Shown one piece after another: positions 1 to 58,146 of a stretch of DNA of 58,146 nt; within the stretch, counting starts at the first letter, position 1; the number at the start of each line of letters is the position of its first letter. The translations under genes and the position numbers were made by a program. The DNA comes from Patescibacteria group bacterium. GTDB lineage: Bacteria; Patescibacteriota; Patescibacteriia; 2-01-FULL-39-33. The stretch is taken from positions 1 to 58,146 of the forward strand of contig JBAZQS010000004.1 of NCBI GenBank assembly GCA_041645075.1, in the 5' to 3' direction. The notes beneath the pieces are model-generated. The model did not search any database. It worked only from the letters and a program-made list of their open reading frames with translations, and was not told the DNA's origin.

Positions 1-1229
1 GTCACGATGGCCGCCGCTTTTTTCATAATCGGCTCCCAATCCGGGTCGGTCATTTCCGCGACCAAGACCTCGCCCGCCTTAAAATCCGGCAACTGGCCGA
101 CATTCTTAATCAACCGAGCCCGGCCTTGGCCAATTTTCACGCCCACGCTGTCACCCGCCAAAAGCAACTTGCCCGCTTGCGTCAAAAAATATTCTTCTAA
201 TACATTGGGGTCTTTTTGCGAGCCGACTGTTTCCGGTCTGGCCTGCACGATAAACAACTGGCCACTCTGGCCGTCTTTGGCCCATTCAATATCCATGGGC
301 CGCTTATAATATTCTTCTATGGCCAAGCCCCATTTAGACAAAATTAAAATTTCCGGGTCGCTTAAAGCATATTTCTTTCTTAAAATTTTTGGCACGATGG
401 CGTTTTTAGTCGGTTGGCCGGGGTCATGGCTATAAATTAATTTTTTGGCTTTGTCGCCTACCTGCCGCGAAATAATCGGCTTAAAGCCGGCCGCTAAAGT
501 TTTTTTAAAAATATAATATTCGTCGGGATTAATCACGCCCTTAACCACATATTCGCCCAAACCATAGGCGGCATTGATTAAAATGACATTGCTATTGCCG
601 CTTTCCGTATCAATGGTGAACATCACGCCCGCCGTGGCCAAATCAGAACGAACCATTTTCTGGACGCAGACCGAGAGGGAAACTTTCTCATGCTTGAATC
701 CTTGGTCAATGCGATAAGAAATGGCGCGGTCCGTAAAAAGCGAGGCAAAACATTTTTTGACCGCGGCTAAAATCGGCTCTTTGCCCCTGATGTTTAAAAA
801 CGACTCTTGCTGGCCGGCAAAAGAAGCGCTGGGCAAATCCTCGGCCGTGGCCGAGGAGCGGACCGCCACGTCAACAAAATTTTGCTCATAATTTTCTGAT
901 AATTTTCTATAATTAGCAATAATAACTGATTGCAAGTCCTCTGGCAACGGCGCGTTTAAAATAATGTTCCTAATTTCCTCCCCCTTTTGATTAAGATTAT
1001 TTTTATTGGTTGATTTTAAAATTTTAAAAATCTCTTTCTTGATTTTCGCCTTTTTTAAAAAATAATTATAAGCCAAGGCCGTGATGGCAAAGCCGTTGGG
1101 AATTTTTAGGCCTTTCTTGGTGAGGTGGCGATACATTTCACCCAGTGAAGCGGTTTTACCGCCCACCAAGCCAATGTCCTTGATAGAGATTTTTTGAAAC
1201 CAAATGATGAGCTTTTTATTTTTTAGCAT
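1..1229 (-). CDS. ppsA: phosphoenolpyruvate synthase (pyruvate, water dikinase), N-terminal ~409 codons; 3' end runs off the window
   Basis: Not in the ORF track because it is open at the window edge. Minus-strand translation from ATG at 1229 gives MLKNKKLIIWFQKISIKDIGLVGGKTASLGEM. Further on it gives VAVRSSATAEDLPSASFAGQQESFLN, PMDIEWAKDG, IVQARPET and TDPDWEPIMKKAAAIVT, which are typical PpsA motifs. Confidence 0.8.
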   Translation of the reverse strand, partial: MLKNKKLIIWFQKISIKDIGLVGGKTASLGEMYRHLTKKGLKIPNGFAITALAYNYFLKKAKIKKEIFKILKSTNKNNLNQKGEEIRNIILNAPLPEDLQSVIIANYRKLSENYEQNFVDVAVRSSATAEDLPSASFAGQQESFLNIRGKEPILAAVKKCFASLFTDRAISYRIDQGFKHEKVSLSVCVQKMVRSDLATAGVMFTIDTESGNSNVILINAAYGLGEYVVKGVINPDEYYIFKKTLAAGFKPIISRQVGDKAKKLIYSHDPGQPTKNAIVPKILRKKYALSDPEILILSKWGLAIEEYYKRPMDIEWAKDGQSGQLFIVQARPETVGSQKDPNVLEEYFLTQAGKLLLAGDSVGVKIGQGRARLIKNVGQLPDFKAGEVLVAEMTDPDWEPIMKKAAAIV

Positions 1230-1242
1230 AGGCGGTTTGAGA

Positions 1243-2739
1243 TTAAATATTCTCCACCTTGATTAAATTGGCCTGGCCTTCATAGCCAAAGGGATGGCCG
1301 GCGACCACAACCACCCGATCCCCTTTTTTTAAAATTTTATGCGCGAGGAGCAATTTTTTAATTTTGCCCAAGAGCCGGTCAAAAGAAGCGGCAAAGGGCA
1401 CGATATACGACTCAACGCCCCAGCTTAGGCCAAGCTGATTAGCGGTTTTGACGGCGGGCGTGATGGCGACAATGGGCACGGCCGGCCGAAAACGGCAAAT
1501 ATTGCGCGCCGTAAAGCCTGAGGTGGTGGCGCAAACAATTAATTTGGCGTTGGCCACATCTTCGGCTAAGTCCTGGGCCATGAAACTTATTATCTGGGTA
1601 ATGGAATTTTGATTTTTAAATTCGTCTTCCTTGGCTTCCTGCTCAATAATTTCTCGGCCCTCAACCTCTCGGGCAATTTTATTCATGACTTGGACCGCTT
1701 TGAGCGGATACTTGCCGGTGGCCGTTTCGCCGGAGAGCATAATGGCGTCCGTGCCGTCTAAAATCGCGTTGGCCACATCAGAAACCTCGGCCCGAGTCGG
1801 CAAGGGATTGCGAATCATGGAGTCAAGCATCTGCGTCGCCACAATGACCGGCTTGCCGGCCTTGCGGCACTCATCAATAATTTCTTTTTGAATCAAGGGC
1901 AAGTCCTCAAAGGGCACTTCAATGCCCAAATCGCCTCGGGCGATCATAATGCCATCGGCCGCTTCCAAAATTTTCTTAAAATTTTTCACGGCGCCGGGGC
2001 GTTCAATCTTGGCGATAATCCGAGTGTGGACCCCGCTAATCTTGCCTTTGGCTTCGGGTTTTTTTAAATTATATTTTTTTTCGGCCTGATGATATTTTTT
2101 TTCCAAAAGAAAAATCTTTCGGCGCAAATTAATAATGTCTTTGGCTTCTTCAACAAACGACAGGGCGATGAAATCAAGATTATTTTTTATGCCGAATTCA
2201 ATATCGGCCAAGTCCTTTTTGGTAATGGGCGCGCATTTGATCACTGATTTGGGAAAATTTATGCCTTTATGCGATTTGATAATGCCGCCGGTTTTCACTT
2301 GGCATTTAATCGCTTTATTTTTAACGCCGGTGGCCGTTAATTCTATGGTGGCATCGTCAATTAAAATCGGGTCGCCTTTTTTGACGTATTTATAAAGATT
2401 GGCATATTGAATTGGCACATAGAGGCGCGTGGCCTTGCTGGGCGCTGAATAATTTTCCGGCGCCAAGAATACTTCTTCGCCCCGCTTAACGGCCAAGCCG
2501 TCTTTGGCCACCTGGCCGATGCGAATCCTCGGTCCCTGTAAATCCTGCATAATCGCCAATTTGACCTTTAACCGGGCGGCCACTTTTCTCAAATTATTAA
2601 TCAGCTTTAAATGGTGGTCGTAAGTGCCGTGGGAAAAATTAAGCCGCGCCACATTCAAACCGGCTTTAATCATTTTTTCCATGGTGGTTTTTGCTTCCGA
2701 AGACGGACCGATGGTCGCCACAATTTTGGTTCGTTTCAT
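1243..2739 (-). CDS. pyk: pyruvate kinase
   Basis: KIVATIGPS, NFSHG and MIARGDLGIEVP motifs; 498 aa with a Lys-rich internal insert. Confidence 0.9.
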   Translation of the reverse strand: MKRTKIVATIGPSSEAKTTMEKMIKAGLNVARLNFSHGTYDHHLKLINNLRKVAARLKVKLAIMQDLQGPRIRIGQVAKDGLAVKRGEEVFLAPENYSAPSKATRLYVPIQYANLYKYVKKGDPILIDDATIELTATGVKNKAIKCQVKTGGIIKSHKGINFPKSVIKCAPITKKDLADIEFGIKNNLDFIALSFVEEAKDIINLRRKIFLLEKKYHQAEKKYNLKKPEAKGKISGVHTRIIAKIERPGAVKNFKKILEAADGIMIARGDLGIEVPFEDLPLIQKEIIDECRKAGKPVIVATQMLDSMIRNPLPTRAEVSDVANAILDGTDAIMLSGETATGKYPLKAVQVMNKIAREVEGREIIEQEAKEDEFKNQNSITQIISFMAQDLAEDVANAKLIVCATTSGFTARNICRFRPAVPIVAITPAVKTANQLGLSWGVESYIVPFAASFDRLLGKIKKLLLAHKILKKGDRVVVVAGHPFGYEGQANLIKVENI

Positions 2740-2759
2740 AAAATAAATCCGGATAAAAA

Positions 2760-3086
2760 TTATAATTTAATCTTTTTCACAATATCCTTGACAATCGGTA
2801 TTTCCCAATATTCGCCCTGCAGGGTTTTGAAGAAAGCCAAAAGCGACACCACGACCAACAACAGCCAAAACAGCCAGCCGATTATGGGAATCCAAAAAAA
2901 TAAAGAGCCGACCAATTCAATCACGAATAAAACCAAGCCCTGTTTCGCGTGGGCGCTGGCAAAGGGACTGCTTTTCTTAAAGAGCAAGGGAATGAGGCAC
3001 AAAACCCACAAATAAGAAATGGCGGCGACAGTTTTGTTGTCCTCTATGTCTTTTTGTTCAAAAACTTTTTTTGTCTCTTCTGGCAT
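2760..3086 (-). CDS. small membrane protein (DUF4870-like)
   Basis: 108 aa with 2-3 hydrophobic helices and an HAKQGLVLF-type motif. The family assignment is from memory only. Confidence 0.5.
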   Translation of the reverse strand: MPEETKKVFEQKDIEDNKTVAAISYLWVLCLIPLLFKKSSPFASAHAKQGLVLFVIELVGSLFFWIPIIGWLFWLLLVVVSLLAFFKTLQGEYWEIPIVKDIVKKIKL

Positions 3087-3109
3087 ATTATTATTTTAAA
3101 TAATTAATT

Positions 3110-3142
3110 GAGACGGTTATAAAATAGTTTCATAACTATCTC
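3110..3142. repeat. GAGAT-family hairpin (both arms, short form)
   Basis: GAGACGGTTATAAAATAG..CATAACTATCTC between two minus-strand genes. Confidence 0.55.
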
Positions 3143-3561
3143 ATTTTTAAACGGAAAATATAAACAACGGAAATGCTCACCAAAACGCCGAGCAAAACAA
3201 CCAAAGTGGTCTCGGTAATAAGATTAAAAAATTTCCAAATTTTCACGCCGGTAAAAAACCGGAATAAAGAAACGGCCAAGCCAATGATAAATCCGGCCAA
3301 AGCGCCGGCCAGGGCGGCGACCGCCGGACTGTTACCGAAATTTTTAAACACCCGCCAGCCCAAAAAAGCAAAAACAAAAAATCGGAAAATCCACATGATA
3401 ATTTCCATTTCATCAAATAAAAAACCGCCGGCCGAAACACCCGCTCGCCAGCGAAAAATAATTTCTAACAACAAGGCGGCCGCGACCGGCCATTTAAGAA
3501 AAGAAAAATAAATCGTAAAATCTATGGGCTCCCAAATTTTTGAGGCGCTGTTGTTAATCAT
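3136..3561 (-). CDS. hypothetical integral membrane protein
   Basis: 141 aa with about 4 hydrophobic segments and no recognisable motif. Confidence 0.45.
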   Translation of the reverse strand: MINNSASKIWEPIDFTIYFSFLKWPVAAALLLEIIFRWRAGVSAGGFLFDEMEIIMWIFRFFVFAFLGWRVFKNFGNSPAVAALAGALAGFIIGLAVSLFRFFTGVKIWKFFNLITETTLVVLLGVLVSISVVYIFRLKMR

Positions 3562-3622
3562 GACTCTATTATAGCAGAAAAACCTCTACCGGCAAAATCA
3601 AAAAACACAAAAAGCCGCCGAT

Positions 3623-5830
3623 TTACAATTTCTTTCGCTTCAGCAACAGTGAATTAACCACCACCGAAACACTGCTTAACGCCATGGCCAAACCGGCAAA
3701 CTCGGCCCGCAACAACCCTAAGGCGGCAATAGGAATGCCGACGCTATTGTAAAATAAAGCCCAAAACATATTCTGTTTGATTTTGGCCAAAGTTTGCCGG
3801 CTTAGTTTAATCGCTTTAATCACATCTTGCAAATCATTTTTGATTAAAATAATGCCGCCGGTTTCAATGGCAATATCCGTGCCGGCTCCCATGGCAATGC
3901 CTAAATCCGCTTGGGCCAAAGCCGGCGCGTCATTAATGCCGTCGCCGACCATGGCCACCACCACCCGCCGCGGGCGGAAATTTTTCAATTCTCCTTGTTG
4001 CAGTTTTTTTATCTCTTTGGCTTTGTCCTCCGGCAGAACTTCGGCTAAAACCTCGTCAATGCCGACTTGACGGGCAATCGCTTGGGCGGTGCGCTGATTA
4101 TCACCGGTAATCATAATGGTTTTAATTTTTATTTTCTGCAATTGCTTTATGGCCGCGGCGGTCGTCTCTTTTAAAGTATCGGCCACGGCAATCAGGCCGA
4201 CGACATTTGAATCAATCGCGGCCACCATCACGGTTTTTCCTTCATTTTCTAAGCGGCTCTTATCTTCTTTAATATTAGCGGCCACGGCAATATTAAATTG
4301 CGCCATTAATTTTTCCGTGCCCACTAAAACATCTTGGCCCGTCACTTCGCCTTTGACGCCATGACCGGCAATGGCGGCGAAATTAGTCACGGACAATAAT
4401 TCTAAATTTTGTTCTTTAGCTTTTTTAACAATCGCTTCGGCCAAGGGATGCTCGGAGCGATTTTCCAATGAAGCCGTTAATTGTAAAATCTTATTTCGCG
4501 TTTGGCGTTTGGCGTTTGGCGCTTCAATAATGTCCGTAACTTCCGGTTGCCCCTTGGTTAAGGTGCCGGTTTTATCAAAGACAATGACTTGAATCTTATT
4601 AGCCGCTTCCAAGGGCTCGCCGCCGCGAATCAAAATGCCATTTTCCGCGCCTTTGCCCGTGCCCACCATAATGGCGGTGGGCGTGGCCAAGCCCAAAGCG
4701 CAAGGACAAGCAATCACCAATACCGCCGTAAAAGCAAGTAAAGCCGTCACAAAAGGCGAGAGAACCAAAAAATACCAACTGATAAAAGTAATCAAGCCCA
4801 AAGCGATAACCGCCGGCACAAAATAACCGGAGATTGTGTCCGCAAATTTCTGAATCGGCGCCTTACTGGCTTGAGCGTCTTCAACCACTCTGATAATTTG
4901 CGCCAAGACCGTGTCTTTGCCCACTTTGGTCGCCTTAAACTTAAAACTGCCGGTTTTATTAATGGTGGCGCCAACCACCGAATCCCCGATTTTTTTCTCC
5001 ACCGGAATGCTCTCGCCGGAAATCATTGACTCGTCAACACTGGAATAACCTTCCATCACTTGGCCGTCAACCGGAATTTTTTCGCCCGGCCGGACCATGA
5101 CCAAATCGCCGGGCGCCACTTCTTGAATCGGCACGTCAATTTCTCGGCCGTCCCTGACGACCCGGGCGGTTTTGGCTTGCAGGCCCATTAATTTTTTTAT
5201 GGCTTCGCCGGTTTTGCCTTTAGCCCGCGCCTCCAGCCACTTGCCCAAAATCACAAAAGTGATAAGCAAGGCCGAGGTCTCATAGAATATTTCACCCTTA
5301 ATTAAATAAGTGGTGGCCAAGCTGTAAAAATAAGCGGCGCTGGTGCCAATGGCGATTAGCGTGTCCATATTGGCCGTCTTGTTTTTAAACGCAAAATACG
5401 TGCCGCGGTAAAACCGCCAGCCAAAATAAAACTGAACAAGGCCGGCTAAAAGCGACTGGATAATTTTGCTTTGAAAAGAGGTATCGCGCAAAATCATGCT
5501 TAAAACCGCCACCGGCAAGGTCAAAATTAAACTGAAAATAAATATATTTCTTTCTTTTTTAATTTCTTTTTCGCGAAGGCCTTGGGCTTGATCAAGGGCC
5601 TCTTCGGTTTCGGTTACCGCCGCCGCCTCATAGCCACTGTCTTTGACGGCCGCGATAATTTCTGGCTCCTGGCCGACCTCGCCCTCACATTGAACAACGG
5701 CTTTCTGGGTGGCAAAATTAACCGTAACGTTTTTCACGCCCGGCAATTTTTTTAAATTATTTTCAATCGTTAAAGCGCAGGAAGCGCAATGCATGCCGGA
5801 AATATTGTAAGTGGTTTTTTTGTTTTCCAT
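3623..5830 (-). CDS. copA: copper-translocating P1B-type ATPase
   Basis: N-terminal HMA motif GMHCASC, CPC in a transmembrane helix, DKTGTLT phosphorylation site, GDGINDAP. Confidence 0.9.
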
Positions 5831-5854
5831 GTTTATAGCTTATTTATAATCATC

Positions 5855-6223
5855 TCATTCTACTATCAATTTGCCCTGATACATGCCCATATCGCAGGCA
5901 AAAATAAATTCGCCTTTCCCTGTCGGCGTAATTTCTATGGTCACGGTCCGACCCGCCGGCAATTCCCGCCGAATTTGCCAATCGGAAAAATTAACAAAGC
6001 GCGAGCACTCATTATCCTCTTGCCGAGTAAAATTAATCCTGATGGGTTCGCCCAGCTTGGCGCGGATAATATTGGGCGAATAGACCCCCTTGACGATAAC
6101 GTCAAAAACCTGGCGGCCGCCGCTTTCTTTGGCCGCGACCCCGGTTTGATTTTTAGTATACCAAAGCCACAGCCAAAAAAGAACGGCGACCATAATAATT
6201 AAAATAATGCCGATTAGTTGCAT
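5855..6223 (-). CDS. membrane-anchored cupredoxin-like domain protein
   Basis: N-terminal TM helix and C-terminal EFIFACDMGMYQGKLIVE (Cys/Met/His-type ligand region). It lies immediately upstream of copA, a common pairing. Confidence 0.6.
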   Translation of the reverse strand: MQLIGIILIIMVAVLFWLWLWYTKNQTGVAAKESGGRQVFDVIVKGVYSPNIIRAKLGEPIRINFTRQEDNECSRFVNFSDWQIRRELPAGRTVTIEITPTGKGEFIFACDMGMYQGKLIVE

Positions 6224-6242
6224 AAAAATTTTTAAATTAAAA

Positions 6243-6596
6243 TTAACAGCAATATAATTTATCCGGCATTTCCCCCGCCTTTATTTTGCCAAAAGGATTG
6301 CCGTATTTTCTGATGTTGGCAATCATCTCTTTATTGGCTTCGGTTTCTAGGCCCAACGCCACCATTTTCTGCCGGATGCTTTCTATTTCTAAATCATAAC
6401 CCAAGGGACAAATCACCCGGCAAGCGAGGCAAACCGTGCAGTGAGTATAAAATAATTCAGCCAATTTTTCATTGTCCTTTAAAATGGCCTTGCCTCTGGG
6501 CGAGACACTCTCATGCCTGACGAGCTTAAAAAATTCACAGGTCTCGCGGCATAATCCGCAACGGCTGCAGATATTTTTCTTTTTCTCTTCTGTCAT
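6243..6596 (-). CDS. 2x[4Fe-4S] ferredoxin-type subunit (GlcF N-terminal-like)
   Basis: Two Cys clusters, CSRCGLCRETC and CTVCLACRVICP. It overlaps the upstream gene by 4 nt. Confidence 0.6.
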   Translation of the reverse strand: MTEEKKKNICSRCGLCRETCEFFKLVRHESVSPRGKAILKDNEKLAELFYTHCTVCLACRVICPLGYDLEIESIRQKMVALGLETEANKEMIANIRKYGNPFGKIKAGEMPDKLYCC

Positions 6597-7759
6597 ATGA
6601 CTTTCCCCCGGTTAAATATCCCACTGGGGTCAAATTTATTTTTTAAGTCCCGCCGATATTTTAATTCAAGATTATCTAAAAATTGTTTCTTTTTCAAGCC
6701 GATGCCATGCTCACCGCTTACTTTTCCGCCCAATTGATTTACTAAAGCATACATTTCTTTTATTTTTTCTTTTTCCTCGGGTCTAAAATGGGGATGAAAA
6801 ATACCAACGCCAATGTGCCCGAAAACCGGCACGGCGTTTTTTGAAAACCAATCCAACATTTCTTTGACGCCGGACTCGGGCACTAAGGGGTCTTCAATAA
6901 TCGGATAACCGCTGCCAATCATTATGGGCGCGATGCCTTCTCTTTTATGCCAAAATTTTAACACCTCAACCTCGCTCTTATTAGGCCCCTCAATTTCCGC
7001 AAAAAGATAATATTTTTCTTCTAAACCCAGGCGCGAAGCGATCAGGGGAGAAATAAATTCTAAAGAAAGTAGGCCGGGAATTTTTTTCCAATTTCCAACC
7101 ATCGCCAATAAGTCGGCCACGTTATTACCGCTGGCCATAATCACATAGGTCTCTTCAATTTTATTAACGAGTTTTAATTTCATTTTTACCATTAAGCCAT
7201 TTAATCCTTCCGAGCCGACAATTTCTTTTATTTCATCGCCACTGATATTAATGATTTCGCCATTACCGTCCACCAGCCATAATTCCTCAACCCAATCGGA
7301 CATCCGGCCGAATTTTAACGACCAAATCCCGGCCGCATTGGTGGCGGCCATTCCGCCCAAAGTACAAACCGAGTGGCTGCCGGGAATCACGGGAAAAACT
7401 AAATTATATTTTTTTAAAAATTCATTAAGCTGATCTAAAACCACCCCCGGCTGGACCATGGCCGTCTTATCGTTCTCATTAACTTCAATAATTTGATTCA
7501 TTTTGGAAAAATCAATCACCAGGGAATTTTGCGGCACGCAACCGCCCACCAGTCCGGTACCGGCGCCCCGAGCCGCCAAATCAAGGCCTGATTTTTTTGC
7601 CTCCTCAATCACTTGAATAACCTCATCAATTGATTCCGGCCAGACGCAAAGCGCGGCCGAACCAACCACCCCGGAGGCGTCCGTGGAACAAGCCAGCAAG
7701 TCCTCATTATTATAAGAGGACTGGCAGTGGTTTAGTTTTTTAATTAATTCCGACACCAT
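6593..7759 (-). CDS. FAD-binding oxidoreductase (GlcD / D-lactate dehydrogenase family)
   Basis: FAD_binding_4-like region (ARGAGTGLVGG) and C-terminal GEHGIG motif. At 388 aa it is shorter than typical GlcD. Confidence 0.75.
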   Translation of the reverse strand: MVSELIKKLNHCQSSYNNEDLLACSTDASGVVGSAALCVWPESIDEVIQVIEEAKKSGLDLAARGAGTGLVGGCVPQNSLVIDFSKMNQIIEVNENDKTAMVQPGVVLDQLNEFLKKYNLVFPVIPGSHSVCTLGGMAATNAAGIWSLKFGRMSDWVEELWLVDGNGEIINISGDEIKEIVGSEGLNGLMVKMKLKLVNKIEETYVIMASGNNVADLLAMVGNWKKIPGLLSLEFISPLIASRLGLEEKYYLFAEIEGPNKSEVEVLKFWHKREGIAPIMIGSGYPIIEDPLVPESGVKEMLDWFSKNAVPVFGHIGVGIFHPHFRPEEKEKIKEMYALVNQLGGKVSGEHGIGLKKKQFLDNLELKYRRDLKNKFDPSGIFNRGKVI

Positions 7760-8445
7760 ATTAATTCTGATAATTCTAAAACCGCCAGATCACTGGGGGC
7801 ATTTTCCTTAAACTGAAGGTAGCACAATGGGCAGGGGCTGACCAATTTTTTCGTCTTGACTTGCGAGAGCACGTTGTTCGCCACTTTATTGGCCAAATCA
7901 GGATTATTGGTTTTAACCCCGCCACCGGCCCCGCAACACCGGCTCTTATCCAGGGCGCAAGGAAATTCAGCAATCTGATAGCCCATGTCCTTTAAAATTT
8001 TACGCGGTTCTTGATAGATGCCATTATATCGGCCCAAATGACAGGGGTCGTGATAAGTAATGGGTTGGGCCGACGGCCAAGCCGCCTTAATTTTTGAAAC
8101 TTTTTTAACTAATATTTCTGTTATGTGCTCAACTCTAAGGCCATAGTTATTCTTGAATATATTAAAACAGGCCGGGCAATTGGTAATAATTTTTGTGACA
8201 TTGTATTTTTTAAAAATGGCCAGATTTTTTTCTTTTAAATCAGCAAAGTCCTGCAAATAGCCGGCTTTAATCACCGGACTGCCGCAGCATAATTCCTTAT
8301 CCGGCAACATTATAAAATCAACGCCAATTTGGCGCAAAATTTTTTCGTACCGGCTTTGAATGTCGGGCAAAACCGTTTTAGTCAAACAACCGGGATAATA
8401 CAAAGTATTGCCGCCGATTATTTTCGCCATCACTTTTTTAAACAT
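7744..8445 (-). CDS. CCG-domain (Fe-S)-binding protein (GlcF C-terminal / LutA / HdrD-like)
   Basis: Two cysteine-rich CCG-type repeats: YYPGC..CCGSP..NCPAC and YHDPCHLGR..RCCGAGGG..PCPLC. Confidence 0.7.
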   Translation of the reverse strand: MFKKVMAKIIGGNTLYYPGCLTKTVLPDIQSRYEKILRQIGVDFIMLPDKELCCGSPVIKAGYLQDFADLKEKNLAIFKKYNVTKIITNCPACFNIFKNNYGLRVEHITEILVKKVSKIKAAWPSAQPITYHDPCHLGRYNGIYQEPRKILKDMGYQIAEFPCALDKSRCCGAGGGVKTNNPDLANKVANNVLSQVKTKKLVSPCPLCYLQFKENAPSDLAVLELSELIWCRN

Positions 8446-8454
8446 CTTAATTTT

Positions 8455-8754
8455 TTAACTACTTCGGCAAAATTTATTATGCAGCCAAGCCACCAATCCG
8501 GCTCCGATATAAGTATAAATTACGGCTTGCAACAAACCGGCGATAAAACCGCCAAAAGTTAATCTCACATCAGCGCCTTTTTCTAAATTAACCAAATGAA
8601 CCAACGAACCAAAAAGTTTTAAAGCCAAATCAGGCCACAAAGCCACAAAAACGGCGCAAAGCAGATAAATTACTCCGATCACGCCGGCCGCCGATAAGGC
8701 AAAACCCTGAACGTTAATTTGGCAATAATGTTTTTCGTTTTCCATAATTTTCAC
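8455..8754 (-). CDS. small membrane protein, unknown function
   Basis: 99 aa with 2-3 hydrophobic helices, 9 nt from the downstream gene. Confidence 0.45.
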   Translation of the reverse strand: MKIMENEKHYCQINVQGFALSAAGVIGVIYLLCAVFVALWPDLALKLFGSLVHLVNLEKGADVRLTFGGFIAGLLQAVIYTYIGAGLVAWLHNKFCRSS

Positions 8755-8800
8755 CCCCTTTATTAGAACCGGGTATTTTAGAAATATTTATTTAACCTCA

Positions 8801-8977
8801 TTAATGGCAACAACCGCCCTTTTTGCTGATTTGACTTACGCCGGCAATCTGGTTTTGTTCTTCATATTTTTTTAAACAGTTTTCCGAACAAAACTTTTCG
8901 CCGTAGCGGGAAATAAAACTTGGGGTGGCGGCCATACCGCAAATAGGACATTTTTTCTGCCTAAATAATTGAAACAT
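8801..8977 (-). CDS. small TRASH/YHS-like Cys-rich metal-binding protein (58 aa, below the ORF-track cutoff)
   Basis: Hand translation gives MFQLFRQKKCPICGMAATPSFISRYGEKFCSENCLKKYEEQNQIAGVSQISKKGGCCH. It has the CPxCGM...C..C pattern plus a C-terminal GGCCH, and fills a gap in a tightly packed operon. Confidence 0.5.
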   Translation of the reverse strand: MFQLFRQKKCPICGMAATPSFISRYGEKFCSENCLKKYEEQNQIAGVSQISKKGGCCH

Positions 8978-8990
8978 ATTTTATTTTATT

Positions 8991-9230
8991 TTATTTATTA
9001 ATTTCCTTTTTGATTTCTTCAAATTCTTTTTTGGTAATTTCACCCCTGGCATAACGTTGTTTTAAAATTTCTAACGGTTGGCCGCCGTTATTATTCTGAC
9101 CGCCAGTCGTTAATGCCTTAATCAACCAAATAATGGCGGAAATCACCAAAACCCAGAAAAAAACCATAAAAAACCAGCCTAGAATCATTGAACTCAAACT
9201 AAAACCGTAATCAAATGGCAGACCCATCAT
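8991..9230 (-). CDS. SHOCT-domain membrane protein
   Basis: N-terminal TM helix and C-terminal LEILKQRYARGEITKKEFEEIKKEI (SHOCT-like). Confidence 0.6.
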   Translation of the reverse strand: MMGLPFDYGFSLSSMILGWFFMVFFWVLVISAIIWLIKALTTGGQNNNGGQPLEILKQRYARGEITKKEFEEIKKEINK

Positions 9231-9408
9231 AAAATATTTCTCCTGACCGGCCAGCGGTTTTGGCGGCCGGATAAATTATTAATAATTTTAAGCATTTCCA
9301 CTCTGGTATTATAACAAGTTAAACAATAATATCAACCCCAGGGTAAATCCTCAAAGTTCAACCGAGCGCCTTTAACGGCGAGCGATTGCTTGGAGCGATT
9401 TTTTAATT

Positions 9409-9924
9409 TTACGGTCCGAATGGCTCCGGCGATCTGTTTTTATTGGCCTTAATAAAGTTCATAATAGCTGTCTCGTCAAATTGCTCAAGTTTCTGCAATC
9501 TGCCCCACGAGGCGAGGGCAATATGAGCGTCGTTTGCCCGCCGAGGCGTCACAATAATTTGGGAATTGGCTCGACCGATTTTTTCTAACGCCACTTTGGT
9601 CGCGTCATCAATTTCTTTGTAGGAAATCCAGACGCCGCCGTGCTCAAGATTATGTACCACCTGCTCATCGGGTAACTCGGTCTGATAGACCCCCCAATTG
9701 GCGGGTTGCGCATAGTGCCAGCCCGAGGTGGGAGGGTTGGAATTATAGGCCGGATGAGAGGCGCCGACAGAGATATGTTGTACGCCTAAAATAGGATGGG
9801 CCTGGCCTGGCCATTCTTGTCCGCCTGGTTGGCGCGACCAGATAATTAAACCATAAACGACTCCGATTATGGCCATGGGGCCGATAATCCACCACATCGT
9901 TTTTTGAATTTGATTTTTAGCCAT
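9409..9924 (-). CDS. DUF3105-domain exported protein
   Basis: N-terminal TM/signal anchor and the HNLEHGGVWISY motif typical of DUF3105 (from memory). Confidence 0.6.
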   Translation of the reverse strand: MAKNQIQKTMWWIIGPMAIIGVVYGLIIWSRQPGGQEWPGQAHPILGVQHISVGASHPAYNSNPPTSGWHYAQPANWGVYQTELPDEQVVHNLEHGGVWISYKEIDDATKVALEKIGRANSQIIVTPRRANDAHIALASWGRLQKLEQFDETAIMNFIKANKNRSPEPFGP

Positions 9925-10004
9925 AATTTTTTTATTTTGGGATATTAATTTATTTTTTGACCTTTAATTTTTGCAGATAATTATAAATACTAAGCGCGGC
10001 CTTG

Positions 10005-11270
10005 CTAAGTGAGCCAAATTAAAATAAGCAGGCCCAGAATTAACATGGTTAAAGCCGAAATTAGCCGCATCGTCTTGCTTTCCGACTGTTCCCATTGAGT
10101 TAAATGTTTAACCGCGACTTTATTGGCCGCCAAAAGCAAAATAATAATCAACGGCGCCACGAACATTAAATTATATAACAGCAGATAGCCGATACCGCCC
10201 CAGTAAGTGGTCTTGACCGCTAACAGGCCGATAATCGCCACATAGATGCCGCCGGAACAGGGAAAAGTGCATAAGCCGACCAGAAAGCCAAGAATAAACG
10301 CGGCCGGCAAAGTTGATTTATAAACCCACTTTTGAATTGTCTCTTTGCTATTGTGGGGAATCCGCAGTTTAATCGGAAAGCGCGGAAATAACTGGCCGAT
10401 TAAATTAATGACGCCCAAGCCAATGACTAACCAAGCGCCTAATTGAGCCATAAAATGCGGCGAATTGGTAAATAAAATTGCTTTTAAAAGACCAAAACCA
10501 ATCAGCAAATAAGCCAGATAAATCGCGGTGATATAGACCAAGCCCATTTGCCAAATCGCGGCGCGAGTTCTGCGCAAACTGAAAAGAAAAGCGATAAAAA
10601 AAAGCAAAACCGCGAAGGCGCAAGGATTAATGCCGTCTAAAAAGCCCGAAACCAAGACCACCGGCAATAAATTTTGGTATTTATTAAACTGATTTTTGAC
10701 TTTTTTAGTCAAAGATAGCTGGTCTTTGTTTTTTTCCAAATCAGTCAAATATTGGCCGATGGGCGCGTCAATCGGATAAGTCCTAATTTCGCCAGCGAAA
10801 TCATCGGCCCAAGCCGGTATGGCCCAAACCTGATAGGTCGTCGGACTGCCGTGCATTTCATCTTGATAAACAATCAGCCGTTTAAACTTTTGGCTATTTT
10901 CCGGCAAAAAAAGGTCTTTGATAATTTGCTCGGGAATATGGCCGGCTAAAATATATTGGTCGCCGATAAAAGTCATAATGTGGCTTTGCAAAGGCAAAGG
11001 CACGCCCAATTCAGTCATCAATTCATTTAATTCCGGCCGATTGCTCCGTTGGTTCAAATAGTCCTTTTTAACAAATTCGGTTATTCCTTGCTGGGTTAAG
11101 ACCTTTGGCAAATCATTATTAATATAAGCCGCGCACATGCCGCAGGCCTCGTTATAATAAATCAGGGCCTGGCTCTTGTTTAAGTGAGCGCTATGCGCCG
11201 AAACCAAAACCGGCGCGGCTAATAAAAACAGGGGGGTTAAAATTAAAAGACCAAAATTTTTTTTAATCAT
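10005..11270 (-). CDS. CcdA/DsbD_2-family thiol-disulfide transporter with N-terminal exported CGMC domain
   Basis: Signal peptide and YYNEACGMCAAY in a ~190-aa exported domain. The TM core has GINPCAF and TFPCSGG cysteines, as in CcdA/DsbD. Confidence 0.65.
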   Translation of the reverse strand: MIKKNFGLLILTPLFLLAAPVLVSAHSAHLNKSQALIYYNEACGMCAAYINNDLPKVLTQQGITEFVKKDYLNQRSNRPELNELMTELGVPLPLQSHIMTFIGDQYILAGHIPEQIIKDLFLPENSQKFKRLIVYQDEMHGSPTTYQVWAIPAWADDFAGEIRTYPIDAPIGQYLTDLEKNKDQLSLTKKVKNQFNKYQNLLPVVLVSGFLDGINPCAFAVLLFFIAFLFSLRRTRAAIWQMGLVYITAIYLAYLLIGFGLLKAILFTNSPHFMAQLGAWLVIGLGVINLIGQLFPRFPIKLRIPHNSKETIQKWVYKSTLPAAFILGFLVGLCTFPCSGGIYVAIIGLLAVKTTYWGGIGYLLLYNLMFVAPLIIILLLAANKVAVKHLTQWEQSESKTMRLISALTMLILGLLILIWLT

Positions 11271-11286
11271 AAATTTTAATCATAAA

Positions 11287-11793
11287 TTAAATTGAGGCCG
11301 GTCGGCCTTGATTGGTAATTTTAATATATTTAGACCATAAATAAATTATGCCGCCGAGATTAAATAAAATGCTGAATAAAAAAATATAGGGTTGATAGGC
11401 CCCGGCCAAAACCGCCAGACCGCTTAAGCCCAAAATAGGCAAAAAATTAGTTAAATGATGCAGGCAACAAGCAATCATGGTGGTGGTTGACACGCCGCCC
11501 GAAGCGGCCACCATTCCTCCGCCTTGTTTGATTTTTAAATGAATTAAACGAAAAAGAAACAACTGGAAAGCAAAACCAAAAATTAAAGGTAAAATAAAAT
11601 ACCAGCGGCTCTTAAAAAAATACCAGGGCGCGAGCAAACTCCCCATGCCTAAGGCCTGGACCGCGTAAAAAACCGCGCTAATCCCCAAGGCGCCAAAAAT
11701 TCCCCAAAAAAGCGGAGATGGGTTGCGGTTGCTCGCCGGCTTAATGGCTTCAATATTGTCTTTTGTTAAATTGTCTTTTACTAAAAAATTCAT
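11287..11793 (-). CDS. integral membrane protein with CC-LHH motif
   Basis: 168 aa with about 4 TM helices and the motif TTMIACCLHHLTNF. It overlaps the upstream gene by 4 nt (ATGA). Confidence 0.5.
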   Translation of the reverse strand: MNFLVKDNLTKDNIEAIKPASNRNPSPLFWGIFGALGISAVFYAVQALGMGSLLAPWYFFKSRWYFILPLIFGFAFQLFLFRLIHLKIKQGGGMVAASGGVSTTTMIACCLHHLTNFLPILGLSGLAVLAGAYQPYIFLFSILFNLGGIIYLWSKYIKITNQGRPASI

Positions 11794-12242
11794 TGGATAT
11801 TGAAAGTAAAATTTATCGTCTCGGTCAAACCCACGATTAATTGGCCGGAAAGTTCGCCGGTAAAAGTCATTATGGCTTGAAGATGATGGCCGCCGCTTTC
11901 GGCATTTAACATTTGATAATCGCTTGGTTTTTGTCCGGCCAAACTTGACCGTTCCTCGATTGTAAAAGTTGATAAATCATAAATATGGTTATTCAAGGAT
12001 AAGTCAATGATGGTCTGGCCATTTTCCTTTCGGACCTGGTCAATGGTAACTTCAATGCCGTCTTTGGCCAGGGTCAAGGGATTGGGAACCGACTCTCGGT
12101 TATCAGCTATGGCCTCATTGGCGTTGGTGACAATCGTGGTTTTTTTATTATTCTGATTAAAAAGACCGGCCCATAAAGCGATAACGGCGATGAGCAGGAC
12201 AAGGCCTGATAAAATTAAAATCATAATAAATTTCTTTTTCAT
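11790..12242 (-). CDS. exported hypothetical protein
   Basis: 150 aa with an N-terminal signal anchor and a beta-rich-looking remainder. Confidence 0.5.
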   Translation of the reverse strand: MKKKFIMILILSGLVLLIAVIALWAGLFNQNNKKTTIVTNANEAIADNRESVPNPLTLAKDGIEVTIDQVRKENGQTIIDLSLNNHIYDLSTFTIEERSSLAGQKPSDYQMLNAESGGHHLQAIMTFTGELSGQLIVGLTETINFTFNIQ

Positions 12243-12257
12243 GGTATTTTTAAAAAA

Positions 12258-12758
12258 TTAAACCGCCGGCGGTTTGACCGAGCAGGTTAAATTTTTAATA
12301 ATATTTTTCAGGGTTAAAAAAATAGCCAAAGCCAAAAAAATTAAACTCAAGGCCTTAATTTCTAAGCCCTGAAAAGGCAAAGAAAATAAAGCCAAAGGGA
12401 ATCCCATTAGCGCCAATAACGGCGCCCCGCAAGACGGACAGCCGGAAGCTAAGATTCCGCCGGCGGCCCCGCCCAGAGCGGCTAACCGACTGGTGGCGGT
12501 GTTTTTGCTTCTGATTAATTGATAATGAAAAATTAACAGGGATAAATAAAGACCGAAGAAAACACTGATAACTAGACCGAAAAAAATTGAAACCGCCGTG
12601 TAAAATTGACCGTTCATATCGGCATAAACCAATAAACTTTTTTGATAAACATTAACCACGGTCAAGTAATAACTGATGAGGCCAAAAATTAACGCGGTTA
12701 TTAGGGCGATGGCCGAATACCTTTTTCGCTTTAAAATCAACCAGATAATTTTGAGCAT
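12258..12758 (-). CDS. integral membrane protein with CPSCG motif
   Basis: 166 aa with about 4 TM helices and the motif ILASGCPSCGAPLLALMG. Confidence 0.5.
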   Translation of the reverse strand: MLKIIWLILKRKRYSAIALITALIFGLISYYLTVVNVYQKSLLVYADMNGQFYTAVSIFFGLVISVFFGLYLSLLIFHYQLIRSKNTATSRLAALGGAAGGILASGCPSCGAPLLALMGFPLALFSLPFQGLEIKALSLIFLALAIFLTLKNIIKNLTCSVKPPAV

Positions 12759-12772
12759 ATATCAAAGTTCAA

Positions 12773-13291
12773 TTATTTGACTACATTGGCGGTAATAATC
12801 AAAGCGCTGGCCGCATTATTTTTGCCGTCATCGTTGGTAGAAAAATTAATTTGACGGGTAATTTGACCGGTCGCGTCCGGACCATGGGCGTTGGGGTCAA
12901 AAATCACTTCCAAATTCGCGCTCTGGCCGGGCGGCAGTTTCGTTGACCAAAAAGCGGGGTTGGTCCCGTGACCGGACATGCCAAAAACCGGACTTTTTTC
13001 GCCCTTAATTTCTAAAACAACCGTGGTGCACATACAAGAGGTGCTGATATTGGAAATTTTTAAATCCGCGTCGCCTTCATTTTTTAAAACAAAATTCTTT
13101 TTCACCAAGCCCCGAGCCATAGAAACATCGCCAAAATCATAACGGGTGGATTCAATGACTAATTTTGCCGTTCCGGCCTGACCGGAATCGGAATTTAAAT
13201 TAGCGACCACGCCTACGGTAATGCCCCCGACAAGGAGAACCACGGCGCTAATAATTAAAATTTTCAAGCGATTATTGTTTGTTTGAGCCAT
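12773..13291 (-). CDS. DUF1573-domain exported protein
   Basis: Signal anchor; an FGDV...N.G...L.I..ISTSCMCTT pattern, as in DUF1573 (ASH/Ig-like fold). Confidence 0.65.
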   Translation of the reverse strand: MAQTNNNRLKILIISAVVLLVGGITVGVVANLNSDSGQAGTAKLVIESTRYDFGDVSMARGLVKKNFVLKNEGDADLKISNISTSCMCTTVVLEIKGEKSPVFGMSGHGTNPAFWSTKLPPGQSANLEVIFDPNAHGPDATGQITRQINFSTNDDGKNNAASALIITANVVK

Positions 13292-13299
13292 AAATTTTT

Positions 13300-13318
13300 G
13301 AGATGGTTACAAAACTAT
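13300..13318. repeat. GAGAT-family motif (single arm)
   Basis: GAGATGGTTACAAAACTAT is identical to the left TIR of the 177-bp element. It lies 8 nt upstream of the 13291 start codon. Confidence 0.55.
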
Positions 13319-13319
13319 T

Positions 13320-13829
13320 TTATTTTTTAATAACCTTGGCCCGAAGTTCAACTTCGGCCTCGGGCTTTTGGGAATCGTTAGATTTAATATAAACCACGCG
13401 GACAATTTCGCCCAAATCCATATCGTCTTGGTGAACCGCCGGGTCAAAAGTTACCGACATTTCCGCGCTTTGGCCCGGAGCGATAATTTTGTCATTTTCG
13501 GCCATGGTCGCTTTGGTGCAACCGCAAGAAGTTGAAAGACGCAAAATTTCTAAGGGCTGGTTGCCGGCATTGGCAATGGTAAAAGTTTTTTGGGCAATCT
13601 CGCCGTAAATTACCGTACCCCAGTCAAAAGCGGCGGGCGTAATTTGAATGGCTGGTCCTTGGCTTAAATTTTGATTGGCGGAATTTTCATTGGCCTCTGA
13701 ATTGTCCGTTGAGTTCAGGTTGTTAACCGCGGCCGCCTGATTATAGGTGCGATAAATACCCAAAGCCAAAGCCACTAACACGACTAAGGCCAAAAAAAAT
13801 AAAATAATTTTATTAGACATATTTTTCAA
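13320..13829 (-). CDS. DUF1573-domain exported protein (paralogue)
   Basis: FDWGTV...NAGNQPLEILRLSTSCGCTKA, the same architecture as 12773-13291. Confidence 0.65.
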   Translation of the reverse strand: MKNMSNKIILFFLALVVLVALALGIYRTYNQAAAVNNLNSTDNSEANENSANQNLSQGPAIQITPAAFDWGTVIYGEIAQKTFTIANAGNQPLEILRLSTSCGCTKATMAENDKIIAPGQSAEMSVTFDPAVHQDDMDLGEIVRVVYIKSNDSQKPEAEVELRAKVIKK

Positions 13830-13859
13830 AAGTTAAAAAGATGAGGTAATAAAATTATT

Positions 13860-14735
13860 CTATTGAGCCGGTGCCGCATTAGCCGGCGGCGGCGGTTGAA
13901 CTGCGGTAGCCGGTTGAACTGCGGTATTGGTAATTAGATTATAATAGACCCCCATCTGTTTAACGCCCTCGCGAAAAACATAGGTTCCGTCGCTTTCAAC
14001 CGTGCCGACTTGAGACCAAATACTTTTAAGCGCCGGATAGGCCTCAACATCGCCCTTTAAAATAAAAGTCGGCAATAATTTAATTTTATATTTATCAACC
14101 AATTTCAGGCCATCGGGCAGGGTGGCGTCCACCACTTGGCTGTTATCAGTCAAAATCCCAAAACGCGGCAAAATTTGCTCATGCTCGGTCACATCATAAC
14201 AGGTCGGGCATCGCTTATCGGCGATTAAAATTAACTCAACTAAACCCTTGATTTCGCCCGAACTGACCAAAAGGTAGGGGGCGCTGACATTTCTTAAAAT
14301 AAAAGTGTCACTATTTTTAATCTCGCCGATTTTTGTCCACAAATTTTTAAGGCCCTCGCTTTTATTAAGCTCGCCCTTCACAATAAGAGCCGGTATTTTG
14401 TCAATCTGATACTGACTGATTAAGGCCTTGGCTTCCGGACTGGCCGAATCAATGTTTCTTTCTGATTTGGTCTTAATGTTTTCTTTTTTGATTAAATCAA
14501 TAATCGGCGTCAGACCGGCGCATTGTTGGCAGTTGGCGTCAATAATGGTAATTAATTCTAAATCGGCCGGCCGAGCCGCTTCTCTGGTGGCCGCTAATTT
14601 TTTACTTAATAACCAATCAGTCCGCCCCCCAACCACCACGGCCACGCTCAAGCTGATAAAAATTATCAGTCCCAAACCAAAAATCAACCAGGTCTTGATT
14701 TCCATATTTAATTCTTTAATCGGGCGCTTTAACAT
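13860..14735 (-). CDS. membrane-anchored double thioredoxin-like protein
   Basis: N-terminal TM helix and two CxxC motifs (CQQC, CPTC), each followed by similar sequence (KIPALIVKGE / LLPTFILKGD). Pro/Ala-rich tail. Confidence 0.55.
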   Translation of the reverse strand: MLKRPIKELNMEIKTWLIFGLGLIIFISLSVAVVVGGRTDWLLSKKLAATREAARPADLELITIIDANCQQCAGLTPIIDLIKKENIKTKSERNIDSASPEAKALISQYQIDKIPALIVKGELNKSEGLKNLWTKIGEIKNSDTFILRNVSAPYLLVSSGEIKGLVELILIADKRCPTCYDVTEHEQILPRFGILTDNSQVVDATLPDGLKLVDKYKIKLLPTFILKGDVEAYPALKSIWSQVGTVESDGTYVFREGVKQMGVYYNLITNTAVQPATAVQPPPPANAAPAQ

Positions 14736-14755
14736 AAAATTAAAATAATATAAAA

Positions 14756-15040
14756 TTAGCAGCCACCCACCATATTGGGTAGGTTTTGCACCTGGCCGGG
14801 CAAAGCATTGCCGCTGGGGCTACCGGCCGCGTCCGCGGCTTTAATCACGGCTCCACCTTTGACTTTGCTGTAAATCGTGGCGGATTGCACGGCCTGAATC
14901 ACGGAAAAAACCGTTAAAACGACCAAAACCGCGCTCACCATAGAACTGCCGAATTTTAGCCGATGCTTGCTTTTTTTATTCAAATGCAACCCATCTAAAA
15001 TTTCCGTTTTGATTTTTTCTAATTCCGATTTTGGTTCCAT
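14756..15040 (-). CDS. small membrane-anchored protein ending in LPNMVGGC
   Basis: 94 aa with one TM helix. The C-terminus QVQNLPNMVGGC is shared with the upstream neighbour. Confidence 0.5.
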   Translation of the reverse strand: MEPKSELEKIKTEILDGLHLNKKSKHRLKFGSSMVSAVLVVLTVFSVIQAVQSATIYSKVKGGAVIKAADAAGSPSGNALPGQVQNLPNMVGGC

Positions 15041-15079
15041 GTTTTTGTTTATTAATAATTATTTATCCGTAATTAATTT

Positions 15080-15832
15080 TTAACAGCCGCCCACCATATT
15101 GGGCAGACCTTTAATATCCGAGGGTAGCGGCGCGCTTTGACTGCCTTTGCCATAATCGGGTAGTTTCATGCCTAAAAGCAGTGAGGCGACATCGGGCGTA
15201 AAATTAGCGCCTTGCAATTGGCTGGTTATTTTTTGAATCATTTGTTTGGGAAAATACAGCCCTTTCCAGCGCGCCAATTCCCGCAGCATTTCATCGTCGG
15301 TATATTCACTATTGTGATTTTTAATCAGATAAGCCAATAAGCCGCGCATGGCTTGGGAATGAGCGCAACCGCAAGCGGCTTGGCCATCCTCCCGAATTAA
15401 TGAGGTGGCGCCGCAGCAATATTCGCAAGCAATTTTTAAACCGATATTAATATAACGTTGCAAATCCTGGTCCGCCAAGACGATTTTTTGACTGCCATAA
15501 GTGGGGTCAAACTGTTTTATCACATTCATGGCCGGCTCAACCTGGTCAAAAGAAACGGCTAACTCCGCGCCGTAAATTTCGGGCGTTCCTTGAGCCATGG
15601 CTAATTTAATGGCGTCTTGAGAAATATCGCCGCTTAAAGCGACGCCACTGCCCCCGCCCGAACCAAGCGCGCCCGCAATTTTACTAATGGGATTGTTGCT
15701 AAGGCCAAGATTTTTATAAATTTTACCCAAAATAATTTGGTTAATCCCGAAAGAGAACAATAAAACAATTAACAAAACGAGATTAACGACCGCTAAAGAA
15801 GCTCGGGCCGGTTGCTGGCTGGAGAAAAACAC
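15080..15832 (-). CDS. membrane-anchored Cys-cluster protein ending in LPNMVGGC
   Basis: 250 aa with an N-terminal TM helix, the cluster CEYCCGATSLIREDGQAACGCAHS and the C-terminus KGLPNMVGGC. Confidence 0.55.
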   Translation of the reverse strand: MFFSSQQPARASLAVVNLVLLIVLLFSFGINQIILGKIYKNLGLSNNPISKIAGALGSGGGSGVALSGDISQDAIKLAMAQGTPEIYGAELAVSFDQVEPAMNVIKQFDPTYGSQKIVLADQDLQRYINIGLKIACEYCCGATSLIREDGQAACGCAHSQAMRGLLAYLIKNHNSEYTDDEMLRELARWKGLYFPKQMIQKITSQLQGANFTPDVASLLLGMKLPDYGKGSQSAPLPSDIKGLPNMVGGC

Positions 15833-15866
15833 AAATTTTAAATTATTATTAAATTAAAAAATAAAT

Positions 15867-15887
15867 CCTACTATGCAGTGTAGTAGG
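15867..15887. promoter_or_regulatory. candidate BlaI-type operator (CCTACTA-N7-TAGTAGG)
   Basis: Perfect 7-7-7 inverted repeat 35 nt upstream of the 15832 start codon, in the only >100-nt gap of the cluster. Confidence 0.4.
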
Positions 15888-15938
15888 AGAATTAACCTTT
15901 GTCAAATTTACTTATCCACAGGTTTAAAAATTTTAGAA

Positions 15939-16982
15939 TTACTCACAACTGGTCATGGGCGAGCGATAGCTATTCTGGCATTCATGGCTGGCCGGCAGCG
16001 CCAAACACTGGCGCGAAGAGGCCTGAATTTCCACCAGCGGGCAAGAATTAACATCGACCCCATAAGAATAAGAGGAGGCGTCCAAAGGCGAGAATAAAAC
16101 AAAAAATACGGGCAGAGTTAAAAGCAATAATAAAGCAAAAACAAAATAGCGAGAAAAAATCCGTAAAGGCAGGTGGTAGCGGCGATCGGCTAATTTATTA
16201 ATCCTTTCTTCGGTGATTAAGCCAAAAAAGGAAAGCGCCAAATGCCCTTGAACTATTTTATTTTCTTTTATCTTTATTATTTTGTACAGGGCCCGGGCTA
16301 AGGGAATTTGACTTTTAAGGCGAGCGATGGCTTTCTCATCGGCGGCTAATTCGGAGAAAATCAAATATTGTTTGGTTAAAAATTTTAAACCCGGAAAAAA
16401 GAAGCAAGCCCTATTAATGACCTTGACCATAAAAAGCCGACGGGGCTCGCCCACCAGCGCGTGGTGCCGCTCATGGCTTAAAACCGCCATTAATTCTCGG
16501 ACGGTGAGTTCTTTAACTAAAGCGGAAGAAAGGCAAATCTTTGGTTTAATGAAGCCAAAACAAAAAACTATTGGCTGCTCACTGGCGATTTCCACCAAAC
16601 GATCATTGAGTTTCAACTTTTCCGCCACGGATTTTAATTTTAAAGATAACTGTGGTTTTTGATTTTTCAATTGGCTTTTGACAAATTTAGCGGTGGCCAG
16701 ATTCAAGTGGATAATCTTAAACAAAAACAGGATTAAAAGACTAAAAATGCCAAGGGTTAAAATAATAATCCCGCTAAAAATTAAAGGATGGTTGGCAAAA
16801 ATAAAATGATGAGCGCAGCCGCACGCCATCTCTAATCGGCCGGCCAGCGATCTAACGGCGGCCATGGCTGGGGGCAGAAGTTTGATAAAAATAAAAATAA
16901 TTATCGCTAAAAAACTTAAACCTAAAATTAAAATTTGGTAAAAAATCAAATTCGCTTTTTGGTTTAAATTAATTTGCCTCAT
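15939..16982 (-). CDS. BlaR1/MecR1-type M56 (M48-like) zinc-peptidase sensor
   Basis: Multiple TM helices and the HEXXH motif LSHERHHAL. It follows a BlaI-family gene by 18 nt. Has a CGCAHH motif and a Cys-rich C-terminal tail. Confidence 0.7.
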   Translation of the reverse strand: MRQINLNQKANLIFYQILILGLSFLAIIIFIFIKLLPPAMAAVRSLAGRLEMACGCAHHFIFANHPLIFSGIIILTLGIFSLLILFLFKIIHLNLATAKFVKSQLKNQKPQLSLKLKSVAEKLKLNDRLVEIASEQPIVFCFGFIKPKICLSSALVKELTVRELMAVLSHERHHALVGEPRRLFMVKVINRACFFFPGLKFLTKQYLIFSELAADEKAIARLKSQIPLARALYKIIKIKENKIVQGHLALSFFGLITEERINKLADRRYHLPLRIFSRYFVFALLLLLTLPVFFVLFSPLDASSYSYGVDVNSCPLVEIQASSRQCLALPASHECQNSYRSPMTSCE

Positions 16983-17000
16983 AGATTTTTAACGAGTTAA

Positions 17001-17405
17001 CTAACGGCGGGCCAAGACCTTTTTTAATTTTTTTTGCCATTCGGCTAATTTTTTTGAGTCGCTGGTTTCCAAAAAATCAATAAATTGAGCCACCCCCACT
17101 TCGCCAAAAGTCCTGATTAAATTAGTCACCGCCTTTTTTGAAGTGGCCGCCAAAAAATCTTCCTTGCCTTGGGCCGGATGATAAATATAAGCCCCGTCAT
17201 CATTGAGTCGGCGCTTCAAAATGCCTTTTTCAAACAAACGCGACATTACGGTCATAATAGTGGTATAGGCGATTTTTCGGCTCTTTTTTAAACGGCTAAA
17301 AACTTGGCGCACCGAGACCTGGTTTAATTCCCAAATCACTCCCATCACATCGGCCTCTAAGGTGCCCAAGGGCTGTTTTAATTGTTCAATCTTATTTATT
17401 TTCAT
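17001..17405 (-). CDS. BlaI/MecI/CopY-family winged-helix repressor
   Basis: 134 aa. LEADVMGVIWELNQVSVRQV...YTTIMTVMSRLFEKG is the typical Penicillinase_R fold. There is no C-terminal CxC metal site. Confidence 0.8.
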   Translation of the reverse strand: MKINKIEQLKQPLGTLEADVMGVIWELNQVSVRQVFSRLKKSRKIAYTTIMTVMSRLFEKGILKRRLNDDGAYIYHPAQGKEDFLAATSKKAVTNLIRTFGEVGVAQFIDFLETSDSKKLAEWQKKLKKVLARR

Positions 17406-17429
17406 AAATATTTTTAATACAAGTAATTA

Positions 17430-17449
17430 TACTACACTACATAGTAGTA
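17430..17449. promoter_or_regulatory. candidate BlaI-type autoregulatory operator (TACTAC-N8-GTAGTA, inner ACTAC-ATA-GTAGT)
   Basis: Inverted repeat 25 nt upstream of the repressor start codon. It shares CTAC/GTAG half-sites with 15867-15887. Confidence 0.4.
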
Positions 17450-17500
17450 ATTTACCTGAAAAAAATAACCGTGTCAAGAGCGGCTTGTCAAGCGTAAAAA

Positions 17501-17527
17501 TAGGGACCAGCCGCGACCCGTCCCTAT
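17501..17527. terminator. bidirectional intrinsic terminator after groEL
   Basis: The ATAGGGAC ... GTCCCTAT stem is flanked by an A-run on one side and a T-run on the other. Confidence 0.6.
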
Positions 17528-17540
17528 TTTTATAAAATAT

Positions 17541-17600
17541 TTTTTCATGCCATAGGCAGATCCCATGCCAGAGGCAGGCGCAGCGCCTCTAGCGGAAAAT
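17541..17600. repeat. short repeat module in the groEL 3' UTR (second copy inside the GT4 gene at 21672-21709)
   Basis: TTTTTCaTGCCATAGGCAGAtCC ... GCGGAAAAT is shared with 21672-21709. This copy carries an extra 28-nt hairpin (AGAGGC..GCCTCT) nested in the middle. Confidence 0.55.
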
Positions 17601-17601
17601 T

Positions 17602-19245
<1,644 letters not shown>

Positions 19246-19301
19246 TTATTTATATTTTTATTTTTTATTATAACTTTCAGTAATTTTGTTATTGAAAATT
19301 T

Positions 19302-19577
19302 TTACTCAATTACCGCCAAAATATCCTCATAATTTAATATTTTGTATTCCTCTTCATTGATTTTAAATTCCTCGCCGGAATATTTGCCGAATAAAATCTT
19401 TTGCCCGACCTTAAGGCCGAGCTTGGCCACTTTTTCGCCGTTGCCAATATCTAAAATTTCGCCCTCGGCTTTTTTCTCTTTGTCAACCGTATCGGGCAGG
19501 ACAATGCCGGATTTGGTTATTTCCTGTTCTTTGGCCGGCTTGACCAAAACCCGGTCGCCAATTGGTTTGATGCTCAT
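19302..19577 (-). CDS. groS: co-chaperonin GroES
   Basis: 91 aa, IKPIGDRVLVKP...GIVLPD. Confidence 0.95.
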   Translation of the reverse strand: MSIKPIGDRVLVKPAKEQEITKSGIVLPDTVDKEKKAEGEILDIGNGEKVAKLGLKVGQKILFGKYSGEEFKINEEEYKILNYEDILAVIE

Positions 19578-19614
19578 AATTTTTATTTCCTTATTTATTA
19601 AATGGGTTTATTAA

Positions 19615-19763
19615 TTACTTTGAATTACGAAACTCCTTCTAAACCCCCTCCCCTTTATAAGGGGAGGGTTGGGGAGGGGTAAAAATATCAGAAAAAGCAT
19701 TAACCCCCTCTTGGTCTCCCCCTTATTAAGGGGGAGAAAAATGAGTTTCGTAATTCAAAGTAA
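19615..19763. repeat. 149-bp MITE-like composite palindromic element in the groES 5' UTR
   Basis: 21-nt perfect terminal inverted repeats (TTACTTTGAATTACGAAACTC / GAGTTTCGTAATTCAAAGTAA). They enclose two G+C-rich hairpins: CCCTCCCCTT-TAT-AAGGGGAGGG and TCTCCCCCTTA-T-TAAGGGGGAGA. Confidence 0.75.
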
Positions 19764-19774
19764 ATGGGCATTTT

Positions 19775-19801
19775 TTAGCACTCTACAATTTAGAGTGCTA
19801 A
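19775..19801. promoter_or_regulatory. CIRCE operator (HrcA binding site)
   Basis: TTAGCACTC-N9-GAGTGCTAA, a perfect match to the CIRCE consensus, just downstream of the predicted -10. Confidence 0.9.
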
Positions 19802-19817
19802 ATAGGTTCTTTTGTAT

Positions 19818-19845
19818 TTTATAATAATGCCTTTATAAATGTCAA
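19818..19845 (-). promoter_or_regulatory. sigma70-type promoter of groES-groEL
   Basis: The minus strand reads TTGACA-16 nt-TATAAA directly upstream of CIRCE. Confidence 0.65.
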
Positions 19846-19925
19846 GCACTTTGGTATACCCCAACGCCAAGCATTGGGGTTTGACGCAGGATTTAGTTTC
19901 CAAAATTTTCATAGGTAAATCGCTA

Positions 19926-19949
19926 CCCCGCCTCTCGTGAGAGGCGGGG
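19926..19949. terminator. G+C-rich hairpin downstream of ORF 20061-20792
   Basis: CCCCGCCTCTC / GAGAGGCGGGG, 11-bp arms. No clear T-run follows, so it may be a stability or processing hairpin. Confidence 0.4.
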
Positions 19950-20060
19950 CGATTGTATAAACCTAATTTTAATTATAAATTAAAACACCGCCTTCATCAA
20001 TTTGAATAGATAAAAGCGGTGCGGATTCAGGGTTAAAAGGTAAAAAGGTACAAGGGTAGA

Positions 20061-20792
20061 TCAGGAAACTACGGAACGAGCGCGCGAACCGAAATGGGCA
20101 CCAGACGGGCGGGAGTAGTCGACGTGGAACCTGCCGTTGTGCCAGTAAGCGCTGGGGACATCGCCACCGGCATAACGCGAACCGGCGCAAAGCGTCAAGT
20201 TCTTGACGTCCAAGTGCTTGCCGGTCTCGCTAAAACACTCCAACTCCAGAACCAGCCGTTCCATTAGGGTAATACCCTTGTGGTTCTCACTGGCGAGCGT
20301 GTTGGCCGACTTGCCCTTGTTTTCCTCGTCGGCTTCCGCCCGATCCCTGACCCAGATGACATATGTTTCCGTTGCCAGCCGGTCATTGGTCGAGACCGCT
20401 TTGTCCAGGTCATCCACATAACGCCAGCAAGGGAAATGCTTGGCGCACATGTCATAGACCTGATTGGGCGTCAGACTTTTAGCCACCACAATGAGGCGGT
20501 CAAAGCCGGGCTGCTGTTCGGGAATTTTGAGATTGGACGGGTCCAGCTCAAGGCCGAAATATTCTTGGTAGAACTTTTTCCAGGAGGCGAGCTGATCGGC
20601 CAAATCAATGCCCGGCAGCAACAGCGCTTCACTTAAAACCCTCTCCAGATCCTTGGCATTGCCGATCCAGCCCTGGGCCGTGGTTGAATCCATTTTCTTC
20701 CAAATTTTGGCCAGGGCCTTGATAACCGCGGTCACGAACTCCGCAAATTGCGGAATAACATCCAGGACATTCCCATTGGTTTTCATGAGCAT
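20061..20792 (-). CDS. hypothetical protein (compositionally atypical orphan)
   Basis: 243-aa ORF, visibly G+C-richer than its neighbours, with no motif I recognise. Several spurious overlapping ORFs on both strands are typical of G+C-rich coding DNA. Confidence 0.5.
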   Translation of the reverse strand: MLMKTNGNVLDVIPQFAEFVTAVIKALAKIWKKMDSTTAQGWIGNAKDLERVLSEALLLPGIDLADQLASWKKFYQEYFGLELDPSNLKIPEQQPGFDRLIVVAKSLTPNQVYDMCAKHFPCWRYVDDLDKAVSTNDRLATETYVIWVRDRAEADEENKGKSANTLASENHKGITLMERLVLELECFSETGKHLDVKNLTLCAGSRYAGGDVPSAYWHNGRFHVDYSRPSGAHFGSRARSVVS

Positions 20793-20910
20793 TTCCCTTC
20801 TTTTTTGAATGTTCTGCCGGTCCTAAGACCAGCCGTTTACCCCATAAATTGAGGTAATTAACATGATTATATCATACCTAACTAATTCTGTCTATAGTTT
20901 AAAAAATAAT

Positions 20911-22317
20911 TTATCTAAATTTAGATAATGTTATAATTTTTTTATATAACTCCAAATACTTTTTTGCCTGAATTTCTATGGTAAATTCTTGCTCGCATTT
21001 TTCTCTGGCCCGTGAACATAAATTTTGATAATTTTCATAATCCAAATCCAAAACCCACTTGATTCCACTCGCTAAATCCTCAACTTCAAACGGCCGGGCC
21101 AGATAACCGCTTTTTTGATGCTCAATCAGATCGGGCAAACCGCCGATATTAAAAGCGACCACGGGCGTGCCGCAAGCCAATGACTCCAGAACCGTATTGG
21201 GCAGATTATCCTGAATTGACGGCGCCACTAACACATCAGCGGCGCTGTAAACAATTGACAAGGCGATGTCGTCATTAAATTTGCCGAGATAATAAATGGG
21301 ACAGTTTAAGCCAATTTTTTCTTTTGGTTTAGAGGCGCCAAAAATTGCCAAACAGACCCCTCCCCAACCCGTTCCAGGGCAGAGCTGAATGCTCTCAGGG
21401 TCGCATTCATCTACGCTCGTCTTCGCCTCGCTTCTGCCCGTCTGATTACAGACCCCTTGTAAAGGGGAGGGAGAGTTACGGGAACACAAACAATCAATGG
21501 CGGATTTTAAATAGGAAAATCCCTTGCGCGGATTATCCAGTCCGTTCATCGCGCCAAAAAGAATAATTTTTTTATCCAACGGCAGATTTAAAATATTTCT
21601 GGCGATATTTTTATCCAGCGGCTTAAATATTTTCGTATTCACGCCGTAAGGAATGGTACAAATAGGATAATTTTTTCTGCCATAGGCAGACCCGCCTTTG
21701 GCGGAAAATAAATAACTTTCTTGAGCGCATTTAGTCAGCCACCGGCTGGGCGCGACCATGGTTAAATTTTTTAGATTTTTTAAAACTTTTTCTTTTCGGC
21801 GCCAAACCCACTTATCTACATCAAGGCCTGTTTGATTTTTCGGCCTATTGCCCCGATTATACCCCTCCCGATATCTTATATCGCCTTCAGCCACATAATG
21901 CTCGGCGCCGCAAAACGGCCACATATCATGAAATGTCCAGACAATGGGACAATTTATTTTTTTAAAATCCTCGGGCTTCATATAACCGCGATTAAACCAA
22001 TGGACATTGACAATATCGGGATTAATTTCGCGAAGTCGGCCGAAATCAACCGAGGAAATCACGGCCGGCGACTTAAAGGGGTCTTCTTTTTTAAATAATA
22101 AAAATCTGGCCGCGTCTTCTATGGCCGGACCGGCCAGTTGATTTAAAAATTTTTTCCATTTTGTTTCCGGACCCAAAACCGCCAAGTCATCGCTGAATTT
22201 TTTTTGGACCATCATCCGTGATTCTATTCCCAAATCAATAAGGCCACGATGCAAATTATAGGCGGGCTTTGAGGCCCCGCCTTTTATATCCGAGGTGCTG
22301 ATGATGATTATTTTCAT
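20911..22317 (-). CDS. family-4 glycosyltransferase carrying in-frame repeat insertions
   Basis: C-terminal GT-B motif NTVLESLACGTPVVAFNIGGLPD. The ~40-aa segment NSPSPLQGVCNQTGRSEAKTSVDECDPESIQLCPGTGWGGVC is encoded by a repeat element. Confidence 0.75.
   Translation of the reverse strand: MKIIIISTSDIKGGASKPAYNLHRGLIDLGIESRMMVQKKFSDDLAVLGPETKWKKFLNQLAGPAIEDAARFLLFKKEDPFKSPAVISSVDFGRLREINPDIVNVHWFNRGYMKPEDFKKINCPIVWTFHDMWPFCGAEHYVAEGDIRYREGYNRGNRPKNQTGLDVDKWVWRRKEKVLKNLKNLTMVAPSRWLTKCAQESYLFSAKGGSAYGRKNYPICTIPYGVNTKIFKPLDKNIARNILNLPLDKKIILFGAMNGLDNPRKGFSYLKSAIDCLCSRNSPSPLQGVCNQTGRSEAKTSVDECDPESIQLCPGTGWGGVCLAIFGASKPKEKIGLNCPIYYLGKFNDDIALSIVYSAADVLVAPSIQDNLPNTVLESLACGTPVVAFNIGGLPDLIEHQKSGYLARPFEVEDLASGIKWVLDLDYENYQNLCSRAREKCEQEFTIEIQAKKYLELYKKIITLSKFR
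21355..21475. repeat. ~120-bp nested G+C-rich palindromic element inside the GT4 ORF
   Basis: An outer CCCC..TT/AAGGGG-type module (as at 19650-19680) is interrupted by a core that is the reverse complement of 52320-52393: GACGGGCAGAAGCGAGGCGAAGACGAGCGTAGATGAATGCGA ... GCATTCAGCTCTGCCC. Confidence 0.75.
21672..21709. repeat. short repeat module inside the GT4 ORF (copy of the groEL 3' UTR module)
   Basis: TTTTTCTGCCATAGGCAGACCCGCCTTTGGCGGAAAAT. It encodes SAKGGSAYGRK in the host frame. Confidence 0.5.
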
Positions 22318-22332
22318 TTTAATTTAATCGCC

Positions 22333-23841
22333 TTAACTTTCAAAATCAACTTGCCTGAAAACAAACGCAAGGCCTATCCACCAAATCATAATGCCAACAT
22401 ATTGCGTCCAAAGATAATGGTCAAACAAGCCAATCAGGCCCAAAGCTGGCCACAAAACCAATCCCGCCAAATTTTTATTTTTAACGGAAAATATTATGGC
22501 GTAAAAATAAAAAAATAAAAAAATAAAAAAGCCGATAAGGCCCAGCTCCGCCCAAACCAACAAAAAAATGTTGTGAACGGGCTGGTATTCATTGGTTTTT
22601 AAATTTGGATTTTGCTTATATAAATACCAAGTATAATTGCCCAAACCCGCGCCCAACAACCATTTATCTTTGATAATTTGTTCCGCCCCTTTCCTTAAGT
22701 CCGCTCTCCGGGCCAAGCTAATCCGCTCTAAATTTTCCCGGGCGGAAAAACGGGTGAACAATAACGGCCAATAAATTACTGATAAACAGCCAATCAATAT
22801 TATAATAGACGCGGTAATCTGCCATAACTCTTTTAAATATAATTTTTTAGCCGAACCCGGCTCGGGTTTTAAATATAGAGAGATGGTGGCAAAACTATTT
22901 TGTTGCGAAATTTTTGACTTTTTGAGCGAGACAAGGAGGGCCAGTAAAAAGATATGAGCCGTAGCAGCAGCTACGGTGAGAATCTTTTTGCGCCAGCCCG
23001 ACGAAGTCGCAGCCAAAAAGGACAAATTGCAGCAAAAATAGTTTTGCCACCATCTCAAAATATAGGCGAATAGGAAAATCAAATAGCCGACGCCCGCGCC
23101 CAGCCAAGCCGAACGGGAAAAGCTGAAAAAAATTCCGGCCGAAATAATTAAAATCAAGGCGATCAATAGTAATTTCATTTTCGGCTTGGCTAAATAATAT
23201 TTAAAATAAATAATCAAAGCCAAGAAAAAACCAAGCAACAAAAAACCGCCTAAAATATTCGGGTGGGGAAAACTGCCATACGGCCTTAACCAGAAACCGC
23301 TTGCTTCAATGACTACCGCTCCGACATCGCCGGGCCGATGGCCGGCCAAGCCCAGCCATTTGTTGGCCGCGACGGCTTGAGACAAAAATTGCCCAATGGC
23401 TAAAACCGCCTGAACCGCTCCGGCCGAAACGAGCGCCCAGTTTATTTTTTTTATATTAAATTTAAAATTTAAAATCAAAAAAAATAAAATAATGCCTTCG
23501 GCCAATTTAAACCACCAATAAAATGCCAGCGGTTTATCGGCGCTCCAAAAAATTGACAGAGAGGCCCATAAGAAAAAAATCCAAATCGCCAATACCGCCA
23601 ATAATTTTTTCCTATTGATTGACTTTAAATCAATTGAATATTTTCTGGCTCCGGCCCAGACGATTAACTGTAAAATCAAAATCAGCCACAAAATAATTTC
23701 CGACCCATACAAGCCATATGTGCCATATTGCCATTTACCGCCATTTAACATACCCTCCCGCCAAATCCAAACCGTCTGCCAGGGCAAAAAAAATAAAAAT
23801 AATAAAAACAGATATTCAATGACTTTTTTAATCTTGGCCAT
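22333..23841 (-). CDS. O-antigen ligase / Wzy_C-family polytopic membrane protein with in-frame repeat insertion
   Basis: More than 10 TM helices and the FSFSRSAWLG motif. Residues RWWQNYF...NSFATIS are encoded by a 177-bp TIR element. Confidence 0.65.
   Translation of the reverse strand: MAKIKKVIEYLFLLFLFFLPWQTVWIWREGMLNGGKWQYGTYGLYGSEIILWLILILQLIVWAGARKYSIDLKSINRKKLLAVLAIWIFFLWASLSIFWSADKPLAFYWWFKLAEGIILFFLILNFKFNIKKINWALVSAGAVQAVLAIGQFLSQAVAANKWLGLAGHRPGDVGAVVIEASGFWLRPYGSFPHPNILGGFLLLGFFLALIIYFKYYLAKPKMKLLLIALILIISAGIFFSFSRSAWLGAGVGYLIFLFAYILRWWQNYFCCNLSFLAATSSGWRKKILTVAAATAHIFLLALLVSLKKSKISQQNSFATISLYLKPEPGSAKKLYLKELWQITASIIILIGCLSVIYWPLLFTRFSARENLERISLARRADLRKGAEQIIKDKWLLGAGLGNYTWYLYKQNPNLKTNEYQPVHNIFLLVWAELGLIGFFIFLFFYFYAIIFSVKNKNLAGLVLWPALGLIGLFDHYLWTQYVGIMIWWIGLAFVFRQVDFES
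22880..23056. repeat. 177-bp TIR element, genic copy (in frame in the O-antigen-ligase-like ORF)
   Basis: GAGATGGTGGCAAAACTAT ... ATAGTTTTGCCACCATCTC termini and a central CGTAGC-N4-GCTACG hairpin. Homologous to 28695-28871. Confidence 0.85.
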
Positions 23842-24766
23842 TGATTAAATGATTAATTTTTAATTTATAGTTTCGTTCAAATCCGCGGCTGCGATTGCTA
23901 TCGTGGAGTTTCAGCATTTGGCGGTTGATAATTACATCCGTGCTTTCATTTTTATCTTTTTTATCTTTCATCGCCTTCAGGCCCTCGGGTAAAATAAACA
24001 TTTGGAATTTTTCAAAATACTTTTCGGGGATAACGCCCGCGATTTTTTCTAAAATTGTTTTTATCAAACCCCGGCTTGATTTTATTTTGCGGCGACAATT
24101 TATTTGATAGGGAAACCAGGCCGGAAATTTTTCTTTGAGCCAGCGATTGGCCTCAAAAAACTCCCGGCCGATATTATCTTCCTCATAAATAAAAATAAAT
24201 TGGGCGGTACCGTAGCCATAAAAATTTTCATTGTCCGGGGATATGGCGGAGCTTAAATTCAATTTATCGCCGGCGACAAAATAACTGACGCAAATTTTAT
24301 CCCGAGAATTTTTTTTATCGGGCCTGAGATTGAAAAATTTTAAAAAAGAATTGATAAAAAAGCGACCGGACCATATTCTTCCTTGCTCGGCAATAATAAA
24401 TAAATCAACATCGCTTTCCGGCTTAGTATTGCCCAAGGACAGGGAGCCATAGACGGCGATGCCTCTAATCCAGGGCAGAACTTTCAAAAATTTAATCACC
24501 CTGATCGCCTTTTTAAATTTACCAGGCGATAAGCAATAGGATCTGAGTTTTTTATCAACCAAAAAGTCCCGGCCGGCCAAAAAATAAAAACCGTTTTTAC
24601 GGCCAATAATCCCCTCTCTTTTTAAATGGTCTAAGGCCTTCTTTAATTCTATTGGCGCCGTCAAAAAATCCAGCCACTCATGCAGGGCGAAAAAAGTAAG
24701 GGGATATTCTAACATATCAAAATAGGCAGTCGCCTTTAATATAGATTTTTCCAAGTCATTAATCAT
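23828..24766 (-). CDS. nucleotidyltransferase-domain protein (Pol-beta superfamily)
   Basis: VYGSLSLGNTKPESDVDLFII motif. It overlaps the downstream ligase gene by 14 nt. Confidence 0.5.
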   Translation of the reverse strand: MINDLEKSILKATAYFDMLEYPLTFFALHEWLDFLTAPIELKKALDHLKREGIIGRKNGFYFLAGRDFLVDKKLRSYCLSPGKFKKAIRVIKFLKVLPWIRGIAVYGSLSLGNTKPESDVDLFIIAEQGRIWSGRFFINSFLKFFNLRPDKKNSRDKICVSYFVAGDKLNLSSAISPDNENFYGYGTAQFIFIYEEDNIGREFFEANRWLKEKFPAWFPYQINCRRKIKSSRGLIKTILEKIAGVIPEKYFEKFQMFILPEGLKAMKDKKDKNESTDVIINRQMLKLHDSNRSRGFERNYKLKINHLINGQD

Positions 24767-24785
24767 TTTATGGCTATTGTTATAT

Positions 24786-24807
24786 GAGATAGTTACAAAA
24801 TTATCTC
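24786..24807. repeat. GAGAT-family motif (single arm plus short closing CTC)
   Basis: GAGATAGTTACAAAATTATCTC, 20 nt upstream of the 24766 start codon. Confidence 0.5.
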
Positions 24808-24945
24808 AATATAAATTTACCACAACATGGGGCGTCTGGCAAAATCCAATCCTTGTCATCATGCCTAAAATATTCTATAATAAAAAACGTTCAGCCATAG
24901 CAAAAACATATTAGTTTTCAACTAAAAAAATTTGCCGCTAAGCTG

Positions 24946-26250
24946 TTGTCTTTTACCATCAAGGCCTTTAACCTCGCCGGCCGTTTTTCGGGCGGGCTAT
25001 TGGCGATTATTAAAAAAATCCTTTGGCCGGCTATAAAATTTATTTTAAAATTCCTGGTCGTGCCGATCTATGGCCGGTATCTTTGGTTTAAAAATAAAAT
25101 TTCAAAAAAAGCGGCCAACCCCCGCGAAAAAATAATTTTAATCTTTACCAATCGGTACATTGTTCATATTTTAATTATCGCCATCGCCTTGGGCGTGGTG
25201 GCGTCAAATCTGCTCGCTTATGAAAAAAGCGAGGACTACGGACGCGGCGCCTTAATCAATAAATTCATCCAAATTGAAGATATAGAAACCATTGAGGACA
25301 CGGTTGACGCCCAGAATATTTCACAAATTAATAATTACCAGGGCGAGGGTTCGCTCTTGACTAGCAACGCTTTCACCGAAGCCCAACGGAAAGAAGAGCA
25401 AGTTGCCAGCGAGCAAGATGGTTTGGGTCTGGCCATGACCCAGGGCGGCAATACTTTAATCAAACCGGAATTAGCCAGCACCGAATCGGCCAAAATCGGC
25501 AGTAGAAGCGTCAAGGAATATGTGGTTAAAGAAGGAGACGCGGTGAGCGCCATTTCCGACCGATTTAATCTTTCGGTTGAAACCATACTGTGGGCCAATA
25601 ATCTGACGATCAGGTCTTATATAAAACCAGGTCAAAAATTAATTATCCCGCCGGTGGACGGCGTCTTGCATAAAATCACCAAGGGCGACACCATCGCTAA
25701 AATCGCCAAAAAATATCAAGCCGTGGAAGCCCAAATCAGAAACTTTAATTATATGGATGACGCTTCGTTGGCGGTCGGCGATATTATTATAGTGCCGGGC
25801 GGAAAAATTATCGCCGTCCAACGGCCGCAATATGCCGGATCTCAAACCACCGTGTCAAGCGGAGCGGTTCCGCCGCTGCCGGCTGGCAGTACCATGTATT
25901 GGCCAAGTGTTTGCCGCCGAATTACCCAATATTTCCGTAACTGGCGCCACACGGGCGTTGATATTGCCTGCGCGGTTAATTCTGAAATTAGGGCCGCCCA
26001 AAGCGGCGTAGTCAGCCGTGTTCAATACAGCCGCGTCGGGTATGGAAACAATATAACAATTAACCATGGCAGCGGCAAACAAACTCTGTATGGCCACTTG
26101 AATAAAATCTATGTAACCGCCGGGCAAACCGTAAGCGCCGGGCAGGTTATCGGCTCAGAGGGCTCAACGGGCCGTTCAACTGGTCCGCATTTACATTTTG
26201 AAGTGCTCATAAACGGAGCTCGCGTTAATCCGTTAAACTATGTCAGGTAA
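24946..26250 (+). CDS. LysM-domain M23 family peptidoglycan endopeptidase
   Basis: Two LysM-like repeats (YVVKEGDAVSAISDRF, HKITKGDTIAKIAKKY) and the M23 motifs HTGVDIA and GSTGRSTGPHLHFEV. The TTG start is from the track; the true start is uncertain. Confidence 0.8.
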   Translation: MSFTIKAFNLAGRFSGGLLAIIKKILWPAIKFILKFLVVPIYGRYLWFKNKISKKAANPREKIILIFTNRYIVHILIIAIALGVVASNLLAYEKSEDYGRGALINKFIQIEDIETIEDTVDAQNISQINNYQGEGSLLTSNAFTEAQRKEEQVASEQDGLGLAMTQGGNTLIKPELASTESAKIGSRSVKEYVVKEGDAVSAISDRFNLSVETILWANNLTIRSYIKPGQKLIIPPVDGVLHKITKGDTIAKIAKKYQAVEAQIRNFNYMDDASLAVGDIIIVPGGKIIAVQRPQYAGSQTTVSSGAVPPLPAGSTMYWPSVCRRITQYFRNWRHTGVDIACAVNSEIRAAQSGVVSRVQYSRVGYGNNITINHGSGKQTLYGHLNKIYVTAGQTVSAGQVIGSEGSTGRSTGPHLHFEVLINGARVNPLNYVR

Positions 26251-26254
26251 AAAT

Positions 26255-27781
26255 TTATTCTATTCTCGGCCGATATTGCAAGCTCTCGGCCAAATGCTCG
26301 GTTAGAATTTTTTCGCTGCCCGCCAAATCAGCAATGGTTCTGGCTAATTTCAAAATCCGATGATAAGCGCGCGCCGATAAATGAAGCTTGTCAACCGCGC
26401 TCCGAAGCAGGCCCTTTGACGGCTCGTCTAAAACGCAATATTTTTTAATTTGCTGGGAATTCATTTCTGAATTATCAATAATATTGACGCCTCTAAATCT
26501 TTGCTCCTGAATATCGCGCGCCCTCTGTACCCTTTCTCTGATTTGTTTAGAACTTTCCGACGGCTGATCGCTTTCTAATTTTTCAAATTTAACCCGCGGG
26601 ACTTCTATGTGCAAATCAATTCTATCTAATAGCGGCCCAGACGCTCTTTTTTGATATTTAATAATCTGCATGGGGGCGCAGACGCATTCTTTGTCCGGGT
26701 CGGAAGAAAAGCCGCAGGGGCATGGGTTCATGGCGGCCACCAAAATAAATCTGGCCGGAAATTTTAAGGTGCCGGCGGCGCGCGAGACGGAAATAATTCC
26801 ATCCTCCAGTGGCTGGCGCAAATTTTCTAAAACCACCTTGGGAAATTCTAAAAATTCATCCAAAAATAAAACACCGCGATGCGCCAAAGATATTTCGCCC
26901 GGCCGCGGCCAAGCGCCACCGCCCACCAAAGCCACGCCCGAAGCCGTATGGTGGGGCGAACGAAACGGCCGATTAGTAATCAAGGGCTGGTTAATCGGCA
27001 ATAAGCCGGCGGCGCTGTAAATCCTGGTGACTTCCAAACTTTCCGCCAAAACCATTTTCGGCAAAATAGAAGACATGGCCTTAGCCAGCATGGTTTTGCC
27101 CGCGCCGGGCGGGCCGGACATCAGCAAATTGTGCGAGCCGGCGGCCGCGATTTCCATGGCTCTTTTGGCCTGCTCCTGCCCTTTAATGTAAGCCATGTCG
27201 CCCTCAAAAAATTCCGGCTCAAAATAATCGCCTTCATTTTTAAGATAAGCGCCGATTAATTCCACCCCCTTTAAGTGTTTGGCCAATTGCTCAAGATTTT
27301 CCAAGGGGAAAATATTTATATCATCTACCAAGGCCGCTTCGGCCGCGTTATCTTTTGGCAGAAATAAATTTTTAATACCCCGGTTTCTGCACATCAAAGC
27401 CACGGATAAAATGCCGTTAACCGGCCGCAAATTGCCGTCAAGCGCCAGCTCGCCGACAAATAAACTTTCATTTATATTATTGTCGCCAAGGCCCAATTGA
27501 TTCGCTTGTTTTAAGCAAGCCACGGCAATGGGCAAATCAAAATAAGTACCGCTTTTATGCAAATCGGCCGGCGCTAAATTAATGGTCACGTTGCCTCGTG
27601 GAAATTCCAAAGAAGAATTCCTGACCGCGCTCCGAACACGGCTTTTTGATTCGTCCACGGACTTGTCGGCCAAGCCGACAATAAAAATGCCGATATTGCC
27701 GTGAGGTGAATTATCGGCTTCCACTTCCACCAACTCGCAATCCAAACCAATTACGGCCGCGGCTAAAACTTTTGAAGACAT
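26255..27781 (-). CDS. comM: YifB/ComM-family Mg-chelatase-like AAA+ ATPase
   Basis: Lon-protease-like N-terminal domain, Walker A GPPGAGKT, and a length of 508 aa typical of the family. Confidence 0.85.
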   Translation of the reverse strand: MSSKVLAAAVIGLDCELVEVEADNSPHGNIGIFIVGLADKSVDESKSRVRSAVRNSSLEFPRGNVTINLAPADLHKSGTYFDLPIAVACLKQANQLGLGDNNINESLFVGELALDGNLRPVNGILSVALMCRNRGIKNLFLPKDNAAEAALVDDINIFPLENLEQLAKHLKGVELIGAYLKNEGDYFEPEFFEGDMAYIKGQEQAKRAMEIAAAGSHNLLMSGPPGAGKTMLAKAMSSILPKMVLAESLEVTRIYSAAGLLPINQPLITNRPFRSPHHTASGVALVGGGAWPRPGEISLAHRGVLFLDEFLEFPKVVLENLRQPLEDGIISVSRAAGTLKFPARFILVAAMNPCPCGFSSDPDKECVCAPMQIIKYQKRASGPLLDRIDLHIEVPRVKFEKLESDQPSESSKQIRERVQRARDIQEQRFRGVNIIDNSEMNSQQIKKYCVLDEPSKGLLRSAVDKLHLSARAYHRILKLARTIADLAGSEKILTEHLAESLQYRPRIE

Positions 27782-27794
27782 AAATTAAAAAATA

Positions 27795-28256
27795 CTATTT
27801 TATGGCTTTCTGTTTTTTCAAATTTTTTATCAAAAGGCCGAAAACCCCAATCACAATCATCGTGTCCGCTAAATTAAAGACGGCATAATATTTCAAGTCA
27901 ATATAATCAATCACCTGGCCGCCGTAAAGGCGGTCTAAAAAATTAGAAAAGGCGCCGGCGACAATCAAGCTCAAGAAAAAAATATAAAAATAATTTTTCT
28001 TTTGATAATAAGCGATTAAAAACCAAATCAGCCCCGCCAAAACCAAAATATAAAAAATCAAGATAAGATAAAAATTCAAAGGCAGACCAAAAGCAATCCC
28101 CGGATTAAGAGATAATTTCAATTTAAGCCAATCGCCAAAAACAAAAAACTCTCCGGACGCGGGGAATCTTTTAAAAAATATTTTTAAGACGCGGTCAATA
28201 ACAAAAAATAACAAAGCGAAAAAATTTATGGCAAAAATTCTTTTGTCCCAGCGCAT
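27795..28256 (-). CDS. lspA: lipoprotein signal peptidase II
   Basis: 153 aa with 4 TM helices and the FNLAD motif. Confidence 0.8.
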   Translation of the reverse strand: MRWDKRIFAINFFALLFFVIDRVLKIFFKRFPASGEFFVFGDWLKLKLSLNPGIAFGLPLNFYLILIFYILVLAGLIWFLIAYYQKKNYFYIFFLSLIVAGAFSNFLDRLYGGQVIDYIDLKYYAVFNLADTMIVIGVFGLLIKNLKKQKAIK

Positions 28257-28257
28257 A

Positions 28258-28629
28258 TTATTTTTCGCGGTTAAGCGCTTTTTTGCAGGCCAGGCAAAGA
28301 ATTGATTCCGGACTTATTTTTAAAACCTCAAGTTCAATTTCCTTTTGACAGCGGTCGCAAACGCCGTATTTATCTTCGGCCATTTTGGCCAAGGCCCCGT
28401 CTATATTATAACGTTCTTCCTCTAATTTTTTTTCAAAAGAAAAATTGGTGGAATAATCGGCCACTTCGGTCGCGTTATCTTCCATGGAATTGCCGTAATT
28501 GGGAAAATCGGCGTCATAATTGTCCGGCTTGCCCTCGGCGCGATGGCCGATGCTTTCCAATTGTTTTATAATTCCTGACCGGCGCTCTTTTAGCCGATTT
28601 TTTAAATCTTCTAAAATTAATGTTTCCAT
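28258..28629 (-). CDS. TraR/DksA-family C4 zinc-finger protein
   Basis: C-terminal CDRC...CLAC four-Cys zinc finger preceded by a coiled-coil-like region. Confidence 0.7.
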   Translation of the reverse strand: METLILEDLKNRLKERRSGIIKQLESIGHRAEGKPDNYDADFPNYGNSMEDNATEVADYSTNFSFEKKLEEERYNIDGALAKMAEDKYGVCDRCQKEIELEVLKISPESILCLACKKALNREK

Positions 28630-28694
28630 AAAAATTATTATTTAAATTAATTTTTTTAAAGTAATCAGCCGCCAAGGCGACTGATTTATTAATT

Positions 28695-28871
28695 GAGATG
28701 GTTACAAAACTATTTTATCTATAAATTTAGGACTTTTTGAGCGAGACAAGGAGGGCAAGCGAAGAGATTTGAAGCGTAGCAGTAGCTACGGTGAAAATCT
28801 TTTCGCGCCAGCCCGACGAAGTCGTAGCCAAAAAGGACAAATTTAGAGAAATATAGTTTTGTAACCATCTC
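28695..28871. repeat. 177-bp TIR element, intergenic copy
   Basis: GAGATGGTTACAAAACTAT ... ATAGTTTTGTAACCATCTC termini. The same internal organisation as 22880-23056. Confidence 0.85.
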
Positions 28872-28915
28872 ATTGTCATAACTATATCAAAAAAATAAAT
28901 AAAGTGAAAGTGTCA

Positions 28916-28973
28916 ACCCCGTTAAATGATGCTTTGCCTCAATTCCGCTGAAAGCGGAATTATTTAACGGGGT
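28916..28973. repeat. two-tier hairpin
   Basis: Outer stem ACCCCGTTAAAT/ATTTAACGGGGT, a 13-nt 5' bulge, and an inner stem AATTCCGCT-GAA-AGCGGAATT. Confidence 0.5.
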
Positions 28974-28989
28974 CAAGGGGTAATTTAAG

Positions 28990-29261
28990 CAAAATTAAAG
29001 AGGCGCAAGAACCTTGCCTCCTGTTATTATATAAAATAATTTAGTGAGTGGTCTTACGCCCTTGATTCAGGCCTGGGATCGTTCCGTGTCTCACCCTTTG
29101 TGGGTAATGGCGAAAATCGCTCTCAAGCTTAATCTCTTTGTAAAAGAACGGCCTTAACCCAGTATCGGTGCGGTGCAAACCACTTTCTTTGGAGTTTGAA
29201 CAGCACCCAAAACGGCTTTACGAAAATACTGAGTAAAAAGCAGGGATTTACTATAATTTTT
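28990..29261 (-). ncRNA. candidate ~270-nt structured non-coding RNA of unknown class
   Basis: The minus strand has an extended -10 (TGTTATAAT, plus-strand 29268-29276) and a terminator (GAGGCAAGGTTCTTGCGCCTC + TTTAATTTT, 28991-29020). I could not find an ATG in the interval. It has local stems (GGTGC..GCACC, CAAAC..GTTTG, GTGAG..CTCAC) and is G+C-richer than its flanks. Confidence 0.35.
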
Positions 29262-29485
29262 GGCTGAATTATAACAAATTTCTGCCTTTTACCCTAACCT
29301 TTAGAATTCTTATCTCAATTTACTATAATATAAGTATATCACAATTTTTAGCGAAAGTCAAGATATAAATTTGTCTAATTTAAGCAATAAACCATTATTA
29401 CCCTTTATTTTATCCACTTTTTTTATTTGGGTTTTGCTGAATTTATCCACTACTTATACACATTTGTTTAAATTTAAACAAATTA

Positions 29486-30853
29486 TTATTTTAATAAAAT
29501 TTCTTTTCCCCCGGCCTCCAAATAATTAAAAGGCATGATATATTTCCAAAAGCCGGCGCCGGGCAAAAGGCCGGTCTTAATCCTCAAATAATCGGCTGAT
29601 GGGGCAGCCGGGCTAAAGCTTGTCCCGTGCCACGACACGGGATCAAAAAATTCTTCATTGTTTGTTATCTCCAGCTTGCGATCCTTAATTTTATAAGCCA
29701 AATAAAACACCTGGTCCGGAGCATAAACAAACCGTATGCCATGACGGTCAATAAATTCAAACCGGTTTAGGTCCGGCACCATCTCAATGATTTTTGTGCC
29801 GTCGGATAGGGCGACCTTTTTCTCCTTGGGATATTTCCGCGCGATAATTAATTTTAGGGTTTGCTCTATTTTATCAATGTCGTCTTGATTGAGGCCGCCG
29901 CTCAAAGAAAAAGATAAATAAAAGTCATAATCGCTAAAAATCCAACCACGATTATCCGGTTTTCTTCTGGCTAAAAACAAAATCTGGCTATTAACAAATT
30001 TATCCGCCAGCCCAATAGAAAACTGGCTGTTAAAAATTTTTAAATAACCCGGAAAAATTAAATCATCTTTTTCCGAAACCTGTTTTAGATTATTTTGCCA
30101 GCCGGAAATTATCTGGCCCAAACGGCCGGTGGAAAAAATCAAATCATAATCGCCGGCCACGTCAGGAACCGCGCCTTGGCAGTTCTGGCATTTTTTATGG
30201 GAAAATATTTTAACGGCATTTCTTTTTATCCGCGCGCTTAAATAAAAATTGCCGTCCGGCTCGACCAATAAATTACGCCCTATAGATAGCATTAAATCCT
30301 GTTTGAAATAAGCAAAAAAAATCGGGGAGCCGTATAAATTAAGCGAATTGAAGTTTGAGAATTTGCCTTTAGTTTCCCTTAAGATTTTATTTTTCTTATT
30401 GCTGACAAAATCCCCGATCAAATTACCATCAGCCGGCGCCAAGACAATATCTCGGCTTAAAAATTTAAATATCTTGCTCCGAACTTTTAAATATTTTTTA
30501 ACATTTTTGGGGCGGTCGGTCCTGATTAAAAAACTAAAGGCCAATTTGTCGTCTTTAACTTGCCCGACCACGGCCACTTCTCTTTTGATATCGCTAATTT
30601 TAAAATCGGCCAAGCCGCCATCGGCCAATATTAGGGAAAGCAAATCATTAAAGCCGGCCGAATCCTTGGCCGTGGGCAAGCTGAAATGAGCGTAAAAAAC
30701 CGCCTCGTTCGGCGCATACTTGATGAGCGTGTCGGCGAAATACCGCTGCCAAAAAGAAATTATAAAAATTACCAATAAAATAATTCCCGCCGCGGATAGG
30801 GCGATGGCCCGGCCGCAACGGGAATTATTTATTTGTTGCCAATATTTAAGCAT
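29486..30853 (-). CDS. hypothetical membrane-anchored protein
   Basis: 455 aa with an N-terminal TM helix and no recognisable motif. Confidence 0.5.
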   Translation of the reverse strand: MLKYWQQINNSRCGRAIALSAAGIILLVIFIISFWQRYFADTLIKYAPNEAVFYAHFSLPTAKDSAGFNDLLSLILADGGLADFKISDIKREVAVVGQVKDDKLAFSFLIRTDRPKNVKKYLKVRSKIFKFLSRDIVLAPADGNLIGDFVSNKKNKILRETKGKFSNFNSLNLYGSPIFFAYFKQDLMLSIGRNLLVEPDGNFYLSARIKRNAVKIFSHKKCQNCQGAVPDVAGDYDLIFSTGRLGQIISGWQNNLKQVSEKDDLIFPGYLKIFNSQFSIGLADKFVNSQILFLARRKPDNRGWIFSDYDFYLSFSLSGGLNQDDIDKIEQTLKLIIARKYPKEKKVALSDGTKIIEMVPDLNRFEFIDRHGIRFVYAPDQVFYLAYKIKDRKLEITNNEEFFDPVSWHGTSFSPAAPSADYLRIKTGLLPGAGFWKYIMPFNYLEAGGKEILLK

Positions 30854-30878
30854 GGGATATTTTTTCCCCTAAATTTCT

Positions 30879-33137
30879 TTACCGTCGCTTCATAAAACCG
30901 AAACGACCTCTGGAGCCGCGGTCATAGCGATGGCTATTATTATGACTATTGAAGCTATCACGGCCGCCGCGGCCGGCTTTGGGGTCATTGTTTGGGTCAT
31001 AGGCCGGGTCGGTCTGCCGCATAGACAGATTTATTCTGTTTTGGCTGTCAATTTCAATGACCTTGACTTTGACTTCATCGCCGATATTAACCACGTCCGT
31101 TACTTTTTCCACGCGGTTTATAGCCAATTCGGAAATATGAACCAAGCCGTCTTTGCCGGGCAATATTTCCACAAACGCGCCGAAGTCCATTAGGCGGACC
31201 ACTTTGCCCGTATAAATTTCCCCGACTTCAACTTCTTTGGTTAATTGCTCAACCCATTTAACGGCGCGGGCCGCGCCTTCGGCATCGGAACCAGTAATCA
31301 TCACTAAACCGTCATCATCAATATCAATTTTAACATTGCACTCCTCAATAATTTTATTGATTATCTTGCCGCCCGTGCCAATGACATCCTTAATTTTTTC
31401 CGGTTCTATTTGCAAAGTAACGATGCGAGGCGCGTAAGGCGATAATTCCTTGGGCTGACTGATGGTCTGTGCCATCTGGGCTAAAATTTCCCTTCTCGCT
31501 TCACGAGCTTGGGTCAGGGTGTCTCGGCATATTTGCAAACTTAAGCCCTTGGTCTTGGTATCCATCTGAATCGCGGTAATCCCGTCTTGGGTGCCGGTGA
31601 TTTTAAAATCCATGCCGCCTTCGCCATCTTCCAAATCCTGCAAATCGGTAAGCACTTTGTATTTGTCGCCGTCCGAAGCCAAGCCCATGGCAATGCCGGC
31701 CACCGGTTTTTTAAGCGGCACGCCCGCGTCCATTAAGGACAAACTGGAACCGCAGGTGGGAGCCATGGATGACGAGCCATTTGACCCCATGACTTCAGAC
31801 ACGACTAAAATTGTGTAAGGAAATTCTTCCTTGCCGGGCAAAACCGGCATCAGGGCTTTTTCGGCTAAAACGCCATGGCCGATTTCTCTCCGGCCCGGAC
31901 CGCGGAAATTGCCCACCTCGCCGAAAGAATAAGACGGACAATTATAAAAATGCATATATCTTTTCTGCGTATCGTTTTCCGTAATTTCGTCAAGCGTCTG
32001 GGCATCGCCCGGCGCGCCCAAAGTGACAATGGACAAAACTTGGGTTTCACCGCGGCTAAATAAAGCGCTGCCATGAGTGCGAGGCAATAAGCCGACCTCG
32101 GACGCGAGTGGCCTGATTTGATTGAGCCGCCTGCCATCCACGCGCAAGTCCTTCTCTAAAATCGCTTTTCTGGTCTCGTCTTCCAAATAGGCCTCAAATT
32201 TATTTTTTACATATTCAATAATTTCCTCGGGCTTGCTTTCGGCTTTTAATTTCTCCACAAATTCATCTAATAAAACTTTGGCGATTTCTTTTCTTTCCCG
32301 CTTGGTGCCAATGGGCTGATTGAATAAATATTTATCAATCTGGGGCGCGAAAAATTTCTTGGCTTCATCAAAAACCGCTTTCTTTTCCGCTAACGGCGCT
32401 TCGCCGCTTGCCTGCGCTTCTTCGATTAACAAATTTTCTTCCTGCTTGACCAGACCGACCTGGCTTCTAATGGATTCAATGAAAGCCAATAACGGCTTGG
32501 CCTCTTTGATGCCAAATTCAAGGGCTTTAAGCATATCCTCTTCACTCACTTCACGGCCCTGGGCATCAACCATTAAAACCTTGTCGTCTTTTACGGAAAA
32601 AATCAATTGCAAATCAGATTGCTCTAATTGCTTAACCGTCGGATTGATAATAAGCTTGCCGTCAACTCGGCCGACGCAAATGCCGACTAACGGCCCGAGC
32701 CAAGGAATATCCGAGAGATGCAGGGCCAAGGCGGCGGCCGTGATGGACAGGGCGTTAAACAAATTTTCTTCATCATAAGAAAGGGTGGTAATCACCACCT
32801 GAACTTCATTTCGCAGTTCCTGATTGAATAACGGCCTAAGGCCGCGGTCAATCATCCGCGCGTCTACGACCGAAGAATCGCTCGGCCGGCCTTCCTTTTT
32901 AACAAAACGAGAGCCCTTAATTTTTCCGGCGGCATACATTTTTTCCCTCACCTCAATCATCAAGGGGAAAAAATCAAGGCCGGGTTGCGTCTCCTTGCTC
33001 ATCACGGCCGTGGCCAAAACCAGGGTGTCGCCGTAGCTGACTAAACAGGCGGCGTTGGTTTGCTTGGCCACCTTGCCGATTTCCACTTTGAGTTTGCGGC
33101 CGGCAAATTCCAATTCGAACTTTTGTTCCTTAAACAT
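30879..33137 (-). CDS. pnp: polyribonucleotide nucleotidyltransferase (PNPase)
   Basis: Two RNase PH domains (GSSSMAPTCGSSLSLMDAGVP), KH and S1 domains, and an Arg/Gly-rich C-terminal tail. Confidence 0.95.
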   Translation of the reverse strand: MFKEQKFELEFAGRKLKVEIGKVAKQTNAACLVSYGDTLVLATAVMSKETQPGLDFFPLMIEVREKMYAAGKIKGSRFVKKEGRPSDSSVVDARMIDRGLRPLFNQELRNEVQVVITTLSYDEENLFNALSITAAALALHLSDIPWLGPLVGICVGRVDGKLIINPTVKQLEQSDLQLIFSVKDDKVLMVDAQGREVSEEDMLKALEFGIKEAKPLLAFIESIRSQVGLVKQEENLLIEEAQASGEAPLAEKKAVFDEAKKFFAPQIDKYLFNQPIGTKRERKEIAKVLLDEFVEKLKAESKPEEIIEYVKNKFEAYLEDETRKAILEKDLRVDGRRLNQIRPLASEVGLLPRTHGSALFSRGETQVLSIVTLGAPGDAQTLDEITENDTQKRYMHFYNCPSYSFGEVGNFRGPGRREIGHGVLAEKALMPVLPGKEEFPYTILVVSEVMGSNGSSSMAPTCGSSLSLMDAGVPLKKPVAGIAMGLASDGDKYKVLTDLQDLEDGEGGMDFKITGTQDGITAIQMDTKTKGLSLQICRDTLTQAREARREILAQMAQTISQPKELSPYAPRIVTLQIEPEKIKDVIGTGGKIINKIIEECNVKIDIDDDGLVMITGSDAEGAARAVKWVEQLTKEVEVGEIYTGKVVRLMDFGAFVEILPGKDGLVHISELAINRVEKVTDVVNIGDEVKVKVIEIDSQNRINLSMRQTDPAYDPNNDPKAGRGGRDSFNSHNNSHRYDRGSRGRFGFMKRR

Positions 33138-33268
33138 AATTTTTCCTTTCGGTTGAATCGGGCCAAGTAATTTTATTTGAAAATAGCCAGCCTCTTGCCC
33201 ATTACAACAGACCGCTTACTTTCAAATAATCCATTACCCGCGCCCAGATCAACTAATTATTTATTTAT

Positions 33269-33301
33269 GAGATAGTGATAAAATAATTTTGTCACTATCT
33301 C
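33269..33301. repeat. GAGAT-family hairpin in the pnp leader
   Basis: GAGATAGTGAtAAAAtaaTTTTgTCACTATCTC, about 15-bp arms, abutting the stop codon of the NYN gene and ~130 nt upstream of the pnp start. Confidence 0.7.
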
Positions 33302-33807
33302 TATTTTTTAATAATTAAAAATTTTCCTTTATCACTGGACAGGTCTAAAAAATCATCCGCCGCCTCAATTAATTTTGTGGAGGTAGTTTTGCCAAAAGCC
33401 GCCACCTCAACCATACAGCCCTTATTAACTCTCAAATATTCAATCAAGGGCACATAGTCGCCATCGCCCGAAAGCAAAATAATACTGTCCAAACGGTCGG
33501 CTAAAGTAATCGCGTCCACGGCCAAGCCCACATCCCAGTCCGCTTTTTTGGTGCCGTCCATAAAAATCTGCAAGTCCTTGCTTTTTAATTCAAAACCGGA
33601 TTTTATCAACGCGTCAAAAAAATGCTCTTCTTCGGCGCTGTGGGATTTAATGACATAAGCAATGGCCCTGATTAACTGGCGGCCATCGGTCACCGCCTTT
33701 AAAATTTCCTTAAAATTTATCCGGGCGCCGTACAGATTCTTGGCCGAATGGTACATATTGGACACATCAACGAAAACGCCGACTCTTTGATTTTTGTATT
33801 TGAACAT
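33301..33807 (-). CDS. NYN-domain (LabA/DUF88-like) putative ribonuclease
   Basis: VGVFVDVSNMY ... ILLSGDGDYVPL motifs. Confidence 0.7.
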   Translation of the reverse strand: MFKYKNQRVGVFVDVSNMYHSAKNLYGARINFKEILKAVTDGRQLIRAIAYVIKSHSAEEEHFFDALIKSGFELKSKDLQIFMDGTKKADWDVGLAVDAITLADRLDSIILLSGDGDYVPLIEYLRVNKGCMVEVAAFGKTTSTKLIEAADDFLDLSSDKGKFLIIKK

Positions 33808-33859
33808 AATTATTGTTTTTTCTCCCCATTCTTAAGGGGGTTTAGGATATAACACAAAA

Positions 33860-33875
33860 GGGGAGAAAGCTCCCC
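33860..33875 (-). terminator. intrinsic terminator after rpsO
   Basis: The minus strand reads GGGGAG-CTTT-CTCCCC followed by TTTTGTGTT. Confidence 0.6.
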
Positions 33876-33884
33876 TGTCTAAAA

Positions 33885-34244
33885 TTAGCCGGCTGGTTTT
33901 TCCCCACTTGCTTCTTCAATTTCAATTCCCCCCAGCTCTGCTTCTAAAATTTGCGGGATGTCTTCTTCTATTTTTTTTATAATTTTTATCTTAAGTTTCT
34001 TAACTAAATCAGTAAAACTCTCGGGGTTTTCTTTTTCTAAATATTTTAATAATCTACGGCGCTCCGCCACCTTGCGCAATAAACCGCGGCGCGAAGAATA
34101 ATCCTTCTTATGCTCTTTCAAATGTGCCGTGAGGTTTTTAATCTCTTCGGTTAAGAGCGCGATTTGCACTTCTGAAGAACCGGTATCGTTTTCGTGGGTA
34201 GCAAATTTTTTAATAATCTGCTGCTTCTTTTTTTTATCAATCAT
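33885..34244 (-). CDS. rpsO: 30S ribosomal protein S15 with acidic C-terminal extension
   Basis: [48 protein letters not shown]; about 30 extra C-terminal residues. Confidence 0.9.
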
Positions 34245-34443
34245 ATTTGATTCCTGCCGCGAAATTCCCAGTATTCGTCCAAATCGCTTATTAGCTAATG
34301 TGGGCAGAAACCAAGAATAGCGCCTTAATTATTACATCTGCTATCTTATGATAAATCTTTTAATTTGTCAATGAATAAATGCTTGATAGAAATTAATATT
34401 GATTAATAGATTTCGGGTTACTGTTTTTGTTTACCGGCTTGCC

Positions 34444-34587
34444 CTAATAATTAAGGCTGCTGCCGTAAGCCACTAAAACCCAGATCCAGGACAAGACGGA
34501 AAAAATAATTAGAAATACCAACCTCCACCAATCTTCTTTTCTCATCACCCGCTGAAGCATTGATTGACTTTTTTGTTTTTCGGCCAT
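34444..34587 (-). CDS. possible 47-aa single-TM micro-protein
   Basis: Hand translation gives MAEKQKSQSMLQRVMRKEDWWRLVFLIIFSVLSWIWVLVAYGSSLNY. No homology support. Confidence 0.3.
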   Translation of the reverse strand: MAEKQKSQSMLQRVMRKEDWWRLVFLIIFSVLSWIWVLVAYGSSLNY

Positions 34588-34658
34588 AATTTTTAAAATT
34601 AAGTAATTAATAATATATTGAATTATTATAACACAAAAATTGGATAATAAAAAAGAAG

Positions 34659-34696
34659 CCCCGCCTCGACGTTACGTCGGGGCGGGATTATTTTTT
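34659..34696. terminator. bidirectional G+C-rich terminator
   Basis: The CCCGCC(T)CGACG-TTA-CGTCG(G)GGCGGG stem is flanked by an A-run and a T-run, downstream of ORF 34724-35227. Confidence 0.55.
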
Positions 34697-34723
34697 AAAA
34701 ACATCTTGGGGGGGGGCAAGGCA

Positions 34724-35227
34724 TTAATCCCCAGCCGAGTCCGAACCAGTTTTCGGCATACCGCAATTGGGGCAGACCGTGGCTTCGCGAGAAGAGTCAA
34801 GATAGCCGCAGTGGGCACACGCCCGAAACCGATAACTCCGCTTGAGAAATTCCACCCTGACAGAAGGTGGGATTTGGACTGGCGAATTTATCGGCGCCTT
34901 ATTGGGCGGAGAGCGGCGCGGCGGCTCGCCTCCTCGCCTCGATTCGGCGAAGCGGGGATTCGGCGAAGCGGGCGGTCCGAGTGGCGGCAAAGTCATAACA
35001 CTATAATGATTTAAATCATGAATAGTGCTTCTGATATGAACCTGACCCGCCCGGCGAAAAATGCCATAAAGTTTTCGCGAAAGTTCATCATAGGAGTCGC
35101 CGGGAAATGCCCGCCACATGGCGCTTTGGCGAACCTGATAACCTCGCTTTTTTAAAAACCCCTGGAGCCACTGGATCATCTCTTGCTTGGTGATTCTGAC
35201 CATTTTCTCACCTCTTTTTGAATTCAA
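34724..35227 (-). CDS. hypothetical protein with C-terminal zinc ribbon and repeat-encoded Pro/Arg-rich linker
   Basis: CAHCG...CPNCG ribbon. The central PPLGPPASPNPRFAESRRGGEPPRRSPP is encoded by tandemly duplicated G+C-rich module DNA. The ORF is visibly G+C-rich. Confidence 0.45.
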   Translation of the reverse strand: MNSKRGEKMVRITKQEMIQWLQGFLKKRGYQVRQSAMWRAFPGDSYDELSRKLYGIFRRAGQVHIRSTIHDLNHYSVMTLPPLGPPASPNPRFAESRRGGEPPRRSPPNKAPINSPVQIPPSVRVEFLKRSYRFRACAHCGYLDSSREATVCPNCGMPKTGSDSAGD

Positions 35228-35327
35228 TAGTATAAGACAACGTCGGATTTTTAACTAGAATGAAAATTTATTTAAAGAACGTTTTTACTTAAAATCATTA
35301 TACCACACAATATTATCTTTGTCAAAT

Positions 35328-35831
35328 TCATTTATATTTTTCCTGTTTTATTTTGCTCTTATCAAAGTCCTCCTCGCTGTGCTCTGGCGCTTCATTGGCG
35401 GGAACGCCCAGAGGCATCAGGCATAAAACCCGATATTCCTCGGGAATATTCAAAAGATTCTTAACTTCTTTCTCGGCCTTGTCATTACCTTTGATTTGAA
35501 TCCAGCCGCTGCCCAGCCCCTGTTCAGTCGCCTCAAGCCAAATATGTTCGGCGATAATAGAGCAATCTTCAACCCATTCCTTGCTTTCCTGCTCATGGCC
35601 AACCACCACGATTATGATATTGGCATTGGCCGCGTGCGTTGACCAGGGCGTGGTCTTGGATAATTTTTCTTTGGTCTGGGGGTCTTTAACGATAACCAAA
35701 TCCCAAGGATAGGCGGCATTGGCCGACGGCGCATACATGGCCGCCATAATAATCTCATTTAATTTTTCTTCCGGAATATTTTCCGCCAGGTATTCTCTGA
35801 CGGATCGGCGTTTTTTTATGGCTGGAATCAT
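35328..35831 (-). CDS. nitroreductase-family protein
   Basis: 167 aa, KKRRSVREY...APSANAAYPW pattern. Confidence 0.75.
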   Translation of the reverse strand: MIPAIKKRRSVREYLAENIPEEKLNEIIMAAMYAPSANAAYPWDLVIVKDPQTKEKLSKTTPWSTHAANANIIIVVVGHEQESKEWVEDCSIIAEHIWLEATEQGLGSGWIQIKGNDKAEKEVKNLLNIPEEYRVLCLMPLGVPANEAPEHSEEDFDKSKIKQEKYK

Positions 35832-35931
35832 GGATTTAATTTTTAATTTTTAAAAAATAGTAGGTTATGCGGTTATAAATAATTTATATACTGCTTGGGG
35901 GAATATTAGCAAAATAGCAGCCAAAAATCAA

Positions 35932-35960
35932 TTGACTTTTTAAATAAAATCTGTTATTAT
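35932..35960 (+). promoter_or_regulatory. sigma70-type promoter of the tRNA cluster
   Basis: TTGACT-17 nt-TATTAT, ~45 nt upstream of the first tRNA-derived sequence. Confidence 0.55.
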
Positions 35961-36005
35961 TGATTTTGATGTTTCTTGTTAAAAATGTCTAACTATAAAA
36001 AATTT

Positions 36006-36055
36006 GTCCGCGTAGCTCAGTGGATAGAGCAGTAGCCTTCTAAGCTATTGGTCGT
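36006..36055 (+). pseudogene. outer tRNA-Arg(TCT) 5' portion (positions 1 to ~50); its 3' acceptor strand is at 36206-36215
   Basis: 50 nt identical to the first 50 nt of the complete tRNA at 36096-36168. The T-arm is replaced by a 20-nt inverted repeat (36056-36075 / 36186-36205). Confidence 0.7.
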
Positions 36056-36095
36056 CCCCCACCATTTGCTCTCATAAATAAAATCGCTTGCTCTT

Positions 36096-36168
36096 GTCCG
36101 CGTAGCTCAGTGGATAGAGCAGTAGCCTTCTAAGCTATTGGTCGTAGGTTCGATTCCTACCGCGGACG
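36096..36168 (+). tRNA. tRNA-Arg(TCT)
   Basis: Hand-folded cloverleaf: GTCCGCG/CGCGGAC acceptor, GCTC/GAGC D-stem, anticodon loop CTTCTAA, T-arm GTAGG-TTCGATT-CCTAC; 73 nt. Confidence 0.85.
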
Positions 36169-36233
36169 CGAACCGCAGGCGAAAAATGAGAGCAAATGGT
36201 GGGGGACCGCGGACGATATTGTGCTGGCGATTG

Positions 36234-36307
36234 GCGCCCGTAGCTTAGCTGGATAAAGCGTTGGCCTCCGAAGCCAAAGATCGTGCGTTCAAATCGCGCC
36301 GGGCGCA
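36234..36307 (+). tRNA. tRNA-Arg(CCG)
   Basis: GCGCCCG/CGGGCGC acceptor, anticodon loop CTCCGAA, T-loop TTCAAAT; 74 nt. Confidence 0.85.
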
Positions 36308-36318
36308 TAAAAATTTAT

Positions 36319-36390
36319 GGTGACTATAGTTTAACGGTAGAACAGCGGGTTGTGATCCCGCTAGCGAGGGTCCAACTCCCTCTAGTCACC
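36319..36390 (+). tRNA. tRNA-His(GTG) with encoded G-1
   Basis: G-1 opposite C73, acceptor GTGACTA/TAGTCAC, anticodon loop TTGTGAT. Confidence 0.85.
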
Positions 36391-36407
36391 CAAACAAACA
36401 AAAATCA

Positions 36408-36440
36408 CCCCGATGTCACGTCGGGGTAATTTTTGTTTTG
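36408..36440 (+). terminator. intrinsic terminator after the tRNA cluster
   Basis: CCCCGA-loop-TCGGGG followed by TAATTTTTGTTTT. Confidence 0.6.
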
Positions 36441-36554
36441 ATAAAATTTCATTTCTAAACGGTCATTTTTAAATAAAAAAGAAAGGCGGGCTTGTTCAAA
36501 TGCCTGCCTTTCTGATATATGAATTTGATTGTTGTTAACTCCTATTATTAGATA

Positions 36555-36589
36555 CGCAAAAAATAGCCGGTTTATTTCAAACCGGCTAT
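36555..36589 (-). terminator. intrinsic terminator overlapping the end of the CapA-like gene
   Basis: The minus strand reads ATAGCCGGTTT-GAAAT-AAACCGGCTAT followed by TTTTTTGCG. Confidence 0.55.
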
Positions 36590-37692
36590 TTAATATTGAT
36601 GATTTCTGATTTTAAATTCATTCTTTTTAAAATTTCCTCAATTTCAATTTTATCCTTAACAATTTGCGGTTGGCCATAATCATAAATATGAATAGGAATA
36701 ATTTCTATTTTTTCTAAATTTTTATCTTTAAAATAGGCCTTGGCAATCGCGCCTTGCTGGGTTTCCCGCGACCACATCTGGTCAAAAACCAAATTGCCGA
36801 GCGAATATAAAATCGGCTTGCCCTGGTAAATTTCCGTGGTCTGGACCCAATGCGGATGATGGCCAATGACCAAATCCGCGCCCGCGTCAATTACGGCATG
36901 AGCAAAGTCCTTTTGCTGTTTATTCGGCGAGGCGATATATTCGGTTCCGGCGTGCATTTCAACGATTAAAATATCCACTTTCTTTTTAAACTCGCTCACA
37001 TCTTTTTTCGCTTGCTCAATGTTCATGTTAGCGATGCCCGCCACGCTGCCAGTCGCCACATACAAATCAGCCAGATAGCCGTAGCCCAAAAAACCAAACT
37101 TAAAGCCATTGGCTTCTATAATCTTGCCTTGACGCGCTTCGGTAAAATTTTTGCCCGCGCCCACATATTCAATCTGATTTTTTGCCAATAGATCAAAAGT
37201 ATCTAACATGCCATTCTGCCCCTTATCGCCAAAATGATTGTTGGCTAAGGTTATTAAATCAATGCCCGCGTCTTTTAATCCGCTTATAGCTTTCGGGTCG
37301 GCGTTGAAAGCAAATGAGCCGGTGAGCACGGTGTGGTCGCCGCCGTAAGTGAACGGCGATTCCAAATTAACGGCCGCGATATCAGCGTCCTTAAAAATTG
37401 AGGCCACATTTTTAAACGGCCAAAAAAAATCCTGATACTTAACCATTTTCTGGCCCACCACCCGCGACAGCATCACATCGCCGCCGAAAACCAAGGTGGT
37501 TTTTTTCGGCACAACAGGCGCGGGTGATAATTTATTGGTGGAGGTCGGCGCCAATTCATTTTCGCCCAAAATCTTTTCCGCGATTTTTTGAGTAGCCGCG
37601 GGCGCGTTAATAACTTTTACCGCCCAAAAAATCCCTAAAATTATGATCAGGGCCAACGCCAGCCAAAAATAAATTTTTTTATTGATTTTCAT
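36586..37692 (-). CDS. CapA-family (PGA_cap metallophosphatase-like) exported protein
   Basis: Signal anchor, GGDVMLSR, NLESP, ANNH and GHHPH motifs. Confidence 0.75.
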   Translation of the reverse strand: MKINKKIYFWLALALIIILGIFWAVKVINAPAATQKIAEKILGENELAPTSTNKLSPAPVVPKKTTLVFGGDVMLSRVVGQKMVKYQDFFWPFKNVASIFKDADIAAVNLESPFTYGGDHTVLTGSFAFNADPKAISGLKDAGIDLITLANNHFGDKGQNGMLDTFDLLAKNQIEYVGAGKNFTEARQGKIIEANGFKFGFLGYGYLADLYVATGSVAGIANMNIEQAKKDVSEFKKKVDILIVEMHAGTEYIASPNKQQKDFAHAVIDAGADLVIGHHPHWVQTTEIYQGKPILYSLGNLVFDQMWSRETQQGAIAKAYFKDKNLEKIEIIPIHIYDYGQPQIVKDKIEIEEILKRMNLKSEIINIK

Positions 37693-37792
37693 GCTACTTT
37701 AAGTCCAGAATCTAACCTATTTATAACATAAATTTAAAAAATTTAAATCCCCGTCCCGACATTCGTCGAAACGGGGAATATTTTTATTCTTT

Positions 37793-40700
37793 TTAACCAC
37801 ACCACTCCCTGGCATTCTGAAACATTTTAAGCCAAGGCGAGGCCTTTAAATCATTTTTCCAATTCTCGGACATATAATGCCACTGCCATTTTAGGAACGC
37901 GCGTTCCGGATGAGGCATCATGGCCAAATGCCGGCCATCACGCGAGCAAAGAGCGGTAATACCATCGGGCGAACCGTTGGGATTAAACGGATATTTTTCC
38001 GTTGCCATCCCACATTCGTCAACATAAACCAGCGGCGTCAAATATTCACTTTGGATGGCGTCAAGCAATTGAGCGTCTGGACAGAATAAACGCCCCTCGC
38101 CATGCGCCACCGGAATACCCAGCACCGAATTTTCCAGGCCCTTAAGCATAATGGCCGGACTGGGCAGGATTTTGACGGTTGACCAACGCGATTCAAAACG
38201 TTGAGATAAATTACGAATGAATCGCGGCTGATCCTCTTCGGCCAAACCCTTAAATGGTACCCAGCCGAGCAAAGCCATTAATTGACAGCCGTTACAAACC
38301 CCGAGCGAGAAAATATCGGGCCGTTCGTAAAAGCCGTCAAACATTTCCTTTAATCGTGAGTTGAATTTCACCACGCCGGCCCACCCCTTACCGCTGTCCA
38401 AAACATCGGCATAGGAGAAACCACCGACAAAAACCACGCCCCGGAATTGATCAAGGGTGGTCACGCCGGCAAGCAGGTCGGTCATAGTAACGTCCCAAGG
38501 TTCAAAACCGGCCGCAAAAAAAGCTGAGGTCATTTCACGGTCGCCATTACTGCCCTCCTCACGAACAATTGCCACCTTTAGTTTTTTTCCGCCAAACACG
38601 GCAAAATTGGTCGGCTGGGGCGTAAAGCTCAAAAAGTAAACTGAATTATCCCAGCCATGGCAGCGAGCCTGCTCTTTGGCCACGACTGGATTCATTTGTT
38701 CTTGTTCTAATTGGTCGCTGGTCGCTTCCCACCAATTCAGCAACTCCGAAGTTTCTCTGGCCAATAACGTATTACCATTTTGGCGAATGACCACCTTTTT
38801 TAGTAAGGTGGTTTTTCCCAAAATTGCAAAGACTAATCCTTTTTGCGCCAAAATCTGCTTAATGATTTTCTCGTTTTGGGGCAAGTATTCAATCACCCAG
38901 CCCACTTCCTCGGAAAACCATTTGGCAAACGAATTAATCCCGCTACGCAAACCGAGATTCACGCCGCAGTTTCCGGCCATGGCCATTTCCACCACCGTGG
39001 TAATCAACCCGCCATCACTGCGGTCATGCTGGGCCAGAATCAAATCCTCCTCAATCAAAGTTTGAATCGCCTTAAACGCTTCCGCCAAATATTGTTCATC
39101 CCAAACATCCGGACAATCATCGCCGATCTGACCCAAGGCCTGCGCCAAAGCCGAACCGCCCAAACAATTATGGCCACCGGATAAATCAATCAGCATTAAC
39201 TTGCTTTTGCCAGGATATTTGATATCAGGCGTCACTTTTTTGGTAATATTGGGCATGGTGACATAGCCGCTCACCACTACTTGGCCCGGCGCTTTCACAA
39301 TTTGGTCGTCAACTTTGGCGGCCATAGTCAAACTGTCTTTGCCGCCATCCGCGGCAATGCCCAGCTTAATCATTAAATCGCGCAAGGCCACGGCCGCATC
39401 ATACATTTCCGGCCCCTCGCCTGGTTGTTTGGCGGCCCACATCCAATTGACCGAACATTTAATATCGGACAAGGAAGTGATTAACGCCGAGGCCATATTG
39501 GTCAACATTTCGGCCACGGCCATGCGCGCGCCGGCCCGGGGATTGACCAACATTTTAATCGGCTGTTCGCCAATGGCAATGGCCGCGCCGCTTTTGTCAA
39601 AATGACTTTGCGCCACGACAGCCACGTCGGCGACCGGCAATTGAAGCGGCCCGCAACATTGTTGTTGGGCAATAAGCCCAGTCACGCTGCGGTCCACTTT
39701 TCTCACCAGAAATCCTTTGGACCCGACCGAGGGCAAATGGAAAACTTTTTCCAGGGCCTCGCCAAAAGTCAGGGATTCTGGAATAACGAGCGGTTTTAAA
39801 ACCCGCTTCACGCGATTGGCTGTGAAAGTTTTTTTGGGCATTTGGTCTAAAATTTTTTTCAGGTCAAGGTCAACCGGCGTGGAATCATCTTGACTGTCAT
39901 AAACCGTAATTTTCCCATCACCGGTAATTTCACCCAACACTTCGCAATTGACTCGCTCACGACGGCAAATGGCTTGAAACTGCTCAAGCCAAATTGGATA
40001 AATAAGTAGCGCGTTTCTCTCCTGATACTCGGCGCTCCAAATTTCCAAAACCGACAAAGTTTTATCGCCAATGATAATTTTTCTGATATCAACACGGCCG
40101 CCGGCCGGATTGACTAATTCGGTCAACACGTTACACGGCCCGCCCGCGCCTTGGTCATGGATGCTTAAAATCGGATTCCGGTCACCCATTTCAATACAAG
40201 CGCGGATGACCCGATTCATTTTTTGTTCCATTTCGGCATTGCCGCGCTGAACCGCGTTGAAATCAAGCGCCGCTTCATTGGCGCCGGAAATCATGCTGGA
40301 AGCGGCGCCCCCGCCCACACCAATGCGATAAGCCGGACCGCCGATTTGGACAATCACCATGCCTTGGGCCGGCTCTTCTTTTTTCAAGTGGCGATGGTCA
40401 ATTTGACCGACACCGCCCGTGAACATAATCGGCTTAAGCCATTCACGACGCTCACCGTTCGGCAGAGTTATGCCGAAAGTTCTGGTGAAACCCTGGATGA
40501 CCGGTTCGCCGAATTCATTGCCATAACGCGACGCGCCATTGCTTTCCTCAATGAGGATTTTGCGAGGCAATGCCAAGTTGTAGGGATAATTCCAACCCGC
40601 CACTTCGCCGGGAATCGGATAATCGGCCAGATTTAAATTGCCCACGCAATAACCGGCCGTGCCCGCGATTACCAAACCGCCGCGACCGGTGGCTTGAATA

Positions 40701-41611
40701 TCGCGAATCCGTCCGCCCGTGCCAGTTTGCGCGCCCGGTTCAGGCGCCACCCCGCTCGGGAAGTTGTGTGTCTCCGCGGTAAAGATAATATCGTAAACGC
40801 AATGCCTGAATCCAAGTTTTGAGCATGTCCCTGGTAAAGTCGGCAAAATTGTCCGAACATCGCAACCGGAAATAGCGCTGGAGTTGTCGCAAAAGGCCAA
40901 CACGCTGTTGCCGGGATTGGCCTTAAGCGTTAACATGATAATTTCAAACAAGGTCTCGGACATCTTTTGGCCGTCAAAAACCATTTGGCCGCGGAAATAT
41001 CCATGGCGGCAATGTTCGCTGTTAGCCTGGCCCAGTTGGAAGCATTCCACGTTGGTCGGATTGCGGCCCAAATCTTTGACGAATAGGTTGTAATAATAAT
41101 TCACATCCCACTCATCCATGCCCAAACCCATTTCCCGGTTTATTCTTTGAAGCGCGCTAATGCCTCGCTCTATTAGTGGCACCTGATAAACTTGTTCCGG
41201 CGCCAATCCGGTTTCAAAATTTTCCAGCGGCCGCGGATAAACCGTTTCGGTCATCCGATCGTGATTTTCCGCGATAAATTGTTCCGCCGTCTCTTGAAGG
41301 TTGGGCGGCAAAACCAATCGCCGTGAACGCTCAAGGCGTAGAACTTTTTTCAAGCCGCAAGCGTGGCAAATAGAAACCGCGTTACTGGAAAAGGCAGTTT
41401 CAAAATTCAGCCGCGGCCCAATTTCCACAATCGGCCCGCCTAATCCCGCCCGCTCCAGAAACGGCCGTGGAGCAAAATTTTCCGGCTCAAAAGTTTCCGC
41501 CAAAAGCCATTTTAATATGGCCAACTCCTCGGCGGTAAGCGGCGAACTGGTTTCAATGTTGAAACAGTGCTCAAATCCACCATTAATTCTTCGATAAAAT
41601 CTTTCCATCAC
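37793..41611 (-). CDS. purL: phosphoribosylformylglycinamidine synthase, large single-chain type
   Basis: 1272 aa with a PurS-like N-terminus, duplicated AIR-synthase-like core and C-terminal glutaminase (GVCNGCQ, HPE). Visibly G+C-richer than the backbone. Confidence 0.9.
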   Translation of the reverse strand: MMERFYRRINGGFEHCFNIETSSPLTAEELAILKWLLAETFEPENFAPRPFLERAGLGGPIVEIGPRLNFETAFSSNAVSICHACGLKKVLRLERSRRLVLPPNLQETAEQFIAENHDRMTETVYPRPLENFETGLAPEQVYQVPLIERGISALQRINREMGLGMDEWDVNYYYNLFVKDLGRNPTNVECFQLGQANSEHCRHGYFRGQMVFDGQKMSETLFEIIMLTLKANPGNSVLAFCDNSSAISGCDVRTILPTLPGTCSKLGFRHCVYDIIFTAETHNFPSGVAPEPGAQTGTGGRIRDIQATGRGGLVIAGTAGYCVGNLNLADYPIPGEVAGWNYPYNLALPRKILIEESNGASRYGNEFGEPVIQGFTRTFGITLPNGERREWLKPIMFTGGVGQIDHRHLKKEEPAQGMVIVQIGGPAYRIGVGGGAASSMISGANEAALDFNAVQRGNAEMEQKMNRVIRACIEMGDRNPILSIHDQGAGGPCNVLTELVNPAGGRVDIRKIIIGDKTLSVLEIWSAEYQERNALLIYPIWLEQFQAICRRERVNCEVLGEITGDGKITVYDSQDDSTPVDLDLKKILDQMPKKTFTANRVKRVLKPLVIPESLTFGEALEKVFHLPSVGSKGFLVRKVDRSVTGLIAQQQCCGPLQLPVADVAVVAQSHFDKSGAAIAIGEQPIKMLVNPRAGARMAVAEMLTNMASALITSLSDIKCSVNWMWAAKQPGEGPEMYDAAVALRDLMIKLGIAADGGKDSLTMAAKVDDQIVKAPGQVVVSGYVTMPNITKKVTPDIKYPGKSKLMLIDLSGGHNCLGGSALAQALGQIGDDCPDVWDEQYLAEAFKAIQTLIEEDLILAQHDRSDGGLITTVVEMAMAGNCGVNLGLRSGINSFAKWFSEEVGWVIEYLPQNEKIIKQILAQKGLVFAILGKTTLLKKVVIRQNGNTLLARETSELLNWWEATSDQLEQEQMNPVVAKEQARCHGWDNSVYFLSFTPQPTNFAVFGGKKLKVAIVREEGSNGDREMTSAFFAAGFEPWDVTMTDLLAGVTTLDQFRGVVFVGGFSYADVLDSGKGWAGVVKFNSRLKEMFDGFYERPDIFSLGVCNGCQLMALLGWVPFKGLAEEDQPRFIRNLSQRFESRWSTVKILPSPAIMLKGLENSVLGIPVAHGEGRLFCPDAQLLDAIQSEYLTPLVYVDECGMATEKYPFNPNGSPDGITALCSRDGRHLAMMPHPERAFLKWQWHYMSENWKNDLKASPWLKMFQNAREWCG

Positions 41612-41755
41612 TCCCTCGCTTTCTTTAAATTGGTCTTAAATTTTCAAGGTTCTTGGCCTTATCTAAACATAGGCCAACTAAAAAGTCAATCAATAAACAA
41701 AAATAGAAACGAGAATTAACTCATCTCTATTGCTGATTTTAAAAATTATTTTGAA

Positions 41756-42382
41756 TTAATTTCTTATTAATTTTCTCTGCCTCAAATGCCGATAAACATA
41801 AGCGGCAATGGCCAAAATAATCAAAGCCGCGATGAGTAAATCAAAATTATGCAATTTTTCTCTAATCAGCGCCCAATTATTTCCCATCTTCACTCCCAGC
41901 CAAGCAAATAAAATGCTCCAAGGCAGGGCGCCGATAAAAGTATAAAAAGAAAATTTCTTAATGTCCATTTTTGCCACGCCCGCCGGAAAAGAAATATAGG
42001 TCCTGACCACCGGCAATAATCGGCCGAAAAAAACCGTGGCCTCGCCGTAATTTTTAAACCATCGGTCGGCCAAATCCAGGTCATGTTTGGAAATCAAAAT
42101 ATATTTGCCGTATTTATCCAAAAGCGGCCGCCCGCCTTTGTGGCCAAGCCAATAAGCCAAAAGTGAACCGGCTAAATTTCCCATGGTCCCGACAAAAACA
42201 ACGGGCCAAAAGCCCATTTTTCCCGCCACCACCAAAAAACCGGAAAAGGGCATTATGACTTCCGAGGGCATGGGAATACCGGCGCTTTCCACCAGCATTA
42301 ATAAAAATAATCCGGCATAGCCGGTGGCCTCAATCACCTTAACCACGATATTGGCGAGAAAGTTGATGAGAGTGAAAATCAT
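41756..42382 (-). CDS. DedA-family membrane protein
   Basis: VESAGIPMPSE and FFGRLLPVVRTYISFPAG motifs. The start is moved to Met44 of the track ORF (ATG at 42382), because the longer form overlaps the divergent gene. Confidence 0.7.
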   Translation of the reverse strand: MIFTLINFLANIVVKVIEATGYAGLFLLMLVESAGIPMPSEVIMPFSGFLVVAGKMGFWPVVFVGTMGNLAGSLLAYWLGHKGGRPLLDKYGKYILISKHDLDLADRWFKNYGEATVFFGRLLPVVRTYISFPAGVAKMDIKKFSFYTFIGALPWSILFAWLGVKMGNNWALIREKLHNFDLLIAALIILAIAAYVYRHLRQRKLIRN

Positions 42383-42421
42383 AATTAGATGTTGGTAATT
42401 AACCTTTTTATTATAGCATAT

Positions 42422-42439
42422 GAGATGGTAATTTATCTC
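42422..42439. repeat. GAGAT-family mini-hairpin between divergent genes
   Basis: GAGATGGTAATTTATCTC. Confidence 0.4.
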
Positions 42440-42490
42440 AGACCGGATCCCATCTTCCAAAAAAACGAAAAAAATGCTAATATATAGCAT

Positions 42491-44080
42491 ATGAGTATCC
42501 CCACCAATCAAATAGAATGGCTGTTAGATATCTATGGCCATGATGATGGAAAGCGCGCTCCCAAAGATGTGGAAAAAATAAATCTGAGCCAGCTTATTTC
42601 CAAGCTCGGTTTTTTCTATGAAAAATTCCGAAACGCCATTGATTATAATGAGGAGCATCTGGTGCGACGCAATTCTTTAGAAAGATTTTTGCGGCGCCAT
42701 ATTTTATTTTTACAGGAAAAAAGGCCGCAAAAAATCAGCGAGTCGCTGATTAATGAATTCATCCGCGCCAGATATCTACCCAATGATACTCTGCCGGAAA
42801 CCGTCATCAATGAAATCGCCACCACCTTAGAAAAATATCTGATTATCATCAGCTACGTGAACGGCCATAAATTAAACAGCGCCGGCCAATTAACCGATTG
42901 GCTGGTCAGCATCGGCTCATGCGAAATTGACGAACAATTGATTCCGATGGAAAAAGAAATGGCCATGGTGAATTTTATGTATTCCCATTTGGTTGATAAT
43001 CTGACTTTTTTAAAAACTAACATTGAAGAAAAAGAAAAAAATCTGCAAATATATATCGCCACTCTGCGCACCCTGCTCAAGGCCGACCCCGCTACTTTGC
43101 GCTATCGGCTCTTAAAACTCTATCTGCCCAACTGGAACCGATTGGACCAAGAGGGCATTAGGGAATTTTTAGGCAATATTGACCTTATAAAAAATAAAAT
43201 TGAGGCGCATCTTAGGCATCCGATCGGTTTTCAATTGGCCCATACCGCCCGCGGCCAATCCGTATTTTTTACGATTCTCAAAGAAGTGATGCAAAAAAAT
43301 CAGGCGCCATTGCCGGAAATTTTCAACGACCCGGAAAAATTGGCAAAAACCGTGGAAGAGGTCTGCCTTAATAATTATCATCGCATCAGAGGCAAACTCA
43401 TCGGCAGCATATCCAGGGTGATTATTTATATTCTCTTTACTAAAACAATCTTGGCTTTTATTCTTGAACTGCCTTACGACTATTTTATTGTCCAGCAAGT
43501 AAATTGGCGCGCTTTGGGCATTAATGTCGCTTTCCATCCTCTCTTAATGTTTTTCGTGGCCATGACCATACGGGTGCCGGGCGCCAAGAATACCCAAATC
43601 ATCATCCAGGAGATAAAAAAAATCGTCTATGGCGAAGAAAGAAAAATTCTTTTCAAGGCCAAAAAATTAATGAAAATCGGATCGGTTAGCTACCTAATTT
43701 TTAATACGCTCTATGCCATTATGTTTGCCATTTCCTTTGGCATTGTGGTTAGCGCTTTGAAAATGCTGCATTTCAATATCTTAAGCGGTATTTTATTTAT
43801 TTTCTTTTTAACCATCGTCAGCTTCTTCGGCTTCCGCCTGCGCAATTATGCCAAACAGCTTTCGGTTATTCCCCGAAAAGATAATTTCCTCAACTTTGTC
43901 GCCGATTTTTTAAGCTTGCCCATTATCCGCGTCGGCCAATTTTTCTCCACTAATTTTTCCAAAATAAATATCTTCCTTTTCATTCTGGACTTTATCATTG
44001 AAACGCCGTTTAAAATGCTGGTGGAATTCTTGGAAAAAGCGGTTTCTTTTATTAGGGAAAAGAGGGAAGAGATAGAATAG
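42491..44080 (+). CDS. hypothetical protein, soluble N-terminal half plus multi-TM C-terminal half
   Basis: 529-aa ORF with no recognised motif. Confidence 0.5.
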   Translation: MSIPTNQIEWLLDIYGHDDGKRAPKDVEKINLSQLISKLGFFYEKFRNAIDYNEEHLVRRNSLERFLRRHILFLQEKRPQKISESLINEFIRARYLPNDTLPETVINEIATTLEKYLIIISYVNGHKLNSAGQLTDWLVSIGSCEIDEQLIPMEKEMAMVNFMYSHLVDNLTFLKTNIEEKEKNLQIYIATLRTLLKADPATLRYRLLKLYLPNWNRLDQEGIREFLGNIDLIKNKIEAHLRHPIGFQLAHTARGQSVFFTILKEVMQKNQAPLPEIFNDPEKLAKTVEEVCLNNYHRIRGKLIGSISRVIIYILFTKTILAFILELPYDYFIVQQVNWRALGINVAFHPLLMFFVAMTIRVPGAKNTQIIIQEIKKIVYGEERKILFKAKKLMKIGSVSYLIFNTLYAIMFAISFGIVVSALKMLHFNILSGILFIFFLTIVSFFGFRLRNYAKQLSVIPRKDNFLNFVADFLSLPIIRVGQFFSTNFSKINIFLFILDFIIETPFKMLVEFLEKAVSFIREKREEIE

Positions 44081-44094
44081 TTTTTCCTGAAATA

Positions 44095-45315
44095 TTATTT
44101 TAATTTCACAAATTGTTTTTTGCCTCTTTGTAAAATCATTTCCTCTTTAATTTCAACTCGCAAATCAATACTGTTGATTAATTCATCATTAATTTTTATG
44201 GCGCCCTCTTTTATAAGACGGCGCATTTCGTTGTTGCTGTTGGCTAAACCGGCTAAGACAAATAAATCCAAGACGCCGATTTTACCCTTATTCAATTTAT
44301 CTTTATTAATTCTTACTTCTGGAATTTCAACTGGTTTTTGGTGTTCCTGAAAAACCCGTTTGAAATTTTCTTCAGCTTCTTCCGCCGCTTTTCCGCCCAA
44401 ATAAATTTTTACCGCCTCATAAGCCAATTTCATTTTTATATCGCGCGGATTAACCAGGCCCAAGGCCAGCTGGTCTTTGACTTCCAGCAAGGTCTCTTCC
44501 GAAATATCGGTTAAAATCTCAAATGAAGGCATAATCCTTTCATCGGGCCAACTCATTATTTTGCCGTACATATCGGCTGGCGAATCAACCAAAGTAATCG
44601 CATTACCCTCGGACTTGCCCATTTTTTTGCCGGTTGGGTCTTCAAGAAGTTTCATGGTAAGGACAAATTTTTCTTTATTTTTCATTTTCTTCATCAGGGT
44701 GCGGCCGGCCAGCATATTAAAGGTCTGGTCATTGCCGCCAATTTCCATATCCACATCCATGGTCACACAGTCATAGGCCTGAAAAATCGGATACAAAAAT
44801 TCATGGACATGGATTTCTTTGCCCGCTTTAATTCTCTCCTGAAACATATCTCTTTCCAATAATCGGGAAACGGTAAAATAAGAAGCGAGTTCCAACATAT
44901 CGGCCGGCTTCAGTTTATTGGTCCATTTTTCATTATGCAAAAAACGGATATTGGATTTAGTGGTGTCCAAAATCTTGCCAATCAATTTTTTGTAATCTTT
45001 AGCATTATTTAAAACCTGCTCTCGGCTTAGTGGCTGTCGGGTAGACAATTTATCGGTGGGATCGCCAATAGTCGCGGTGAAATCGCCGATTAAAACAATC
45101 ACTTCGTGCCCCAGGTCCTGAAATTGCCGCAACTTTCTCAAGACCACCCCATGGCCGAGATGAAGCTGGCCCGTGGGGTCAATGCCATTATAAATCCGCA
45201 ATTTCTTGCCAGACATTAAGACATTTTTAAGCGACTCTTTGTCGGGATACACATTTTCCACGCCGCGAGTTAAAACTTTTTCAATTTGTTTTTCGTCGGT
45301 GATTATTTTTGACAT
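44095..45315 (-). CDS. tyrS: tyrosine--tRNA ligase
   Basis: HLGH (HIGH) and KMGKS (KMSKS) motifs and a C-terminal S4-like domain. Confidence 0.9.
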   Translation of the reverse strand: MSKIITDEKQIEKVLTRGVENVYPDKESLKNVLMSGKKLRIYNGIDPTGQLHLGHGVVLRKLRQFQDLGHEVIVLIGDFTATIGDPTDKLSTRQPLSREQVLNNAKDYKKLIGKILDTTKSNIRFLHNEKWTNKLKPADMLELASYFTVSRLLERDMFQERIKAGKEIHVHEFLYPIFQAYDCVTMDVDMEIGGNDQTFNMLAGRTLMKKMKNKEKFVLTMKLLEDPTGKKMGKSEGNAITLVDSPADMYGKIMSWPDERIMPSFEILTDISEETLLEVKDQLALGLVNPRDIKMKLAYEAVKIYLGGKAAEEAEENFKRVFQEHQKPVEIPEVRINKDKLNKGKIGVLDLFVLAGLANSNNEMRRLIKEGAIKINDELINSIDLRVEIKEEMILQRGKKQFVKLK

Positions 45316-45329
45316 AAATATAAATTAAT

Positions 45330-48002
45330 TTATTTTAAATTATTTAATTGCTGATTTAATTTTTCTAATTTATCTTTGGTGATTTTCATTTTTTCTGTTT
45401 CGCCATTTATCACTGCTTTAGGGGCGCGACTGGCAAAATTTTTGTCGTCCAATTTTAATTCAAGGCCTTTAATGTATTTTCCCGCTTCGGTTATTTCTTT
45501 TTGTAATCTTTTTTTCTCGGCTTCCATGTCAACTATGCCGGCCAGAGAAATATAAATTTCTATTCCGCCGACAACCGCGCCAATGCTATTTTCCGGTTTG
45601 GACCCCGACGTTACGTCAAGGCGACCCGTCCCTACTTCTATATTACAACGCGCCAATTTTTTAATAATTTCTTTTTGGCTTTCAATTAATTTCTTATTTT
45701 CTTGGCTAATGATCGTCGCGCTGATAAATTTTGCCGGTTCAATTTTGTATTCACTTTTTAGATTTCTGATGGATGAAATCATTTCCTTAATCAAATTAAA
45801 ATTATTTTCGGCCTCTGATTTTTTATTTTTTTTCGCCTCGGGCCAATTTGAAACCATTAAAAAACTATTATCCAAATTTTTCCAAATCTCTTCGGTGATA
45901 AATGGACAAAATGGATGCCATAACTTTAAAACATTTTGCAAAGCATATAACAATATCTCATCTTTATTGCCCTCAATTTTGGCAATTTCAAGATACCAAT
46001 CGGCAAAATCGCTCCAAGTAAATTCATAAAGAATATCACTGGCCATGGAAAAATTATATTTATCCATCTCTGGCGTGGCCGAATTTATAACCGAATTTAA
46101 TTTAGCCAATATCCATCTATCGGCTAGGGTTTTTGCTTTCGGCGGTTTTTCAATTAATTTTATTTTCTCCACCGACGACAAAATATAGCGGGAAATGTTC
46201 CATAATTTATTGACAAAATTTCTCGCCCCTTCAACTTTCTCTTCATAAAATCTTGAATCGTTGCCCGGCGCCATGCCTTTCAATAAACTCAAACGCAGGG
46301 CGTCCGTGCCATATTTTTCTATAATCCGTAAAGGATCTAAGCCATTGCCCAGCGACTTAGAAAATTTCTTGCCATTTTTATCGCGCAATATGCCATGGAT
46401 ATAAACATCTTTAAAAGGAATATCGTCTAAGGCATAAGTGGTCAGCAAAATCATTCTCGCCATCCAGAAAAATAAAATTTCATAGCCCATCTGCATCCAA
46501 GTCGTGGGATGATATTTTTTCAAGTCCTTGGTTTTATCCGGCCAACCAAGCGTGGAAAATGTCCAAGCGCCCGAGGAAAACCAAGTATCAAGCGTGTCTT
46601 CATCTTGTGTCCAGTCCCCGCCTTTTGGTTTTGTATCGCTTACAATAATTTCGTCGCCGCGATACCAAATCGGAATGCGATGTCCCCACCAAATCTGGCG
46701 GGAAATACACCAATCGCGCAAATTATCAATCCAATGCAGATAAATATTATGGAATCTTTCGGGCGTAATCGTAATTTTTTTTTCTGGGTCGCCCTTATGG
46801 CCAATTGTAACCGCTTCACGCATTAAATCTTTCAAGCATTTATTTCGTCCGGGAATAATTTTATTTACATCAATAAACCATTGCTCCATGGGCAGGGCCT
46901 CCACCACATCGCCAAAACGATCCGAGGTGCCGACATTGTGGTCAACTTCTTCTTCGCTGATATATAAATCATTTTTTTTAAGCCACTTTACAAATTTTTC
47001 CCGCGCCTCTAAAATTGTTAAGCCCTGATATGCCGAACCCGCCTCTTCTGTCATGCGGCCGTCCGCGCCAATCACTTGAACTAAGCCAATGTCTTTATTT
47101 TTCAAATACATTTCATAATCAATGGCGCTATGGGCCGGCGTCACGCCGACCGCGCCCGTGCCATAATTTATATCAACCGCCTCATCGGCAATTATCGTAA
47201 TCACTAATGGCTTTTTGGCGCCCGCTTCGCCGCGAGGCGAGCCGACGTCAACCGTAAATTTTTGGCCGATATATTCTTTATATCTTTCGTCATTTGGATT
47301 AACGGCCACGGCTGTATCGCCCAATTTTGTTTCCGGTCTGGTCGTGGCAATCGGAATCGGAAAATCTTTGGCGTATTTGAAAGTATGGACAACGGTTTTC
47401 TGGTCAACATAAACCAATTCGTCATCCGAGCAAGTTGACTGGCCTTTGACCGACCAATTAATCACCCGATAGCCCCTGTAGATTAAACCATCTTCATACA
47501 TTCGCTTAAATAATTCATTGACCGCCTTTGACCTCGGCTCGTCAAAAGTATAGGCCAAGCGCGACCAATCGCAACTGGTGCCCATTTTTTTAATCTGGCT
47601 TAAAATCACGGCCTTGGAATTTTCCGCGTACTCGCGAACTTTTTCAAGTAATTTTTCCCGCCCCAAGTCCTGACGAGGATTTTTAATACCTTGCTTTTTC
47701 AAATCATCTTCCACTCTGGCTTGCGTCGCCACGGCCGCGTGGTCCGTGCCGGGAACAAGCAAGACGCGTTTGCCTTTCATCCTTTGATATCTAACGGCGG
47801 CATCGATTATCGACTGTTCCAGGGCATGGCCAAGATGAAGAATGCCGGTCACATTTGGCGGCGGCATGGACACCACAAATTTATCCGGCCGTTTACCGGG
47901 CAGATTATCCGGATTAAAAAATCCCGAGTCCTCCCATTTCTTATAAATAGCGTCTTCTACTTCGGCGGCGTTATAGGTTTTCGCTAATTCAATTTTTGGC
48001 AT
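45330..48002 (-). CDS. valS: valine--tRNA ligase
   Basis: PPPNVTGILHLGH and KFSKS motifs and a C-terminal coiled coil. The start is moved to MPKIELAKTYN (ATG at 48002), because the 24 upstream codons look non-homologous. Confidence 0.9.
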   Translation of the reverse strand: MPKIELAKTYNAAEVEDAIYKKWEDSGFFNPDNLPGKRPDKFVVSMPPPNVTGILHLGHALEQSIIDAAVRYQRMKGKRVLLVPGTDHAAVATQARVEDDLKKQGIKNPRQDLGREKLLEKVREYAENSKAVILSQIKKMGTSCDWSRLAYTFDEPRSKAVNELFKRMYEDGLIYRGYRVINWSVKGQSTCSDDELVYVDQKTVVHTFKYAKDFPIPIATTRPETKLGDTAVAVNPNDERYKEYIGQKFTVDVGSPRGEAGAKKPLVITIIADEAVDINYGTGAVGVTPAHSAIDYEMYLKNKDIGLVQVIGADGRMTEEAGSAYQGLTILEAREKFVKWLKKNDLYISEEEVDHNVGTSDRFGDVVEALPMEQWFIDVNKIIPGRNKCLKDLMREAVTIGHKGDPEKKITITPERFHNIYLHWIDNLRDWCISRQIWWGHRIPIWYRGDEIIVSDTKPKGGDWTQDEDTLDTWFSSGAWTFSTLGWPDKTKDLKKYHPTTWMQMGYEILFFWMARMILLTTYALDDIPFKDVYIHGILRDKNGKKFSKSLGNGLDPLRIIEKYGTDALRLSLLKGMAPGNDSRFYEEKVEGARNFVNKLWNISRYILSSVEKIKLIEKPPKAKTLADRWILAKLNSVINSATPEMDKYNFSMASDILYEFTWSDFADWYLEIAKIEGNKDEILLYALQNVLKLWHPFCPFITEEIWKNLDNSFLMVSNWPEAKKNKKSEAENNFNLIKEMISSIRNLKSEYKIEPAKFISATIISQENKKLIESQKEIIKKLARCNIEVGTGRLDVTSGSKPENSIGAVVGGIEIYISLAGIVDMEAEKKRLQKEITEAGKYIKGLELKLDDKNFASRAPKAVINGETEKMKITKDKLEKLNQQLNNLK

Positions 48003-48161
48003 AAAAAATATTTGATTTAATGTCTTAATTCTAATCAATTTGAAAATAATTTTCAAGTTCTTGCTATTTGACAAAAAACATCAAAAACGATAGAGTTGGA
48101 GCACTTACATCAGTAATGCTCTTTTTATAAAGAGTTAAAAAAAATAGGAGGTCTAAAAAAC

Positions 48162-48734
48162 ATGGGAGAGAAAGCGGTTCGAGTCGAAGTAATAATCGGC
48201 AGCGAATCGGACAGAAAAAAAATCCAGCCCTGTCTGGATATCTTATCGAAGCTCGGGATTCCCTGGGCTTTAACTATTGTGTCCTGTCACCGTCACACAG
48301 ATCAATTGGATCGCCATATTACGGAACTGATCGGCGGTGGGGTGAAATTCATCATCGCGGCCGCAGGTATGGCGGCGGATCTTCCCGGATTTCTGACTGC
48401 CAAAGTCAAGGGTCACGGCATTTTGGTTATCGGTGTTGCGCTATCAAGCGCCAATTTTCCCGATGCCATGGACGCCCTACTCAATATCGTGCGGATGCCA
48501 CCCGGCGTACCCCTGGTTTGCGCGGGCATTGATGAAGCCGGCGCAAAAAACGCAGCGCTGTTTGTGGCCGAGGCCTGTGCGGCGCTTAAGGGCCAATTCG
48601 GCCCCAACGAACGAGAATTATCTTTATTCTACAAAAAAATGCAAGCCGAAAAGCCGGTAAGCATTCGTTGCGAACGCGGCGGCGCTGAATTAAATACCGA
48701 AACCCTAGAAACGTGGCATGCACCCCGAAATTAG
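48162..48734 (+). CDS. purE: divergent PurE-family protein (N5-CAIR mutase / AIR carboxylase fold)
   Basis: IIGSESD..., SCHRH (canonical SAHR) and AAGMAADLPG (canonical AGGAAHLPG). AGGAGG RBS. Confidence 0.65.
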   Translation: MGEKAVRVEVIIGSESDRKKIQPCLDILSKLGIPWALTIVSCHRHTDQLDRHITELIGGGVKFIIAAAGMAADLPGFLTAKVKGHGILVIGVALSSANFPDAMDALLNIVRMPPGVPLVCAGIDEAGAKNAALFVAEACAALKGQFGPNERELSLFYKKMQAEKPVSIRCERGGAELNTETLETWHAPRN

Positions 48735-48807
48735 GACGCCCATAAAGGAATACATTTAGTGAAGTAGAATTGAAAATTGAATTCTAAATCCGAAAGGAGA
48801 ACTAATA

Positions 48808-49824
48808 ATGAACGACGTCTTAATGGACATCTCTCTACCGGGCATAAAATGCATCAGAGGCAAGGTTAGGAATAATTTTGACCTCATAAACAGACATCGA
48901 TTAATCGTGGCCACGGATCGCCTTTCCGCTTTTGATGTGGTCATGGCAGACCCAATTCCCCATAAGGGCATGGTCCTGACGCAACTCTCCGCGTTTTGGT
49001 TTGAAAAAATCAAGGAGTCATTCCCCTGGTTGCCGACACATTTCATTACCGCGGATTGGCAGGAAATTATCGAGCTTCATCCGGAAATTAAAGACGCCGG
49101 CGAGGACTTGGACGGCCGAAGTATGCTGGTCCATCACGCCCAACGAGTTTTGCCCGTTGAGGCCATTGTCCGTGGCTATCTTTACGGCTCCGGCTGGAAG
49201 GACTATCTGAAAAGCGGCGAAGTGTGCGGCATCAAATTGCCTGCGGGTATGAAGATGGCCGACTTAATGCCCTTTACCGCATTCACGCCTTCCACCAAAG
49301 CCGAGCAAGGCGAACACGACCAAAACATTCGCCCTGAAGACATGCAACTTGGTGCCAATGAGAAACAAGTCGTCACGGCGATTTCCATTCTACTTTATAC
49401 TTGGGCCAATGCGTTCGCCCAAGCACGCGGCATAATCATCGCCGATACCAAATTCGAATTCGGCACTTTCCCCGACGGCATTTACCTAATTGATGAGGTC
49501 CTAACGCCCGATTCTTCCCGTTTCTGGCCCAAGGACCAATATCAGCCGGGCGATGAACAACCCAGCTTTGACAAACAATTTGTCCGTGATTACCTGGAAA
49601 AGTTGGTTCAAGCCGGTCAGTGGGATAAAAAATCCCCGGCGCCGCGCCTGCCACAGGAGATCATTGACGGCACGAGCAGACGTTATCTGCAAGCTCTGGA
49701 AATACTTACTGGAAAAGGACTTGATAAAGACACGCCTTTTTGCAATGTTTGCGGTGGCATCACTGTACGTATGGGCACCTGCTACAAATGCCTCTTTTGC
49801 GGCAACTCCATGAGTTGCTCATAA
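48808..49824 (+). CDS. purC: SAICAR synthetase fused to a C-terminal Cys-rich zinc ribbon
   Basis: GKVRNNFDL and LIVATDRLSAFD motifs. The last 28 aa are FCNVCGGITVRMGTCYKCLFCGNSMSCS. Confidence 0.85.
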   Translation: MNDVLMDISLPGIKCIRGKVRNNFDLINRHRLIVATDRLSAFDVVMADPIPHKGMVLTQLSAFWFEKIKESFPWLPTHFITADWQEIIELHPEIKDAGEDLDGRSMLVHHAQRVLPVEAIVRGYLYGSGWKDYLKSGEVCGIKLPAGMKMADLMPFTAFTPSTKAEQGEHDQNIRPEDMQLGANEKQVVTAISILLYTWANAFAQARGIIIADTKFEFGTFPDGIYLIDEVLTPDSSRFWPKDQYQPGDEQPSFDKQFVRDYLEKLVQAGQWDKKSPAPRLPQEIIDGTSRRYLQALEILTGKGLDKDTPFCNVCGGITVRMGTCYKCLFCGNSMSCS

Positions 49825-49851
49825 GCTCATTAATTCACTAAATAAAAATCC

Positions 49852-49880
49852 AAGCCATCCAACAAAACGGATGGCTTTTA
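49852..49880 (+). terminator. intrinsic terminator after purC
   Basis: AAGCCATCC-loop-GGATGGCTT followed by TTTAAA. Confidence 0.55.
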
Positions 49881-49999
49881 AACTTCAGCGGATAAAACGT
49901 GGAATCGGCAAATGGGCCAGACAATTGACACTAATTGAAATTTAATATAAGATACTCTATTGGATTCATTTTAATTTTATAATCTCAAAAATATTTCTT

Positions 50000-51151
50000 A
50001 TGGCTTTAACAGCAATCCAACAGACATTTGAGCTGATTAAAAAAAGCAGAGACATTCTTATTATTTTTAAAAAGGACTGGACCGGCGATGCCTTAGCCAG
50101 TTCTTTGGCCTTGGCCAATATTTTAAAAAAATCAGATAAGCAAGTTGATATTGTCTGCCAGGATTTCAAGCCAAGCGCCGCTCTTTCTTTTTTGCCGTTG
50201 CCGTTAATTCTTACCGGCCTGCAAAACCTCCAAAAATTTATCATCAGCATCAAGACGACCGATACTCAAATAGGTGAATTTTTTTATGCTCGCGACAAGG
50301 AAAGATTAAATATTTACCTTACTCCCCAAGAAGGCCAATTTAATGACCGCGACATTTCCACCTCTACTTCGGATTATAAATATGACTTGATTTTTATTAT
50401 TAATTCTCCGGATTTAGAATCATTGGGCGAGGTCTATGACCGTCATCCGGAATTTTTTTATAAAACCGCGAAAATTAATATTGATAATTCAGGCCGGAAT
50501 GAATATTTCGGCAATATTGATTTGGTTAATTTAACCGCCAGCGCCACGGCCGAGATAATTTACGACCTGATAAAAAATATTGAGGAAAAATTAATTGATG
50601 AAGACGTGGCGACTTATCTTTTGGCCGGGATAATTCTGGCCACCAAGAATTTCAAGACGTCGAATGTCACGCCGCAAACCTTAAGCATTGCCAGCTTGCT
50701 TGTGGCTAAGGGCGGACGGCGCGAACAAATTGTTCAAAATTTATATCAAAACCGATTTTTATCTACTTTAAAATTGTGGGGGCGGGTTCTAACACGGCTT
50801 AATCGTGACTTAGGCGGACGGCTGGTCTGGTCGGTAATTTCCGCCTCTGATTTTTTAGAAACCTCAACCGCGCCGGCCGAGCTAATTGATGTAATTGACG
50901 AGCTAATCGTCTCCATGCCCAAAACCGAAGTCGTCGCCTTAATTTATGAAATTAAGGAGGTGAATGGCGCAAAAATAAAATGCCTGCTTTATTCGGCGAA
51001 AAATAATCTTGATTCCCTTTTTATGGCTAAAAAATTCAATCCGGAAGGTAATAAAGAATTAGCCAAATTTTCCTTATCCGATACCAATTTAGCCCAAGCC
51101 GAGCAAATTATAATCCAAGAAATTAAAGGCAAACTTAATCTTGAAAATTAA
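50000..51151 (+). CDS. DHH/DHHA1-family (NrnA-like) protein with degenerate catalytic motifs
   Basis: Overall NrnA-like layout (TGDALASSLALANIL ... GGRRE), but the position of the DHH motif reads IDNSG. Confidence 0.55.
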   Translation: MALTAIQQTFELIKKSRDILIIFKKDWTGDALASSLALANILKKSDKQVDIVCQDFKPSAALSFLPLPLILTGLQNLQKFIISIKTTDTQIGEFFYARDKERLNIYLTPQEGQFNDRDISTSTSDYKYDLIFIINSPDLESLGEVYDRHPEFFYKTAKINIDNSGRNEYFGNIDLVNLTASATAEIIYDLIKNIEEKLIDEDVATYLLAGIILATKNFKTSNVTPQTLSIASLLVAKGGRREQIVQNLYQNRFLSTLKLWGRVLTRLNRDLGGRLVWSVISASDFLETSTAPAELIDVIDELIVSMPKTEVVALIYEIKEVNGAKIKCLLYSAKNNLDSLFMAKKFNPEGNKELAKFSLSDTNLAQAEQIIIQEIKGKLNLEN

Positions 51152-51182
51152 AAAAAAGTGATTTATACTGGATAGAGGTAAT

Positions 51183-51242
51183 GTCGCTCGGGCCAGTAGC
51201 TCCCGCCTCGACTCGCGGAGTCGACGCGAGGCGGGAAGCGAC
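51183..51242. repeat. G+C-rich nested hairpin in an AT-rich spacer
   Basis: Outer stem GTCGCT/AGCGAC, a 13-nt 5' bulge, CCCGCCTCG/CGAGGCGGG, and inner GACTC-GCG-GAGTC. Confidence 0.5.
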
Positions 51243-51417
51243 TGGTTTGTTAAAAAATAATAATAAAGAAAAAAAAATTATGTCTAAACCGGCAAAAAAA
51301 CCGTCTTCTTTAAAAGTTAAAATAAAAGAAGTAAGGTAGGTTTTGTTCTTTTAAAATATTAGTGCTATAATGAACTAATGATTTATTGTTTTATTAAAGT
51401 AATTTAAAGGTTCAATT

Positions 51418-52080
51418 ATGGCGCGTTTTAAAGATAGAGAAAAAGCTTTAGCTCTCAGAAAACAAGAAATGAGCTATAGTCAAATAAAGAAAATCTTGGG
51501 AGTAAGTAAAAGTACTTTGAGTCTTTGGCTTAGGGATTATCCCCTTTCTAAACAAAGAATAAGAGAACTTAGAGATTGCAACGAACAAAGAATTGAACGA
51601 TATCGAGAAACAAGACGCAAAACAAGAGAAAAAAGATTAAAAGAAACTTACGACATTCAAAAAAAATTATTGTTACCATTAACAAAAAGAGAGCTTTTTA
51701 TTGCGGGTTTGTTTCTTTATTTGGGTGAAGGTACAAAATATCGAATTTTTGGATTATCCGTTTCTAACACAGATCCTTCTGTAATCAAATTTTTCATCTA
51801 CTGGCTTAATAAAATTTTATCTGTTCCAAAAGAAAAAATAAACGTACAATTACAGTTATATAATGATATGGACATACAGAAAGAAATTAATTACTGGTCA
51901 ACAATATTAAAAATTCCGTTAAAACAATTTAGCAAACCATACATCAAAGAAACTTCGAGCAAAAGAATAAATCATAAAGGAAGCTTTGGTCATGGCACTT
52001 GCAATGTGCGAATTAATGACGTTAGACTTGGAGAAAAAATAATTATGAGCATAAAAACAATAAGCGATAAATATCAGTAA
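51418..52080 (+). CDS. free-standing HTH + LAGLIDADG-like homing-endonuclease-type protein
   Basis: N-terminal resolvase-type HTH (MSYSQIKKILGVSKSTLSLWLRD) and a LAGLIDADG-like motif (LFIAGLFLYLGEGTK). Very AT-rich. It lies immediately upstream of a disrupted tRNA cluster. Confidence 0.5.
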   Translation: MARFKDREKALALRKQEMSYSQIKKILGVSKSTLSLWLRDYPLSKQRIRELRDCNEQRIERYRETRRKTREKRLKETYDIQKKLLLPLTKRELFIAGLFLYLGEGTKYRIFGLSVSNTDPSVIKFFIYWLNKILSVPKEKINVQLQLYNDMDIQKEINYWSTILKIPLKQFSKPYIKETSSKRINHKGSFGHGTCNVRINDVRLGEKIIMSIKTISDKYQ

Positions 52081-52087
52081 ATTTTGT

Positions 52088-52163
52088 GGGCGTGTAGCTC
52101 AGTGGTAGTAGCACAAACCTTATAAGTTTGGGGTCGCAGGTTCGATCCCTGCCACGCCCACCA
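52088..52163 (+). tRNA. tRNA-Ile(TAT) with encoded CCA
   Basis: GGGCGTG/CACGCCC acceptor, anticodon loop CTTATAA, T-arm GCAGG-TTCGATC-CCTGC, 3' ACCA. There is one D-stem mismatch. Confidence 0.7.
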
Positions 52164-52174
52164 TATAAAAATTT

Positions 52175-52247
52175 GGGCACTTGGCGCAGTGGTTAGCGCG
52201 TTGCTTCGACATAACAGGGGTCGATGGTTCGAATCCATCTATGCGCA
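52175..52247 (+). pseudogene. degenerate tRNA-like sequence
   Basis: Good D-arm (GCGC-AGTGGTTA-GCGC) and T-arm (GATGG-TTCGAAT-CCATC). The acceptor pairs at only 4/7 positions, and the anticodon loop TCGACAT has C at position 33. Confidence 0.35.
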
Positions 52248-52262
52248 TTGAAAAATTAATAA

Positions 52263-52312
52263 GGACGGCTAGCTCAGTTGGTTAGAGCGTCTCGTTGACA
52301 TCGAGGAGGGTC
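52263..52312 (+). pseudogene. tRNA-Val(GAC) 5' fragment (acceptor 5' strand through the anticodon arm)
   Basis: GGACGGC-TA-GCTC-AGTTGGTTA-GAGC-G-TCTCG-TTGACAT-CGAGG. No matching T-arm or GCCGTCC 3' strand lies downstream. The fragment is followed directly by a repeat element. Confidence 0.65.
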
Positions 52313-52319
52313 GCGAAGC

Positions 52320-52393
52320 GACGGGCAGAAGCGAGGCGAAGACGAGCGTAGATGAATGCGAGCAAGTGCGAGCATTCAGCTCTGCCCGGGAAC
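52320..52393. repeat. G+C-rich hairpin module fused to the tRNA-Val fragment (reverse-complement copy inside GT4 at 21355-21475)
   Basis: GACGGGCAGAAGCGAGGCGAAGACGAGCGTAGATGAATGCGA ... GCATTCAGCTCTGCCC. Outer stem GGGCAGA/TCTGCCC, inner stem GAATGC/GCATTC. Confidence 0.75.
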
Positions 52394-52420
52394 ACAAGTT
52401 CAATTCTCATAAAACAATAA

Positions 52421-52494
52421 GGACATTTAGCTCAGTTGGTTAGAGCGTCTCGTTGACGTCGAGAAGGTCAGTGGTTCGAATCCACTAATGTCCA
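52421..52494 (+). tRNA. tRNA-Val(GAC)
   Basis: GGACATT/AATGTCC acceptor, anticodon loop TTGACGT, T-arm AGTGG-TTCGAAT-CCACT; 74 nt. Confidence 0.85.
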
Positions 52495-52555
52495 CCCTGA
52501 AAATCTCTTTAAAAATTAGGGTGCATTGCGCCCTGATTTTTGTTAAAATGAATAT

Positions 52556-54091
52556 ATGAAAGAAATTGAGCAAAAATTAATCAATTGGCAAGAAGCTGTC
52601 CTAAAACAGCCGGCTTTTAATTTTATTAAAAAAATAATTAAACAATTTCCCGAAGCCAATATTTATTTGGTCGGCGGCGCGGTAAGGGATATTATCCTTG
52701 AAAGAGAAACAAAAGATTTTGACTTTGTGGTCGGAAAAATAGAAGCGAAAGACATAGAAAAATTTTTAGCCAAAGAAGGAAAAATAAATTTGGTCGGCAA
52801 AAGTTTTGGGGTGTTTAAATTCGTTCCCGACCCCCTCCTTCACCTCCCCCTTAATAAGGGGGAGGGGGGTGGGGGTTTAGATCCCATTGACATTGCCCTG
52901 CCCCGCACCGAGCACGCGAGTATGACCGGCGGTTATCGCGACTTTGAAATTCAAAGCGACAAAAATTTGCCGATTGAAGAGGACTTGGGCCGGCGCGATT
53001 TCACCATCAATGCTCTGGCTTGGGACATTAAAAATCAAAAATTAATTGATGAATTCGGCGGGATAAAAGATTTAGAAAATAAAATTATCAAAGCCATTGG
53101 CCAGCCCGAGCAAAGATTCCAAGAGGACTATACGAGAATGTTAAGGGCCATTAGATTTTCCTGCCAGCTTAATTTTGAAATAGAAAACAAAACCTTATCC
53201 ACCATCAAAAAAAAGGCGGAAGAAATCAGATCAATACCGAAAGAAAGAATCAATGAAGAATTGACGAAAATCATTATGTCCGATAACGCCGAAACCGGAT
53301 TGCGTTCAATGCAAAAAATCGGCTTGATTAAAATTTTAATTCCGGAACTGGAAGAAGGCGTGGGCGTAGGGCAAAACAAGGAACACATTTATGAGGTGTT
53401 TGAGCACAATATCCGCTCTCTCGGCGCGGCGGCCCAAAAAAAATTCAAACTGGAAATTCGGCTGGCCGCCTTATTTCATGATATCGGCAAACCAATGGCC
53501 AAAGAAGGCGACGGTCCTAATTCTACTTTTTATAATCATGACCAAATGGGCGCTAAGATGACCAAGGAAATCTTAAAACACTTGAATTATCCAAATGATA
53601 TTATAAAAAAAGTCACTCATTTGGTGCGTTATCATATGTTTTATTATGCCTTGGATACGGTGAGCGACGCCGGCGTCAGGCGCTTGCTTAATCGGCTCGG
53701 CCAAGAAAATATTGAGGACTTTATTAATGTCAGAATCTGCGACCGCTTGGGCATGGGCCGGCCTAAGGCCAAACCGTGGAAATTAATTGAGCTGGAAAAA
53801 CGATTCAAAGAAGTGGTCCTGGAACCGATTACGCCGAAAATGTTAAAGATTAACGGCCGGGAAATAATGGCCAGCCAAAAATTAAAACCCGGCCCAAAAA
53901 TCGGCTTGCTCTTGAACGCTATTTTAGGAGAAATTTTAGAAAACCCCGAAAAAAACGATAAAGAATATTTATTAAAAAGAGTTGAAGAATTGAATGAATT
54001 TTCGGATGAAAAGCTAAAATCAATGCATCCGGATATTAAATTTTATGAAGAAGAAAGAAAACGGCTCCTTCATCAAAAAAATAAAAGTTAA
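52556..54091 (+). CDS. cca: CCA-adding tRNA nucleotidyltransferase with HD domain, carrying an in-frame palindromic insertion
   Basis: GGAVRD and RDFTINA motifs and an HD region (LFHDIGKP). The segment PDPLLHLPLNKGEGGGGLDP is encoded by a repeat. Confidence 0.8.
   Translation: MKEIEQKLINWQEAVLKQPAFNFIKKIIKQFPEANIYLVGGAVRDIILERETKDFDFVVGKIEAKDIEKFLAKEGKINLVGKSFGVFKFVPDPLLHLPLNKGEGGGGLDPIDIALPRTEHASMTGGYRDFEIQSDKNLPIEEDLGRRDFTINALAWDIKNQKLIDEFGGIKDLENKIIKAIGQPEQRFQEDYTRMLRAIRFSCQLNFEIENKTLSTIKKKAEEIRSIPKERINEELTKIIMSDNAETGLRSMQKIGLIKILIPELEEGVGVGQNKEHIYEVFEHNIRSLGAAAQKKFKLEIRLAALFHDIGKPMAKEGDGPNSTFYNHDQMGAKMTKEILKHLNYPNDIIKKVTHLVRYHMFYYALDTVSDAGVRRLLNRLGQENIEDFINVRICDRLGMGRPKAKPWKLIELEKRFKEVVLEPITPKMLKINGREIMASQKLKPGPKIGLLLNAILGEILENPEKNDKEYLLKRVEELNEFSDEKLKSMHPDIKFYEEERKRLLHQKNKS
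52829..52876. repeat. G+C-rich palindromic module inside cca
   Basis: CCTCCCCCTTA-A-TAAGGGGGAGG (52843-52865) with C-run and G-run flanks. The core is the same as at 19709-19731. Confidence 0.75.
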
Positions 54092-55031
54092 TCTTGAAAA
54101 CCGGGGCCAGCGGCTTGATAAATTTTTAGCCGAGAAACTGCCCGATTTATCGCGGTCGCAAATCAAAAAACTCATTAAAAATGAGATAATTTCAGTTAAT
54201 GGCAAAAAATCTTCGGTGCATCAATTTTTAAAAGAAGGGAATATTATTGAAATTTCAAATGACAAATTACCAATATCCAAAAAATCAGAAAAATATATCA
54301 TTAAGGCAACCGCTCAACCGCTCGCCGAACCAAAAATTATTGCCGAGGAAAATGATTTTTTAATAATGGAAAAACCGGCCGGACTGCTGGTCCATCCCAC
54401 CGAAAGAAACGAAACCGATACTTTGGTGGACTGGCTCATTGACAAATTTCCCAAACTCAAAAAAATCGGCGAAAATCCAGAGCGCCCCGCCCTGGTCCAC
54501 CGCTTAGACAAAGATGTTTCCGGCTTAATGATTATTCCCAAGACCCAAGAGGCCTTTGATTATTTTAAACGGCAATTCAAAGAGCATAATATCATCAAAA
54601 AATATATCGGGCTGGTTTACGGGGAAATCAAAAGGGACGAGGCGGAAATAAATTTTGCCATTGGCCGGTCGGACAATAAAAAAGGATTGTTCGTGGCTCG
54701 CCCCAAGAGCAAAAAAGAACAATGGGACGATAAAGCCAAAAAAGCCATTACCAATTTCATGGTCCTTAAAAAATTCAAAAATTATACGCTGCTGGAAATC
54801 CAAATCCTCACGGGCCGCACCCATCAAATCCGCGTCCATCTGCTGGCTTATGGCCACCCGATTGTCGGTGATAGATTATACTTTCTTAAAAAATTAAAAC
54901 CGAAAATTAATCTGGAAAGAATTTTCTTACACGCCTATCATTTATCTTTTATGGGGCCGGACAATAGGCCTTATGAATTTAACAGCAAACTGCCCGATAA
55001 TTTAGAATCAATATTAACGGCTCTGAAATAA
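54045..55031 (+). CDS. RluA-family 23S rRNA pseudouridine synthase (RluD-like)
   Basis: N-terminal S4 domain (RLDKFLAEKLPDLSRSQIKKLI) and the catalytic HRLDKDVSG motif. The start is uncertain because it overlaps cca by 47 nt. Confidence 0.8.
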   Translation: MKKKENGSFIKKIKVNLENRGQRLDKFLAEKLPDLSRSQIKKLIKNEIISVNGKKSSVHQFLKEGNIIEISNDKLPISKKSEKYIIKATAQPLAEPKIIAEENDFLIMEKPAGLLVHPTERNETDTLVDWLIDKFPKLKKIGENPERPALVHRLDKDVSGLMIIPKTQEAFDYFKRQFKEHNIIKKYIGLVYGEIKRDEAEINFAIGRSDNKKGLFVARPKSKKEQWDDKAKKAITNFMVLKKFKNYTLLEIQILTGRTHQIRVHLLAYGHPIVGDRLYFLKKLKPKINLERIFLHAYHLSFMGPDNRPYEFNSKLPDNLESILTALK

Positions 55032-55128
55032 CAGTGTCGGTCCTTTAAACTTTTCAAAACTTGCCAAGGGCATATAATTCTGCTAAAATTGATTCAGGTT
55101 TCTATTTTAAAAATTACGACTAACCATT

Positions 55129-55383
55129 ATGGGCTTACCCAGCAAGAAAAGGACAAAAACATCCAAAAGGCAAAGGGCGTCGCATTTTGCCCTTAAAGCC
55201 GTCAAATTAAATGAATGCCCCCACTGCCATAAGCCGGTTTTGCCATACCATGCCTGCGAATTTTGCGGCTACTATAAAGGCCGGCAAATTATTACCATAA
55301 AAATAAAGAAAAAAACCGAAAAGCAAAGAGCGCAGGCAAGAAAACAAGACGCCAGAGAAAAGGAAGCGCCAAAAAACAAATAA
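55129..55383 (+). CDS. rpmF: 50S ribosomal protein L32 with Lys-rich C-terminal extension
   Basis: [18 protein letters not shown] and CPHCHK...CEFCGYYKG. Confidence 0.85.
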
Positions 55384-55387
55384 GAGT

Positions 55388-55825
55388 ATGTCCAATCGGC
55401 ATTTAGCCAGAACCATCGCCGTTCAAACATTATACCAATGGGATTTCAACGGCCAAAAAGACAATGTCTATGACATTTTAGAGCATAATCGCCAAGAATT
55501 TGCCCCGGAATTTGACGATGGCGGTTTTATCAAGCACCTGATTGAGGGGGTGATTAACAATAAAAAAGAGGTTGACGATTATATCGTTAAGTTTGCCCCG
55601 GAATGGCCCTTGGAACAAATCACTATTGTTGACCGCAATATTCTTCGTCTGGGCACCTATGAATTAAAATTTGATGAAGACATTCCCGCCAAGGTGGCAA
55701 TTAATGAGTCCATTGAATTAGCCAAAACCTTCGGCGGCGAGTCATCCGGCAAATTTGTTAACGGCGTGCTCGGCGCCATTTATAAAGAAATTGGAGAAAA
55801 AAAAGTTGACCATAAAGACCGTTAA
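55388..55825 (+). CDS. nusB: transcription antitermination factor NusB
   Basis: [17 protein letters not shown] and [23 protein letters not shown]. Confidence 0.85.
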
Positions 55826-55906
55826 ATCCGGGACGGAAAAAAGCCCGGAAAACCCAGAGCATGAGACGGAAACCAATGATAATTTAACCGAAAAATAATT
55901 GAAGCC

Positions 55907-56605
55907 ATGAAAGATATTGCCAAATTAGAAAAAATTTTAAAGGTAAAATTTAAAAATAAGGACTTACTGATTCAAGCCGTGGTCCATCGCTCCTATTTAA
56001 ACGAGCATCCTGAATTTAAATTAGACCATAACGAACGACTGGAATTTTTGGGCGATGCGATTTTAGAAATGGTGGTGACCGATCATCTTTATAAGCATTA
56101 TCCTAATCCGGAAGGCGAGCTGACCAATTGGCGCGCGAGCTTGGTCAATAGTATTACCCTGGCTAATATTGCCGAGCAATTGGACATTGAGCCGTTTCTT
56201 TATTTAAGCCGGGGCGAGGCCAAGGACAGTAACGCCAAAAGCCGGCAATACATCCTGGCCAATGCCATGGAATCAATTATCGGCGCGATTTATCTTGATT
56301 TGGGCTTAATCGCGGTAAAAAAATTTATTGAAAAAAATATTATCAGCAAATTGAAAGATATTCTGGCCAAAAAACTCTATATTGATCCAAAAAGTTATTT
56401 TCAAGAAGCGGCTCAAGAAAAATTAAGCATCACCCCAATCTACAAAGTCCTCAAATCGTCCGGCCCGGACCACGCAAAAATTTTTGAAATCGGCGCTTAT
56501 CTGGAAAAAGAATTGGTCGCCACGGGCAAGGGCACAAGCAAGCAGGAAGCGCAAACAGAAGCGGCAAAAAACGCGCTCGCCCAAAAAAATTGGCAAATTA
56601 AATAG
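55907..56605 (+). CDS. rnc: ribonuclease III
   Basis: ERLEFLGDAILE signature and a C-terminal dsRBD. Confidence 0.9.
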   Translation: MKDIAKLEKILKVKFKNKDLLIQAVVHRSYLNEHPEFKLDHNERLEFLGDAILEMVVTDHLYKHYPNPEGELTNWRASLVNSITLANIAEQLDIEPFLYLSRGEAKDSNAKSRQYILANAMESIIGAIYLDLGLIAVKKFIEKNIISKLKDILAKKLYIDPKSYFQEAAQEKLSITPIYKVLKSSGPDHAKIFEIGAYLEKELVATGKGTSKQEAQTEAAKNALAQKNWQIK

Positions 56606-56632
56606 CGGCTAAAAAATTTAAATAAAAATCCT

Positions 56633-57673
56633 ATGCTTATTGATAATTTCCTCAAAGAGGCGGTCAAACAAAAGGCCTCTGATTTCCATTTGGTGGCTGA
56701 TATGCCACCCCATATCCGCGTTAATGGCGACTTAAGGCCATTAAACAAAAAACCAATCGGCGCCAAAGAAATAGAGGCCCTGATAAAAGAATGCCTGACC
56801 GACAATTTATTTAAAAAATTTGTCATTGAAAGAGAGCTGGATTTCGCCCATGAAACCCCTGATGGTTCCCGCTTCCGTATAAACATCCACTGGGAAAAAG
56901 GCAATGTCGGTTTGGCCGCCAGAACCATTCCTTCGCAAGTGCCAAGCATGAAGGAAATCGGCATGTCGGAAGTGGTTTATGATCTTTGCAATCTTGACCG
57001 CGGCCTGATTTTAGTGACCGGGCCAACGGGTTGCGGTAAGTCCACTTCCTTGGCCGCGATGATTGATTTTATAAATAAAACCAAGGGCGTTAACATTATC
57101 ACCCTGGAAGATCCGATTGAGTTCGTTTTCAAGCCGATAAAAAGCATCGTCAGACAAAGACAATTAGGCACCGACATCCTGTCTTTTCAAAACGGCCTGG
57201 TCCATGTTCTGCGCCAAGACCCGAATGTGATCATGGTCGGCGAAATGAGAAATTTAGAAACCATTGCGACGACCATTACTCTGGCGGAAACCGGGCATTT
57301 GGTCTTTGCCACCCTGCATACTTACAGCGCGGCGCAAACCATTGACCGTATTATAGACATCTTCCCGCCCTATCAGCAAAATCAAGTGCGCATGCAAATA
57401 TCACTGACCCTTAAAGGCATTATCTCGCAAAAATTACTCCATAGCACTGACGGCAAAAGAGTCGCCGCCAGAGAAATATTAATCAACACTCCGGCTATTT
57501 CCAACTTGATTCGAGAAAATAAAATCGCCCAAATCAAATCCACGATGCAGACCAGCGCCAAGGAAAAAATGATTACCATGGATGTTGCCATTAAAAAATT
57601 ATATGAGGAAGGCGTTATTGCCCGCGAAATCATGGAAGCCAATATCTCGCCTTTTGATAAAATCGCCTATTAG
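56633..57673 (+). CDS. pilT: type IV pilus retraction ATPase PilT
   Basis: Walker A GPTGCGKST and the Asp/His boxes typical of PilT; 346 aa. Confidence 0.85.
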   Translation: MLIDNFLKEAVKQKASDFHLVADMPPHIRVNGDLRPLNKKPIGAKEIEALIKECLTDNLFKKFVIERELDFAHETPDGSRFRINIHWEKGNVGLAARTIPSQVPSMKEIGMSEVVYDLCNLDRGLILVTGPTGCGKSTSLAAMIDFINKTKGVNIITLEDPIEFVFKPIKSIVRQRQLGTDILSFQNGLVHVLRQDPNVIMVGEMRNLETIATTITLAETGHLVFATLHTYSAAQTIDRIIDIFPPYQQNQVRMQISLTLKGIISQKLLHSTDGKRVAAREILINTPAISNLIRENKIAQIKSTMQTSAKEKMITMDVAIKKLYEEGVIAREIMEANISPFDKIAY

Positions 57674-57779
57674 ATTATAAATAAAAAAATCAACCCCGCC
57701 TCTCGCGAAAAGTAGGGTTGATTTTTTTATAATTTTATGATAATCTTAAATTTGTTTAAAACTGAATTAGGCGTTTTAA

Positions 57780-57853
57780 GCACCCGTAGCTCAACTGGAT
57801 AGAGTACTTGGCTTCGGACCAAGGGGTTGCAGGTTCGAATCCTGCCGGGTGCG
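57780..57853 (+). tRNA. tRNA-Arg(TCG)
   Basis: GCACCCG/CGGGTGC acceptor, anticodon loop CTTCGGA, T-arm GCAGG-TTCGAAT-CCTGC. Confidence 0.85.
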
Positions 57854-57857
57854 ATAT

Positions 57858-57899
57858 TAACACTTAACACTTAACACTTAACCATTAACCGTTAACTTA
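57858..57899 (+). repeat. tandem heptamer repeat (TTAACNN)x6 between two tRNAs
   Basis: TTAACAC TTAACAC TTAACAC TTAACCA TTAACCG TTAACTT, followed by two GTTAATTGT motifs at 57909 and 57930. Confidence 0.8.
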
Positions 57900-57944
57900 A
57901 AACTTATTGTTAATTGTCAACTGTCAAAAGTTAATTGTTATCGT

Positions 57945-58017
57945 GGGACGTTAGCTCAGTTGGTAGAGCAGATCCCTCTTAAGGATATGGTCGCAGGTTC
58001 GAATCCTGCACGTCCCA
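57945..58017 (+). tRNA. tRNA-Lys(CTT)
   Basis: GGGACGT/ACGTCCC acceptor, anticodon loop CTCTTAA, T-arm GCAGG-TTCGAAT-CCTGC. Confidence 0.85.
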
Positions 58018-58059
58018 CTTATTTAAAACCCCCTGATTAATCAGGGGGTTTTAAATAAG
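58018..58059. terminator. perfect 42-nt palindrome, bidirectional terminator
   Basis: CTTATTTAAAACCCCCTGAT/ATCAGGGGGTTTTAAATAAG directly after tRNA-Lys. Confidence 0.6.
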
Positions 58060-58146
58060 TGGTGCCTTTTGGTTAAAATCCGAACTTTTTTTGACGAAAA
58101 TCCGGACTGCAAATTCTGACGCTCCGCCCCGCCGCCCGCCTCCGCT

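Follow-up and report, generated by a model that had tools for sequence, protein, structure and literature searches.

The run of genes that descends on the minus strand from a BlaI-like repressor gene (17001-17405) to copA (3623-5830) raises the question of whether it forms a single regulon, and of what its many cysteine-bearing envelope proteins do. The window, i.e., the whole stretch of patescibacterial DNA that we analysed, is 58,146 nucleotides long. An earlier note had described the run as one regulon of about 25 co-stranded genes. The single strand was confirmed, but there are 20 genes (here A to T, all on the minus strand). Of their 19 junctions, 13 leave 9-46 nt between the genes, and at three the genes overlap (by 4, 16, and 4 nt); the larger gaps are B-C (106 nt), K-L (80 nt), and L-M (178 nt). 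The cysteine-rich and tail motifs quoted in that note are all present (CGCAHH, two copies of LPNMVGGC, two CxxC, STSCGCT/STSCMCT, CPSCG, CCLHH, CGMC, and CPICGM..GGCCH), and 15 of the 20 products have transmembrane (TM) segments. The shared direction of the genes is weak evidence here, because the minus strand carries nearly all genes in about the first 48 kb of the window. What goes beyond chance, judging from the sequences of other genomes, is that gene order, cysteine motifs, and operator are all conserved.

Searches with profile HMMs recovered, above the curated thresholds, most of the families that had been expected (Penicillinase_R, Peptidase_M56/M48, DUF1573 in two genes, DUF3105, and SHOCT), and also DUF5676, CCG, FAD_binding_4 with FAD-oxidase_C, Fer4, Cupredoxin_1, and E1-E2 ATPase with HMA. 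The expected DsbD and YHS/TRASH families, in contrast, stayed below threshold (CcdA/DsbD in K and TRASH/YHS in the 58-aa peptide N), as did Thioredoxin in E. Five core families (C, D, H, I, and J) have neither a Pfam nor an NCBIfam family, in agreement with the view that the core lacks an assigned function.

The first two genes encode the putative controller. A (17001-17405) is a winged-helix repressor of the BlaI/MecI type (134 aa, no cysteine; Penicillinase_R, E-value 4.8e-23). Its best PDB matches are Mycobacterium tuberculosis Rv1846c (2G9W), BlaI, and MecI, its residues Q107-F108 align with N101-F102 of MecI, and it scores 43.5 bits against CopY_TcrY (cut-off 122). B (15939-16982) is a membrane zinc protease of the M56/M48 type (347 aa, HERHH; Peptidase_M56, E-value 4.8e-15) without a penicillin-binding sensor domain, matching blaR1_generic only at profile positions 105-319 of 585. 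It has a CxC motif in the first outside loop and four cysteines in an outside C-terminal tail of about 50 aa. Across 40 homologues, HExxH is invariant, C56 is kept in 39, C54 in 32, and the tail cysteines in 27-33.

The next three products are envelope proteins. C (15080-15832) is an N-terminally anchored extracytoplasmic protein of 250 aa with the invariant motif CEYCCG..ACGCAHSQAMRG and an invariant C-terminal LPxMVGGC tail. Its orphan family comprises more than 2000 clusters at 90% identity, all annotated as hypothetical and devoid of Pfam domains (269 clusters at 50% identity, 467 species representatives); in one of its proteins, an FKBP prolyl isomerase is attached. The AF2 model of C (pLDDT 87) predicts, with confidence, a novel fold, and the search of the PDB by fold and sequence gave no match. 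D (14756-15040; 94 aa) starts in the cytoplasm, crosses the membrane with one TM helix, and ends outside in a short tail with the same LPNMVGGC terminus as C. It matches no Pfam family, yet a cysteine lies among the last six residues in 52 of 52 complete homologues, and 53 of 54 aligned sequences keep the terminal cysteine. E (13860-14735) is a membrane-anchored protein with a double thioredoxin fold and two CxxC motifs (CQQC and CPTC), both kept in 56-57 of 57 homologues. It resembles the archaeal protein disulfide oxidoreductase (PDO): it matches Thioredoxin_3 and PDO_seleno_TRX below threshold, and its best PDB matches are the PDOs 1J08 and 1A8L (E-value about 0.04).

The products that follow are also anchored in or span the membrane. 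F (13320-13829) and G (12773-13291) are anchored Ig-like DUF1573 proteins (E-values 8.6e-18 and 4.1e-14) in which STSCxCT is invariant and DP..H conserved; they also match the OS_HP2 (seleno)protein family. H (12258-12758) has four TM helices, the third of which contains GCPxCG, and its C-terminal cysteine is on the cytoplasmic side. CPxC is kept in 32 of its 34 homologues; it matches no Pfam family, and its AF2 model (pLDDT 76) has no match in the PDB. I (11790-12242) is an anchored exported protein of 150 aa with an invariant GHH, for which no family was matched. J (11287-11793), another four-TM protein, has a vicinal CCxH in a TM helix; CC.H is kept in 35 of 36 homologues, and the gene occurs in 27 loci of bacteria and 8 of archaea. 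In K (10005-11270), an outside N-terminal CxxC..H..GHxP domain is fused to a six-TM transporter of the CcdA/DsbD type with NPC and FPC cysteines (TM cysteines kept in 33 of 36). Its profile matches are all below threshold (ArsG 4e-9, DsbD 6e-4, SfLAP 7e-4), as are those of the N-terminal domains to DUF411 (15 of 16). The best PDB match of the outside domain is a DUF411 protein (6WIS, E-value 0.009), and its sequence suggests a distant CopG/DUF411-like, thioredoxin-like domain. L (9409-9924) is an anchored DUF3105 protein (E-value 2.6e-28) found in four other loci. It is probably the final gene of the operator-controlled unit, with the 178-nt gap on its 3' side.

The core genes A to E are conserved in Patescibacteria and in DPANN archaea, and their order, whose conservation had been proposed as a check, is kept in related loci. 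Among bacterial loci with enough flanking sequence, a repressor gene lies 5' of C in 26 of 40 (25 with the protease too), and 3' of C there is a D-type tail protein in 30 of 39 and a double-thioredoxin protein E in 34 of 39. H lies directly 3' of E in many loci, at least 10 of which show the order A B C D E H. The cysteine motifs, which had also been singled out for comparison between homologues, are kept in 80%-100% of them; those of the core are almost invariant. These comparisons support a conserved functional neighbourhood.

How far does the regulon extend? The 17-bp palindrome TACTAC-N5-GTAGTA has exactly two copies in the window, and the looser pattern TACTA-N(1-12)-TAGTA occurs twice for 0.03 occurrences expected. 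The candidate operator O1 (17430-17449, no strand assigned; TACTACTATGTAGTGTAGTA, core TACTAC-N..-GTAGTA) lies 24 nt 5' of the ATG of A, and its first base is the final one of the -10 element of a promoter-like site found by promoter scan (TTGACA-17-TAAATT, 17477-17449). The candidate operator O2 (15869-15885, no strand assigned; TACTACACTGCATAGTA) lies in the B-C gap and overlaps the -10 element (TACACT) of a TTGACA-17 promoter-like site (15905-15877). The palindrome recurs at the same two positions in about 35 patescibacterial loci: at the O1-equivalent position before A homologues in about 30 loci, and at the O2-equivalent position, i.e., the B-C gap or before an inserted DsbA-like gene, in about 35. 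In archaeal loci, A and C are divergent, and the palindrome between them is a different one (TGTAAAGCTTTACA, or TTTACA-N5-TGTAAA). This conserved operator on two promoters predicts that the repressor/M56 pair is the controller, as had been proposed, of a regulon from 17405 to about 9409. One site would control A and B, and the other C to K onwards, probably including L.

A single regulon from the repressor to copA, as claimed in the earlier note, is thus only partly right. The operator is found at the promoters of A/B and C only, none precedes copA within the window, and a strong promoter-like site 5' of the SHOCT gene (TTGATA-16-(TG)TATAAT, 9308-9335, minus strand, 11 of 12 matches) lacks it by pattern search of the window. 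In relatives, the TRASH-cupA-copA part has a CsoR-family repressor gene of its own; no CsoR gene was found in the window. The unit from SHOCT to CopA is probably under its own promoter. It starts with a SHOCT membrane protein (M, 8991-9230), a 58-aa TRASH/YHS-like peptide (N, 8801-8977; CxxC..FCSxxC, ending in GGCCH; YHS E-value 0.06), and a DUF5676 two-TM protein (O, 8455-8754). Relatives, too, have these accessory genes near cupA-copA, and N adjoins CsoR and CupA in three loci (L004, L036, and L007). S (5855-6223) is a Cu(I) chaperone of the CupA type, anchored in the membrane and folded as a cupredoxin (Cupredoxin_1, E-value 1.9e-19). It aligns with the CupA structures 4F2E/2MRY (E-value 7.7e-17) through the Cys..CxMxM ligands, which are intact (C73, C110, M112, and M114). 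T (3623-5830) is CopA, a P1B-1 Cu(I)/Ag(I) exporter (TIGR01511, 629 bits, above cut-off), with one N-terminal HMA domain (GMHCASC), CPC, N-x6-YN-x4-P, and M-x2-SS-x5-N. Between O and S, the mutually overlapping genes P (two CCG domains), Q (GlcD-like FAD dehydrogenase), and R (2x[4Fe-4S]) (6243-8445) encode a split 2-hydroxyacid dehydrogenase of the GlcD/GlcF type. They had been counted in the regulon, but they are absent from all 82 related loci, which makes them a lineage-specific insert outside the conserved system; no close relative was found in metagenome contigs either.

Copper is the best-supported cue. The CupA-type S with its intact ligands and the P1B-1 signature of T point to it, as does the CopG/DUF411-like outside domain of K. 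Of the 82 related loci, about 19 (six archaeal) encode a CPC-type CopA no more than 10 kb from C, and 16 have CsoR-family genes. Of the 42 loci with at least 8 kb of downstream sequence, 21 encode a P-type ATPase and 14 a CupA-like protein. Four loci (L049, L050, L057, and L065) lack the A/B pair and have, directly 5' of C, a CsoR that bears the C-H-C fingerprint for Cu(I); in the last three, the run from CsoR and C terminates in CopA.

We favour, with a probability of roughly 55%, a proteolysis switch that controls cysteine-bearing surface proteins beside a copper efflux module; these proteins probably protect the cell surface from copper. Without stress, A would occupy both sites and block the -10 elements. 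Cu(I), or copper-driven oxidation of the outer thiols, would activate the cytoplasmic HExxH domain of B, which would cut A near Q107-F108 and open both promoters. The induced proteins would all face outwards or span the membrane: C and D would each offer a thiol on a flexible C-terminus (...MVGGC), F and G would display CxC on an Ig-like fold, E would act as a disulfide oxidoreductase with two CxxC motifs, K would carry reducing power out of the cytoplasm through a CcdA-type channel joined to its CopG-like domain, and H and J would be small cysteine-bearing membrane proteins. Acting together, they may bind Cu(I) on the cell surface and either maintain the thiols there as reduced or reduce them again. 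Cytoplasmic Cu(I) would be pumped out by the neighbouring unit (SHOCT, TRASH-like peptide, DUF5676, CupA, and CopA), in which the dehydrogenase is an addition specific to this lineage.

The same proteins might instead form a general extracytoplasmic system for thiol redox or oxidative protein folding, which we regard as possible but doubtful. C, D, E, H, and K would then make, reshuffle, or reduce disulfides of surface proteins in organisms without quinones, B would sense not copper but the oxidation of thiols (by oxygen, peroxide, or disulfide stress), and the link to copA would reflect no more than the fact that copper is one thiol oxidant among several. The PDO-like E, the CcdA/DsbD cysteines of K, and the DUF1573 proteins, whose match to a selenoprotein family is typical of redox proteins, fit this work as well as copper handling. 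The FKBP fusion (a single protein) points to folding, a DsbA-like gene is inserted right behind the operator in five loci, and the sensor of B consists entirely of cysteines. However, the A/B pair is replaced by a CsoR with the Cu(I) fingerprint in four genomes, the neighbourhood repeatedly contains CupA, CopA, TRASH-like, and CopG-like parts, and the fold search likened neither C nor H to DsbB, VKOR, or Erv.

Resistance to another soft metal, also raised in the earlier note, would make the vicinal cysteines of J and the CPxC of H thiol relays of the MerT/MerC type. The CC pair of J does lie inside a TM helix, P1B-1 pumps also export Ag(I), and HMA-type motifs are present. But MerA, MerB, MerP, and MerR are absent from the window and the related loci, J and H match no Mer model, and CupA and CsoR are copper-specific partners; mercury or silver is thus improbable, and of the metals proposed it is copper that the CupA, CopA, and CsoR context upholds. 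That the run is no unit at all, its unrelated membrane-protein genes sharing a strand through genome strand bias, would suit the almost exclusive use of the minus strand in the first 48 kb, and P, Q, and R are unrelated inserts indeed. Yet the conservation of order, cysteine motifs, and operator extends over dozens of genomes from two domains of life, which contradicts it for A to K and leaves it possible only for L to R; as a whole it is very improbable. Least credible is a classical BlaI/BlaR1 beta-lactam sensor driving an antibiotic response. A and B match both Pfam families, but B, at 347 aa, misses the entire penicillin-binding sensor domain, which contradicts this reading; beta-lactamase and PBP2a genes and the TACAnnTGTA box are absent as well.

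The proteolysis switch favoured here has a parallel in cyanobacteria, where PetR/PetP, a BlaI/M56 pair without sensor domain, responds to copper by degradation of the repressor and has the site GAC-N5-GTC (PMC7896320; bioRxiv 10.1101/2020.07.31.226407). B has CxC where PetP has a conserved pair of methionines, so copper sensing by B is an analogy only. PetR/PetP is the closest precedent for A/B.

The cluster extends on one strand, the minus strand, from the repressor at 17405 to copA at 3623. The earlier note described it as a single-strand run of about 25 genes; the single strand holds, the number does not, as we count 20 minus-strand ORFs, here called A to T. They encode a BlaI-type repressor (A, 17001-17405), an M56 protease (B, 15939-16982), a 250-aa Cys-rich protein (C, 15080-15832), a 94-aa tail protein (D, 14756-15040), a double-CxxC protein (E, 13860-14735), two DUF1573 proteins (F, 13320-13829, and G, 12773-13291), a membrane protein with CPSCG (H, 12258-12758), an exported protein (I, 11790-12242), a membrane protein with CCLHH (J, 11287-11793), a CGMC domain joined to a transporter (K, 10005-11270), a DUF3105 protein (L, 9409-9924), a SHOCT protein (M, 8991-9230), a 58-aa Cys peptide (N, 8801-8977), a DUF5676 protein (O, 8455-8754), a CCG protein (P, 7744-8445), a FAD dehydrogenase (Q, 6593-7759), a ferredoxin (R, 6243-6596), a cupredoxin (S, 5855-6223), and CopA (T, 3623-5830). 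The short spacing noted earlier is confirmed: the junctions are mainly 9-46 nt or overlaps, with larger gaps at B-C (106 nt), K-L (80 nt), and L-M (178 nt). In HMM searches, most of the earlier domain calls pass curated Pfam or NCBIfam thresholds; for the thioredoxin, CcdA/DsbD, and TRASH calls, the motifs are present and the HMM matches are sub-threshold. Transmembrane (TM) segments are predicted in 15 products. An Rfam scan of the whole window found tRNAs elsewhere and no match within the cluster.

The shared strand is uninformative by itself because nearly all genes in the first 48 kb are on the minus strand. The orientation flips to plus at about 48.1 kb (45330-48074 minus; 48162-48734 plus), and the GC skew changes sign at about 48-52 kb, its cumulative curve being lowest near 50 kb. 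A replication origin is expected to give such a pattern, which explains the one-strand left part of the window. The groES-groEL genes (17602-19577) are immediately upstream of the cluster on the same strand. Between groEL and A, a 70-aa ORF is listed at 17474-17686; it runs into both the groEL stop region and the promoter and looks like a spurious call.

The first two genes encode a regulatory pair. A is a Penicillinase_R winged-helix protein (PF03965, E 4.8e-23, above cut-off) whose PDB matches include BlaI and MecI, and the adjacent B is a membrane M56 zinc protease (PF05569, 55.9 bits versus a cut-off of 31) with an HExxH kept in 40/40 homologues. The penicillin-binding (class D beta-lactamase-like) sensor domain is absent from B, which has 347 aa and aligns to positions 105-319 only of the 585 in blaR1_generic (22 bits versus a cut-off of 400). 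Residues Q107-F108 of A, within its best-conserved stretch, align with MecI N101-F102, the known N-F cleavage position. The palindrome TACTA-N(1-12)-TAGTA occurs twice in the 58-kb window, where 0.03 occurrences are expected, with TACTAC-N5-GTAGTA as the operator core. Operator O1 (17430-17449) abuts the -10 element of a promoter-like site upstream of A (TTGACA-17-TAAATT); operator O2 (15869-15885) overlaps the -10 element of another in the B-C gap (TTGACA-17-TACACT). We surveyed 80 loci fetched from species-representative genomes encoding a relative of C, and found the identical palindrome at the same two positions in about 35 Patescibacteria loci. Because the palindrome lies at two promoters and is kept in relatives, A is treated as the predicted repressor of both, i.e., its own promoter and that of C with the genes behind it. 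Hence, of the single regulon from repressor to copA proposed earlier, the predicted operator control of the A/B and C promoters stands; inclusion of the downstream part is not supported, since no operator copy follows O2 in the cluster and a separate 11/12 promoter-like site (TTGATA-16-TGnTATAAT, 9335-9308) lies upstream of M.

The archaeal loci lack the TACTAC-N5-GTAGTA sequence; between divergent A and C they have a different palindrome (TGTAAAGCTTTACA, or TTTACA-N5-TGTAAA) with TATA-like boxes on its flanks. No CopY-like Cys was found in the archaeal repressors. Additional perfect TACTAC-N5-GTAGTA copies occur several kb from the cluster in three related loci (L024:1114, L038:3793, L039:3441). 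These extra operators are near an rmuC-like gene, the L024 copy being just upstream of a nucleoside 2-deoxyribosyltransferase-like ORF, and may mark further regulon members. In the window, the 5' leader of the SHOCT gene contains, at 9273-9288, a perfect AT palindrome of 16 bp (AAATTATTAATAATTT) and, behind it, the GC hairpin CCGGCC..GGCCGG (9247-9270); these may be a binding site of another regulator or a leader structure.

We compared the window proteins by phmmer with all ORFs of 82 related loci. The gene neighbourhood, whose conservation the earlier note had proposed checking, is kept: among 40 bacterial loci with enough flank, A is within 3.5 kb upstream of C in 26 and is accompanied by B in 25, and downstream of C, D is found in 30/39 and E in 34/39 such loci. 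H, J, K, F, G, and I are common, and many related loci consist of A, B, C, D, E, and H only. Carriers of C in Archaea include Woese-, Micr-, Iain-, Nanohalo-, and Aenigmarchaeota and AR10, where C lies next to a divergent A (at times with B) and is followed by D and/or E, K, J, a CupA-like gene, and CopA. The homologues also retain the Cys motifs. All six Cys and H158 of C are invariant across 18 diverse members; the SCxC of F and G is invariant in their homologues; the terminal Cys of D is kept in 53/54 sequences, both CxxC of E in 56-57/57, the CPxC of H in 32/34, the CC.H of J in 35/36, and the (N/F)PC membrane cysteines of K in 33/36. In B, C56 is kept in 39/40 homologues, C54 in 32/40, and the four tail Cys in 27-33/40. 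Five loci (L017, L026, L028, L031, and L033, e.g., L033:8935-9765) have an additional gene between the operator and C. Its product is DsbA-like, anchored in the membrane, and about 275 aa long, with one Cys in a CP(Y/F)G motif and ...GGCGG at the C-terminus. Many contigs with a Patescibacteria-type cluster (L003, L005, L006, L009, and others) belong to MAGs that carry the names 'uncultured Gammaproteobacteria', 'Candidatus Udaeobacter', or 'Methanosarcinales', probably through mislabelling or mis-binning.

The earlier note held that the core components have no assigned function, and five families are indeed unannotated. The C family is tight and comprises more than 2000 clusters at 90% identity, every one 'hypothetical' and none with a Pfam domain; among 1.84 billion representatives, the matches to C form only 269 clusters at 50% identity. 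The AlphaFold model of C is confident (pLDDT 87), and neither the sequence search nor the fold search with this model returned a PDB match. D is hardly more than a TM helix bearing an LPxMVGGC tail, which it has in common with C in bacteria and archaea alike. A Cys among the last six residues is found in 80/81 C, 52/52 D, 8/8 N, 23/32 H, 16/39 B, and 10/32 J proteins, compared with 49/565 other long ORFs of the loci. The AF2 model of H (pLDDT 76) has no PDB fold match, so a DsbB/VKOR-like assignment of this protein was not borne out. Relaxed-threshold Pfam scans of H, I, J, D, and their homologues gave no consistent family. In one C-family member (P0284, 456 aa), a signal peptide is followed by a fusion with an FKBP-type prolyl isomerase domain, and the tail ...MPNMVGGC is retained.

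CcdA/DsbD transporters have two conserved TM cysteines, in (N/F)PC motifs, in a core of six TM segments; the HMM matches of K to them are all sub-threshold. CopG/DUF411 proteins have a thioredoxin-like domain with an N-terminal Cys motif and GHVP. The outer domain of K matches PF04214 (DUF411) in 15/16 members, under the cut-off (best E 6e-4), has 6WIS as best PDB match (E 0.009), and carries CxxC versus the CxCC of CopG; from its sequence, it appears to be a distant CopG/DUF411 relative. Protein disulfide oxidoreductases of the Pyrococcus type combine two thioredoxin folds, each having a CxxC; E scores 23.5 bits with their model TIGR02187 (cut-off 185), and matches PDB 1A8L and 1J08 with E of about 0.04. 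F and G, with an Ig-like domain and an invariant CxC, belong to the DUF1573/OS_HP2 (seleno)protein family (PF07610, 64.6 and 52.8 bits versus a cut-off of 26). The motif of N, CPIC..(16)..CSENC, compares with CxxC-x(19-22)-CxxxC in TRASH/YHS, and its matches to YHS (E 0.06) and DUF2116 (E 8e-4) are both sub-threshold.

The FAD oxidase with its CCG and Fe-S subunits, which the earlier note included in the regulon, drops out of it. P, Q, and R are absent from all 82 related loci, including L004 and L036, where N, S, and T directly follow K, and a metagenome contig scan found no close relative of Q. As the three genes are missing in the relatives, the dehydrogenase is a local insertion. This GlcD/GlcF-type enzyme (6243-8445) is split and permuted (CCG, FAD, and ferredoxin subunits), its genes overlap, and the ferredoxin ends in ...LYCC. 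It occurs in a lineage reported to be without respiratory chains.

The end of the cluster is tied to copper. S, an anchored protein with a cupredoxin fold, matches pneumococcal CupA (4F2E/2MRY) with E 7.7e-17, its Cys73, Cys110, Met112, and Met114 falling on the Cu(I) ligands; Cys..CxMxM is present in 15/17 S-family ORFs of the loci, and S immediately precedes the CopA gene. T scores 629 bits with TIGR01511 (cut-off 397). Cu(I)/Ag(I) ATPases of the P1B-1 type are recognised by CPC in TM6, N-x6-YN-x4-P in TM7, and M-x2-SS-x5-N in TM8, and T carries all three, together with an HMA domain. In about 19/82 loci, six of them archaeal, a CopA of the CPC type is encoded no more than 10 kb from C, and 13 loci have CupA-like genes with CxMxM; the chance rate is estimated near 2% for genomes of about 1 Mb. 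Other cluster-adjacent P-type ATPases (L014:3967-6315, L019:16429-18492, L029:15878-18166, L067:14780-17011) have CPD, CPM, or CPH at the position of the CPC transport motif of CopA, and no HMA domain.

Pfam-confirmed CsoR-family genes are present in 16/82 related loci. In the window-like loci L004, L036, L006, and L007, CsoR is at the head of the N-CupA-CopA part. Three loci of Peribacteria/Peregrinibacteria (L049, L050, L057) and one of Veblenbacteria (L065) lack A and B and have a Cys-His-Cys CsoR directly upstream of C, with varying subsets of E, F, G, K, I, and J behind it and, in L050, L057, and L065, CopA at the end of the run. Since CsoR stands ahead of C in these loci without A and B, the place of the BlaI/M56 pair before the same genes is taken there by a canonical Cu(I) sensor. 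There is no CsoR (Trns_repr_metal) gene in the 58-kb window. The sequence TACCCTGGGGT at the SHOCT promoter was considered as a CsoR box and rejected: its spacer is shorter than in the ATACCC-N5-GGGTAT of L001, L004, and L014, and the loose pattern occurs at chance frequency. The CsoR-family repressors of window-like loci (L001:20104-20379, L004:18494-18781, L014, L016, L019) have a Cys-His-His fingerprint (YC..NHLxxH), some with an N-terminal MHGH, and may differ in metal specificity from the Cys-His-Cys Cu(I) type; the genes of three of them have an ATACCC-N5-GGGTAT box upstream.

By analogy with BlaI/BlaR1 and PetR/PetP, the outside CxC loop and four-Cys tail of B would bind Cu(I) or become oxidised in its presence, upon which the cytoplasmic protease domain would cleave A and thereby open both promoters. 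At the cell surface, the proteins so induced would bind Cu(I) and maintain thiols in the reduced state, with reducing power arriving through K and E repairing disulfides. The main rival to this copper-responsive model is a general role in thiol redox or protein folding, favoured by the likeness of E to protein disulfide oxidoreductases, the CcdA-type K, the link of DUF1573 to a selenoprotein family, and the single FKBP-C fusion. Copper stress is itself a thiol stress, so the two readings share ground; the strongest pointer to copper is the regulatory evidence from CsoR. A role in handling mercury, which the earlier note had thought possible, loses its footing, as no supporting genes were found. 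Beta-lactam sensing by A and B is excluded by the missing sensor domain of B. Sensing of the CopY type is excluded too: A has no Cys, so that metal sensing through the CopY motif is not possible, it scores 43.5 bits with TIGR02698 (cut-off 122), and the cop box TACAnnTGTA occurs 0 times in the window.

The cluster is not described in the searchable literature. A large part of microbial diversity belongs to the CPR bacteria and DPANN archaea, which live attached to other cells and, as far as is known, lack respiratory chains as well as most of the envelope redox systems described so far. The analysis gives a compact CPR/DPANN regulon with a predicted operator, a predicted sensor, a tie to copper, and conserved surface proteins, among them the five unannotated families, one with a new predicted fold. 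That the C/D/E/H core represents a new type of envelope thiol/copper machinery is a realistic possibility. We consider it possible, if on balance doubtful, that C and D form a new surface machinery specific to ultra-small episymbionts and shared between CPR and DPANN through gene transfer. Its membrane-tethered proteins with free C-terminal thiol tails (...MVGGC-COOH) might form a relay of swinging arms, either for Cu(I) or for disulfide exchange, centred on the new Cys/His-rich fold, recharged by the double-thioredoxin protein and the CcdA-type channel, and read by the Cys-based M56 sensor. Such a relay would be a quinone-independent envelope thiol/copper chemistry without counterpart in model organisms. 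The copper-responsive model, if true, would provide a second, Cys-based case of copper sensing by a BlaR1-type protease and show how surface thiols are maintained under copper stress without quinones. The operator offers an immediate means of mapping regulon members across complete genomes, and the small size of the parts suits them to heterologous tests.

A and B share with BlaI/BlaR1 and MecI/MecR1 of Staphylococcus aureus a winged-helix repressor, an M56 zinc protease, and predicted autoregulation through a palindromic operator; they differ in that the repressor gene comes first, the operator has another sequence, and there is no penicillin-binding domain. The BlaI/BlaR1-type sensor of the earlier note is thus upheld for the repressor, the protease, and the palindromic operators, and not for the penicillin-binding sensor domain. 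In copY-cupA-copA of Streptococcus pneumoniae, CupA is homologous to S, has the same Cu(I) ligands, and is likewise encoded directly before CopA. CopY is in the same repressor family as A (PMC5646241). It has a C-terminal CxCxxxxCxC metal site, and A has no Cys. Unlike in the S. pneumoniae operon, the operator of A is not ahead of cupA-copA, and CopA has an N-terminal HMA domain instead of a cupredoxin domain. In the Scs system (ScsB/ScsC/ScsD), a DsbD-superfamily membrane protein passes reducing power to Cu(I)-binding, disulfide-isomerising thioredoxin-fold proteins that contribute to copper tolerance (PMC8900818). This resembles the function proposed for the cluster, but C, D, and H have no detectable homology to Scs proteins, the regulation differs, and K is a CcdA-sized protein with a CopG-like domain versus a full ScsB. 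Compared with CsoR-controlled cop operons, the window has no CsoR, whereas in L049, L050, L057, and L065 CsoR heads the same C/E/F/G/K set. In PetR/PetP of Synechocystis sp. PCC 6803, as in A/B, the gene of a BlaI-type repressor is followed by that of a sensor-less M48/M56 protease, and PetR is degraded upon copper addition (PMC7896320; bioRxiv 10.1101/2020.07.31.226407). PetP, compared by description, and B both have candidate metal ligands in a short outside loop just ahead of the protease domain, and both operators are inverted repeats with a 5-nt spacer (GAC-N5-GTC for PetR, TAC-N5-GTA in the core for A). The candidate ligands differ (a conserved Met pair in PetP; CxC and a four-Cys C-terminal tail in B), and PetR is additionally an activator. 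PetRP controls two small proteins as well as plastocyanin and cytochrome c6, whose genes (petE/petJ) are not among the cluster ORFs, whereas the predicted targets here are Cys-bearing envelope proteins. The regulatory logic is of a known kind; what is new is the chemistry of the predicted sensor, the genes it targets, and the occurrence in CPR and DPANN.

Follow-up and report, generated by a model that had tools for sequence, protein, structure and literature searches.

The C-terminal tail LPx[M/Q]VGGC-COOH is the marker of one conserved gene pair that lies in islands for the handling of copper and thiols in ultra-small bacteria and archaea. We analysed the pair in a stretch of 58,146 nucleotides from a Patescibacteria group bacterium (the window), in which two adjacent genes encode a protein of 250 amino acids, here called BIG, and a protein of 94 amino acids, here called small. 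Conservation of the tail is independent of the remainder of each protein, only these two families carry it, and the cassette ties copper export to envelope thiol chemistry and to a sensor of the BlaI/BlaR1 type in both CPR bacteria and DPANN archaea. These organisms account for much of microbial diversity, and most of their envelope proteins are without an assigned function. In the reading that we favour, and to which we assign roughly an even chance, the tail is not an address label but an extracytoplasmic swinging arm, the terminal thiol of which binds and passes Cu(I) and is kept reduced by a PDO-like tandem thioredoxin and CcdA.

A shared tail on two adjacent proteins

Both genes lie on the minus strand. 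The small ORF (14756–15040) ends in QVQNLPNMVGGC and the BIG ORF (15080–15832), which starts with GTG, ends in DIKGLPNMVGGC, so that LPNMVGGC directly precedes the stop codon in each. As the preliminary description had reported, the two gene ends are identical at 21 of the last 24 coding nucleotides; the three differences between BIG and small (CTA/CTG, GGT/GGC and TGC/TGT) are all synonymous. The window contains two copies of the DNA pattern ATGGTNGGNGGNTGYTAR, against 0.00 occurrences in 100 shuffles, and BIG and small are its only proteins that carry the tail pattern. Given the amino acid composition, two given proteins would share their last eight residues by chance with p ~2e-10. The tail had first been described as an octapeptide on otherwise dissimilar proteins, and the dissimilarity stands, as BLASTP of BIG against small gave no alignment outside the last 15 residues. 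The alignment covers all of these, however (LPxxfxxLPNMVGGC, 10/15 identical, E 9e-6), so the shared module is about 15 residues long rather than eight. Each protein has one hydrophobic helix, near its N-terminus, as had also been stated. The proposal that the tail lies outside the membrane is a prediction, and an N-in/C-out topology fits the enrichment of Lys and Arg on the N-terminal side of the helix in the small family (2.83 versus 1.62). Literature searches returned no published description of an LPNMVGGC-type tail, the matches to 'MVGGC' being unrelated acronyms and strings.

Homologue searches yielded 2,030 relatives of BIG, and the share of BIG homologues that end in [M/Q]VG[G/S/A]C is about 85–99%. 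The tail is present in 119 of 120 close homologues, a G[GSADE]C ending in ~127 of 150 diverse representatives at 50% identity, and Met is replaced by Gln in ~20% of homologues. Four close homologues of the small protein all end in NLPNMVGGC. Two independent DNA-pattern scans recovered 239 loci (119 from genomes and 120 from metagenomes), mostly from DPANN archaea and Patescibacteria. The tailed ORFs at these loci (75 + 87 in genomes, 73 + 103 in metagenomes) belong to the BIG and small families only, and no third tailed family was found among the real tailed ORFs. Pattern matches in Paenibacillus, Clostridia, Planctomycetes and similar organisms were discarded as chance (for example, ORFs of eight amino acids). 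The small family is present at 88 or more of the 119 genome loci and contributes 103 ORFs across the 120 metagenome loci, and its gene usually follows BIG directly (within 1 kb downstream in 78 of 104 cases, with a median gap of 35 nt). The sequencing runs that contain the window stretch are exclusively DNA metagenomes, from groundwater and landfill.

The preliminary description held that its idea would fail if the motif were absent from homologues or reflected a recent local duplication; instead, the tail is conserved in two domains of life, and the sequence that flanks it is free to vary. An exchange of sequence between the BIG and small genes, by recent copying or gene conversion, would leave the tail without a function of its own and does have some trace in the data. 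Within genomes, 25 of 71 pairs share the variable residue x (11 expected) and synonymous third positions match 149 times where local codon usage predicts 120 (z 3.7), which indicates that tails are more alike within than between genomes and that some exchange or co-selection occurs. Conversion does not explain conservation between genomes, however: MVGGC is kept across hundreds of 50%-identity clusters amid variable flanks, and even in the window the nucleotide differences leave the peptide unchanged. As the whole explanation, copying was rejected because the tail is conserved across domains, and we regard it as scarcely credible.

The tail had also been proposed to be a recognition tag. An enzyme would cleave it, lipidate its cysteine to give a second anchor, or link the protein to the cell wall or S-layer. 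The motif is indeed strictly conserved and strictly terminal, VGGC is loosely lipobox-like, M48/M56 peptidases are frequent near the pair (20 of 107 loci), and an Lgt homologue is encoded within one cassette operon. By contrast, a sorting signal serves many unrelated cargo proteins, and only two neighbouring families carry this tail. The stop codon directly follows the motif in all homologues, with no transmembrane or basic segment beyond it, unlike the tripartite LPXTG, PEP-CTERM, PGF-CTERM and GlyGly-CTERM signals. No sortase-, exosortase- or rhombosortase-type gene is conserved among the neighbours or present in seven wider contexts (described below). The peptidase is missing from ~80% of loci and, being always paired with a BlaI repressor, looks like a regulator. 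Lgt was found at two loci only (L124 and L093), is absent from the window and is not expected in archaea; a C-terminal lipobox acted on by Lgt was rejected as a general mechanism on the first of these grounds. A lipoprotein lipobox, moreover, belongs to an N-terminal signal peptide, and here the Cys is the C-terminal residue. In a CaaX prenylation signal, which is cytosolic, the Cys stands at −4 and aaX follows it; here it is last, on a tail that is predicted to be extracytoplasmic. Finally, the tail is identical despite the differing envelopes of CPR bacteria and DPANN archaea. The tail is thus unlikely to be a general sorting signal, and we consider a processing or attachment role of any of these kinds highly improbable.

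The BIG and small proteins

BIG has no Pfam or NCBIfam family and no PDB sequence relative in profile searches, and searches of Pfam and NCBIfam with the small protein and with 146 BIG members gave nothing consistent. The AF2 model of BIG (pLDDT 88) is mostly helical, and Foldseek found no match to it in the PDB. Both protein families are new to Pfam and NCBIfam, BIG without a structural relative in the PDB, and the tail is a sharp and easily recognised hallmark of the cassette. The N-terminal membrane anchor of BIG (about residues 12–36; 15725..15799, minus strand) falls in a predicted helix (residues 9–41) and ends in a near-invariant N31-Q32, N31 being kept in 90% or more of 146 sequences. 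An alignment of these sequences, from bacteria and archaea, shows an invariant CxxCC...CGCxH cluster, which in the window protein reads C136-x2-C139-C140...C154-G-C156-x-H158 (15359..15427, minus strand). Among 297 Cys-tailed homologues, 268 contain exactly six Cys, five in the cluster and one at the terminus. The tail itself, as delimited by the BLASTP module and the tail logo, comprises residues 236–250, LPSDIKGLPNMVGGC (15083..15127, minus strand). The AF2 confidence of its last ten residues (pLDDT 80) exceeds that of the preceding linker block (67), which hints that the tail may pack on the domain.

The small protein (14756..15040, minus strand) consists of a Lys/Arg-rich N-terminus, predicted to be cytoplasmic, a transmembrane helix, a leash and the tail. 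The helix (14873..14947, minus strand) contains the motif VIQAVQSA, for which the family consensus is [AL]VQ[AT]xQL. Metagenome members of at least 45 amino acids have a transmembrane-like segment in 92 of 97 cases and an xQxxQ motif in 79 of 97. The leash (14804..14872, minus strand) is of low complexity; in the family a median of 45 residues follows the helix, rich in Ser (22%), Ala (12%) and Gly (11%). The tail, residues 80–94, is LPGQVQNLPNMVGGC (14759..14803, minus strand), assigned in the same way as that of BIG.

Variation in both families bears on what the tail might do. Some BIG lineages are tail-less, and in these the adjacent small protein keeps its tail and BIG its invariant five Cys and His, which fits an arm that can act in trans on a conserved site. 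In one BIG clade (SH-aLRT support 99) the Cys tail is replaced by a His/Met-rich Gly tail, GHxTHGGAGxDG[M/R]HG, and some small proteins have inserts such as ...YEEMMARMHP... or His/Cys-rich N-termini. All of these are metal-type variants and argue for a Cu(I) arm. Long BIG variants revealed a single domain fusion, to FKBP, which is too little to build on.

Copper and thiol genes around the pair

In the window, the pair stands behind a putative sensor–repressor couple, and all genes named in this paragraph are on the minus strand. Upstream of BIG, at 15866..15905, a promoter-like TTGACA-17-TACACT overlaps a perfect inverted repeat, TCCTACTA-N7-TAGTAGGA; the element is ambiguous, as its hairpin, with a T-run after it, also scores as terminator-like at the downstream end of the next gene. 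This gene (15939..16982) encodes a BlaR1-like M56/M48 membrane metalloprotease (Pfam M56 4.8e-15, M48 2.2e-9), a candidate sensor. Its first loop contains ACGCAH (16809–16826), a hexapeptide identical to that of the BIG cluster, and a CGC motif is present in 4/4 Patescibacteria M56 neighbours examined. A BlaI/CopY-family repressor follows (17001..17405; Pfam Penicillinase_R 4.8e-23; NCBIfam CopY_TcrY 3.5e-11, under the cut-off); a candidate operator near 17430–17449 was not recovered in a repeat search (seed 6). On the other side of the pair lies a membrane-anchored, PDO/PDI-like tandem-thioredoxin protein with two CxxC motifs (13860..14735), the model of which (AF2 pLDDT 93) has Pyrococcus furiosus protein disulfide oxidoreductase (1a8l) as its best Foldseek match (E 4e-6, prob 1.00). 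Beyond it are two DUF1573 proteins with the CxC motifs SCGC and SCMC (12773..13829; Pfam DUF1573 8.6e-18 and 4.1e-14) and a CcdA/DsbD-like membrane protein with two transmembrane 'PC' motifs and an N-terminal CxxC (10005..11270; a weak Pfam SfLAP match only). The same-strand gene run ends with a CupA-like cupredoxin (CxMxM) and a CopA P1B-ATPase (3623..6223; Pfam Cupredoxin_1 1.9e-19, and HMA, E1-E2_ATPase and Hydrolase).

Other loci share much of this arrangement, and the predicted co-occurrence of the tail with BlaR1-like, DUF1573 and CcdA genes was confirmed. In the immediate 8-kb neighbourhood, no gene accompanies the pair more often than that of the PDO-like tandem thioredoxin (78 of 107 loci). 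CcdA/DsbD proteins, counted as cluster mates of the window protein plus true DsbD_TM genes, are present at 42 of 107, and BlaI/M56 regulators also belong to the usual neighbours. DUF1573 genes also come after the pair at four further loci (L120, L121, L006 and L052). P-type ATPases lie within the same 8-kb span at only 7 of 107 loci. Copper genes, comprising CsoR, DUF411/CopG, cupredoxin, CopA, multicopper oxidase and CutA1, occur within 10 kb of the pair in the window and in 7/7 wide contexts, a small and non-random sample. Literature searches combining CPR or DPANN with copper and thiol terms returned nothing on the cassette.

These observations suggest the following scheme for the Cu(I) arm. 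The tail would be the functional tip of a flexible arm that is tethered to the membrane and faces outward, with the small protein a mini-protein of anchor, ~30–45-residue leash and arm and nothing else, and BIG a receiver or catalytic protein that usually has an arm of its own besides its invariant Cys/His site. In copper-stress islands, which in the window would be controlled by the BlaI/M56 pair, the terminal thiolate may take up Cu(I) on the surface of the membrane, such as that which CopA expels, and pass it to or from the BIG cluster; arm and cluster thiols would be held reduced by the PDO-like protein and CcdA. Such an arm might explain how cells without CusF-like chaperones take over the copper released by CopA and shield their surface proteins. 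The preliminary description had raised a Met/Cys arm for Cu(I). The idea of an arm and its copper context are supported, but the frequent Gln at the Met position indicates that Met is not an essential ligand, and because one Cys with a replaceable Met would by itself bind Cu(I) poorly, a further ligand must be assumed, supplied by the cluster or by another arm.

The main rival, which we rate as possible but rather doubtful, is a thiol–disulfide relay, also anticipated earlier in the form of a terminal Cys for disulfide exchange. The terminal Cys would form disulfides, either mixed or between arms, and would serve as a tethered thiol buffer, or as a redox shuttle that connects the CcdA/PDO-like reductases with envelope cysteines oxidised by, for instance, copper damage; alternatively, it would be the resolving Cys of the BIG cluster. 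In this reading copper would be the inducing stress and not the cargo. The tightest neighbours of the pair are thioredoxin-fold and CcdA/DsbD proteins, and because their linkage far exceeds that of P-type ATPases, a purely redox role fits the near context equally well or better. The odd number of invariant Cys in BIG (five, plus the tail Cys), the fusion of one BIG to a folding catalyst, the GGCGG Cys tail of a GILT/DsbA-like neighbour and the flexible C-terminal redox tails of high-Mr thioredoxin reductase and MerA also count for a relay. Against it, the His/Met-rich tail of one BIG clade is incapable of disulfide chemistry yet able to bind metal, Met/His inserts occur in some arms, and at one locus (L122) the pair is flanked by DUF411 and CsoR only, with neither thioredoxin nor CcdA within 10 kb.

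A wider reading, which we think unlikely, is that genes which encode nothing but an anchor, a leash and a thiol tip of five residues constitute a new extracytoplasmic carrier system of CPR bacteria and DPANN archaea. The arms would be tethered surrogates of low-molecular-weight thiols, or covalent carriers, that are serviced by BIG (with its Cys5-His site and new fold) and recycled by PDO/CcdA, and the ACGCAH loop of the M56 protein would read the same ligand. Should the tail prove to be a carrier of the redox or covalent kind, the principle of the peptide swinging arm would have a new application.

Comparison with known carriers

The closest analogue of a covalent carrier is SoxY, from the Sox system of thiosulfate oxidation, the arm of which ends GGCGG. 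SoxY, too, is extracytoplasmic, with its sole reactive Cys in a Gly-rich, flexible C-terminal peptide that is thought to visit the active sites of partners. It is unrelated in sequence and differs in being a soluble beta-sandwich paired with SoxZ, whereas BIG is a helical Cys-cluster protein (as modelled) and small an anchor with a leash; and the chain here ends with the Cys itself (MVGGC-COOH), in a copper and thiol context rather than a Sox one. In SoxY, intermediates are attached via the cysteine of the swinging arm (PMC5336275). By analogy, the terminal Cys of BIG and small might ferry a persulfide, sulfane sulfur or another adduct between enzymes. The GGC ending, the GGCGG or GGGCG endings on other proteins of these islands and a rhodanese–DUF1573 fusion immediately upstream of BIG in one context are in line with such a role. 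But that rhodanese is the only one seen, and copper genes are far more regular; no soxZ/A/X/B or other sulfur-oxidation gene is present in the window gene run or in the seven wide contexts; and hmmscan of BIG and small against Pfam-A (E ≤ 0.01) returned no families, SoxY included. We consider covalent carriage very unlikely. A cytosolic beta-grasp carrier of the ThiS/MoaD/QbsE kind, with its GG(+x) ending, is at odds with the missing ThiS/MoaD Pfam match, the predicted helical fold of BIG and the helix-plus-leash make-up of small, and no gene for an E1-like activating enzyme was found near the pair.

Small envelope proteins of copper islands offer a parallel to the favoured Cu(I) arm. CopG uses its CxCC motif to bind a tetranuclear Cu cluster with Cys bridges, the small protein CutF has a Cys motif and needs a conserved motif at its C-terminus, and CopA passes Cu(I) to an acceptor on the outside (PMC7558416, PMC8456105). 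CusF, CopG (DUF411) and CutF resemble BIG and small in size class, location and context, but in none of them does a leash tethered to the membrane end in Cys. CopG has a thioredoxin-like domain with a Met pair besides CxCC, and CusF is a beta-barrel, whereas BIG is predicted to be helical; they are not homologous. PF04214 (DUF411) gave no match among the 146 BIG members at E ≤ 1, the DUF411 protein at L122 being encoded by a separate gene next to the pair. Neither BIG nor small has an HMA match or the MxCxxC of CopZ-type chaperones.

Mobile C-terminal Cys tails also occur in MerA (Cys-Cys) and high-Mr thioredoxin reductase (Gly-Cys-Sec-Gly), and the C-terminus of Ctr1 is HCH. There, as proposed here, a mobile tail fetches a metal ion or electrons for a buried Cys pair; these proteins are, however, cytosolic flavoenzymes or a eukaryotic transporter, with two redox or ligand residues per tail and no homology to BIG or small. 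Scs-type thiol systems of copper tolerance are linked to the cassette by analogy only. The archaeal and Aquifex PDO (1a8l) and CcdA/DsbD pathways resemble the partners of the tailed proteins rather than the tailed proteins themselves: a tandem-thioredoxin CxxC protein stands beside CcdA/DsbD in copper-linked islands, although PDO is cytosolic and the neighbour here is membrane-anchored. At one locus (L247), this thioredoxin partner is fused to a cupredoxin.

The shared C-terminal module and its conservation

The 250-aa protein (BIG; 15080–15832, minus strand) and the 94-aa protein (small; 14756–15040, minus strand) are encoded by ORFs separated by 39 nt and end in ...DIKGLPNMVGGC and ...QVQNLPNMVGGC, respectively. 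The preliminary description had reported near-identical gene ends with no other similarity between the two proteins, and this was borne out: the final 24 coding nucleotides differ at three positions, each synonymous, and a BLASTP alignment of BIG with small is confined to the last 15 residues (10/15 identical), indicating that the module common to both is LPxxfxxLPNMVGGC. In the 58 kb, a degenerate DNA pattern for MVGGC-stop has exactly two matches, against none in any of 100 shuffles; from amino-acid composition, the probability of the same eight-residue end arising by chance in two proteins is estimated at ~2 × 10⁻¹⁰.

Among the best 120 of 2,030 database homologues of BIG, 119 retain an xPx[M/Q]VGGC ending. 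The tail is thus conserved, and does not merely reflect a recent local duplication, the outcome named beforehand as refuting. When 1.84 billion representatives at 50% identity were searched with a BIG profile, only 358 clusters were returned; of the best 150, 113 end in GGC and ~127 in G[GSADE]C, with Met at position −4 in ~80 and Gln in ~27. Each of the four close homologues of the small protein ends in NLPNMVGGC. Scanning one genome per prokaryotic species with a degenerate DNA pattern yielded at least 119 loci, ~100 of them from DPANN archaea (Woese-, Aenigm-, Nano- and Micrarchaeota), with ~12 from Patescibacteria among the matches listed; a few matches were rejected as chance occurrences. 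A second scan, of metagenome contigs, added 120 loci. The tails of BIG and small are more alike within genomes than between them (variable residue identical in 25/71 pairs versus 11 expected; synonymous-site matches between paired tails, 149 versus 120 expected from local codon usage, z 3.7), which suggests a common partner and/or occasional conversion.

Two families of tailed proteins

All first-set ORFs were clustered and second-set ORFs were classified; among the matches listed from both scans, each real tailed ORF falls in the BIG or the small family. BIG proteins (200–460 aa) have an N-terminal TM helix, and an alignment of 146 bacterial and archaeal sequences shows C136, C139, C140, C154, G155, C156, H158, W189 and P195 (window BIG numbering) to be invariant. 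Exactly six Cys residues, the five invariant ones and the terminal one, are present in 268/297 Cys-tailed BIGs. Small proteins (65–150 aa) comprise a TM helix with the motif [AL]VQ[AT]xQL, a leash rich in Ser, Ala and Gly (median 45 residues after the helix) and the tail; some contain ...YEEMMARMHP... inserts or His/Cys-rich cytoplasmic N termini. The small gene lies ≤1 kb downstream of BIG on the same strand in 78/104 cases; the median gap is 35 nt.

BIG has no match in Pfam or NCBIfam and no sequence relative in the PDB. AF2 models it with confidence (pLDDT 88, pTM 0.75) as a mostly helical protein, and a Foldseek search with the model found no similar structure in the PDB (best E-value 2.1). 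In this model, the final ten residues have a higher pLDDT than the preceding linker (80 versus 67), a hint that the tail packs on its domain. No curated family covers BIG or small, and a literature search found no description of the motif. The principles of a peptide arm, an envelope copper chaperone and a CcdA-fed thiol system are already known; BIG and small, the motif and a mini-protein consisting of an arm alone are not known from earlier work.

In the BIG tree, the window sequence falls within a clade of 60 sequences from Patescibacteria that is well supported. The domain label switches four times, reflecting several transfers or mis-binned contigs, and tail state changes at least six times; in some lineages BIG has no tail but the adjoining small protein keeps its own. 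One clade of tail-less BIGs from Uhrbacteria/Magasanikbacteria (support 99; genes at loci L011, L050, L051 and L083; homologues P0217, P0226, P0230, P0242, P0251 and P0261) carries, in place of the Cys tail, a flexible Gly tail rich in His and Met, GHxTHGGAGxDG[M/R]HG. At these loci, small is flanked on both sides by a gene for a thioredoxin-fold protein, and BIG comes last.

Gene context and the possible role of the tail

The order regulator, BIG, small, tandem thioredoxin is strongly conserved, often followed by CcdA/DsbD and more Cys-motif membrane proteins. Across 107 real loci (each ≤8 kb), neighbours include the thioredoxin/DUF1573 cluster (78), CcdA/DsbD (42), BlaI (25), M56/M48 (20) and P-type ATPases (7). 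In the window, the 291-aa neighbour (13860–14735) has a confident predicted fold (pLDDT 93), the closest structure being the Pyrococcus tandem-thioredoxin protein disulfide oxidoreductase (PDO) 1a8l (Foldseek E 4 × 10⁻⁶, prob 1.00).

One earlier suggestion was that the tail could be a sorting, cleavage or attachment tag. It is unlikely to be a general sorting signal, and we regard a role in sorting or processing as very improbable: the matches listed comprise only two cargo families, which are adjacent; the motif is the very end, with nothing after it; no conserved processing enzyme was found near the pair; the peptidase neighbour is always paired with the BlaI repressor; and Lgt (prolipoprotein diacylglyceryl transferase) occurs at two loci only (L124 and, as a homologue, L093). 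The L124 gene (12848–13648, plus strand) lies inside one version of the Patescibacteria operon.

Judged from sequence, the anatomy of an anchor, a long flexible leash and an invariant Gly-Gly-Cys tip, with a partner whose invariant Cys5-His site persists after loss of its own tail, fits a swinging arm. MerA and thioredoxin reductase have C-terminal tails that work in this way. The swinging-arm principle is established for SoxY (PMC5336275). Copper genes were present in all seven contexts read with 10-kb flanks: cupredoxin and CsoR (L120); DUF411/CopG and CsoR, without a thioredoxin or CcdA gene (L122); HMA–DsbD–cupredoxin, CsoR and CopA (L124); CopA and multicopper oxidase (P0082 contig); CutA1 and cupredoxin (L125); CopA and an HMA protein (L246); and, on an Aenigmatarchaeota contig, a thioredoxin_3–cupredoxin (plastocyanin-like) fusion as the cassette's third gene (L247; 11687–13060, plus strand). 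The L247 cassette is a three-gene island amid housekeeping genes. A thiophilic-metal cargo is favoured by the regularity of the copper context, by the His/Met tail variant and by the Met/His inserts, and we give even chances to an arm that carries Cu(I). Such an arm would hold Cu(I) while PDO/CcdA would keep the thiols reduced; it would parallel CusF and other proteins that accept copper from CopA on the outside, as well as CopG, a Cys-cluster protein (PMC7558416). The leading alternative is a purely redox relay, given that thioredoxin-fold and CcdA proteins are closest by and that Met −4 is dispensable; we consider it rather unlikely. That the tail Cys is a covalent carrier appears very improbable.

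Regulators and other Cys-ended proteins

In the window, BlaI-like and M56 genes open the same-strand run, which closes with the genes for a CupA-like cupredoxin and CopA. The cupredoxin (5855–6223, minus strand; Pfam Cupredoxin_1, 1.9 × 10⁻¹⁹) is membrane-anchored and has a C...CxMxM motif (FACDMGMY); its gene lies directly upstream of CopA (3623–5830, minus strand), an order that we take to resemble pneumococcal cupA–copA. The BlaR1-like M56 protein (15939–16982, minus strand) contains ACGCAH (16809–16826) in the loop that joins TM helices 1 and 2; the BIG Cys cluster has this same hexapeptide. CGC occupies the same place in the loop in 4/4 BIG-adjoining M56 genes examined in other Patescibacteria loci. 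This hexapeptide may be a shared ligand-sensing site. Upstream of BIG, within 15866–15905, a perfect 8+8 inverted repeat, TCCTACTA-N7-TAGTAGGA, overlaps a promoter-like TTGACA-17-TACACT. With the T-run that follows it, the hairpin also has a terminator score downstream of M56, and it could thus be an operator or could instead end the M56 transcript.

Fer4 dicluster, FAD-oxidase-like and CCG (Cys-rich, Hdr/GlcF-like) genes (6243–8445, minus strand) lie between the SHOCT/DUF3105 genes and the cupredoxin gene, inside a run of genes that otherwise encode envelope proteins. In Magasanikbacteria, a gene for a membrane-anchored, 276-aa GILT/DsbA-like thioredoxin-fold protein ending in ...GGCGG (L018, 2975–3805, minus strand; L085, 5199–6029, plus strand) sits between the M56 gene and BIG. 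The SoxY arm likewise ends in GGCGG. TM mini-proteins of 55–57 aa ending in ...GGGCG (L036, 781–948, plus strand; L039, 3778–3951, minus strand; L091, 2662–2829, minus strand) occur in the same archaeal islands and, from their sequences, appear to be a second spelling of the arm-only protein. A 58-aa ORF in the window (8801–8977, minus strand) has CPICG near its N terminus, a weak match to the treble-clef DUF2116 and the ending ...KKGGCCH; similar small ORFs at L012 and L044 end in GGGCCH or GGCH.

Follow-up and report, generated by a model that had tools for sequence, protein, structure and literature searches.

In-frame carriage of palindromic repeats is textbook knowledge for Rickettsia. 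Short G+C-rich palindromes also populate the A+T-rich mitochondrial genomes of fungi as G+C-rich clusters and double-hairpin elements, which spread, insert into one another and occasionally lie in frame in coding genes, as in yeast var1. MITEs derived from the IS200/IS605 family insert 3′ of a short fixed target, and this family is not known to produce duplicated tRNA pieces in the flanks. According to PMC10969869, the Rickettsia palindromic elements (RPEs) described by Ogata et al. (2000) are repeated, hairpin-forming and non-autonomous elements that lie in frame in unrelated housekeeping genes and are translated as extra segments compatible with the fold of the host protein. Our literature searches found nothing describing in-frame palindromic repeats in candidate-phyla bacteria, and nothing of relevance where these bacteria, tRNA genes and palindromic repeats were the topics.

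Here we analysed a 58,146-nt stretch of DNA from a Patescibacteria group bacterium (assembly GCA_041645075.1, contig JBAZQS010000004.1, positions 1 to 58,146; hereafter the window), in which a GT4 glycosyltransferase gene carries an in-frame insertion resembling the RPEs of Rickettsia. Like an RPE, the element has copies elsewhere, keeps the reading frame, is missing in orthologues and occupies a predicted surface loop. Unlike the RPEs, which measure ~150 bp, it is built from modules of 30–36 nt plus an 82-nt core, bears no sequence relation to them, occurs in the phylum Patescibacteria, has no conserved peptide family, and combines two element families, the inner of which is elsewhere linked to tRNA genes. 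Given that no related peptide was found among 1.84 billion proteins, the insert behaves like an RPE without being a member of that family. The fungal mitochondrial clusters differ in being organellar, in sequence and in having no comparable link to tRNA genes. As in the IS200/IS605-derived MITEs, hairpins lie close to either end of the core, which lacks terminal inverted repeats and whose left flank is alike at each site (AGGGG before TC); by contrast with them, its flanks often carry duplicated tRNA pieces, and no transposase was found in the ORFs scanned. Taking the evidence below together, we consider it probable that the 39 extra residues of GT4 are selfish DNA from two repeat families, translated by prediction. 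The gene and the parts of the insert are as follows.

20911..22317, minus strand: GT4 (GT-B) glycosyltransferase gene, an intact ORF of 468 aa that hosts the insertions (ORF list and Pfam).
21357..21473, minus strand: composite insert of 117 nt (39 codons), predicted translation SPSPLQGVCNQTGRSEAKTSVDECDPESIQLCPGTGWGGV, absent from 16 orthologues.
21453..21473, minus strand: 5′ part of the outer module, C-arm CTCCCTCCCC, loop TTTACAA, then GGGG; matches 19644–19679.
21371..21452, minus strand: core of 82 nt, comprising P1, scaffold and TGGAAC; 71.2 bits with model R1.
21440–21453, minus strand: P1 hairpin of the core, GTCTG-TAAT-CAGAC, its first G common to the module.
21378–21438, minus strand: scaffold of the core.
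21371–21376, minus strand: end of the core, TGGAAC.
21357..21370, minus strand: 3′ part of the outer module, GGGTTGGGGAGGGG, being the remainder of the first G-arm, TT and the second G-arm.
21676..21705, minus strand: second in-frame insert in GT4, 30 nt, CCGCC-AAA-GGCGG plus TCTGCC-TAT-GGCAGA, predicted translation SAKGGSAYGR.
19644..19679, plus strand: intact, core-free 36-nt outer module in the groES leader.

The host gene was assigned to GT4 by Glycos_transf_1 (PF00534, 72.5 bits, the alignment beginning only at profile position 68, past the insert) and Glyco_trans_1_4 (PF13692, 71.2 bits), and its best solved relatives are the GT4 enzymes 6kih, 2jjm and 8dvw. The N-terminal Glyco_transf_4 domain (PF13439), which the precomputed lists of the orthologues include, scored 27.8 bits against a cut-off of 28.5. 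In an alignment of 17 GT4 proteins (A2), 39 residues were unique to the query and carried by 0 of 16 orthologues, which are 406–428 aa long compared with 468 aa here, and the query retained 53 of 53 invariant family columns; K265-G266 and E378 are invariant and D370, the other end of the acidic D-x7-E motif, is nearly so. The ORF peptide includes ...SRNSPSPLQGVCNQTGRSEAKTSVDECDPESIQLCPGTGWGGVCLAIFG..., and the minus-strand layout of the insert reads CTCCCTCCCCTTTACAAGGGG / TCTGTAATCAGAC-GGGCAG...CTGCCC-TGGAAC / GGGTTGGGGAGGGG. The peptide TSVDECDPESIQLCPGTGWGGVCLAIFGASK covers the insert end in the predicted GT4 translation. The G+C fraction is 0.60 in the insert and 0.41 in the remaining ORF. 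A near relative represented by a 337-nt contig in run X4, with flanks ~82–92% identical, skips 21352–21505 and has 40 nt where GT4 has 154 nt, making it 114 nt shorter on balance.

The module contributes 36 nt (12 codons) and the core a net 81 nt (27 codons), and in a six-frame check of the composite two of six frames were stop-free, one of them used, the frame in use being the only stop-free sense frame. The sequence-only reading had proposed that about 120 bp of this ORF encode extra peptide and that modules enter coding DNA without breaking the frame; both proposals hold, at 117 nt made of 36 nt plus a net 81 nt, and the orthologue alignment that it called for confirmed the extra ~40 aa as an insertion, absent from all 16. 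Among 1.84 billion representative proteins the insert peptide had no true relative, its two weak matches being unrelated tandem-repeat proteins, and a word-based search with GT4 residues 280–323 matched the query itself and nothing else.

An AlphaFold model of GT4 with the insert (pLDDT 85.9, pTM 0.86) contained two Rossmann-like domains with alternating strands and helices, and pLDDT fell below 50 only at residues 284–316, between helix 267–278 and strand 321–326. The model thus predicts a confident GT-B fold with a disordered insert. It also corrects the earlier placement of the segment between the two Rossmann halves, locating it within the C-terminal Rossmann domain, where, in the model, the site codes for the loop that leads from the first helix to the second strand. 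The same loop in other GT-B enzymes is situated away from the catalytic cleft. By prediction, then, the GT4 fold tolerates the insert at this position as a disordered loop, the remaining model being confident.

The second copy of the core in the window lies at a broken tRNA-Val gene.

52263..52312, plus strand: 5′ fragment of tRNA-Val(GAC), comprising the acceptor 5′ strand, D-arm, anticodon arm and variable loop.
52310..52393, plus strand: second core copy, with P1 GTCGC-GAA-GCGAC at 52310–52322, scaffold at 52324–52386 and GGGAAC at 52388–52393.
52394..52408, plus strand: T-arm remnant (ACAAGTTCAATTCTC) with no 3′ T-stem or acceptor strand, read from the sequence.
52421..52496, plus strand: intact tRNA-Val(GAC) adjoining the broken copy (ARAGORN; Rfam tRNA, 72.6 bits).

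The fragment, which neither ARAGORN nor Rfam called, lacks the 3′ T-stem and acceptor strands, matches the beginning of the intact tRNA-Val at 52421 with 88% identity, and runs into the core such that its final GTC is the start of P1. Positions 21401–21442 and 52320–52361 are 100% complementary over 42 nt, a match that cannot arise by chance in 58 kb, and the copies also share the block GAGCATTCAGCTCTGCCC plus GGAAC. The sequence-only reading had described the core as the reverse complement of 52320–52393 with a differing loop, recurring at a broken tRNA-Val; the recurrence, at 52310–52393 within the truncated gene, and the complementarity are both borne out, and the differences are limited to the apical loop and the small 5′ hairpin. 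In the latter, P1, pairing is retained despite two-sided changes (TG/CA in the GT4 copy, GC/GC in the second). With a covariance model built from relatives (R1), both copies scored 71.2 bits (E ~5e-19) and nothing else in the window exceeded 12 bits. Both are of the minimal form, without the variable hairpin. The core boundaries were set by a contig of run X2 in which a single base separates 21370 from 21453.

A scan of genome and metagenome contigs by a pattern that covers copies with exact apical hairpin arms, leaving out 4 chance matches in high-GC coding DNA, found the scaffold (GGCAGAAGCGAG...GCGTAGATGAATGCGA-loop-GCATTCAGCTCTGCC, common to core and family) at 33 public loci, 15 in genomes and 18 in metagenomes, most of them labelled Patescibacteria; model R1 recognized 36 copies in the sequences searched. 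Twenty-five copies lay within 400 nt of a called tRNA gene (22 within 102 nt), and 25/25 were on the strand of the tRNA. In most copies both arms match the tRNA T-arm, in antisense orientation for the 5′ arm and in sense orientation for the 3′ arm. The pairing is well conserved, with standard pairs in 99.5% of cells and two-sided compensatory changes in 12 cells compared with 2.3 in shuffles, where helix 2 is invariant by ascertainment and the two outermost pairs of helix 1 served to set the 5′ boundary, though at fixed homologous positions; sliding the partners by 1–3 columns left merely 22–38% paired. U-G wobbles are confined to one strand, the structured strand, which in GT4 is the coding strand. 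The core is more than a palindrome: it is a member of a strand-specific structured family tied to tRNA genes, and this strand-specific structure hints at a function of the family's own, beyond an account as selfish DNA. Rfam returned no family at the gathering threshold for the core in the window and none at E up to 10 for a full-length relative; the family is undescribed. The three-way junction and the AGAUGAA stretch do not fit, by eye, a hammerhead core or box C/D motifs, and a ribozyme or box C/D RNA was dismissed. Viral contigs contained neither core nor module copies and thus give no indication of a phage attachment site.

The GT4 copy stands apart from this family. The copy at 52324 is placed like other members, 35 nt from a tRNA gene on the same strand, within a tRNA fragment that adjoins an intact tRNA. 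By contrast, the GT4 copy lies within coding sequence and 14,658 nt from the nearest tRNA, and is the only one of the 36 inside a gene, that is, a real long ORF. An apparent second coding insertion at locus L015 was rejected, as the 647-codon open frame that spans the element there is read-through upstream of the real start codon. The GT4 copy also lacks the variable hairpin, the antisense T-loop arm and the tRNA 3′-end copy of the tRNA-linked family, its arms instead being CCCTCCCC and GGGGAGGG of the 36-nt module. It is the sole family member found away from a tRNA, which suggests that scaffold elements linked to tRNA genes are a form of mobile DNA and not fixed accessory RNA genes.

The intact module (CCCCCTCCCCTTTATAAGGGGAGGGTTGGGGAGGGG) consists in order of a C-arm, an A/T loop, a G-arm and a second G-arm, and its presence at 19644–19679 upholds the relation of the outer module to a hairpin pair at about 19650–19680 that had been read from the sequence. 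In run X2, another locus carries an intact copy with the same TTTACAA loop; comparison with it shows that the core stands in place of a single base, where the G-arms begin, between GGGG and GGGTT. In the predicted fold the 3′ part of the module pairs with the C-arm and encloses the core. Of the nesting proposed earlier, the interruption of one repeat module by another stands; the core does not sit in the module's loop, however, and interrupts the G-arm instead. The ends of the composite are complementary (C-arm against G-arm), and the core alone has neither terminal inverted repeats nor a target-site duplication, the two marks of a classical MITE; no clear target-site duplication was found at the composite either, TCT occurring on both sides with lengths that misfit a simple count. 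Module–core junctions were also present on other contigs of runs X3 and X4, and locus L013 has a composite in diverged form, such that the pair may move as one unit. No GT4 allele with the module alone was seen. Insertion of one element into the other is hence not the sole reading, as module and core may have arrived as one unit, and we hold a module-first order and a joint arrival to be about equally probable.

The region is one of multi-copy repeats where assembler contigs break, and a false join inside GT4 could in principle have created the composite. Run-based support here means assembler contigs, as opposed to raw reads. Overlapping X1 contigs of 8–12.5x depth (most 11–12.5x) covered 21250–21600 with zero differences, their chain including both junctions and the unique P1 hairpin at even depth, and an independent 476-nt contig from X2, a landfill run of another study, was identical to 20941–21416 and included the left junction; X2 also contains the tRNA-Val junction. 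Contigs from two unrelated samples therefore support the assembly across 21300–21500, which the sequence-only reading had marked for checking. Since a random false join would, in addition, seldom leave the frame open, we regard an artefact as extremely improbable.

A decaying gene is a more serious competitor, in which the insertions inactivated GT4 and the open frame is luck: a random insertion of the composite would be open in 2/6 cases, GT4 carries two separate foreign inserts, and a neighbouring gene carries one too. Yet the 468-codon frame is wholly open, the query retains each of the 53 positions that are invariant in the family, the fold is predicted with confidence except in the insert, both inserts have lengths that are multiples of three, and the sequence is identical in two unrelated samples, which together make a dead gene unlikely. 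The unchanged insert in the two samples might also be taken as a sign that the loop was recruited for a protein function, such as a four-cysteine metal or disulfide site on the surface, but for that reading the identity says nothing on selection, because the samples are nearly identical overall. The insert adds three cysteines, which with the native Cys322 just after it make four within ~33 residues; against recruitment, its pLDDT is below 50 throughout and no related peptide exists among the 1.84 billion proteins, leaving this reading very improbable. The conserved strand-specific structure, with its compensatory changes and U-G wobbles, the location of all copies near called tRNA genes on the transcribed strand of the tRNA, and the coincidence of structured and coding strand in GT4 would each suit a role of the core in the mRNA, where it might be cut out or regulate translation or stability, the insert then being possibly absent from the protein or selected. 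We know of no bacterial mechanism that excises such an mRNA segment and rejoins the ends, no Rfam family matched, and both the multiple-of-three length and the use of the sole stop-free sense frame would be needless if the segment were removed, and we therefore think an RNA-level role quite unlikely. The RNA runs found shared just 4% of words, which are conserved tRNA words.

Under the preferred reading of translated selfish DNA, one contributor would be a 36-nt hairpin module of the type littering this Patescibacteria genome, and the other an 82-nt core, apparently a minimal copy of an element normally beside tRNA genes or in tRNA fragments. The core, or a ready-made composite, may have been mobilized as DNA by a trans-acting enzyme. 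Its target in the module, ...AAGGGG/AGGGTT..., would resemble the tRNA variable-loop/T-stem junction ...AGGGG-TC/NNNNGTT... where relatives of the core occur, a resemblance that we infer from five or six junctions. Selection would then have retained only a frame-preserving event and, as the composite is stop-free in the frame used, the gene stays open and may carry the insert as a disordered surface excursion. The nearby ORFs scanned contained no domain of a transposase or integrase, and none of Y1 transposase or TnpB; the orphan ORF 20061–20792 had no Pfam or PHROG match, and ORF 51418–52080 had an HTH_23 domain only. We also entertain, as a doubtful possibility, that the scaffold is the constant part of a nucleic-acid-guided mobile element with two exchangeable arms. 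The GT4 composite, the X3 and X4 contigs and L013 have, in place of T-arm sequence, arms formed by the C- and G-arms of a hairpin repeat that is common. If the scaffold were such a guided element, the GT4 copy, outside a tRNA gene, would expose its targeting rule (AGGGG-TC/NNNN-GTT), and the element would move as DNA into sites imitating the variable-loop/T-stem junction.

The repeats occur in many copies and also enter other genes. Contig depth over the core was 60–320 compared with 11–12 in the flanks, the excess occurring in four runs, and summed contig depth over the 30-nt double hairpin reached 600–3000 in four metagenomes compared with ~12 in the flanks. The double hairpin has a fold z-score of −3.75 and a related copy at 17541–17600, and its predicted translation SAKGGSAYGR is absent from all 16 GT4 orthologues (A2). 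The gene of the CCA-adding enzyme (52556–54091) carries, in frame, a module of the same type as in GT4, its orthologues having independent inserts at the same loop, and the O-antigen-ligase gene that neighbours GT4 contains a 178-nt element with terminal inverted repeats.

Palindromic repeats thus affect at least three genes of the window, those of GT4, the O-antigen ligase and the CCA-adding enzyme, and their carriage regularly makes surface loops vary in length and is also a trap for annotation and assembly. Pairs of proteins with and without the insert are natural experiments on the tolerance of a Rossmann domain for disorder, and the flanks of the GT4 copy offer a first guess at what the tRNA-linked elements recognize.

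The GT4 gene lies in an A+T-rich window whose nearest protein relatives carry Patescibacteria labels, and its product matched the Pfam families Glycos_transf_1 and Glyco_trans_1_4, with a marginal match to Glyco_transf_4. Almost all of the 120 best homologues in the GT4 search were 406-440 aa long, and alignment of the query with 16 orthologues (A2) revealed two stretches without equivalent in any of the 16: 39 residues, SPSPLQ...GWGGV, in agreement with the extra ~40 aa expected from the sequence-only reading, and 10 residues, SAKGGSAYGR. The window features discussed here are as follows.

20911..22317, minus strand: GT4 ORF, 468-aa product
21357-21473, minus strand: composite insert in GT4 (117 nt, 39 codons), a 36-nt hairpin repeat (outer module) interrupted by a core element
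21676-21705, minus strand (GT4): DNA of SAKGGSAYGR, a pair of small G+C-rich hairpins
19644-19679: intact outer module, CCCCCTCCCC-TTTATAA-GGGGAGGG-TT-GGGGAGGGG
52310-52393, plus strand: second core copy, having a 42-nt exact block, a second identical block and GGAAC in common with the GT4 core
52829-52876, in ORF 52556-54091: insert in the CCA-adding enzyme gene, an in-frame C-arm/loop/G-arm module, PLLHLPLNKGEGGGG
22880-23057, in ORF 22333-23841: insert in an O-antigen-ligase-like gene, a 178-nt element with 22-nt terminal inverted repeats, in frame

For an insertion test at the DNA level, we aligned assembler contigs from four public metagenome runs (X1-X4) to the GT4 gene. One 337-nt X4 contig, with flanks ~82-92% identical, contained 40 nt in place of the 154 nt of the window (21352-21505), a net difference of 114 nt or 38 codons, and one possible coding-strand reading of these 40 nt is ...SALALLPKENNFC, like the short loop of the orthologues. 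A phmmer search of the insert peptide against 1.84 billion representative proteins returned two weak matches, both to unrelated tandem-repeat proteins, and a word-based protein search with residues 280-323 returned the query alone. By these comparisons, the insert peptide does not represent conserved protein sequence.

An AlphaFold model of the GT4 protein built on A2 (mean pLDDT 85.9, pTM 0.86) fell below a pLDDT of 50 only at residues 284-316. The order of strand 250-255, helix 267-278, insert and strand 321-326 in the C-terminal domain thus places the insert inside the C-terminal Rossmann domain, rather than between the two Rossmann-like halves as had been proposed, at the end of a helix beginning at the conserved R264-K265-G266. 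In GT-B enzymes the corresponding end of the helix faces away from the cleft between the domains, and the end carrying the insert would do likewise. The GT4 query kept all invariant family residues in A2, and its sequence matches to GT4 enzymes of known structure (6kih and others) were divided around the insert.

In X1, a groundwater run and the probable source sample, 98% of the words are present. Overlapping X1 contigs (21250-21348, 21319-21430, 21401-21456, 21428-21482 and 21453-21600, with both end contigs extending beyond the compared stretch) span 21250-21600 with zero differences, at depths of 8-12.5x, mostly 11-12.5x. In X2, a landfill run from another study, 20941-21416 lies within a single 476-nt contig, and another contig passes from the core to sequence flanking the tRNA-Val copy; X2 therefore contains the same strain, with both core copies. 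Across 21300-21500, where an assembly artefact had been considered, the continuous X1 contigs and, as far as 21416, the X2 contig agree with the window sequence, this support coming from assembler contigs, not raw reads.

On the coding strand, the 5′ part of the insert reads ...CGTAAC-T-CTCCCTCCCC-TTTACAA-GGGG, followed by the core, TCTGTAATCAGAC-G-GGCAGAAGCGAGGCGAAGACGAGCGTAGATGAATGCGACCCTGAGAGCATTCAGCTCTGCC-C-TGGAAC, and, 3′ of it, GGGTT-GGGGAGGGG-TCTGTTTGGC.... At a different locus, an X2 contig carries a core-free outer module in which 21370 is joined to 21453 via a single base (A, coding strand), and the core therefore corresponds to 21371-21452 (82 nt). It takes the place of one base and so lengthens the sequence by 81 nt (27 codons); the outer module by itself measures 36 nt (12 codons). 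Two of the six frames of the composite are stop-free, as is one of the three sense frames of the core, the one used in GT4. Because the layout, the intact module and the second core copy all read as the sequence-only reading described them, that description (an outer module split by a core, shared core blocks, a broken tRNA-Val) is correct; its placement of the core in the loop of the outer module is not, as the breakpoint in the X2 contig separates GGGG from GGGTT, where the G-arms begin, and lies outside the TTTACAA loop.

The 5′-terminal 50 nt of a tRNA-Val(GAC) precede the second core copy, and a T-arm stump lies after it; this broken tRNA lacks the 3′ strands of both T-stem and acceptor stem, and an intact tRNA-Val starts 12 nt beyond the stump. 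In the small hairpin, a compensated change distinguishes the two window copies (GTCTG/CAGAC versus GTCGC/GCGAC). In the tRNA cluster, the first tRNA-Val(GAC) (52174-52248) scored only 36.7 bits with Rfam and looks chimeric or degenerate, because its acceptor strands pair at ~4/7 positions. The cluster also contains a tRNA-Ile with a TAT anticodon (52088-52163), which is uncommon in bacteria. Immediately upstream of this rearranged cluster, a 220-aa ORF (51418-52080) encodes an N-terminal HTH_23 (homeodomain-like) domain, of a type common in transposase N-termini, and the domain search gave no catalytic domain match for it; no mobility gene was found among the window ORFs scanned for domains. 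Separately, a complete tRNA-Arg(TCT) (36096-36169) is enclosed by a split copy of itself (36004-36216), with its 5′ 52 nt exactly duplicated at 36004-36055, a 3′ stump, ACCGCGGACG, at 36207-36216, and a 20-nt inverted repeat (CCCCCACCATTTGCTCTCAT, 36056-36075; ATGAGAGCAAATGGTGGGGG, 36187-36206) flanking the inner gene. The break is likewise at the T-stem start.

We searched for the core family with one pattern from the apical hairpin, scanned over genome-contig and metagenome-contig collections, which matched 16 and 21 loci, respectively. Four were chance matches in high-GC coding DNA, and the other 33 have the common scaffold GGCAGAAG(C/T)GAG - variable hairpin - GAGCGTAGAT - GAATGC - GA..loop..GA - GCATTC - A - GCTCTGCC. 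Locus labels were mostly Patescibacteria, Parcubacteria, Buchananbacteria or Moraniibacteria. Typical members also lie on contigs with Bdellovibrionales or Gammaproteobacteria record labels (L001, L005, L008, L010 and L011); this reflects either mislabelled or contaminated bins or a family range that extends beyond Patescibacteria. No Rfam family matched the core, no viral contig carried it, and our literature search found no paper on the family.

A covariance model of the family, R1, identified 36 copies in the sequences searched and, in the window, the two known copies alone, even with filters off. For 25 copies a called tRNA gene is found no more than 400 nt away, always on the same strand, and for 22 of these the distance is at most 102 nt; the others are without a nearby called tRNA gene, and those inspected either have flanks resembling tRNA fragments or lie close to a contig end. 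The GT4 copy, 14.6 kb from the closest tRNA, is the sole copy spanned by a genuine long ORF. A second candidate, L015, was rejected, its open frame being read-through upstream of a start codon. Locus L008 contains five scaffold copies in tandem within ~800 nt (51-818), with no tRNA called in its 8 kb, and is an array of the element, not a single copy beside a tRNA.

In the family structure, the two outermost pairs of which were used for placing the 5′ end, 99.5% of cells were paired, compared with 22-38% in slid-partner structures, and both-side changes were observed in 12 cells versus 2.3 in shuffles. The outer helix varies from GG/CC to GT/AC, GA/TC and AG/CT, one loop pair changes from C-G to G-C in 7 sequences, and U-G wobbles (n=13) occur on the core-family strand only; the lack of variation in the apical helix reflects the search pattern, of which it was a required part. 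Most copies (type A) start with an antisense T-loop (AGGGATTCGAACC) and end with a further hairpin, 3′ of which lies a copy of the neighbouring tRNA's 3′ end. The minority, type B, comprises both window copies, L003, L005/L036, L010, L013 and L015. Their variable hairpin is shorter or absent (both window copies, L005/L036 and L013 lack it altogether), the 5′ end is a small hairpin or an antisense stretch finishing in GAC, and GGAAC stands at the 3′ end immediately before the T-stem.

The pairing of module and core also occurs outside GT4, in contigs of X3 and X4 and at locus L013. At least five X4 contigs with differing left flanks have matches starting at 21354-21356, with a G-arm and then the core; another X4 contig has CCCTCCCC-TCGTCTTG-GGGG ahead of the small hairpin, and in an X3 contig CCCC-TTTACAA-GGGG precedes the hairpin and core. 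The L013 contig carries a diverged composite.

900-1010 of L013: CCTCCC-TTTTTTCAAA-GGG / TTGC-GAA-GCAA / scaffold / TGGAAC / GATTAGAAGGGG

It is laid out as in GT4 and overlaps the final codons and stop of a 124-aa ORF, and a solo 36-nt module lies on the same contig at 7473-7506, 6.5 kb from the composite. By eye only, the 124-aa product is DUF559-type endonuclease-like. In the predicted fold of the GT4 composite, pairing between the C-arm and the second G-arm closes around the core, as pairing of the tRNA-derived arms does in type A copies. These data fit both a core that prefers the outer module as its target and a composite that spreads as a unit, with solo modules as relatives or remnants. 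Type B copies resemble one another in the left flank (AGGGG or AAGGGG, then TC), and the right flanks are mostly NNNN-GTT, like a T-arm start, suggesting from few junctions that the target mimics the variable-loop/T-stem junction.

In-frame inserts of this kind recur in the genome. Orthologues of the CCA-adding enzyme have independent inserts of 5-40 residues in the same loop, several with the tell-tale PLNLPLERGE, and in two of them a second site contains SAKGG..., words shared with the 10-residue GT4 insert. Contig depths over the 30-nt double hairpin encoding the latter summed to 600-3000 in each of the four runs, which are unrelated metagenomes, and it is therefore an extremely abundant mini-repeat. 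A relative at 17541-17600, in the groEL 3′ region, has an extra inner hairpin, another case of nesting. The 178-nt element has an intergenic counterpart at 28695-28872 (87% identity), and its host gene, which adjoins GT4, has a Pfam Wzy_C match spread over 214 residues for 149 profile positions. An orphan G+C-rich ORF (20061-20792, 243 aa), without a match in Pfam or PHROG, also adjoins GT4.

With translation predicted from the open frame, we conclude that the GT4 insert is translated selfish DNA of the kind represented by the Rickettsia RPEs. Unlike those elements, it lies in a different phylum, is made of far smaller modules, and combines two families, the inner one otherwise tied to tRNA genes.

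Follow-up and report, generated by a model that had tools for sequence, protein, structure and literature searches.

A 177-bp segment carried in frame by an O-antigen-ligase-like gene of the Patescibacteria (CPR bacteria) belongs, with a probability of about 0.78, to a non-autonomous family of MITE-like palindromic repeats found in these organisms. The segment is located in a stretch of DNA 58,146 nucleotides long, referred to below as the window. Patescibacteria have tiny, streamlined genomes, which are usually considered to be poor in mobile DNA; no report on small palindromic repeats in this group was found in the literature searched, which also yielded nothing relevant on the element, its motifs, or MITEs in CPR bacteria.

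Copies of the element in the window

The genic copy (22880..23056) and an intergenic copy (28695..28871), both in the + orientation, are each 177 bp long and identical at 149 of the 177 positions (84.2%; BLAST E 1.9e-51), which leaves 28 differing positions. These values agree with the equal length and the identity of about 85 percent estimated by eye in the original prediction. Both copies are bounded, as had been proposed, by 19-nt inverted repeats, and the two ends of each copy are perfectly complementary. The left repeat of the genic copy (22880..22898, + strand) is GAGATGGTGGCAAAACTAT and its right repeat (23038..23056, - strand) has the same two variant bases, the two changes being present in both arms (GGTGGCAAAAC / GTTTTGCCACC). 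The 19-nt repeat GAGATGGTTACAAAACTAT shows eight matches with up to three mismatches in the window, as compared with 0.03 expected. The intergenic copy lies 65 nt upstream of a DksA/TraR-type zinc-finger gene (28258-28629, minus strand) and is flanked by an exact 3-bp direct repeat, ATT/ATT.

Altogether, the window contains two full copies, three short forms, and one solo end. Short forms of 33 bp consisting of the two inverted-repeat ends alone occur between genes at 3110..3142 and 33269..33301 (no strand assigned), with exact ATT/ATT and TAT/TAT flanks, respectively. A 22-bp remnant palindrome formed from the repeat ends (24786..24807, no strand assigned) is located 19 nt upstream of the gene (23828-24766) with which the ligase operon begins, and the solo left end (13300..13322, + strand), a perfect 19-nt repeat plus a few bases, is located 8 nt upstream of the start of the gene at 12773-13291.

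Insertion into the ligase gene

The host gene (22333..23841, minus strand) encodes a Wzy_C / O-antigen-ligase-like polytopic membrane protein of 502 aa, the median length of its homologues being 444 aa. The ORF matches Pfam PF04932 (Wzy_C) with an E-value of 1.6e-13 and a score of 51.2 bits (cut-off 31.7), and the ligase motifs SRSAW, HN, and DHY align with those of 15 homologues. The minus-strand gene reads the element in antisense as 59 codons, corresponding to residues 263-321 of the ligase (RWWQNYF...SFATIS) with no stop codon; the open frame that had been claimed is thus present, to which we add that the host ORF lies on the minus strand.

The same 15 homologues show a gap precisely at the insert, in the AT-rich stretch coding for the loop that follows the SRSAW helix, the length of which varies from about 3 to 25 residues among homologues. 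The peptide was found in none of the 119 other best ligase homologues, and a syntenic relative (PNPase ... dksA-lspA ... comM ... LysM-M23 ... ligase) carries no copy of the element across 21.6 kb. Conservation of the segment in the ligases of all relatives without any intergenic copies, which had been named as evidence against an insertion, is the opposite of this pattern, 16 copies being intergenic; the ligase gene has received a copy of a structured, apparently mobile element that exists in multiple copies. A word-indexed protein search with the insert peptide gave no match, and an exhaustive search of 1.84 billion representative proteins found it in this ligase and in four spurious ORFs of 53-63 aa alone. 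Since no further real protein contains the peptide, the in-frame insertion in the ligase is a one-off event for the 177-bp family. A second repeat family is present in frame in the neighboring GT4 glycosyltransferase gene and in the ligase of the relative.

Read in the host frame and orientation, the copies of the family contain from 0 to 3 stop codons, the intergenic copy in the window having two TAA codons. At two adjacent positions (22914..22915, + strand), TT occurs only in the genic copy where the family has AG, which changes a host-frame TAA to AAA; this site is a stop in 9 of the 11 other copies. Since this single family-typical stop is absent from the genic copy, the ligase gene is open and longer by 59 residues. 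The view that stops had been purged from the genic copy may apply to the change from TCC TAA to TCA AAA, which is unique to it, but not to TAT AGA TAA versus TCG CAA CAA, which is a difference between subfamilies. Two of the 12 copies are stop-free in this frame, the second being an intergenic one (L041b), and since this copy is also open, purging after insertion and survival of an already open variant are indistinguishable.

Outside the insert, the 443 codons of the ligase are intact and every residue that is invariant in the family is present; the gene forms part of an intact envelope-biosynthesis operon. These features bear on the putative function of the altered ligase, and so does the insert itself, which adds one strongly hydrophobic stretch resembling a membrane helix (aa 286-306) and was modeled by AlphaFold with low confidence (pLDDT 55-63, dropping below 50). 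Since an odd number of strongly hydrophobic helices is added, a topology problem arises. The insert does add a hydrophobic segment, as had been suggested, but its tolerance is no more than a possibility.

Copy number and distribution

The family comprises 13 full-length and four truncated copies; besides those in the window, they come from a Gribaldobacteria MAG and from some 10 contigs of metagenomes, the contigs being of Patescibacteria type. These 17 copies are spread over about 12 contigs, and one MAG carries at least three of them. Their length ranges from 173 to 201 bp, with terminal inverted repeats of 19-20 nt, and copies from different lineages are 80-93% identical. Only the genic copy of the window lies within a long ORF (1/17), the other 16, in several genomes, being intergenic. 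Among the copies located between co-directional genes, three are in one orientation and four in the other. The intergenic copies contain stops in all six frames, apart from one with an open stretch of 67 codons. It had been proposed that a mobile structured element has colonized coding DNA in this lineage: the element is indeed multi-copy, apparently mobile, and present in coding DNA, but colonization is too strong a word for one genic copy in 17 and a peptide found in no other real protein.

The closest relative of the genic copy is an intergenic copy on another contig (L037), which is 93% identical and adjoins a threonyl-tRNA synthetase gene. Copies often fill the entire gap between two genes of an operon. 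Four copies are cut off by contig ends, and the location of several copies at contig ends is that of assembly-breaking repeats. An initial scan of genomes with an 18-mer gave 26 matches, which were real only in L008, L013, L014, and L025; the others were mostly chance matches in high-GC genomes and were discarded.

Structure of the hairpin

Upon folding, each copy forms one hairpin along the whole element and not at its ends alone. On the + strand, the energies of the two window copies are -94.6 and -89.2 kcal/mol (z -14.8 and -15.1), versus -80.5 and -73.7 kcal/mol on the - strand, so that a long hairpin forms on each strand and the + strand is favored by 14-16 kcal/mol. The stem contains 62 pairs, and 98% of the alignment cells are paired. 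Two-sided changes occur at 16 of the 62 pairs, as compared with 7.4 +/- 1.5 in shuffled alignments (0/500 as high), and fall to 0-3 when the pairing partners are slid. Maintenance of the stem by covariation, which had been proposed from the two window copies, therefore stands at the level of the family, but not as a compensation arising within the ligase gene: since the intergenic L037 copy shares the TGGC/GCCA variant of the arms, this variant characterizes a subfamily. One strand is favored by its G-U pairs, which are more numerous than C-A mismatches (21 vs 5 cells), and one G-U pair is retained in 12 of the 13 aligned copies. The sequence profile scores about 200 bits in one orientation versus about 65 in the other.

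The apical hairpin of the genic copy, CCGTAGC-AGCA-GCTACGG (22959..22976, + strand), encloses the CGTAGC-N4-GCTACG sequence that had been described, at 22960-22975; in 5 of the 13 aligned copies (4 of the 12 distinct rows), A-U takes the place of one of its G-C pairs. The core has the hairpin form GAGCGAGACAAGGAGG ... GACGRAGTCGCAGCC. Its 5' motif, GAGCGAGACAAGGAGG (22924..22939, + strand), forms purine-rich internal loops and is shared without change by 12 of the 13 aligned copies and by L031, a contig with 73% GC; its cross-stem partner is the 3' motif GACGAAGTCGCAGCC (23000..23014, + strand). The L031 hairpin, which sits upstream of RNase PH, combines GC-rich stems with matching loop sequences (16/16 and 14/15). 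The internal-loop sequences are fixed while all the helices covary, and this combination makes the element a candidate structured RNA or DNA module. The hairpin is kept by selection or by copying via a single strand, and it exceeds what transposase binding alone would need.

A small protein gene in the element (a + strand ORF behind AAGGAGG), seemingly conserved in the window copies, was rejected: it is frameshifted in the L008 subfamily, where the loop has 3 nt instead of 4 nt. With the gathering thresholds of Rfam 15, only tRNAs were detected in the window; under permissive settings, the highest-scoring match was to the precursor of a plant microRNA (29 bits vs a threshold of 249), a generic resemblance between long hairpins that was not retained.

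Target sites and mobility

Of 16 copies, short forms included, 6 have exact direct repeats of 3 bp on either side, the null rate obtained with cross-paired flanks being 0.10 (P = 0.004); the flanks of the remaining copies match at one or two of the three positions, those of the genic copy being the imperfect pair AGA/AAA. The 3-bp repeat fits the GAGA...TCTC boundaries, shifted boundaries giving 0-1 exact repeats. Since 177 + 3 = 180 bp, the frame is kept. Since the ends-only short forms have 3-bp flanking repeats of their own, the core appears to be dispensable for mobility. The AAATATAG found on each side of the genic copy was rejected as a target duplication of 8-10 bp, no other copy having a long flanking repeat; since the host DNA nearby is repetitive as well, with three occurrences of TTTTAAATATA, these flanks are read as chance or local repetition.

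Neither the window nor 47 loci contained a repeat pair at the spacing expected of an autonomous insertion sequence that bears the ends of the element, and the 29 window ORFs scanned against Pfam contained no transposase domain. No RAYT gene was noticed near any copy in a non-systematic look. An origin from a phage or a plasmid was discarded: BLAST against phage and plasmid collections gave no match, and two scans of viral contigs yielded nothing or chance matches.

Proposed origin of the genic copy

A transposase supplied in trans would recognize the ends and move the element, and its insertion into AT-rich DNA would duplicate 3 bp (weakly A-N-T). Nearly all insertions would end up between genes, in either orientation, and would often fill an intra-operon gap. 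A copy of the TGGC subfamily may have landed in the AT-rich stretch of the ligase gene coding for the length-variable loop, where the addition of 180 bp would have preserved the downstream frame. When transcribed, the hairpin would form a long double-stranded RNA, which is likely to be a target of RNase III and a modulator of expression, by analogy with the Correia elements. The matched changes in both terminal repeats and the conserved asymmetric internal loops go beyond the needs of a transposase binding double-stranded DNA. Together, the presence of the core in L031, the G-U strand bias, and the over-constrained repeats and loops give a hint that the element may function as RNA or as single-stranded DNA, for which a plain MITE model offers no explanation.

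Alternative explanations

This hint can be taken further, by assuming that the element acts first and foremost as a structured RNA with a function or as a single-stranded DNA hairpin recognized by a protein, that it is retained or spread for this function, and that the ligase copy is an accident. Covariation in all the helices with fixed loop sequences, the sharply defined orientation of the profile, the excess of G-U over C-A, the better fold of the + strand, and the L031 hairpin with its GC-rich stems all argue for this explanation, as do the promoter-like sites adjoining some copies (28908-28881 in the window, and TTGACA-N17-TAGGAT, located by eye, in L025). We nevertheless consider it unlikely, and equally so that the purine-rich loops are a binding site, for a nuclease, an RNA-binding protein, or a tyrosine (RAYT/IS200-type) transposase, for example: the copies occur in both orientations relative to host transcription, the core-less short forms are still flanked by 3-bp repeats, elements of the IS200/RAYT type make no target duplication, there is no Rfam match, and only one high-GC relative was found. 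The supposition that the 59 residues are an ordinary lineage-specific expansion of a ligase loop, the intergenic twin being a fragment or a duplicate derived from the gene, accords with a site in a loop of variable length, but it is already contradicted by the 16 other copies in unrelated intergenic contexts, by the absence of the peptide from the homologues, by the near-perfect palindrome with its terminal inverted repeats, and by the intergenic position of L037.

An assembly artefact, in the form of a repeat-induced chimeric join or a collapsed repeat, is highly improbable. The repeat does break assemblies elsewhere, as the four copies cut by contig ends indicate, but the flanks of the genic copy make up a single ligase, its two halves being collinear with 15 homologues, in the same frame, and with all the invariant residues, which the joining of unrelated loci would not rebuild, and the copy has substitutions of its own and differs from the other window copy at 28 positions; a chimeric join, which the original prediction had named among the outcomes fatal to it, is therefore unlikely. 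Somewhat greater weight may be given to the idea, doubtful as it is, that the ligase gene is dead or dying and that the open frame across a recent insertion reflects luck rather than tolerance. Two of the 12 copies are open in this frame in any case, the essentially undecayed hairpin and terminal repeats suggest a recent event, the number of strongly hydrophobic helices added is odd, and expression should suffer from an mRNA with so long a double-stranded stem; on the other side, the remaining 443 codons are intact, the operon is too, and the one family-typical stop was removed by a unique double substitution.

The hairpin might also be more than selfish DNA, with a strand-specific structured core (GAGCGAGACAAGGAGG / GACGAAGTCGCAGCC) possibly containing tandem G-A pairs, in bacteria where at least two CPR repeat families have entered cell-envelope enzymes. 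This proposal is a tentative one. It draws on the recurrence of the core, with GC-rich stems, in L031 and on its faint likeness to the core of the Neisseria Correia elements. If it were true, there would exist a cross-phylum class of hairpin elements with a module recognized by a protein or an RNase, and the ligase, its GT4 neighbor, and the ligase of the relative would illustrate an RPE-like route to protein change in ultra-small genomes.

This locus demonstrates that small palindromic repeats exist in Patescibacteria, are common to several lineages, and occasionally become part of a protein. Copies filling gaps in operons must be transcribed. Such repeats break metagenome assemblies, yield spurious small ORFs (four such calls are present in the public protein collection), and lengthen real proteins with non-homologous segments, which confuses annotation and structure prediction.

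Comparison with known repeat elements

Like prokaryotic MITEs, the element is shorter than about 300 bp, has no coding capacity of its own, and occurs in dispersed copies with terminal inverted repeats, while no autonomous insertion sequence sharing its ends was found in the window or in the 47 loci. Among the MITE-like bacterial repeats, ERIC / enterobacterial RU and pneumococcal BOX/RUP (PMC2759123, PMC2229807, PMC3049150) offer one parallel. They are likewise imperfect palindromes of 100-170 bp, transcribed with their neighbors, occasionally intragenic and open, and devoid of a transposase of their own, but their sequences and host phyla are unrelated to those studied here. The structural constraints usually reported for them are probably weaker than 16 covarying pairs out of 62 together with fixed asymmetric loops.

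The REP / BIME repeats are GTAG- or CGTC-tagged palindromes mobilized by RAYT tyrosine transposases (PMC3733652). They share with the element the intergenic location of a hairpin, the stem of which is kept by compensatory changes, and the recognition of the hairpin on one strand; they measure 20-40 bp, however, whereas the present element has 177 bp, inverted repeats that are genuinely terminal, and what looks like a duplication of 3 bp.

The Correia elements of Neisseria (CREE / NEMIS) form hairpins in mRNA, which RNase III has been shown to cleave (PMC2649163, PMC10969869). The two families resemble each other in their size class (about 70-157 bp in Correia), their several length classes including short ends-only forms, their long terminal inverted repeats, their location adjoining genes with which they are co-transcribed, and the promoter-like hexamers across the end of the element. 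They differ in the target duplication, TA in Correia versus 3 bp here, and in the pairing, which is mainly at the 26-bp ends in Correia and extends over the full length here. We compared the Correia 26-bp terminal repeat TATAG[CT]GGATTAACAAAAATCAGGAC and core, using the sequences from the supplement of PMC2649163. The resemblance is faint (CGACGAAGCCGCAG in Correia vs CGACGAAGTCGCAG in the 177-bp element): the local alignment scored 28.4, versus a mean of 17.5 (sd about 3) in shuffled sequences, and scores as high occurred in 0-1 of 500 shuffles when the genic copy was aligned and in 20-22 of 500 with the intergenic one. Homology with the Correia elements, being marginally above shuffles, is kept as a lead only.

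The in-frame residence itself is best compared with the Rickettsia palindromic elements (RPEs; Ogata et al., 2000, 2002), a precedent cited in the original prediction. According to a passage in PMC10969869, these palindromic repeats occur both between genes and in frame in protein genes of a bacterium with a reduced genome, and nearly half of the 44 R. conorii copies lie in coding genes and encode a conserved peptide. Compared by description, the present element, like the RPEs, is a palindromic repeat of about 100-180 bp that adds a peptide segment in frame and leaves the ORF unbroken. The RPEs reside frequently in frame in many unrelated genes, unlike the 177-bp element, which belongs to another host phylum, has one genic copy in 17, and encodes a peptide found in no other real protein. 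The in-frame insertion of a hairpin repeat described here is a new example of a known phenomenon, and not a new kind of system.

Structure of the Element

The copies at 22880–23056 (the genic copy) and 28695–28871 (the intergenic copy, upstream of a dksA-like gene) are each 177 bp long and align without gaps at 149 of the 177 positions (84% identity; BLAST E = 1.9e-51). Both are bounded by a 19-nt terminal inverted repeat, and the 19-nt motif GAGATGGTTACAAAACTAT matches the window at eight places with ≤3 mismatches, versus 0.03 expected. The lengths, homology, inverted repeats, hairpin and open frame put forward in the original prediction were all correct on recomputation. Upon folding, the full 177 nt formed a single long imperfect hairpin, extending beyond the two ends and the small central hairpin, with + strand energies of -94.6 and -89.2 kcal/mol in the two window copies (z -14.8 and -15.1); the - strand fold was weaker by 14–16 kcal/mol. 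Across copies the length ranges from 173 to 178 bp, apart from a 201-bp subfamily carrying a 24-nt internal insert. A small + strand ORF behind AAGGAGG was rejected as a gene, since it is frameshifted in one subfamily. No Rfam family matches the element, and no description of it was found in Rfam or in the literature searched.

In an alignment of 13 copies, the RNAalifold consensus contains 62 pairs, which are standard in 98% of the cells. Both sides have changed at 16 pairs, as compared with 7.4 ± 1.5 in column shuffles (0/500 as high) and 0–3 when the partners were slid by 1–3 columns. The covariation is located in the terminal repeats (UA/GC, AU/GC), the middle helices and the apical hairpin (GC/AU); in L041b, an intergenic copy, several coordinated changes have replaced an internal loop by perfect pairs. 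The internal loops GAGCGAGACAAGGAGG and GACGAAGTCGCAGCC are near-invariant, and the orientation of the sequence profile is sharply defined (about 200 vs about 65 bits). G-U pairs outnumber C-A mismatches (21 vs 5 cells), one G-U pair being retained in 12 of the 13 copies. Judging from these aligned sequences, the hairpin is under constraint, and this constraint exceeds what the binding of a transposase to double-stranded ends explains, which suggests a role for the element in single-stranded form, whether as RNA in the many operon transcripts that must include it or as DNA during copying.

Insertion in the Ligase Gene

The host ORF (22333–23841, minus strand) matches the Pfam O-antigen ligase family Wzy_C (E 1.6e-13), and the element is read through as residues 263–321 (RWWQNYF...NSFATIS). 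The protein is 502 aa long, as against a median of 444 aa in its best 120 homologues, and in an alignment of 15 homologues the extra residues form one block in a length-variable loop, after the helix bearing the invariant SRSAW motif. The 59-residue peptide is absent from the other 119 homologues (best E 0.19), and no element is present across 21.6 kb of the syntenic relative L046/L047 from Hainich well H43 (PNPase, 451-aa gene, dksA-like, lspA, comM-like, LysM-M23 peptidase, nucleotidyltransferase, ligase), including its ligase and the region upstream of its dksA-like gene. The genic copy is thus an insertion. A chimeric assembly seems unlikely, since a single gene continues across the insert, one half on each side, in the same frame and with all the invariant residues kept.

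The number of stops in the host frame varies from 0 to 3 across the family, and the intergenic window copy has two TAA codons. The original prediction took both of these to have been purged in the genic copy, and its stem changes to be compensatory. The nearest relative of the genic copy is L037 (93% identical), an intergenic copy adjoining a threonyl-tRNA synthetase gene, which likewise has the TGGC arm variant and, at the second of these stops, a TCG CAA CAA-type sequence without a stop. Since both features occur in this intergenic copy, they are subfamily traits rather than in-gene changes: the two identical changes do match in both arms (GGTGGC... / ...GCCACC), but they did not arise in the gene. 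The first stop is a different matter. A double substitution at 22914–22915 (TT where the family has AG), which is unique to the genic copy, converts the family-typical TCC TAA to TCA AAA at a site that is a stop in 9 of the 11 other copies, and since the site falls in an internal loop, pairing in the hairpin is unaffected. L041b, too, lacks stops in the host frame; the genic copy may have lost its stop once inserted, or a variant that was open from the start may be the one that survived.

By hydropathy, the insert is only weakly hydrophobic in its first half (about 0.5), and its one strongly hydrophobic stretch (residues 286–306, peak 2.2) is bordered by RKK and KKSK. In an AlphaFold2 model (16 sequences, mean pLDDT 77), the preceding membrane helix is lengthened to residue 279 and followed by a return helix (284–307, pLDDT 55–63) and a disordered linker (306–331). 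A helix-turn-helix would preserve the topology of the C-terminal half, whereas with one additional membrane helix that topology would be inverted. The near-perfect state of the hairpin and repeats argues that the insertion is recent. The ligase gene may be functional or impaired; that it is newly dead strikes us as improbable.

Distribution and Mobility

Searches with the core 18-mer yielded true copies in L008, from a Candidatus Gribaldobacteria MAG, and in three contigs of one Gammaproteobacteria-labelled MAG, each of which has its copy at or near an end, and a two-part pattern search yielded ten further metagenome contigs, six of them from sample Ga0265296 and one from Hainich groundwater. 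The sequence profile found 13 full-length and 4 end-truncated copies, with no additional full copy in the window. The window also carries short ends-only palindromes at 3110–3142, 24786–24807 and 33269–33301 and a solo left end at 13300–13322, all intergenic, and a 49-bp short form is present in contig L029. The best homologues of the ligase come from Patescibacteria (Buchananbacteria, Falkowbacteria and others), and the gene content of the window is ordinary housekeeping (pyruvate kinase, GroEL, PNPase, aminoacyl-tRNA synthetases, purine synthesis genes). The element is a repeat family of Patescibacteria. The three contigs of the MAG labelled uncultured Gammaproteobacteria (CAYIRS01: L013, L014 and L025, 38–44% GC) carry the 201-bp version, and either the bin label or their membership of the bin is doubtful.

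The genic copy is the only one lying within a long open frame. The others are intergenic and frequently occupy the whole gap between co-directional genes, leaving spacers of 9 and 3 nt in L008 and of 8 and 1 nt in L041. Relative to such genes, three copies are in one orientation and four in the other. Among 5.8 billion proteins searched by word index, no other one carried the peptide. When 1.84 billion representatives were searched exhaustively with HMMER, the only matches were this ligase and four ORFs of 53–63 aa from a public protein collection (P0121–P0124; E 1.8e-13 to 4.3e-4), which most likely reflect spurious gene calling where the repeat lies between genes. To say that the element has colonised coding DNA in this lineage is an overstatement for this family.

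With the boundaries set at GAGA...TCTC, exact 3-bp direct repeats (ATT, TTT, ATT and AGT in element orientation) flank 4 of the 12 independent full-length copies (P = 0.01); with the short forms included, they flank 6 of 16 (P = 0.004 vs cross-paired flanks). Other repeat lengths or shifted boundaries gave 0–1 exact matches. The flanking triplets of the genic copy, AGA/AAA, agree at two of three positions. A longer AAATATAG repeat at this copy was rejected as a target duplication, since no other copy shows one and the host sequence is locally repetitive. The ends seem to be sufficient for movement, since short forms without the core have flanking repeats of their own, and such movement would fit mobilisation in trans, as for MITEs. 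If 177 bp were inserted with a 3-bp duplication, 180 bp (60 codons) would be added, and the downstream frame would thus be preserved automatically.

Other Repeats and Neighboring Features

A second repeat family, which is GC-rich and unrelated to the 177-bp element, has three occurrences in coding DNA within the material examined. It is present at 21354–21470, inside the minus-strand GT4 glycosyltransferase ORF (20911–22317) next to the ligase; at 52263–52400, inside a disrupted tRNA-Val-like sequence; and at 10794–10907 of L046, in frame in the relative's ligase P0003 (75% over 117 nt). A 42-nt perfect inverted match joins the interior of the GT4 gene to the tRNA-Val-like sequence, which has an intact tRNA-Val(GAC) gene on either side and was called by neither ARAGORN nor Rfam. 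The P0003 insert (about 85 residues) has a long-hairpin fold and occupies a loop other than that of the window ligase; compared with a solved GT4 structure, the window glycosyltransferase is longer at the repeat by about 27 residues or more.

Another intergenic element, of about 149 bp (19615–19763), lies downstream of groEL. Its inverted ends span 35 nt with 86% complementarity, and it contains CCCCTCCCC...GGGGAGGG hairpins. G/C-run hairpins resembling these border the second repeat family, and they appear to be translated in the L037 threonyl-tRNA synthetase (PLPEGGPRGGG...). The 614 nt at 28872–29485, between the intergenic copy and a 455-aa gene, lack any ORF of at least 60 aa; on the minus strand they carry a strong promoter-like site (29361–29333, TTGACT-17-TATACT with TG). 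A permissive Rfam search of this region was empty, and the syntenic relative has a gap of comparable length with little sequence similarity; an undescribed non-coding RNA could be encoded here. In that relative, two genes downstream of the ligase, a bAvd gene, a 213-aa gene and a short RVT_1 reverse-transcriptase gene (L046/L047 13416–14863) look like a diversity-generating retroelement. In the valyl-tRNA synthetase (45330–48074, 914 aa), the class-I domain Pfam match is split into two stretches, residues 43–478 spanning profile positions 2–256 of 414, and the enzyme possibly harbours another inserted segment.

Comparison with Known Elements

Of most interest in these data are how strongly the structure is constrained, the cross-phylum core, and a hint of several repeat families built into CPR envelope enzymes. 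A wider family of hairpin elements may be marked by a GC-rich hairpin at 1290–1420 of L031 (the 73%-GC metagenome contig Ga0164241_10012149), in the 169-nt intergenic stretch ahead of an RNase PH gene. Its loops GAGCGAGACAAGGAGG and GACGGAGTCGCAGCC (16/16 and 14/15 bases matching the 177-bp element) occupy the same structural positions as there, on different stems, and a chance match seems unlikely since the second motif lay outside the search pattern; the L031 hairpin has no match in Rfam.

In behaviour, the element most closely resembles Correia, ERIC and the Rickettsia palindromic elements (RPEs). Its sequence was compared with published copies of the Neisseria Correia element (...GACAAGGCGACGAAGCCGCAGAC...; PMC2649163 supplement). 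The alignment scores were only marginally above those of shuffles, of which 0–1 of 500 matched the score of the genic copy and 20–22 of 500 that of the intergenic copy, so that the sequence resemblance is a lead rather than a finding. The 177-bp element differs from Correia in its target site, without a clear sequence match, and from RPEs in its habit, since RPEs habitually live in genes and this family does not. No transposase is present among the window ORFs scanned, and no autonomous partner was found in the window or in the 47 loci searched. Like a MITE, the element is small, has inverted ends, occurs in multiple copies and lacks a coding capacity of its own; the exact 3-bp flanking repeats at 6/16 copies suggest a target duplication. 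It acts like a bacterial MITE.
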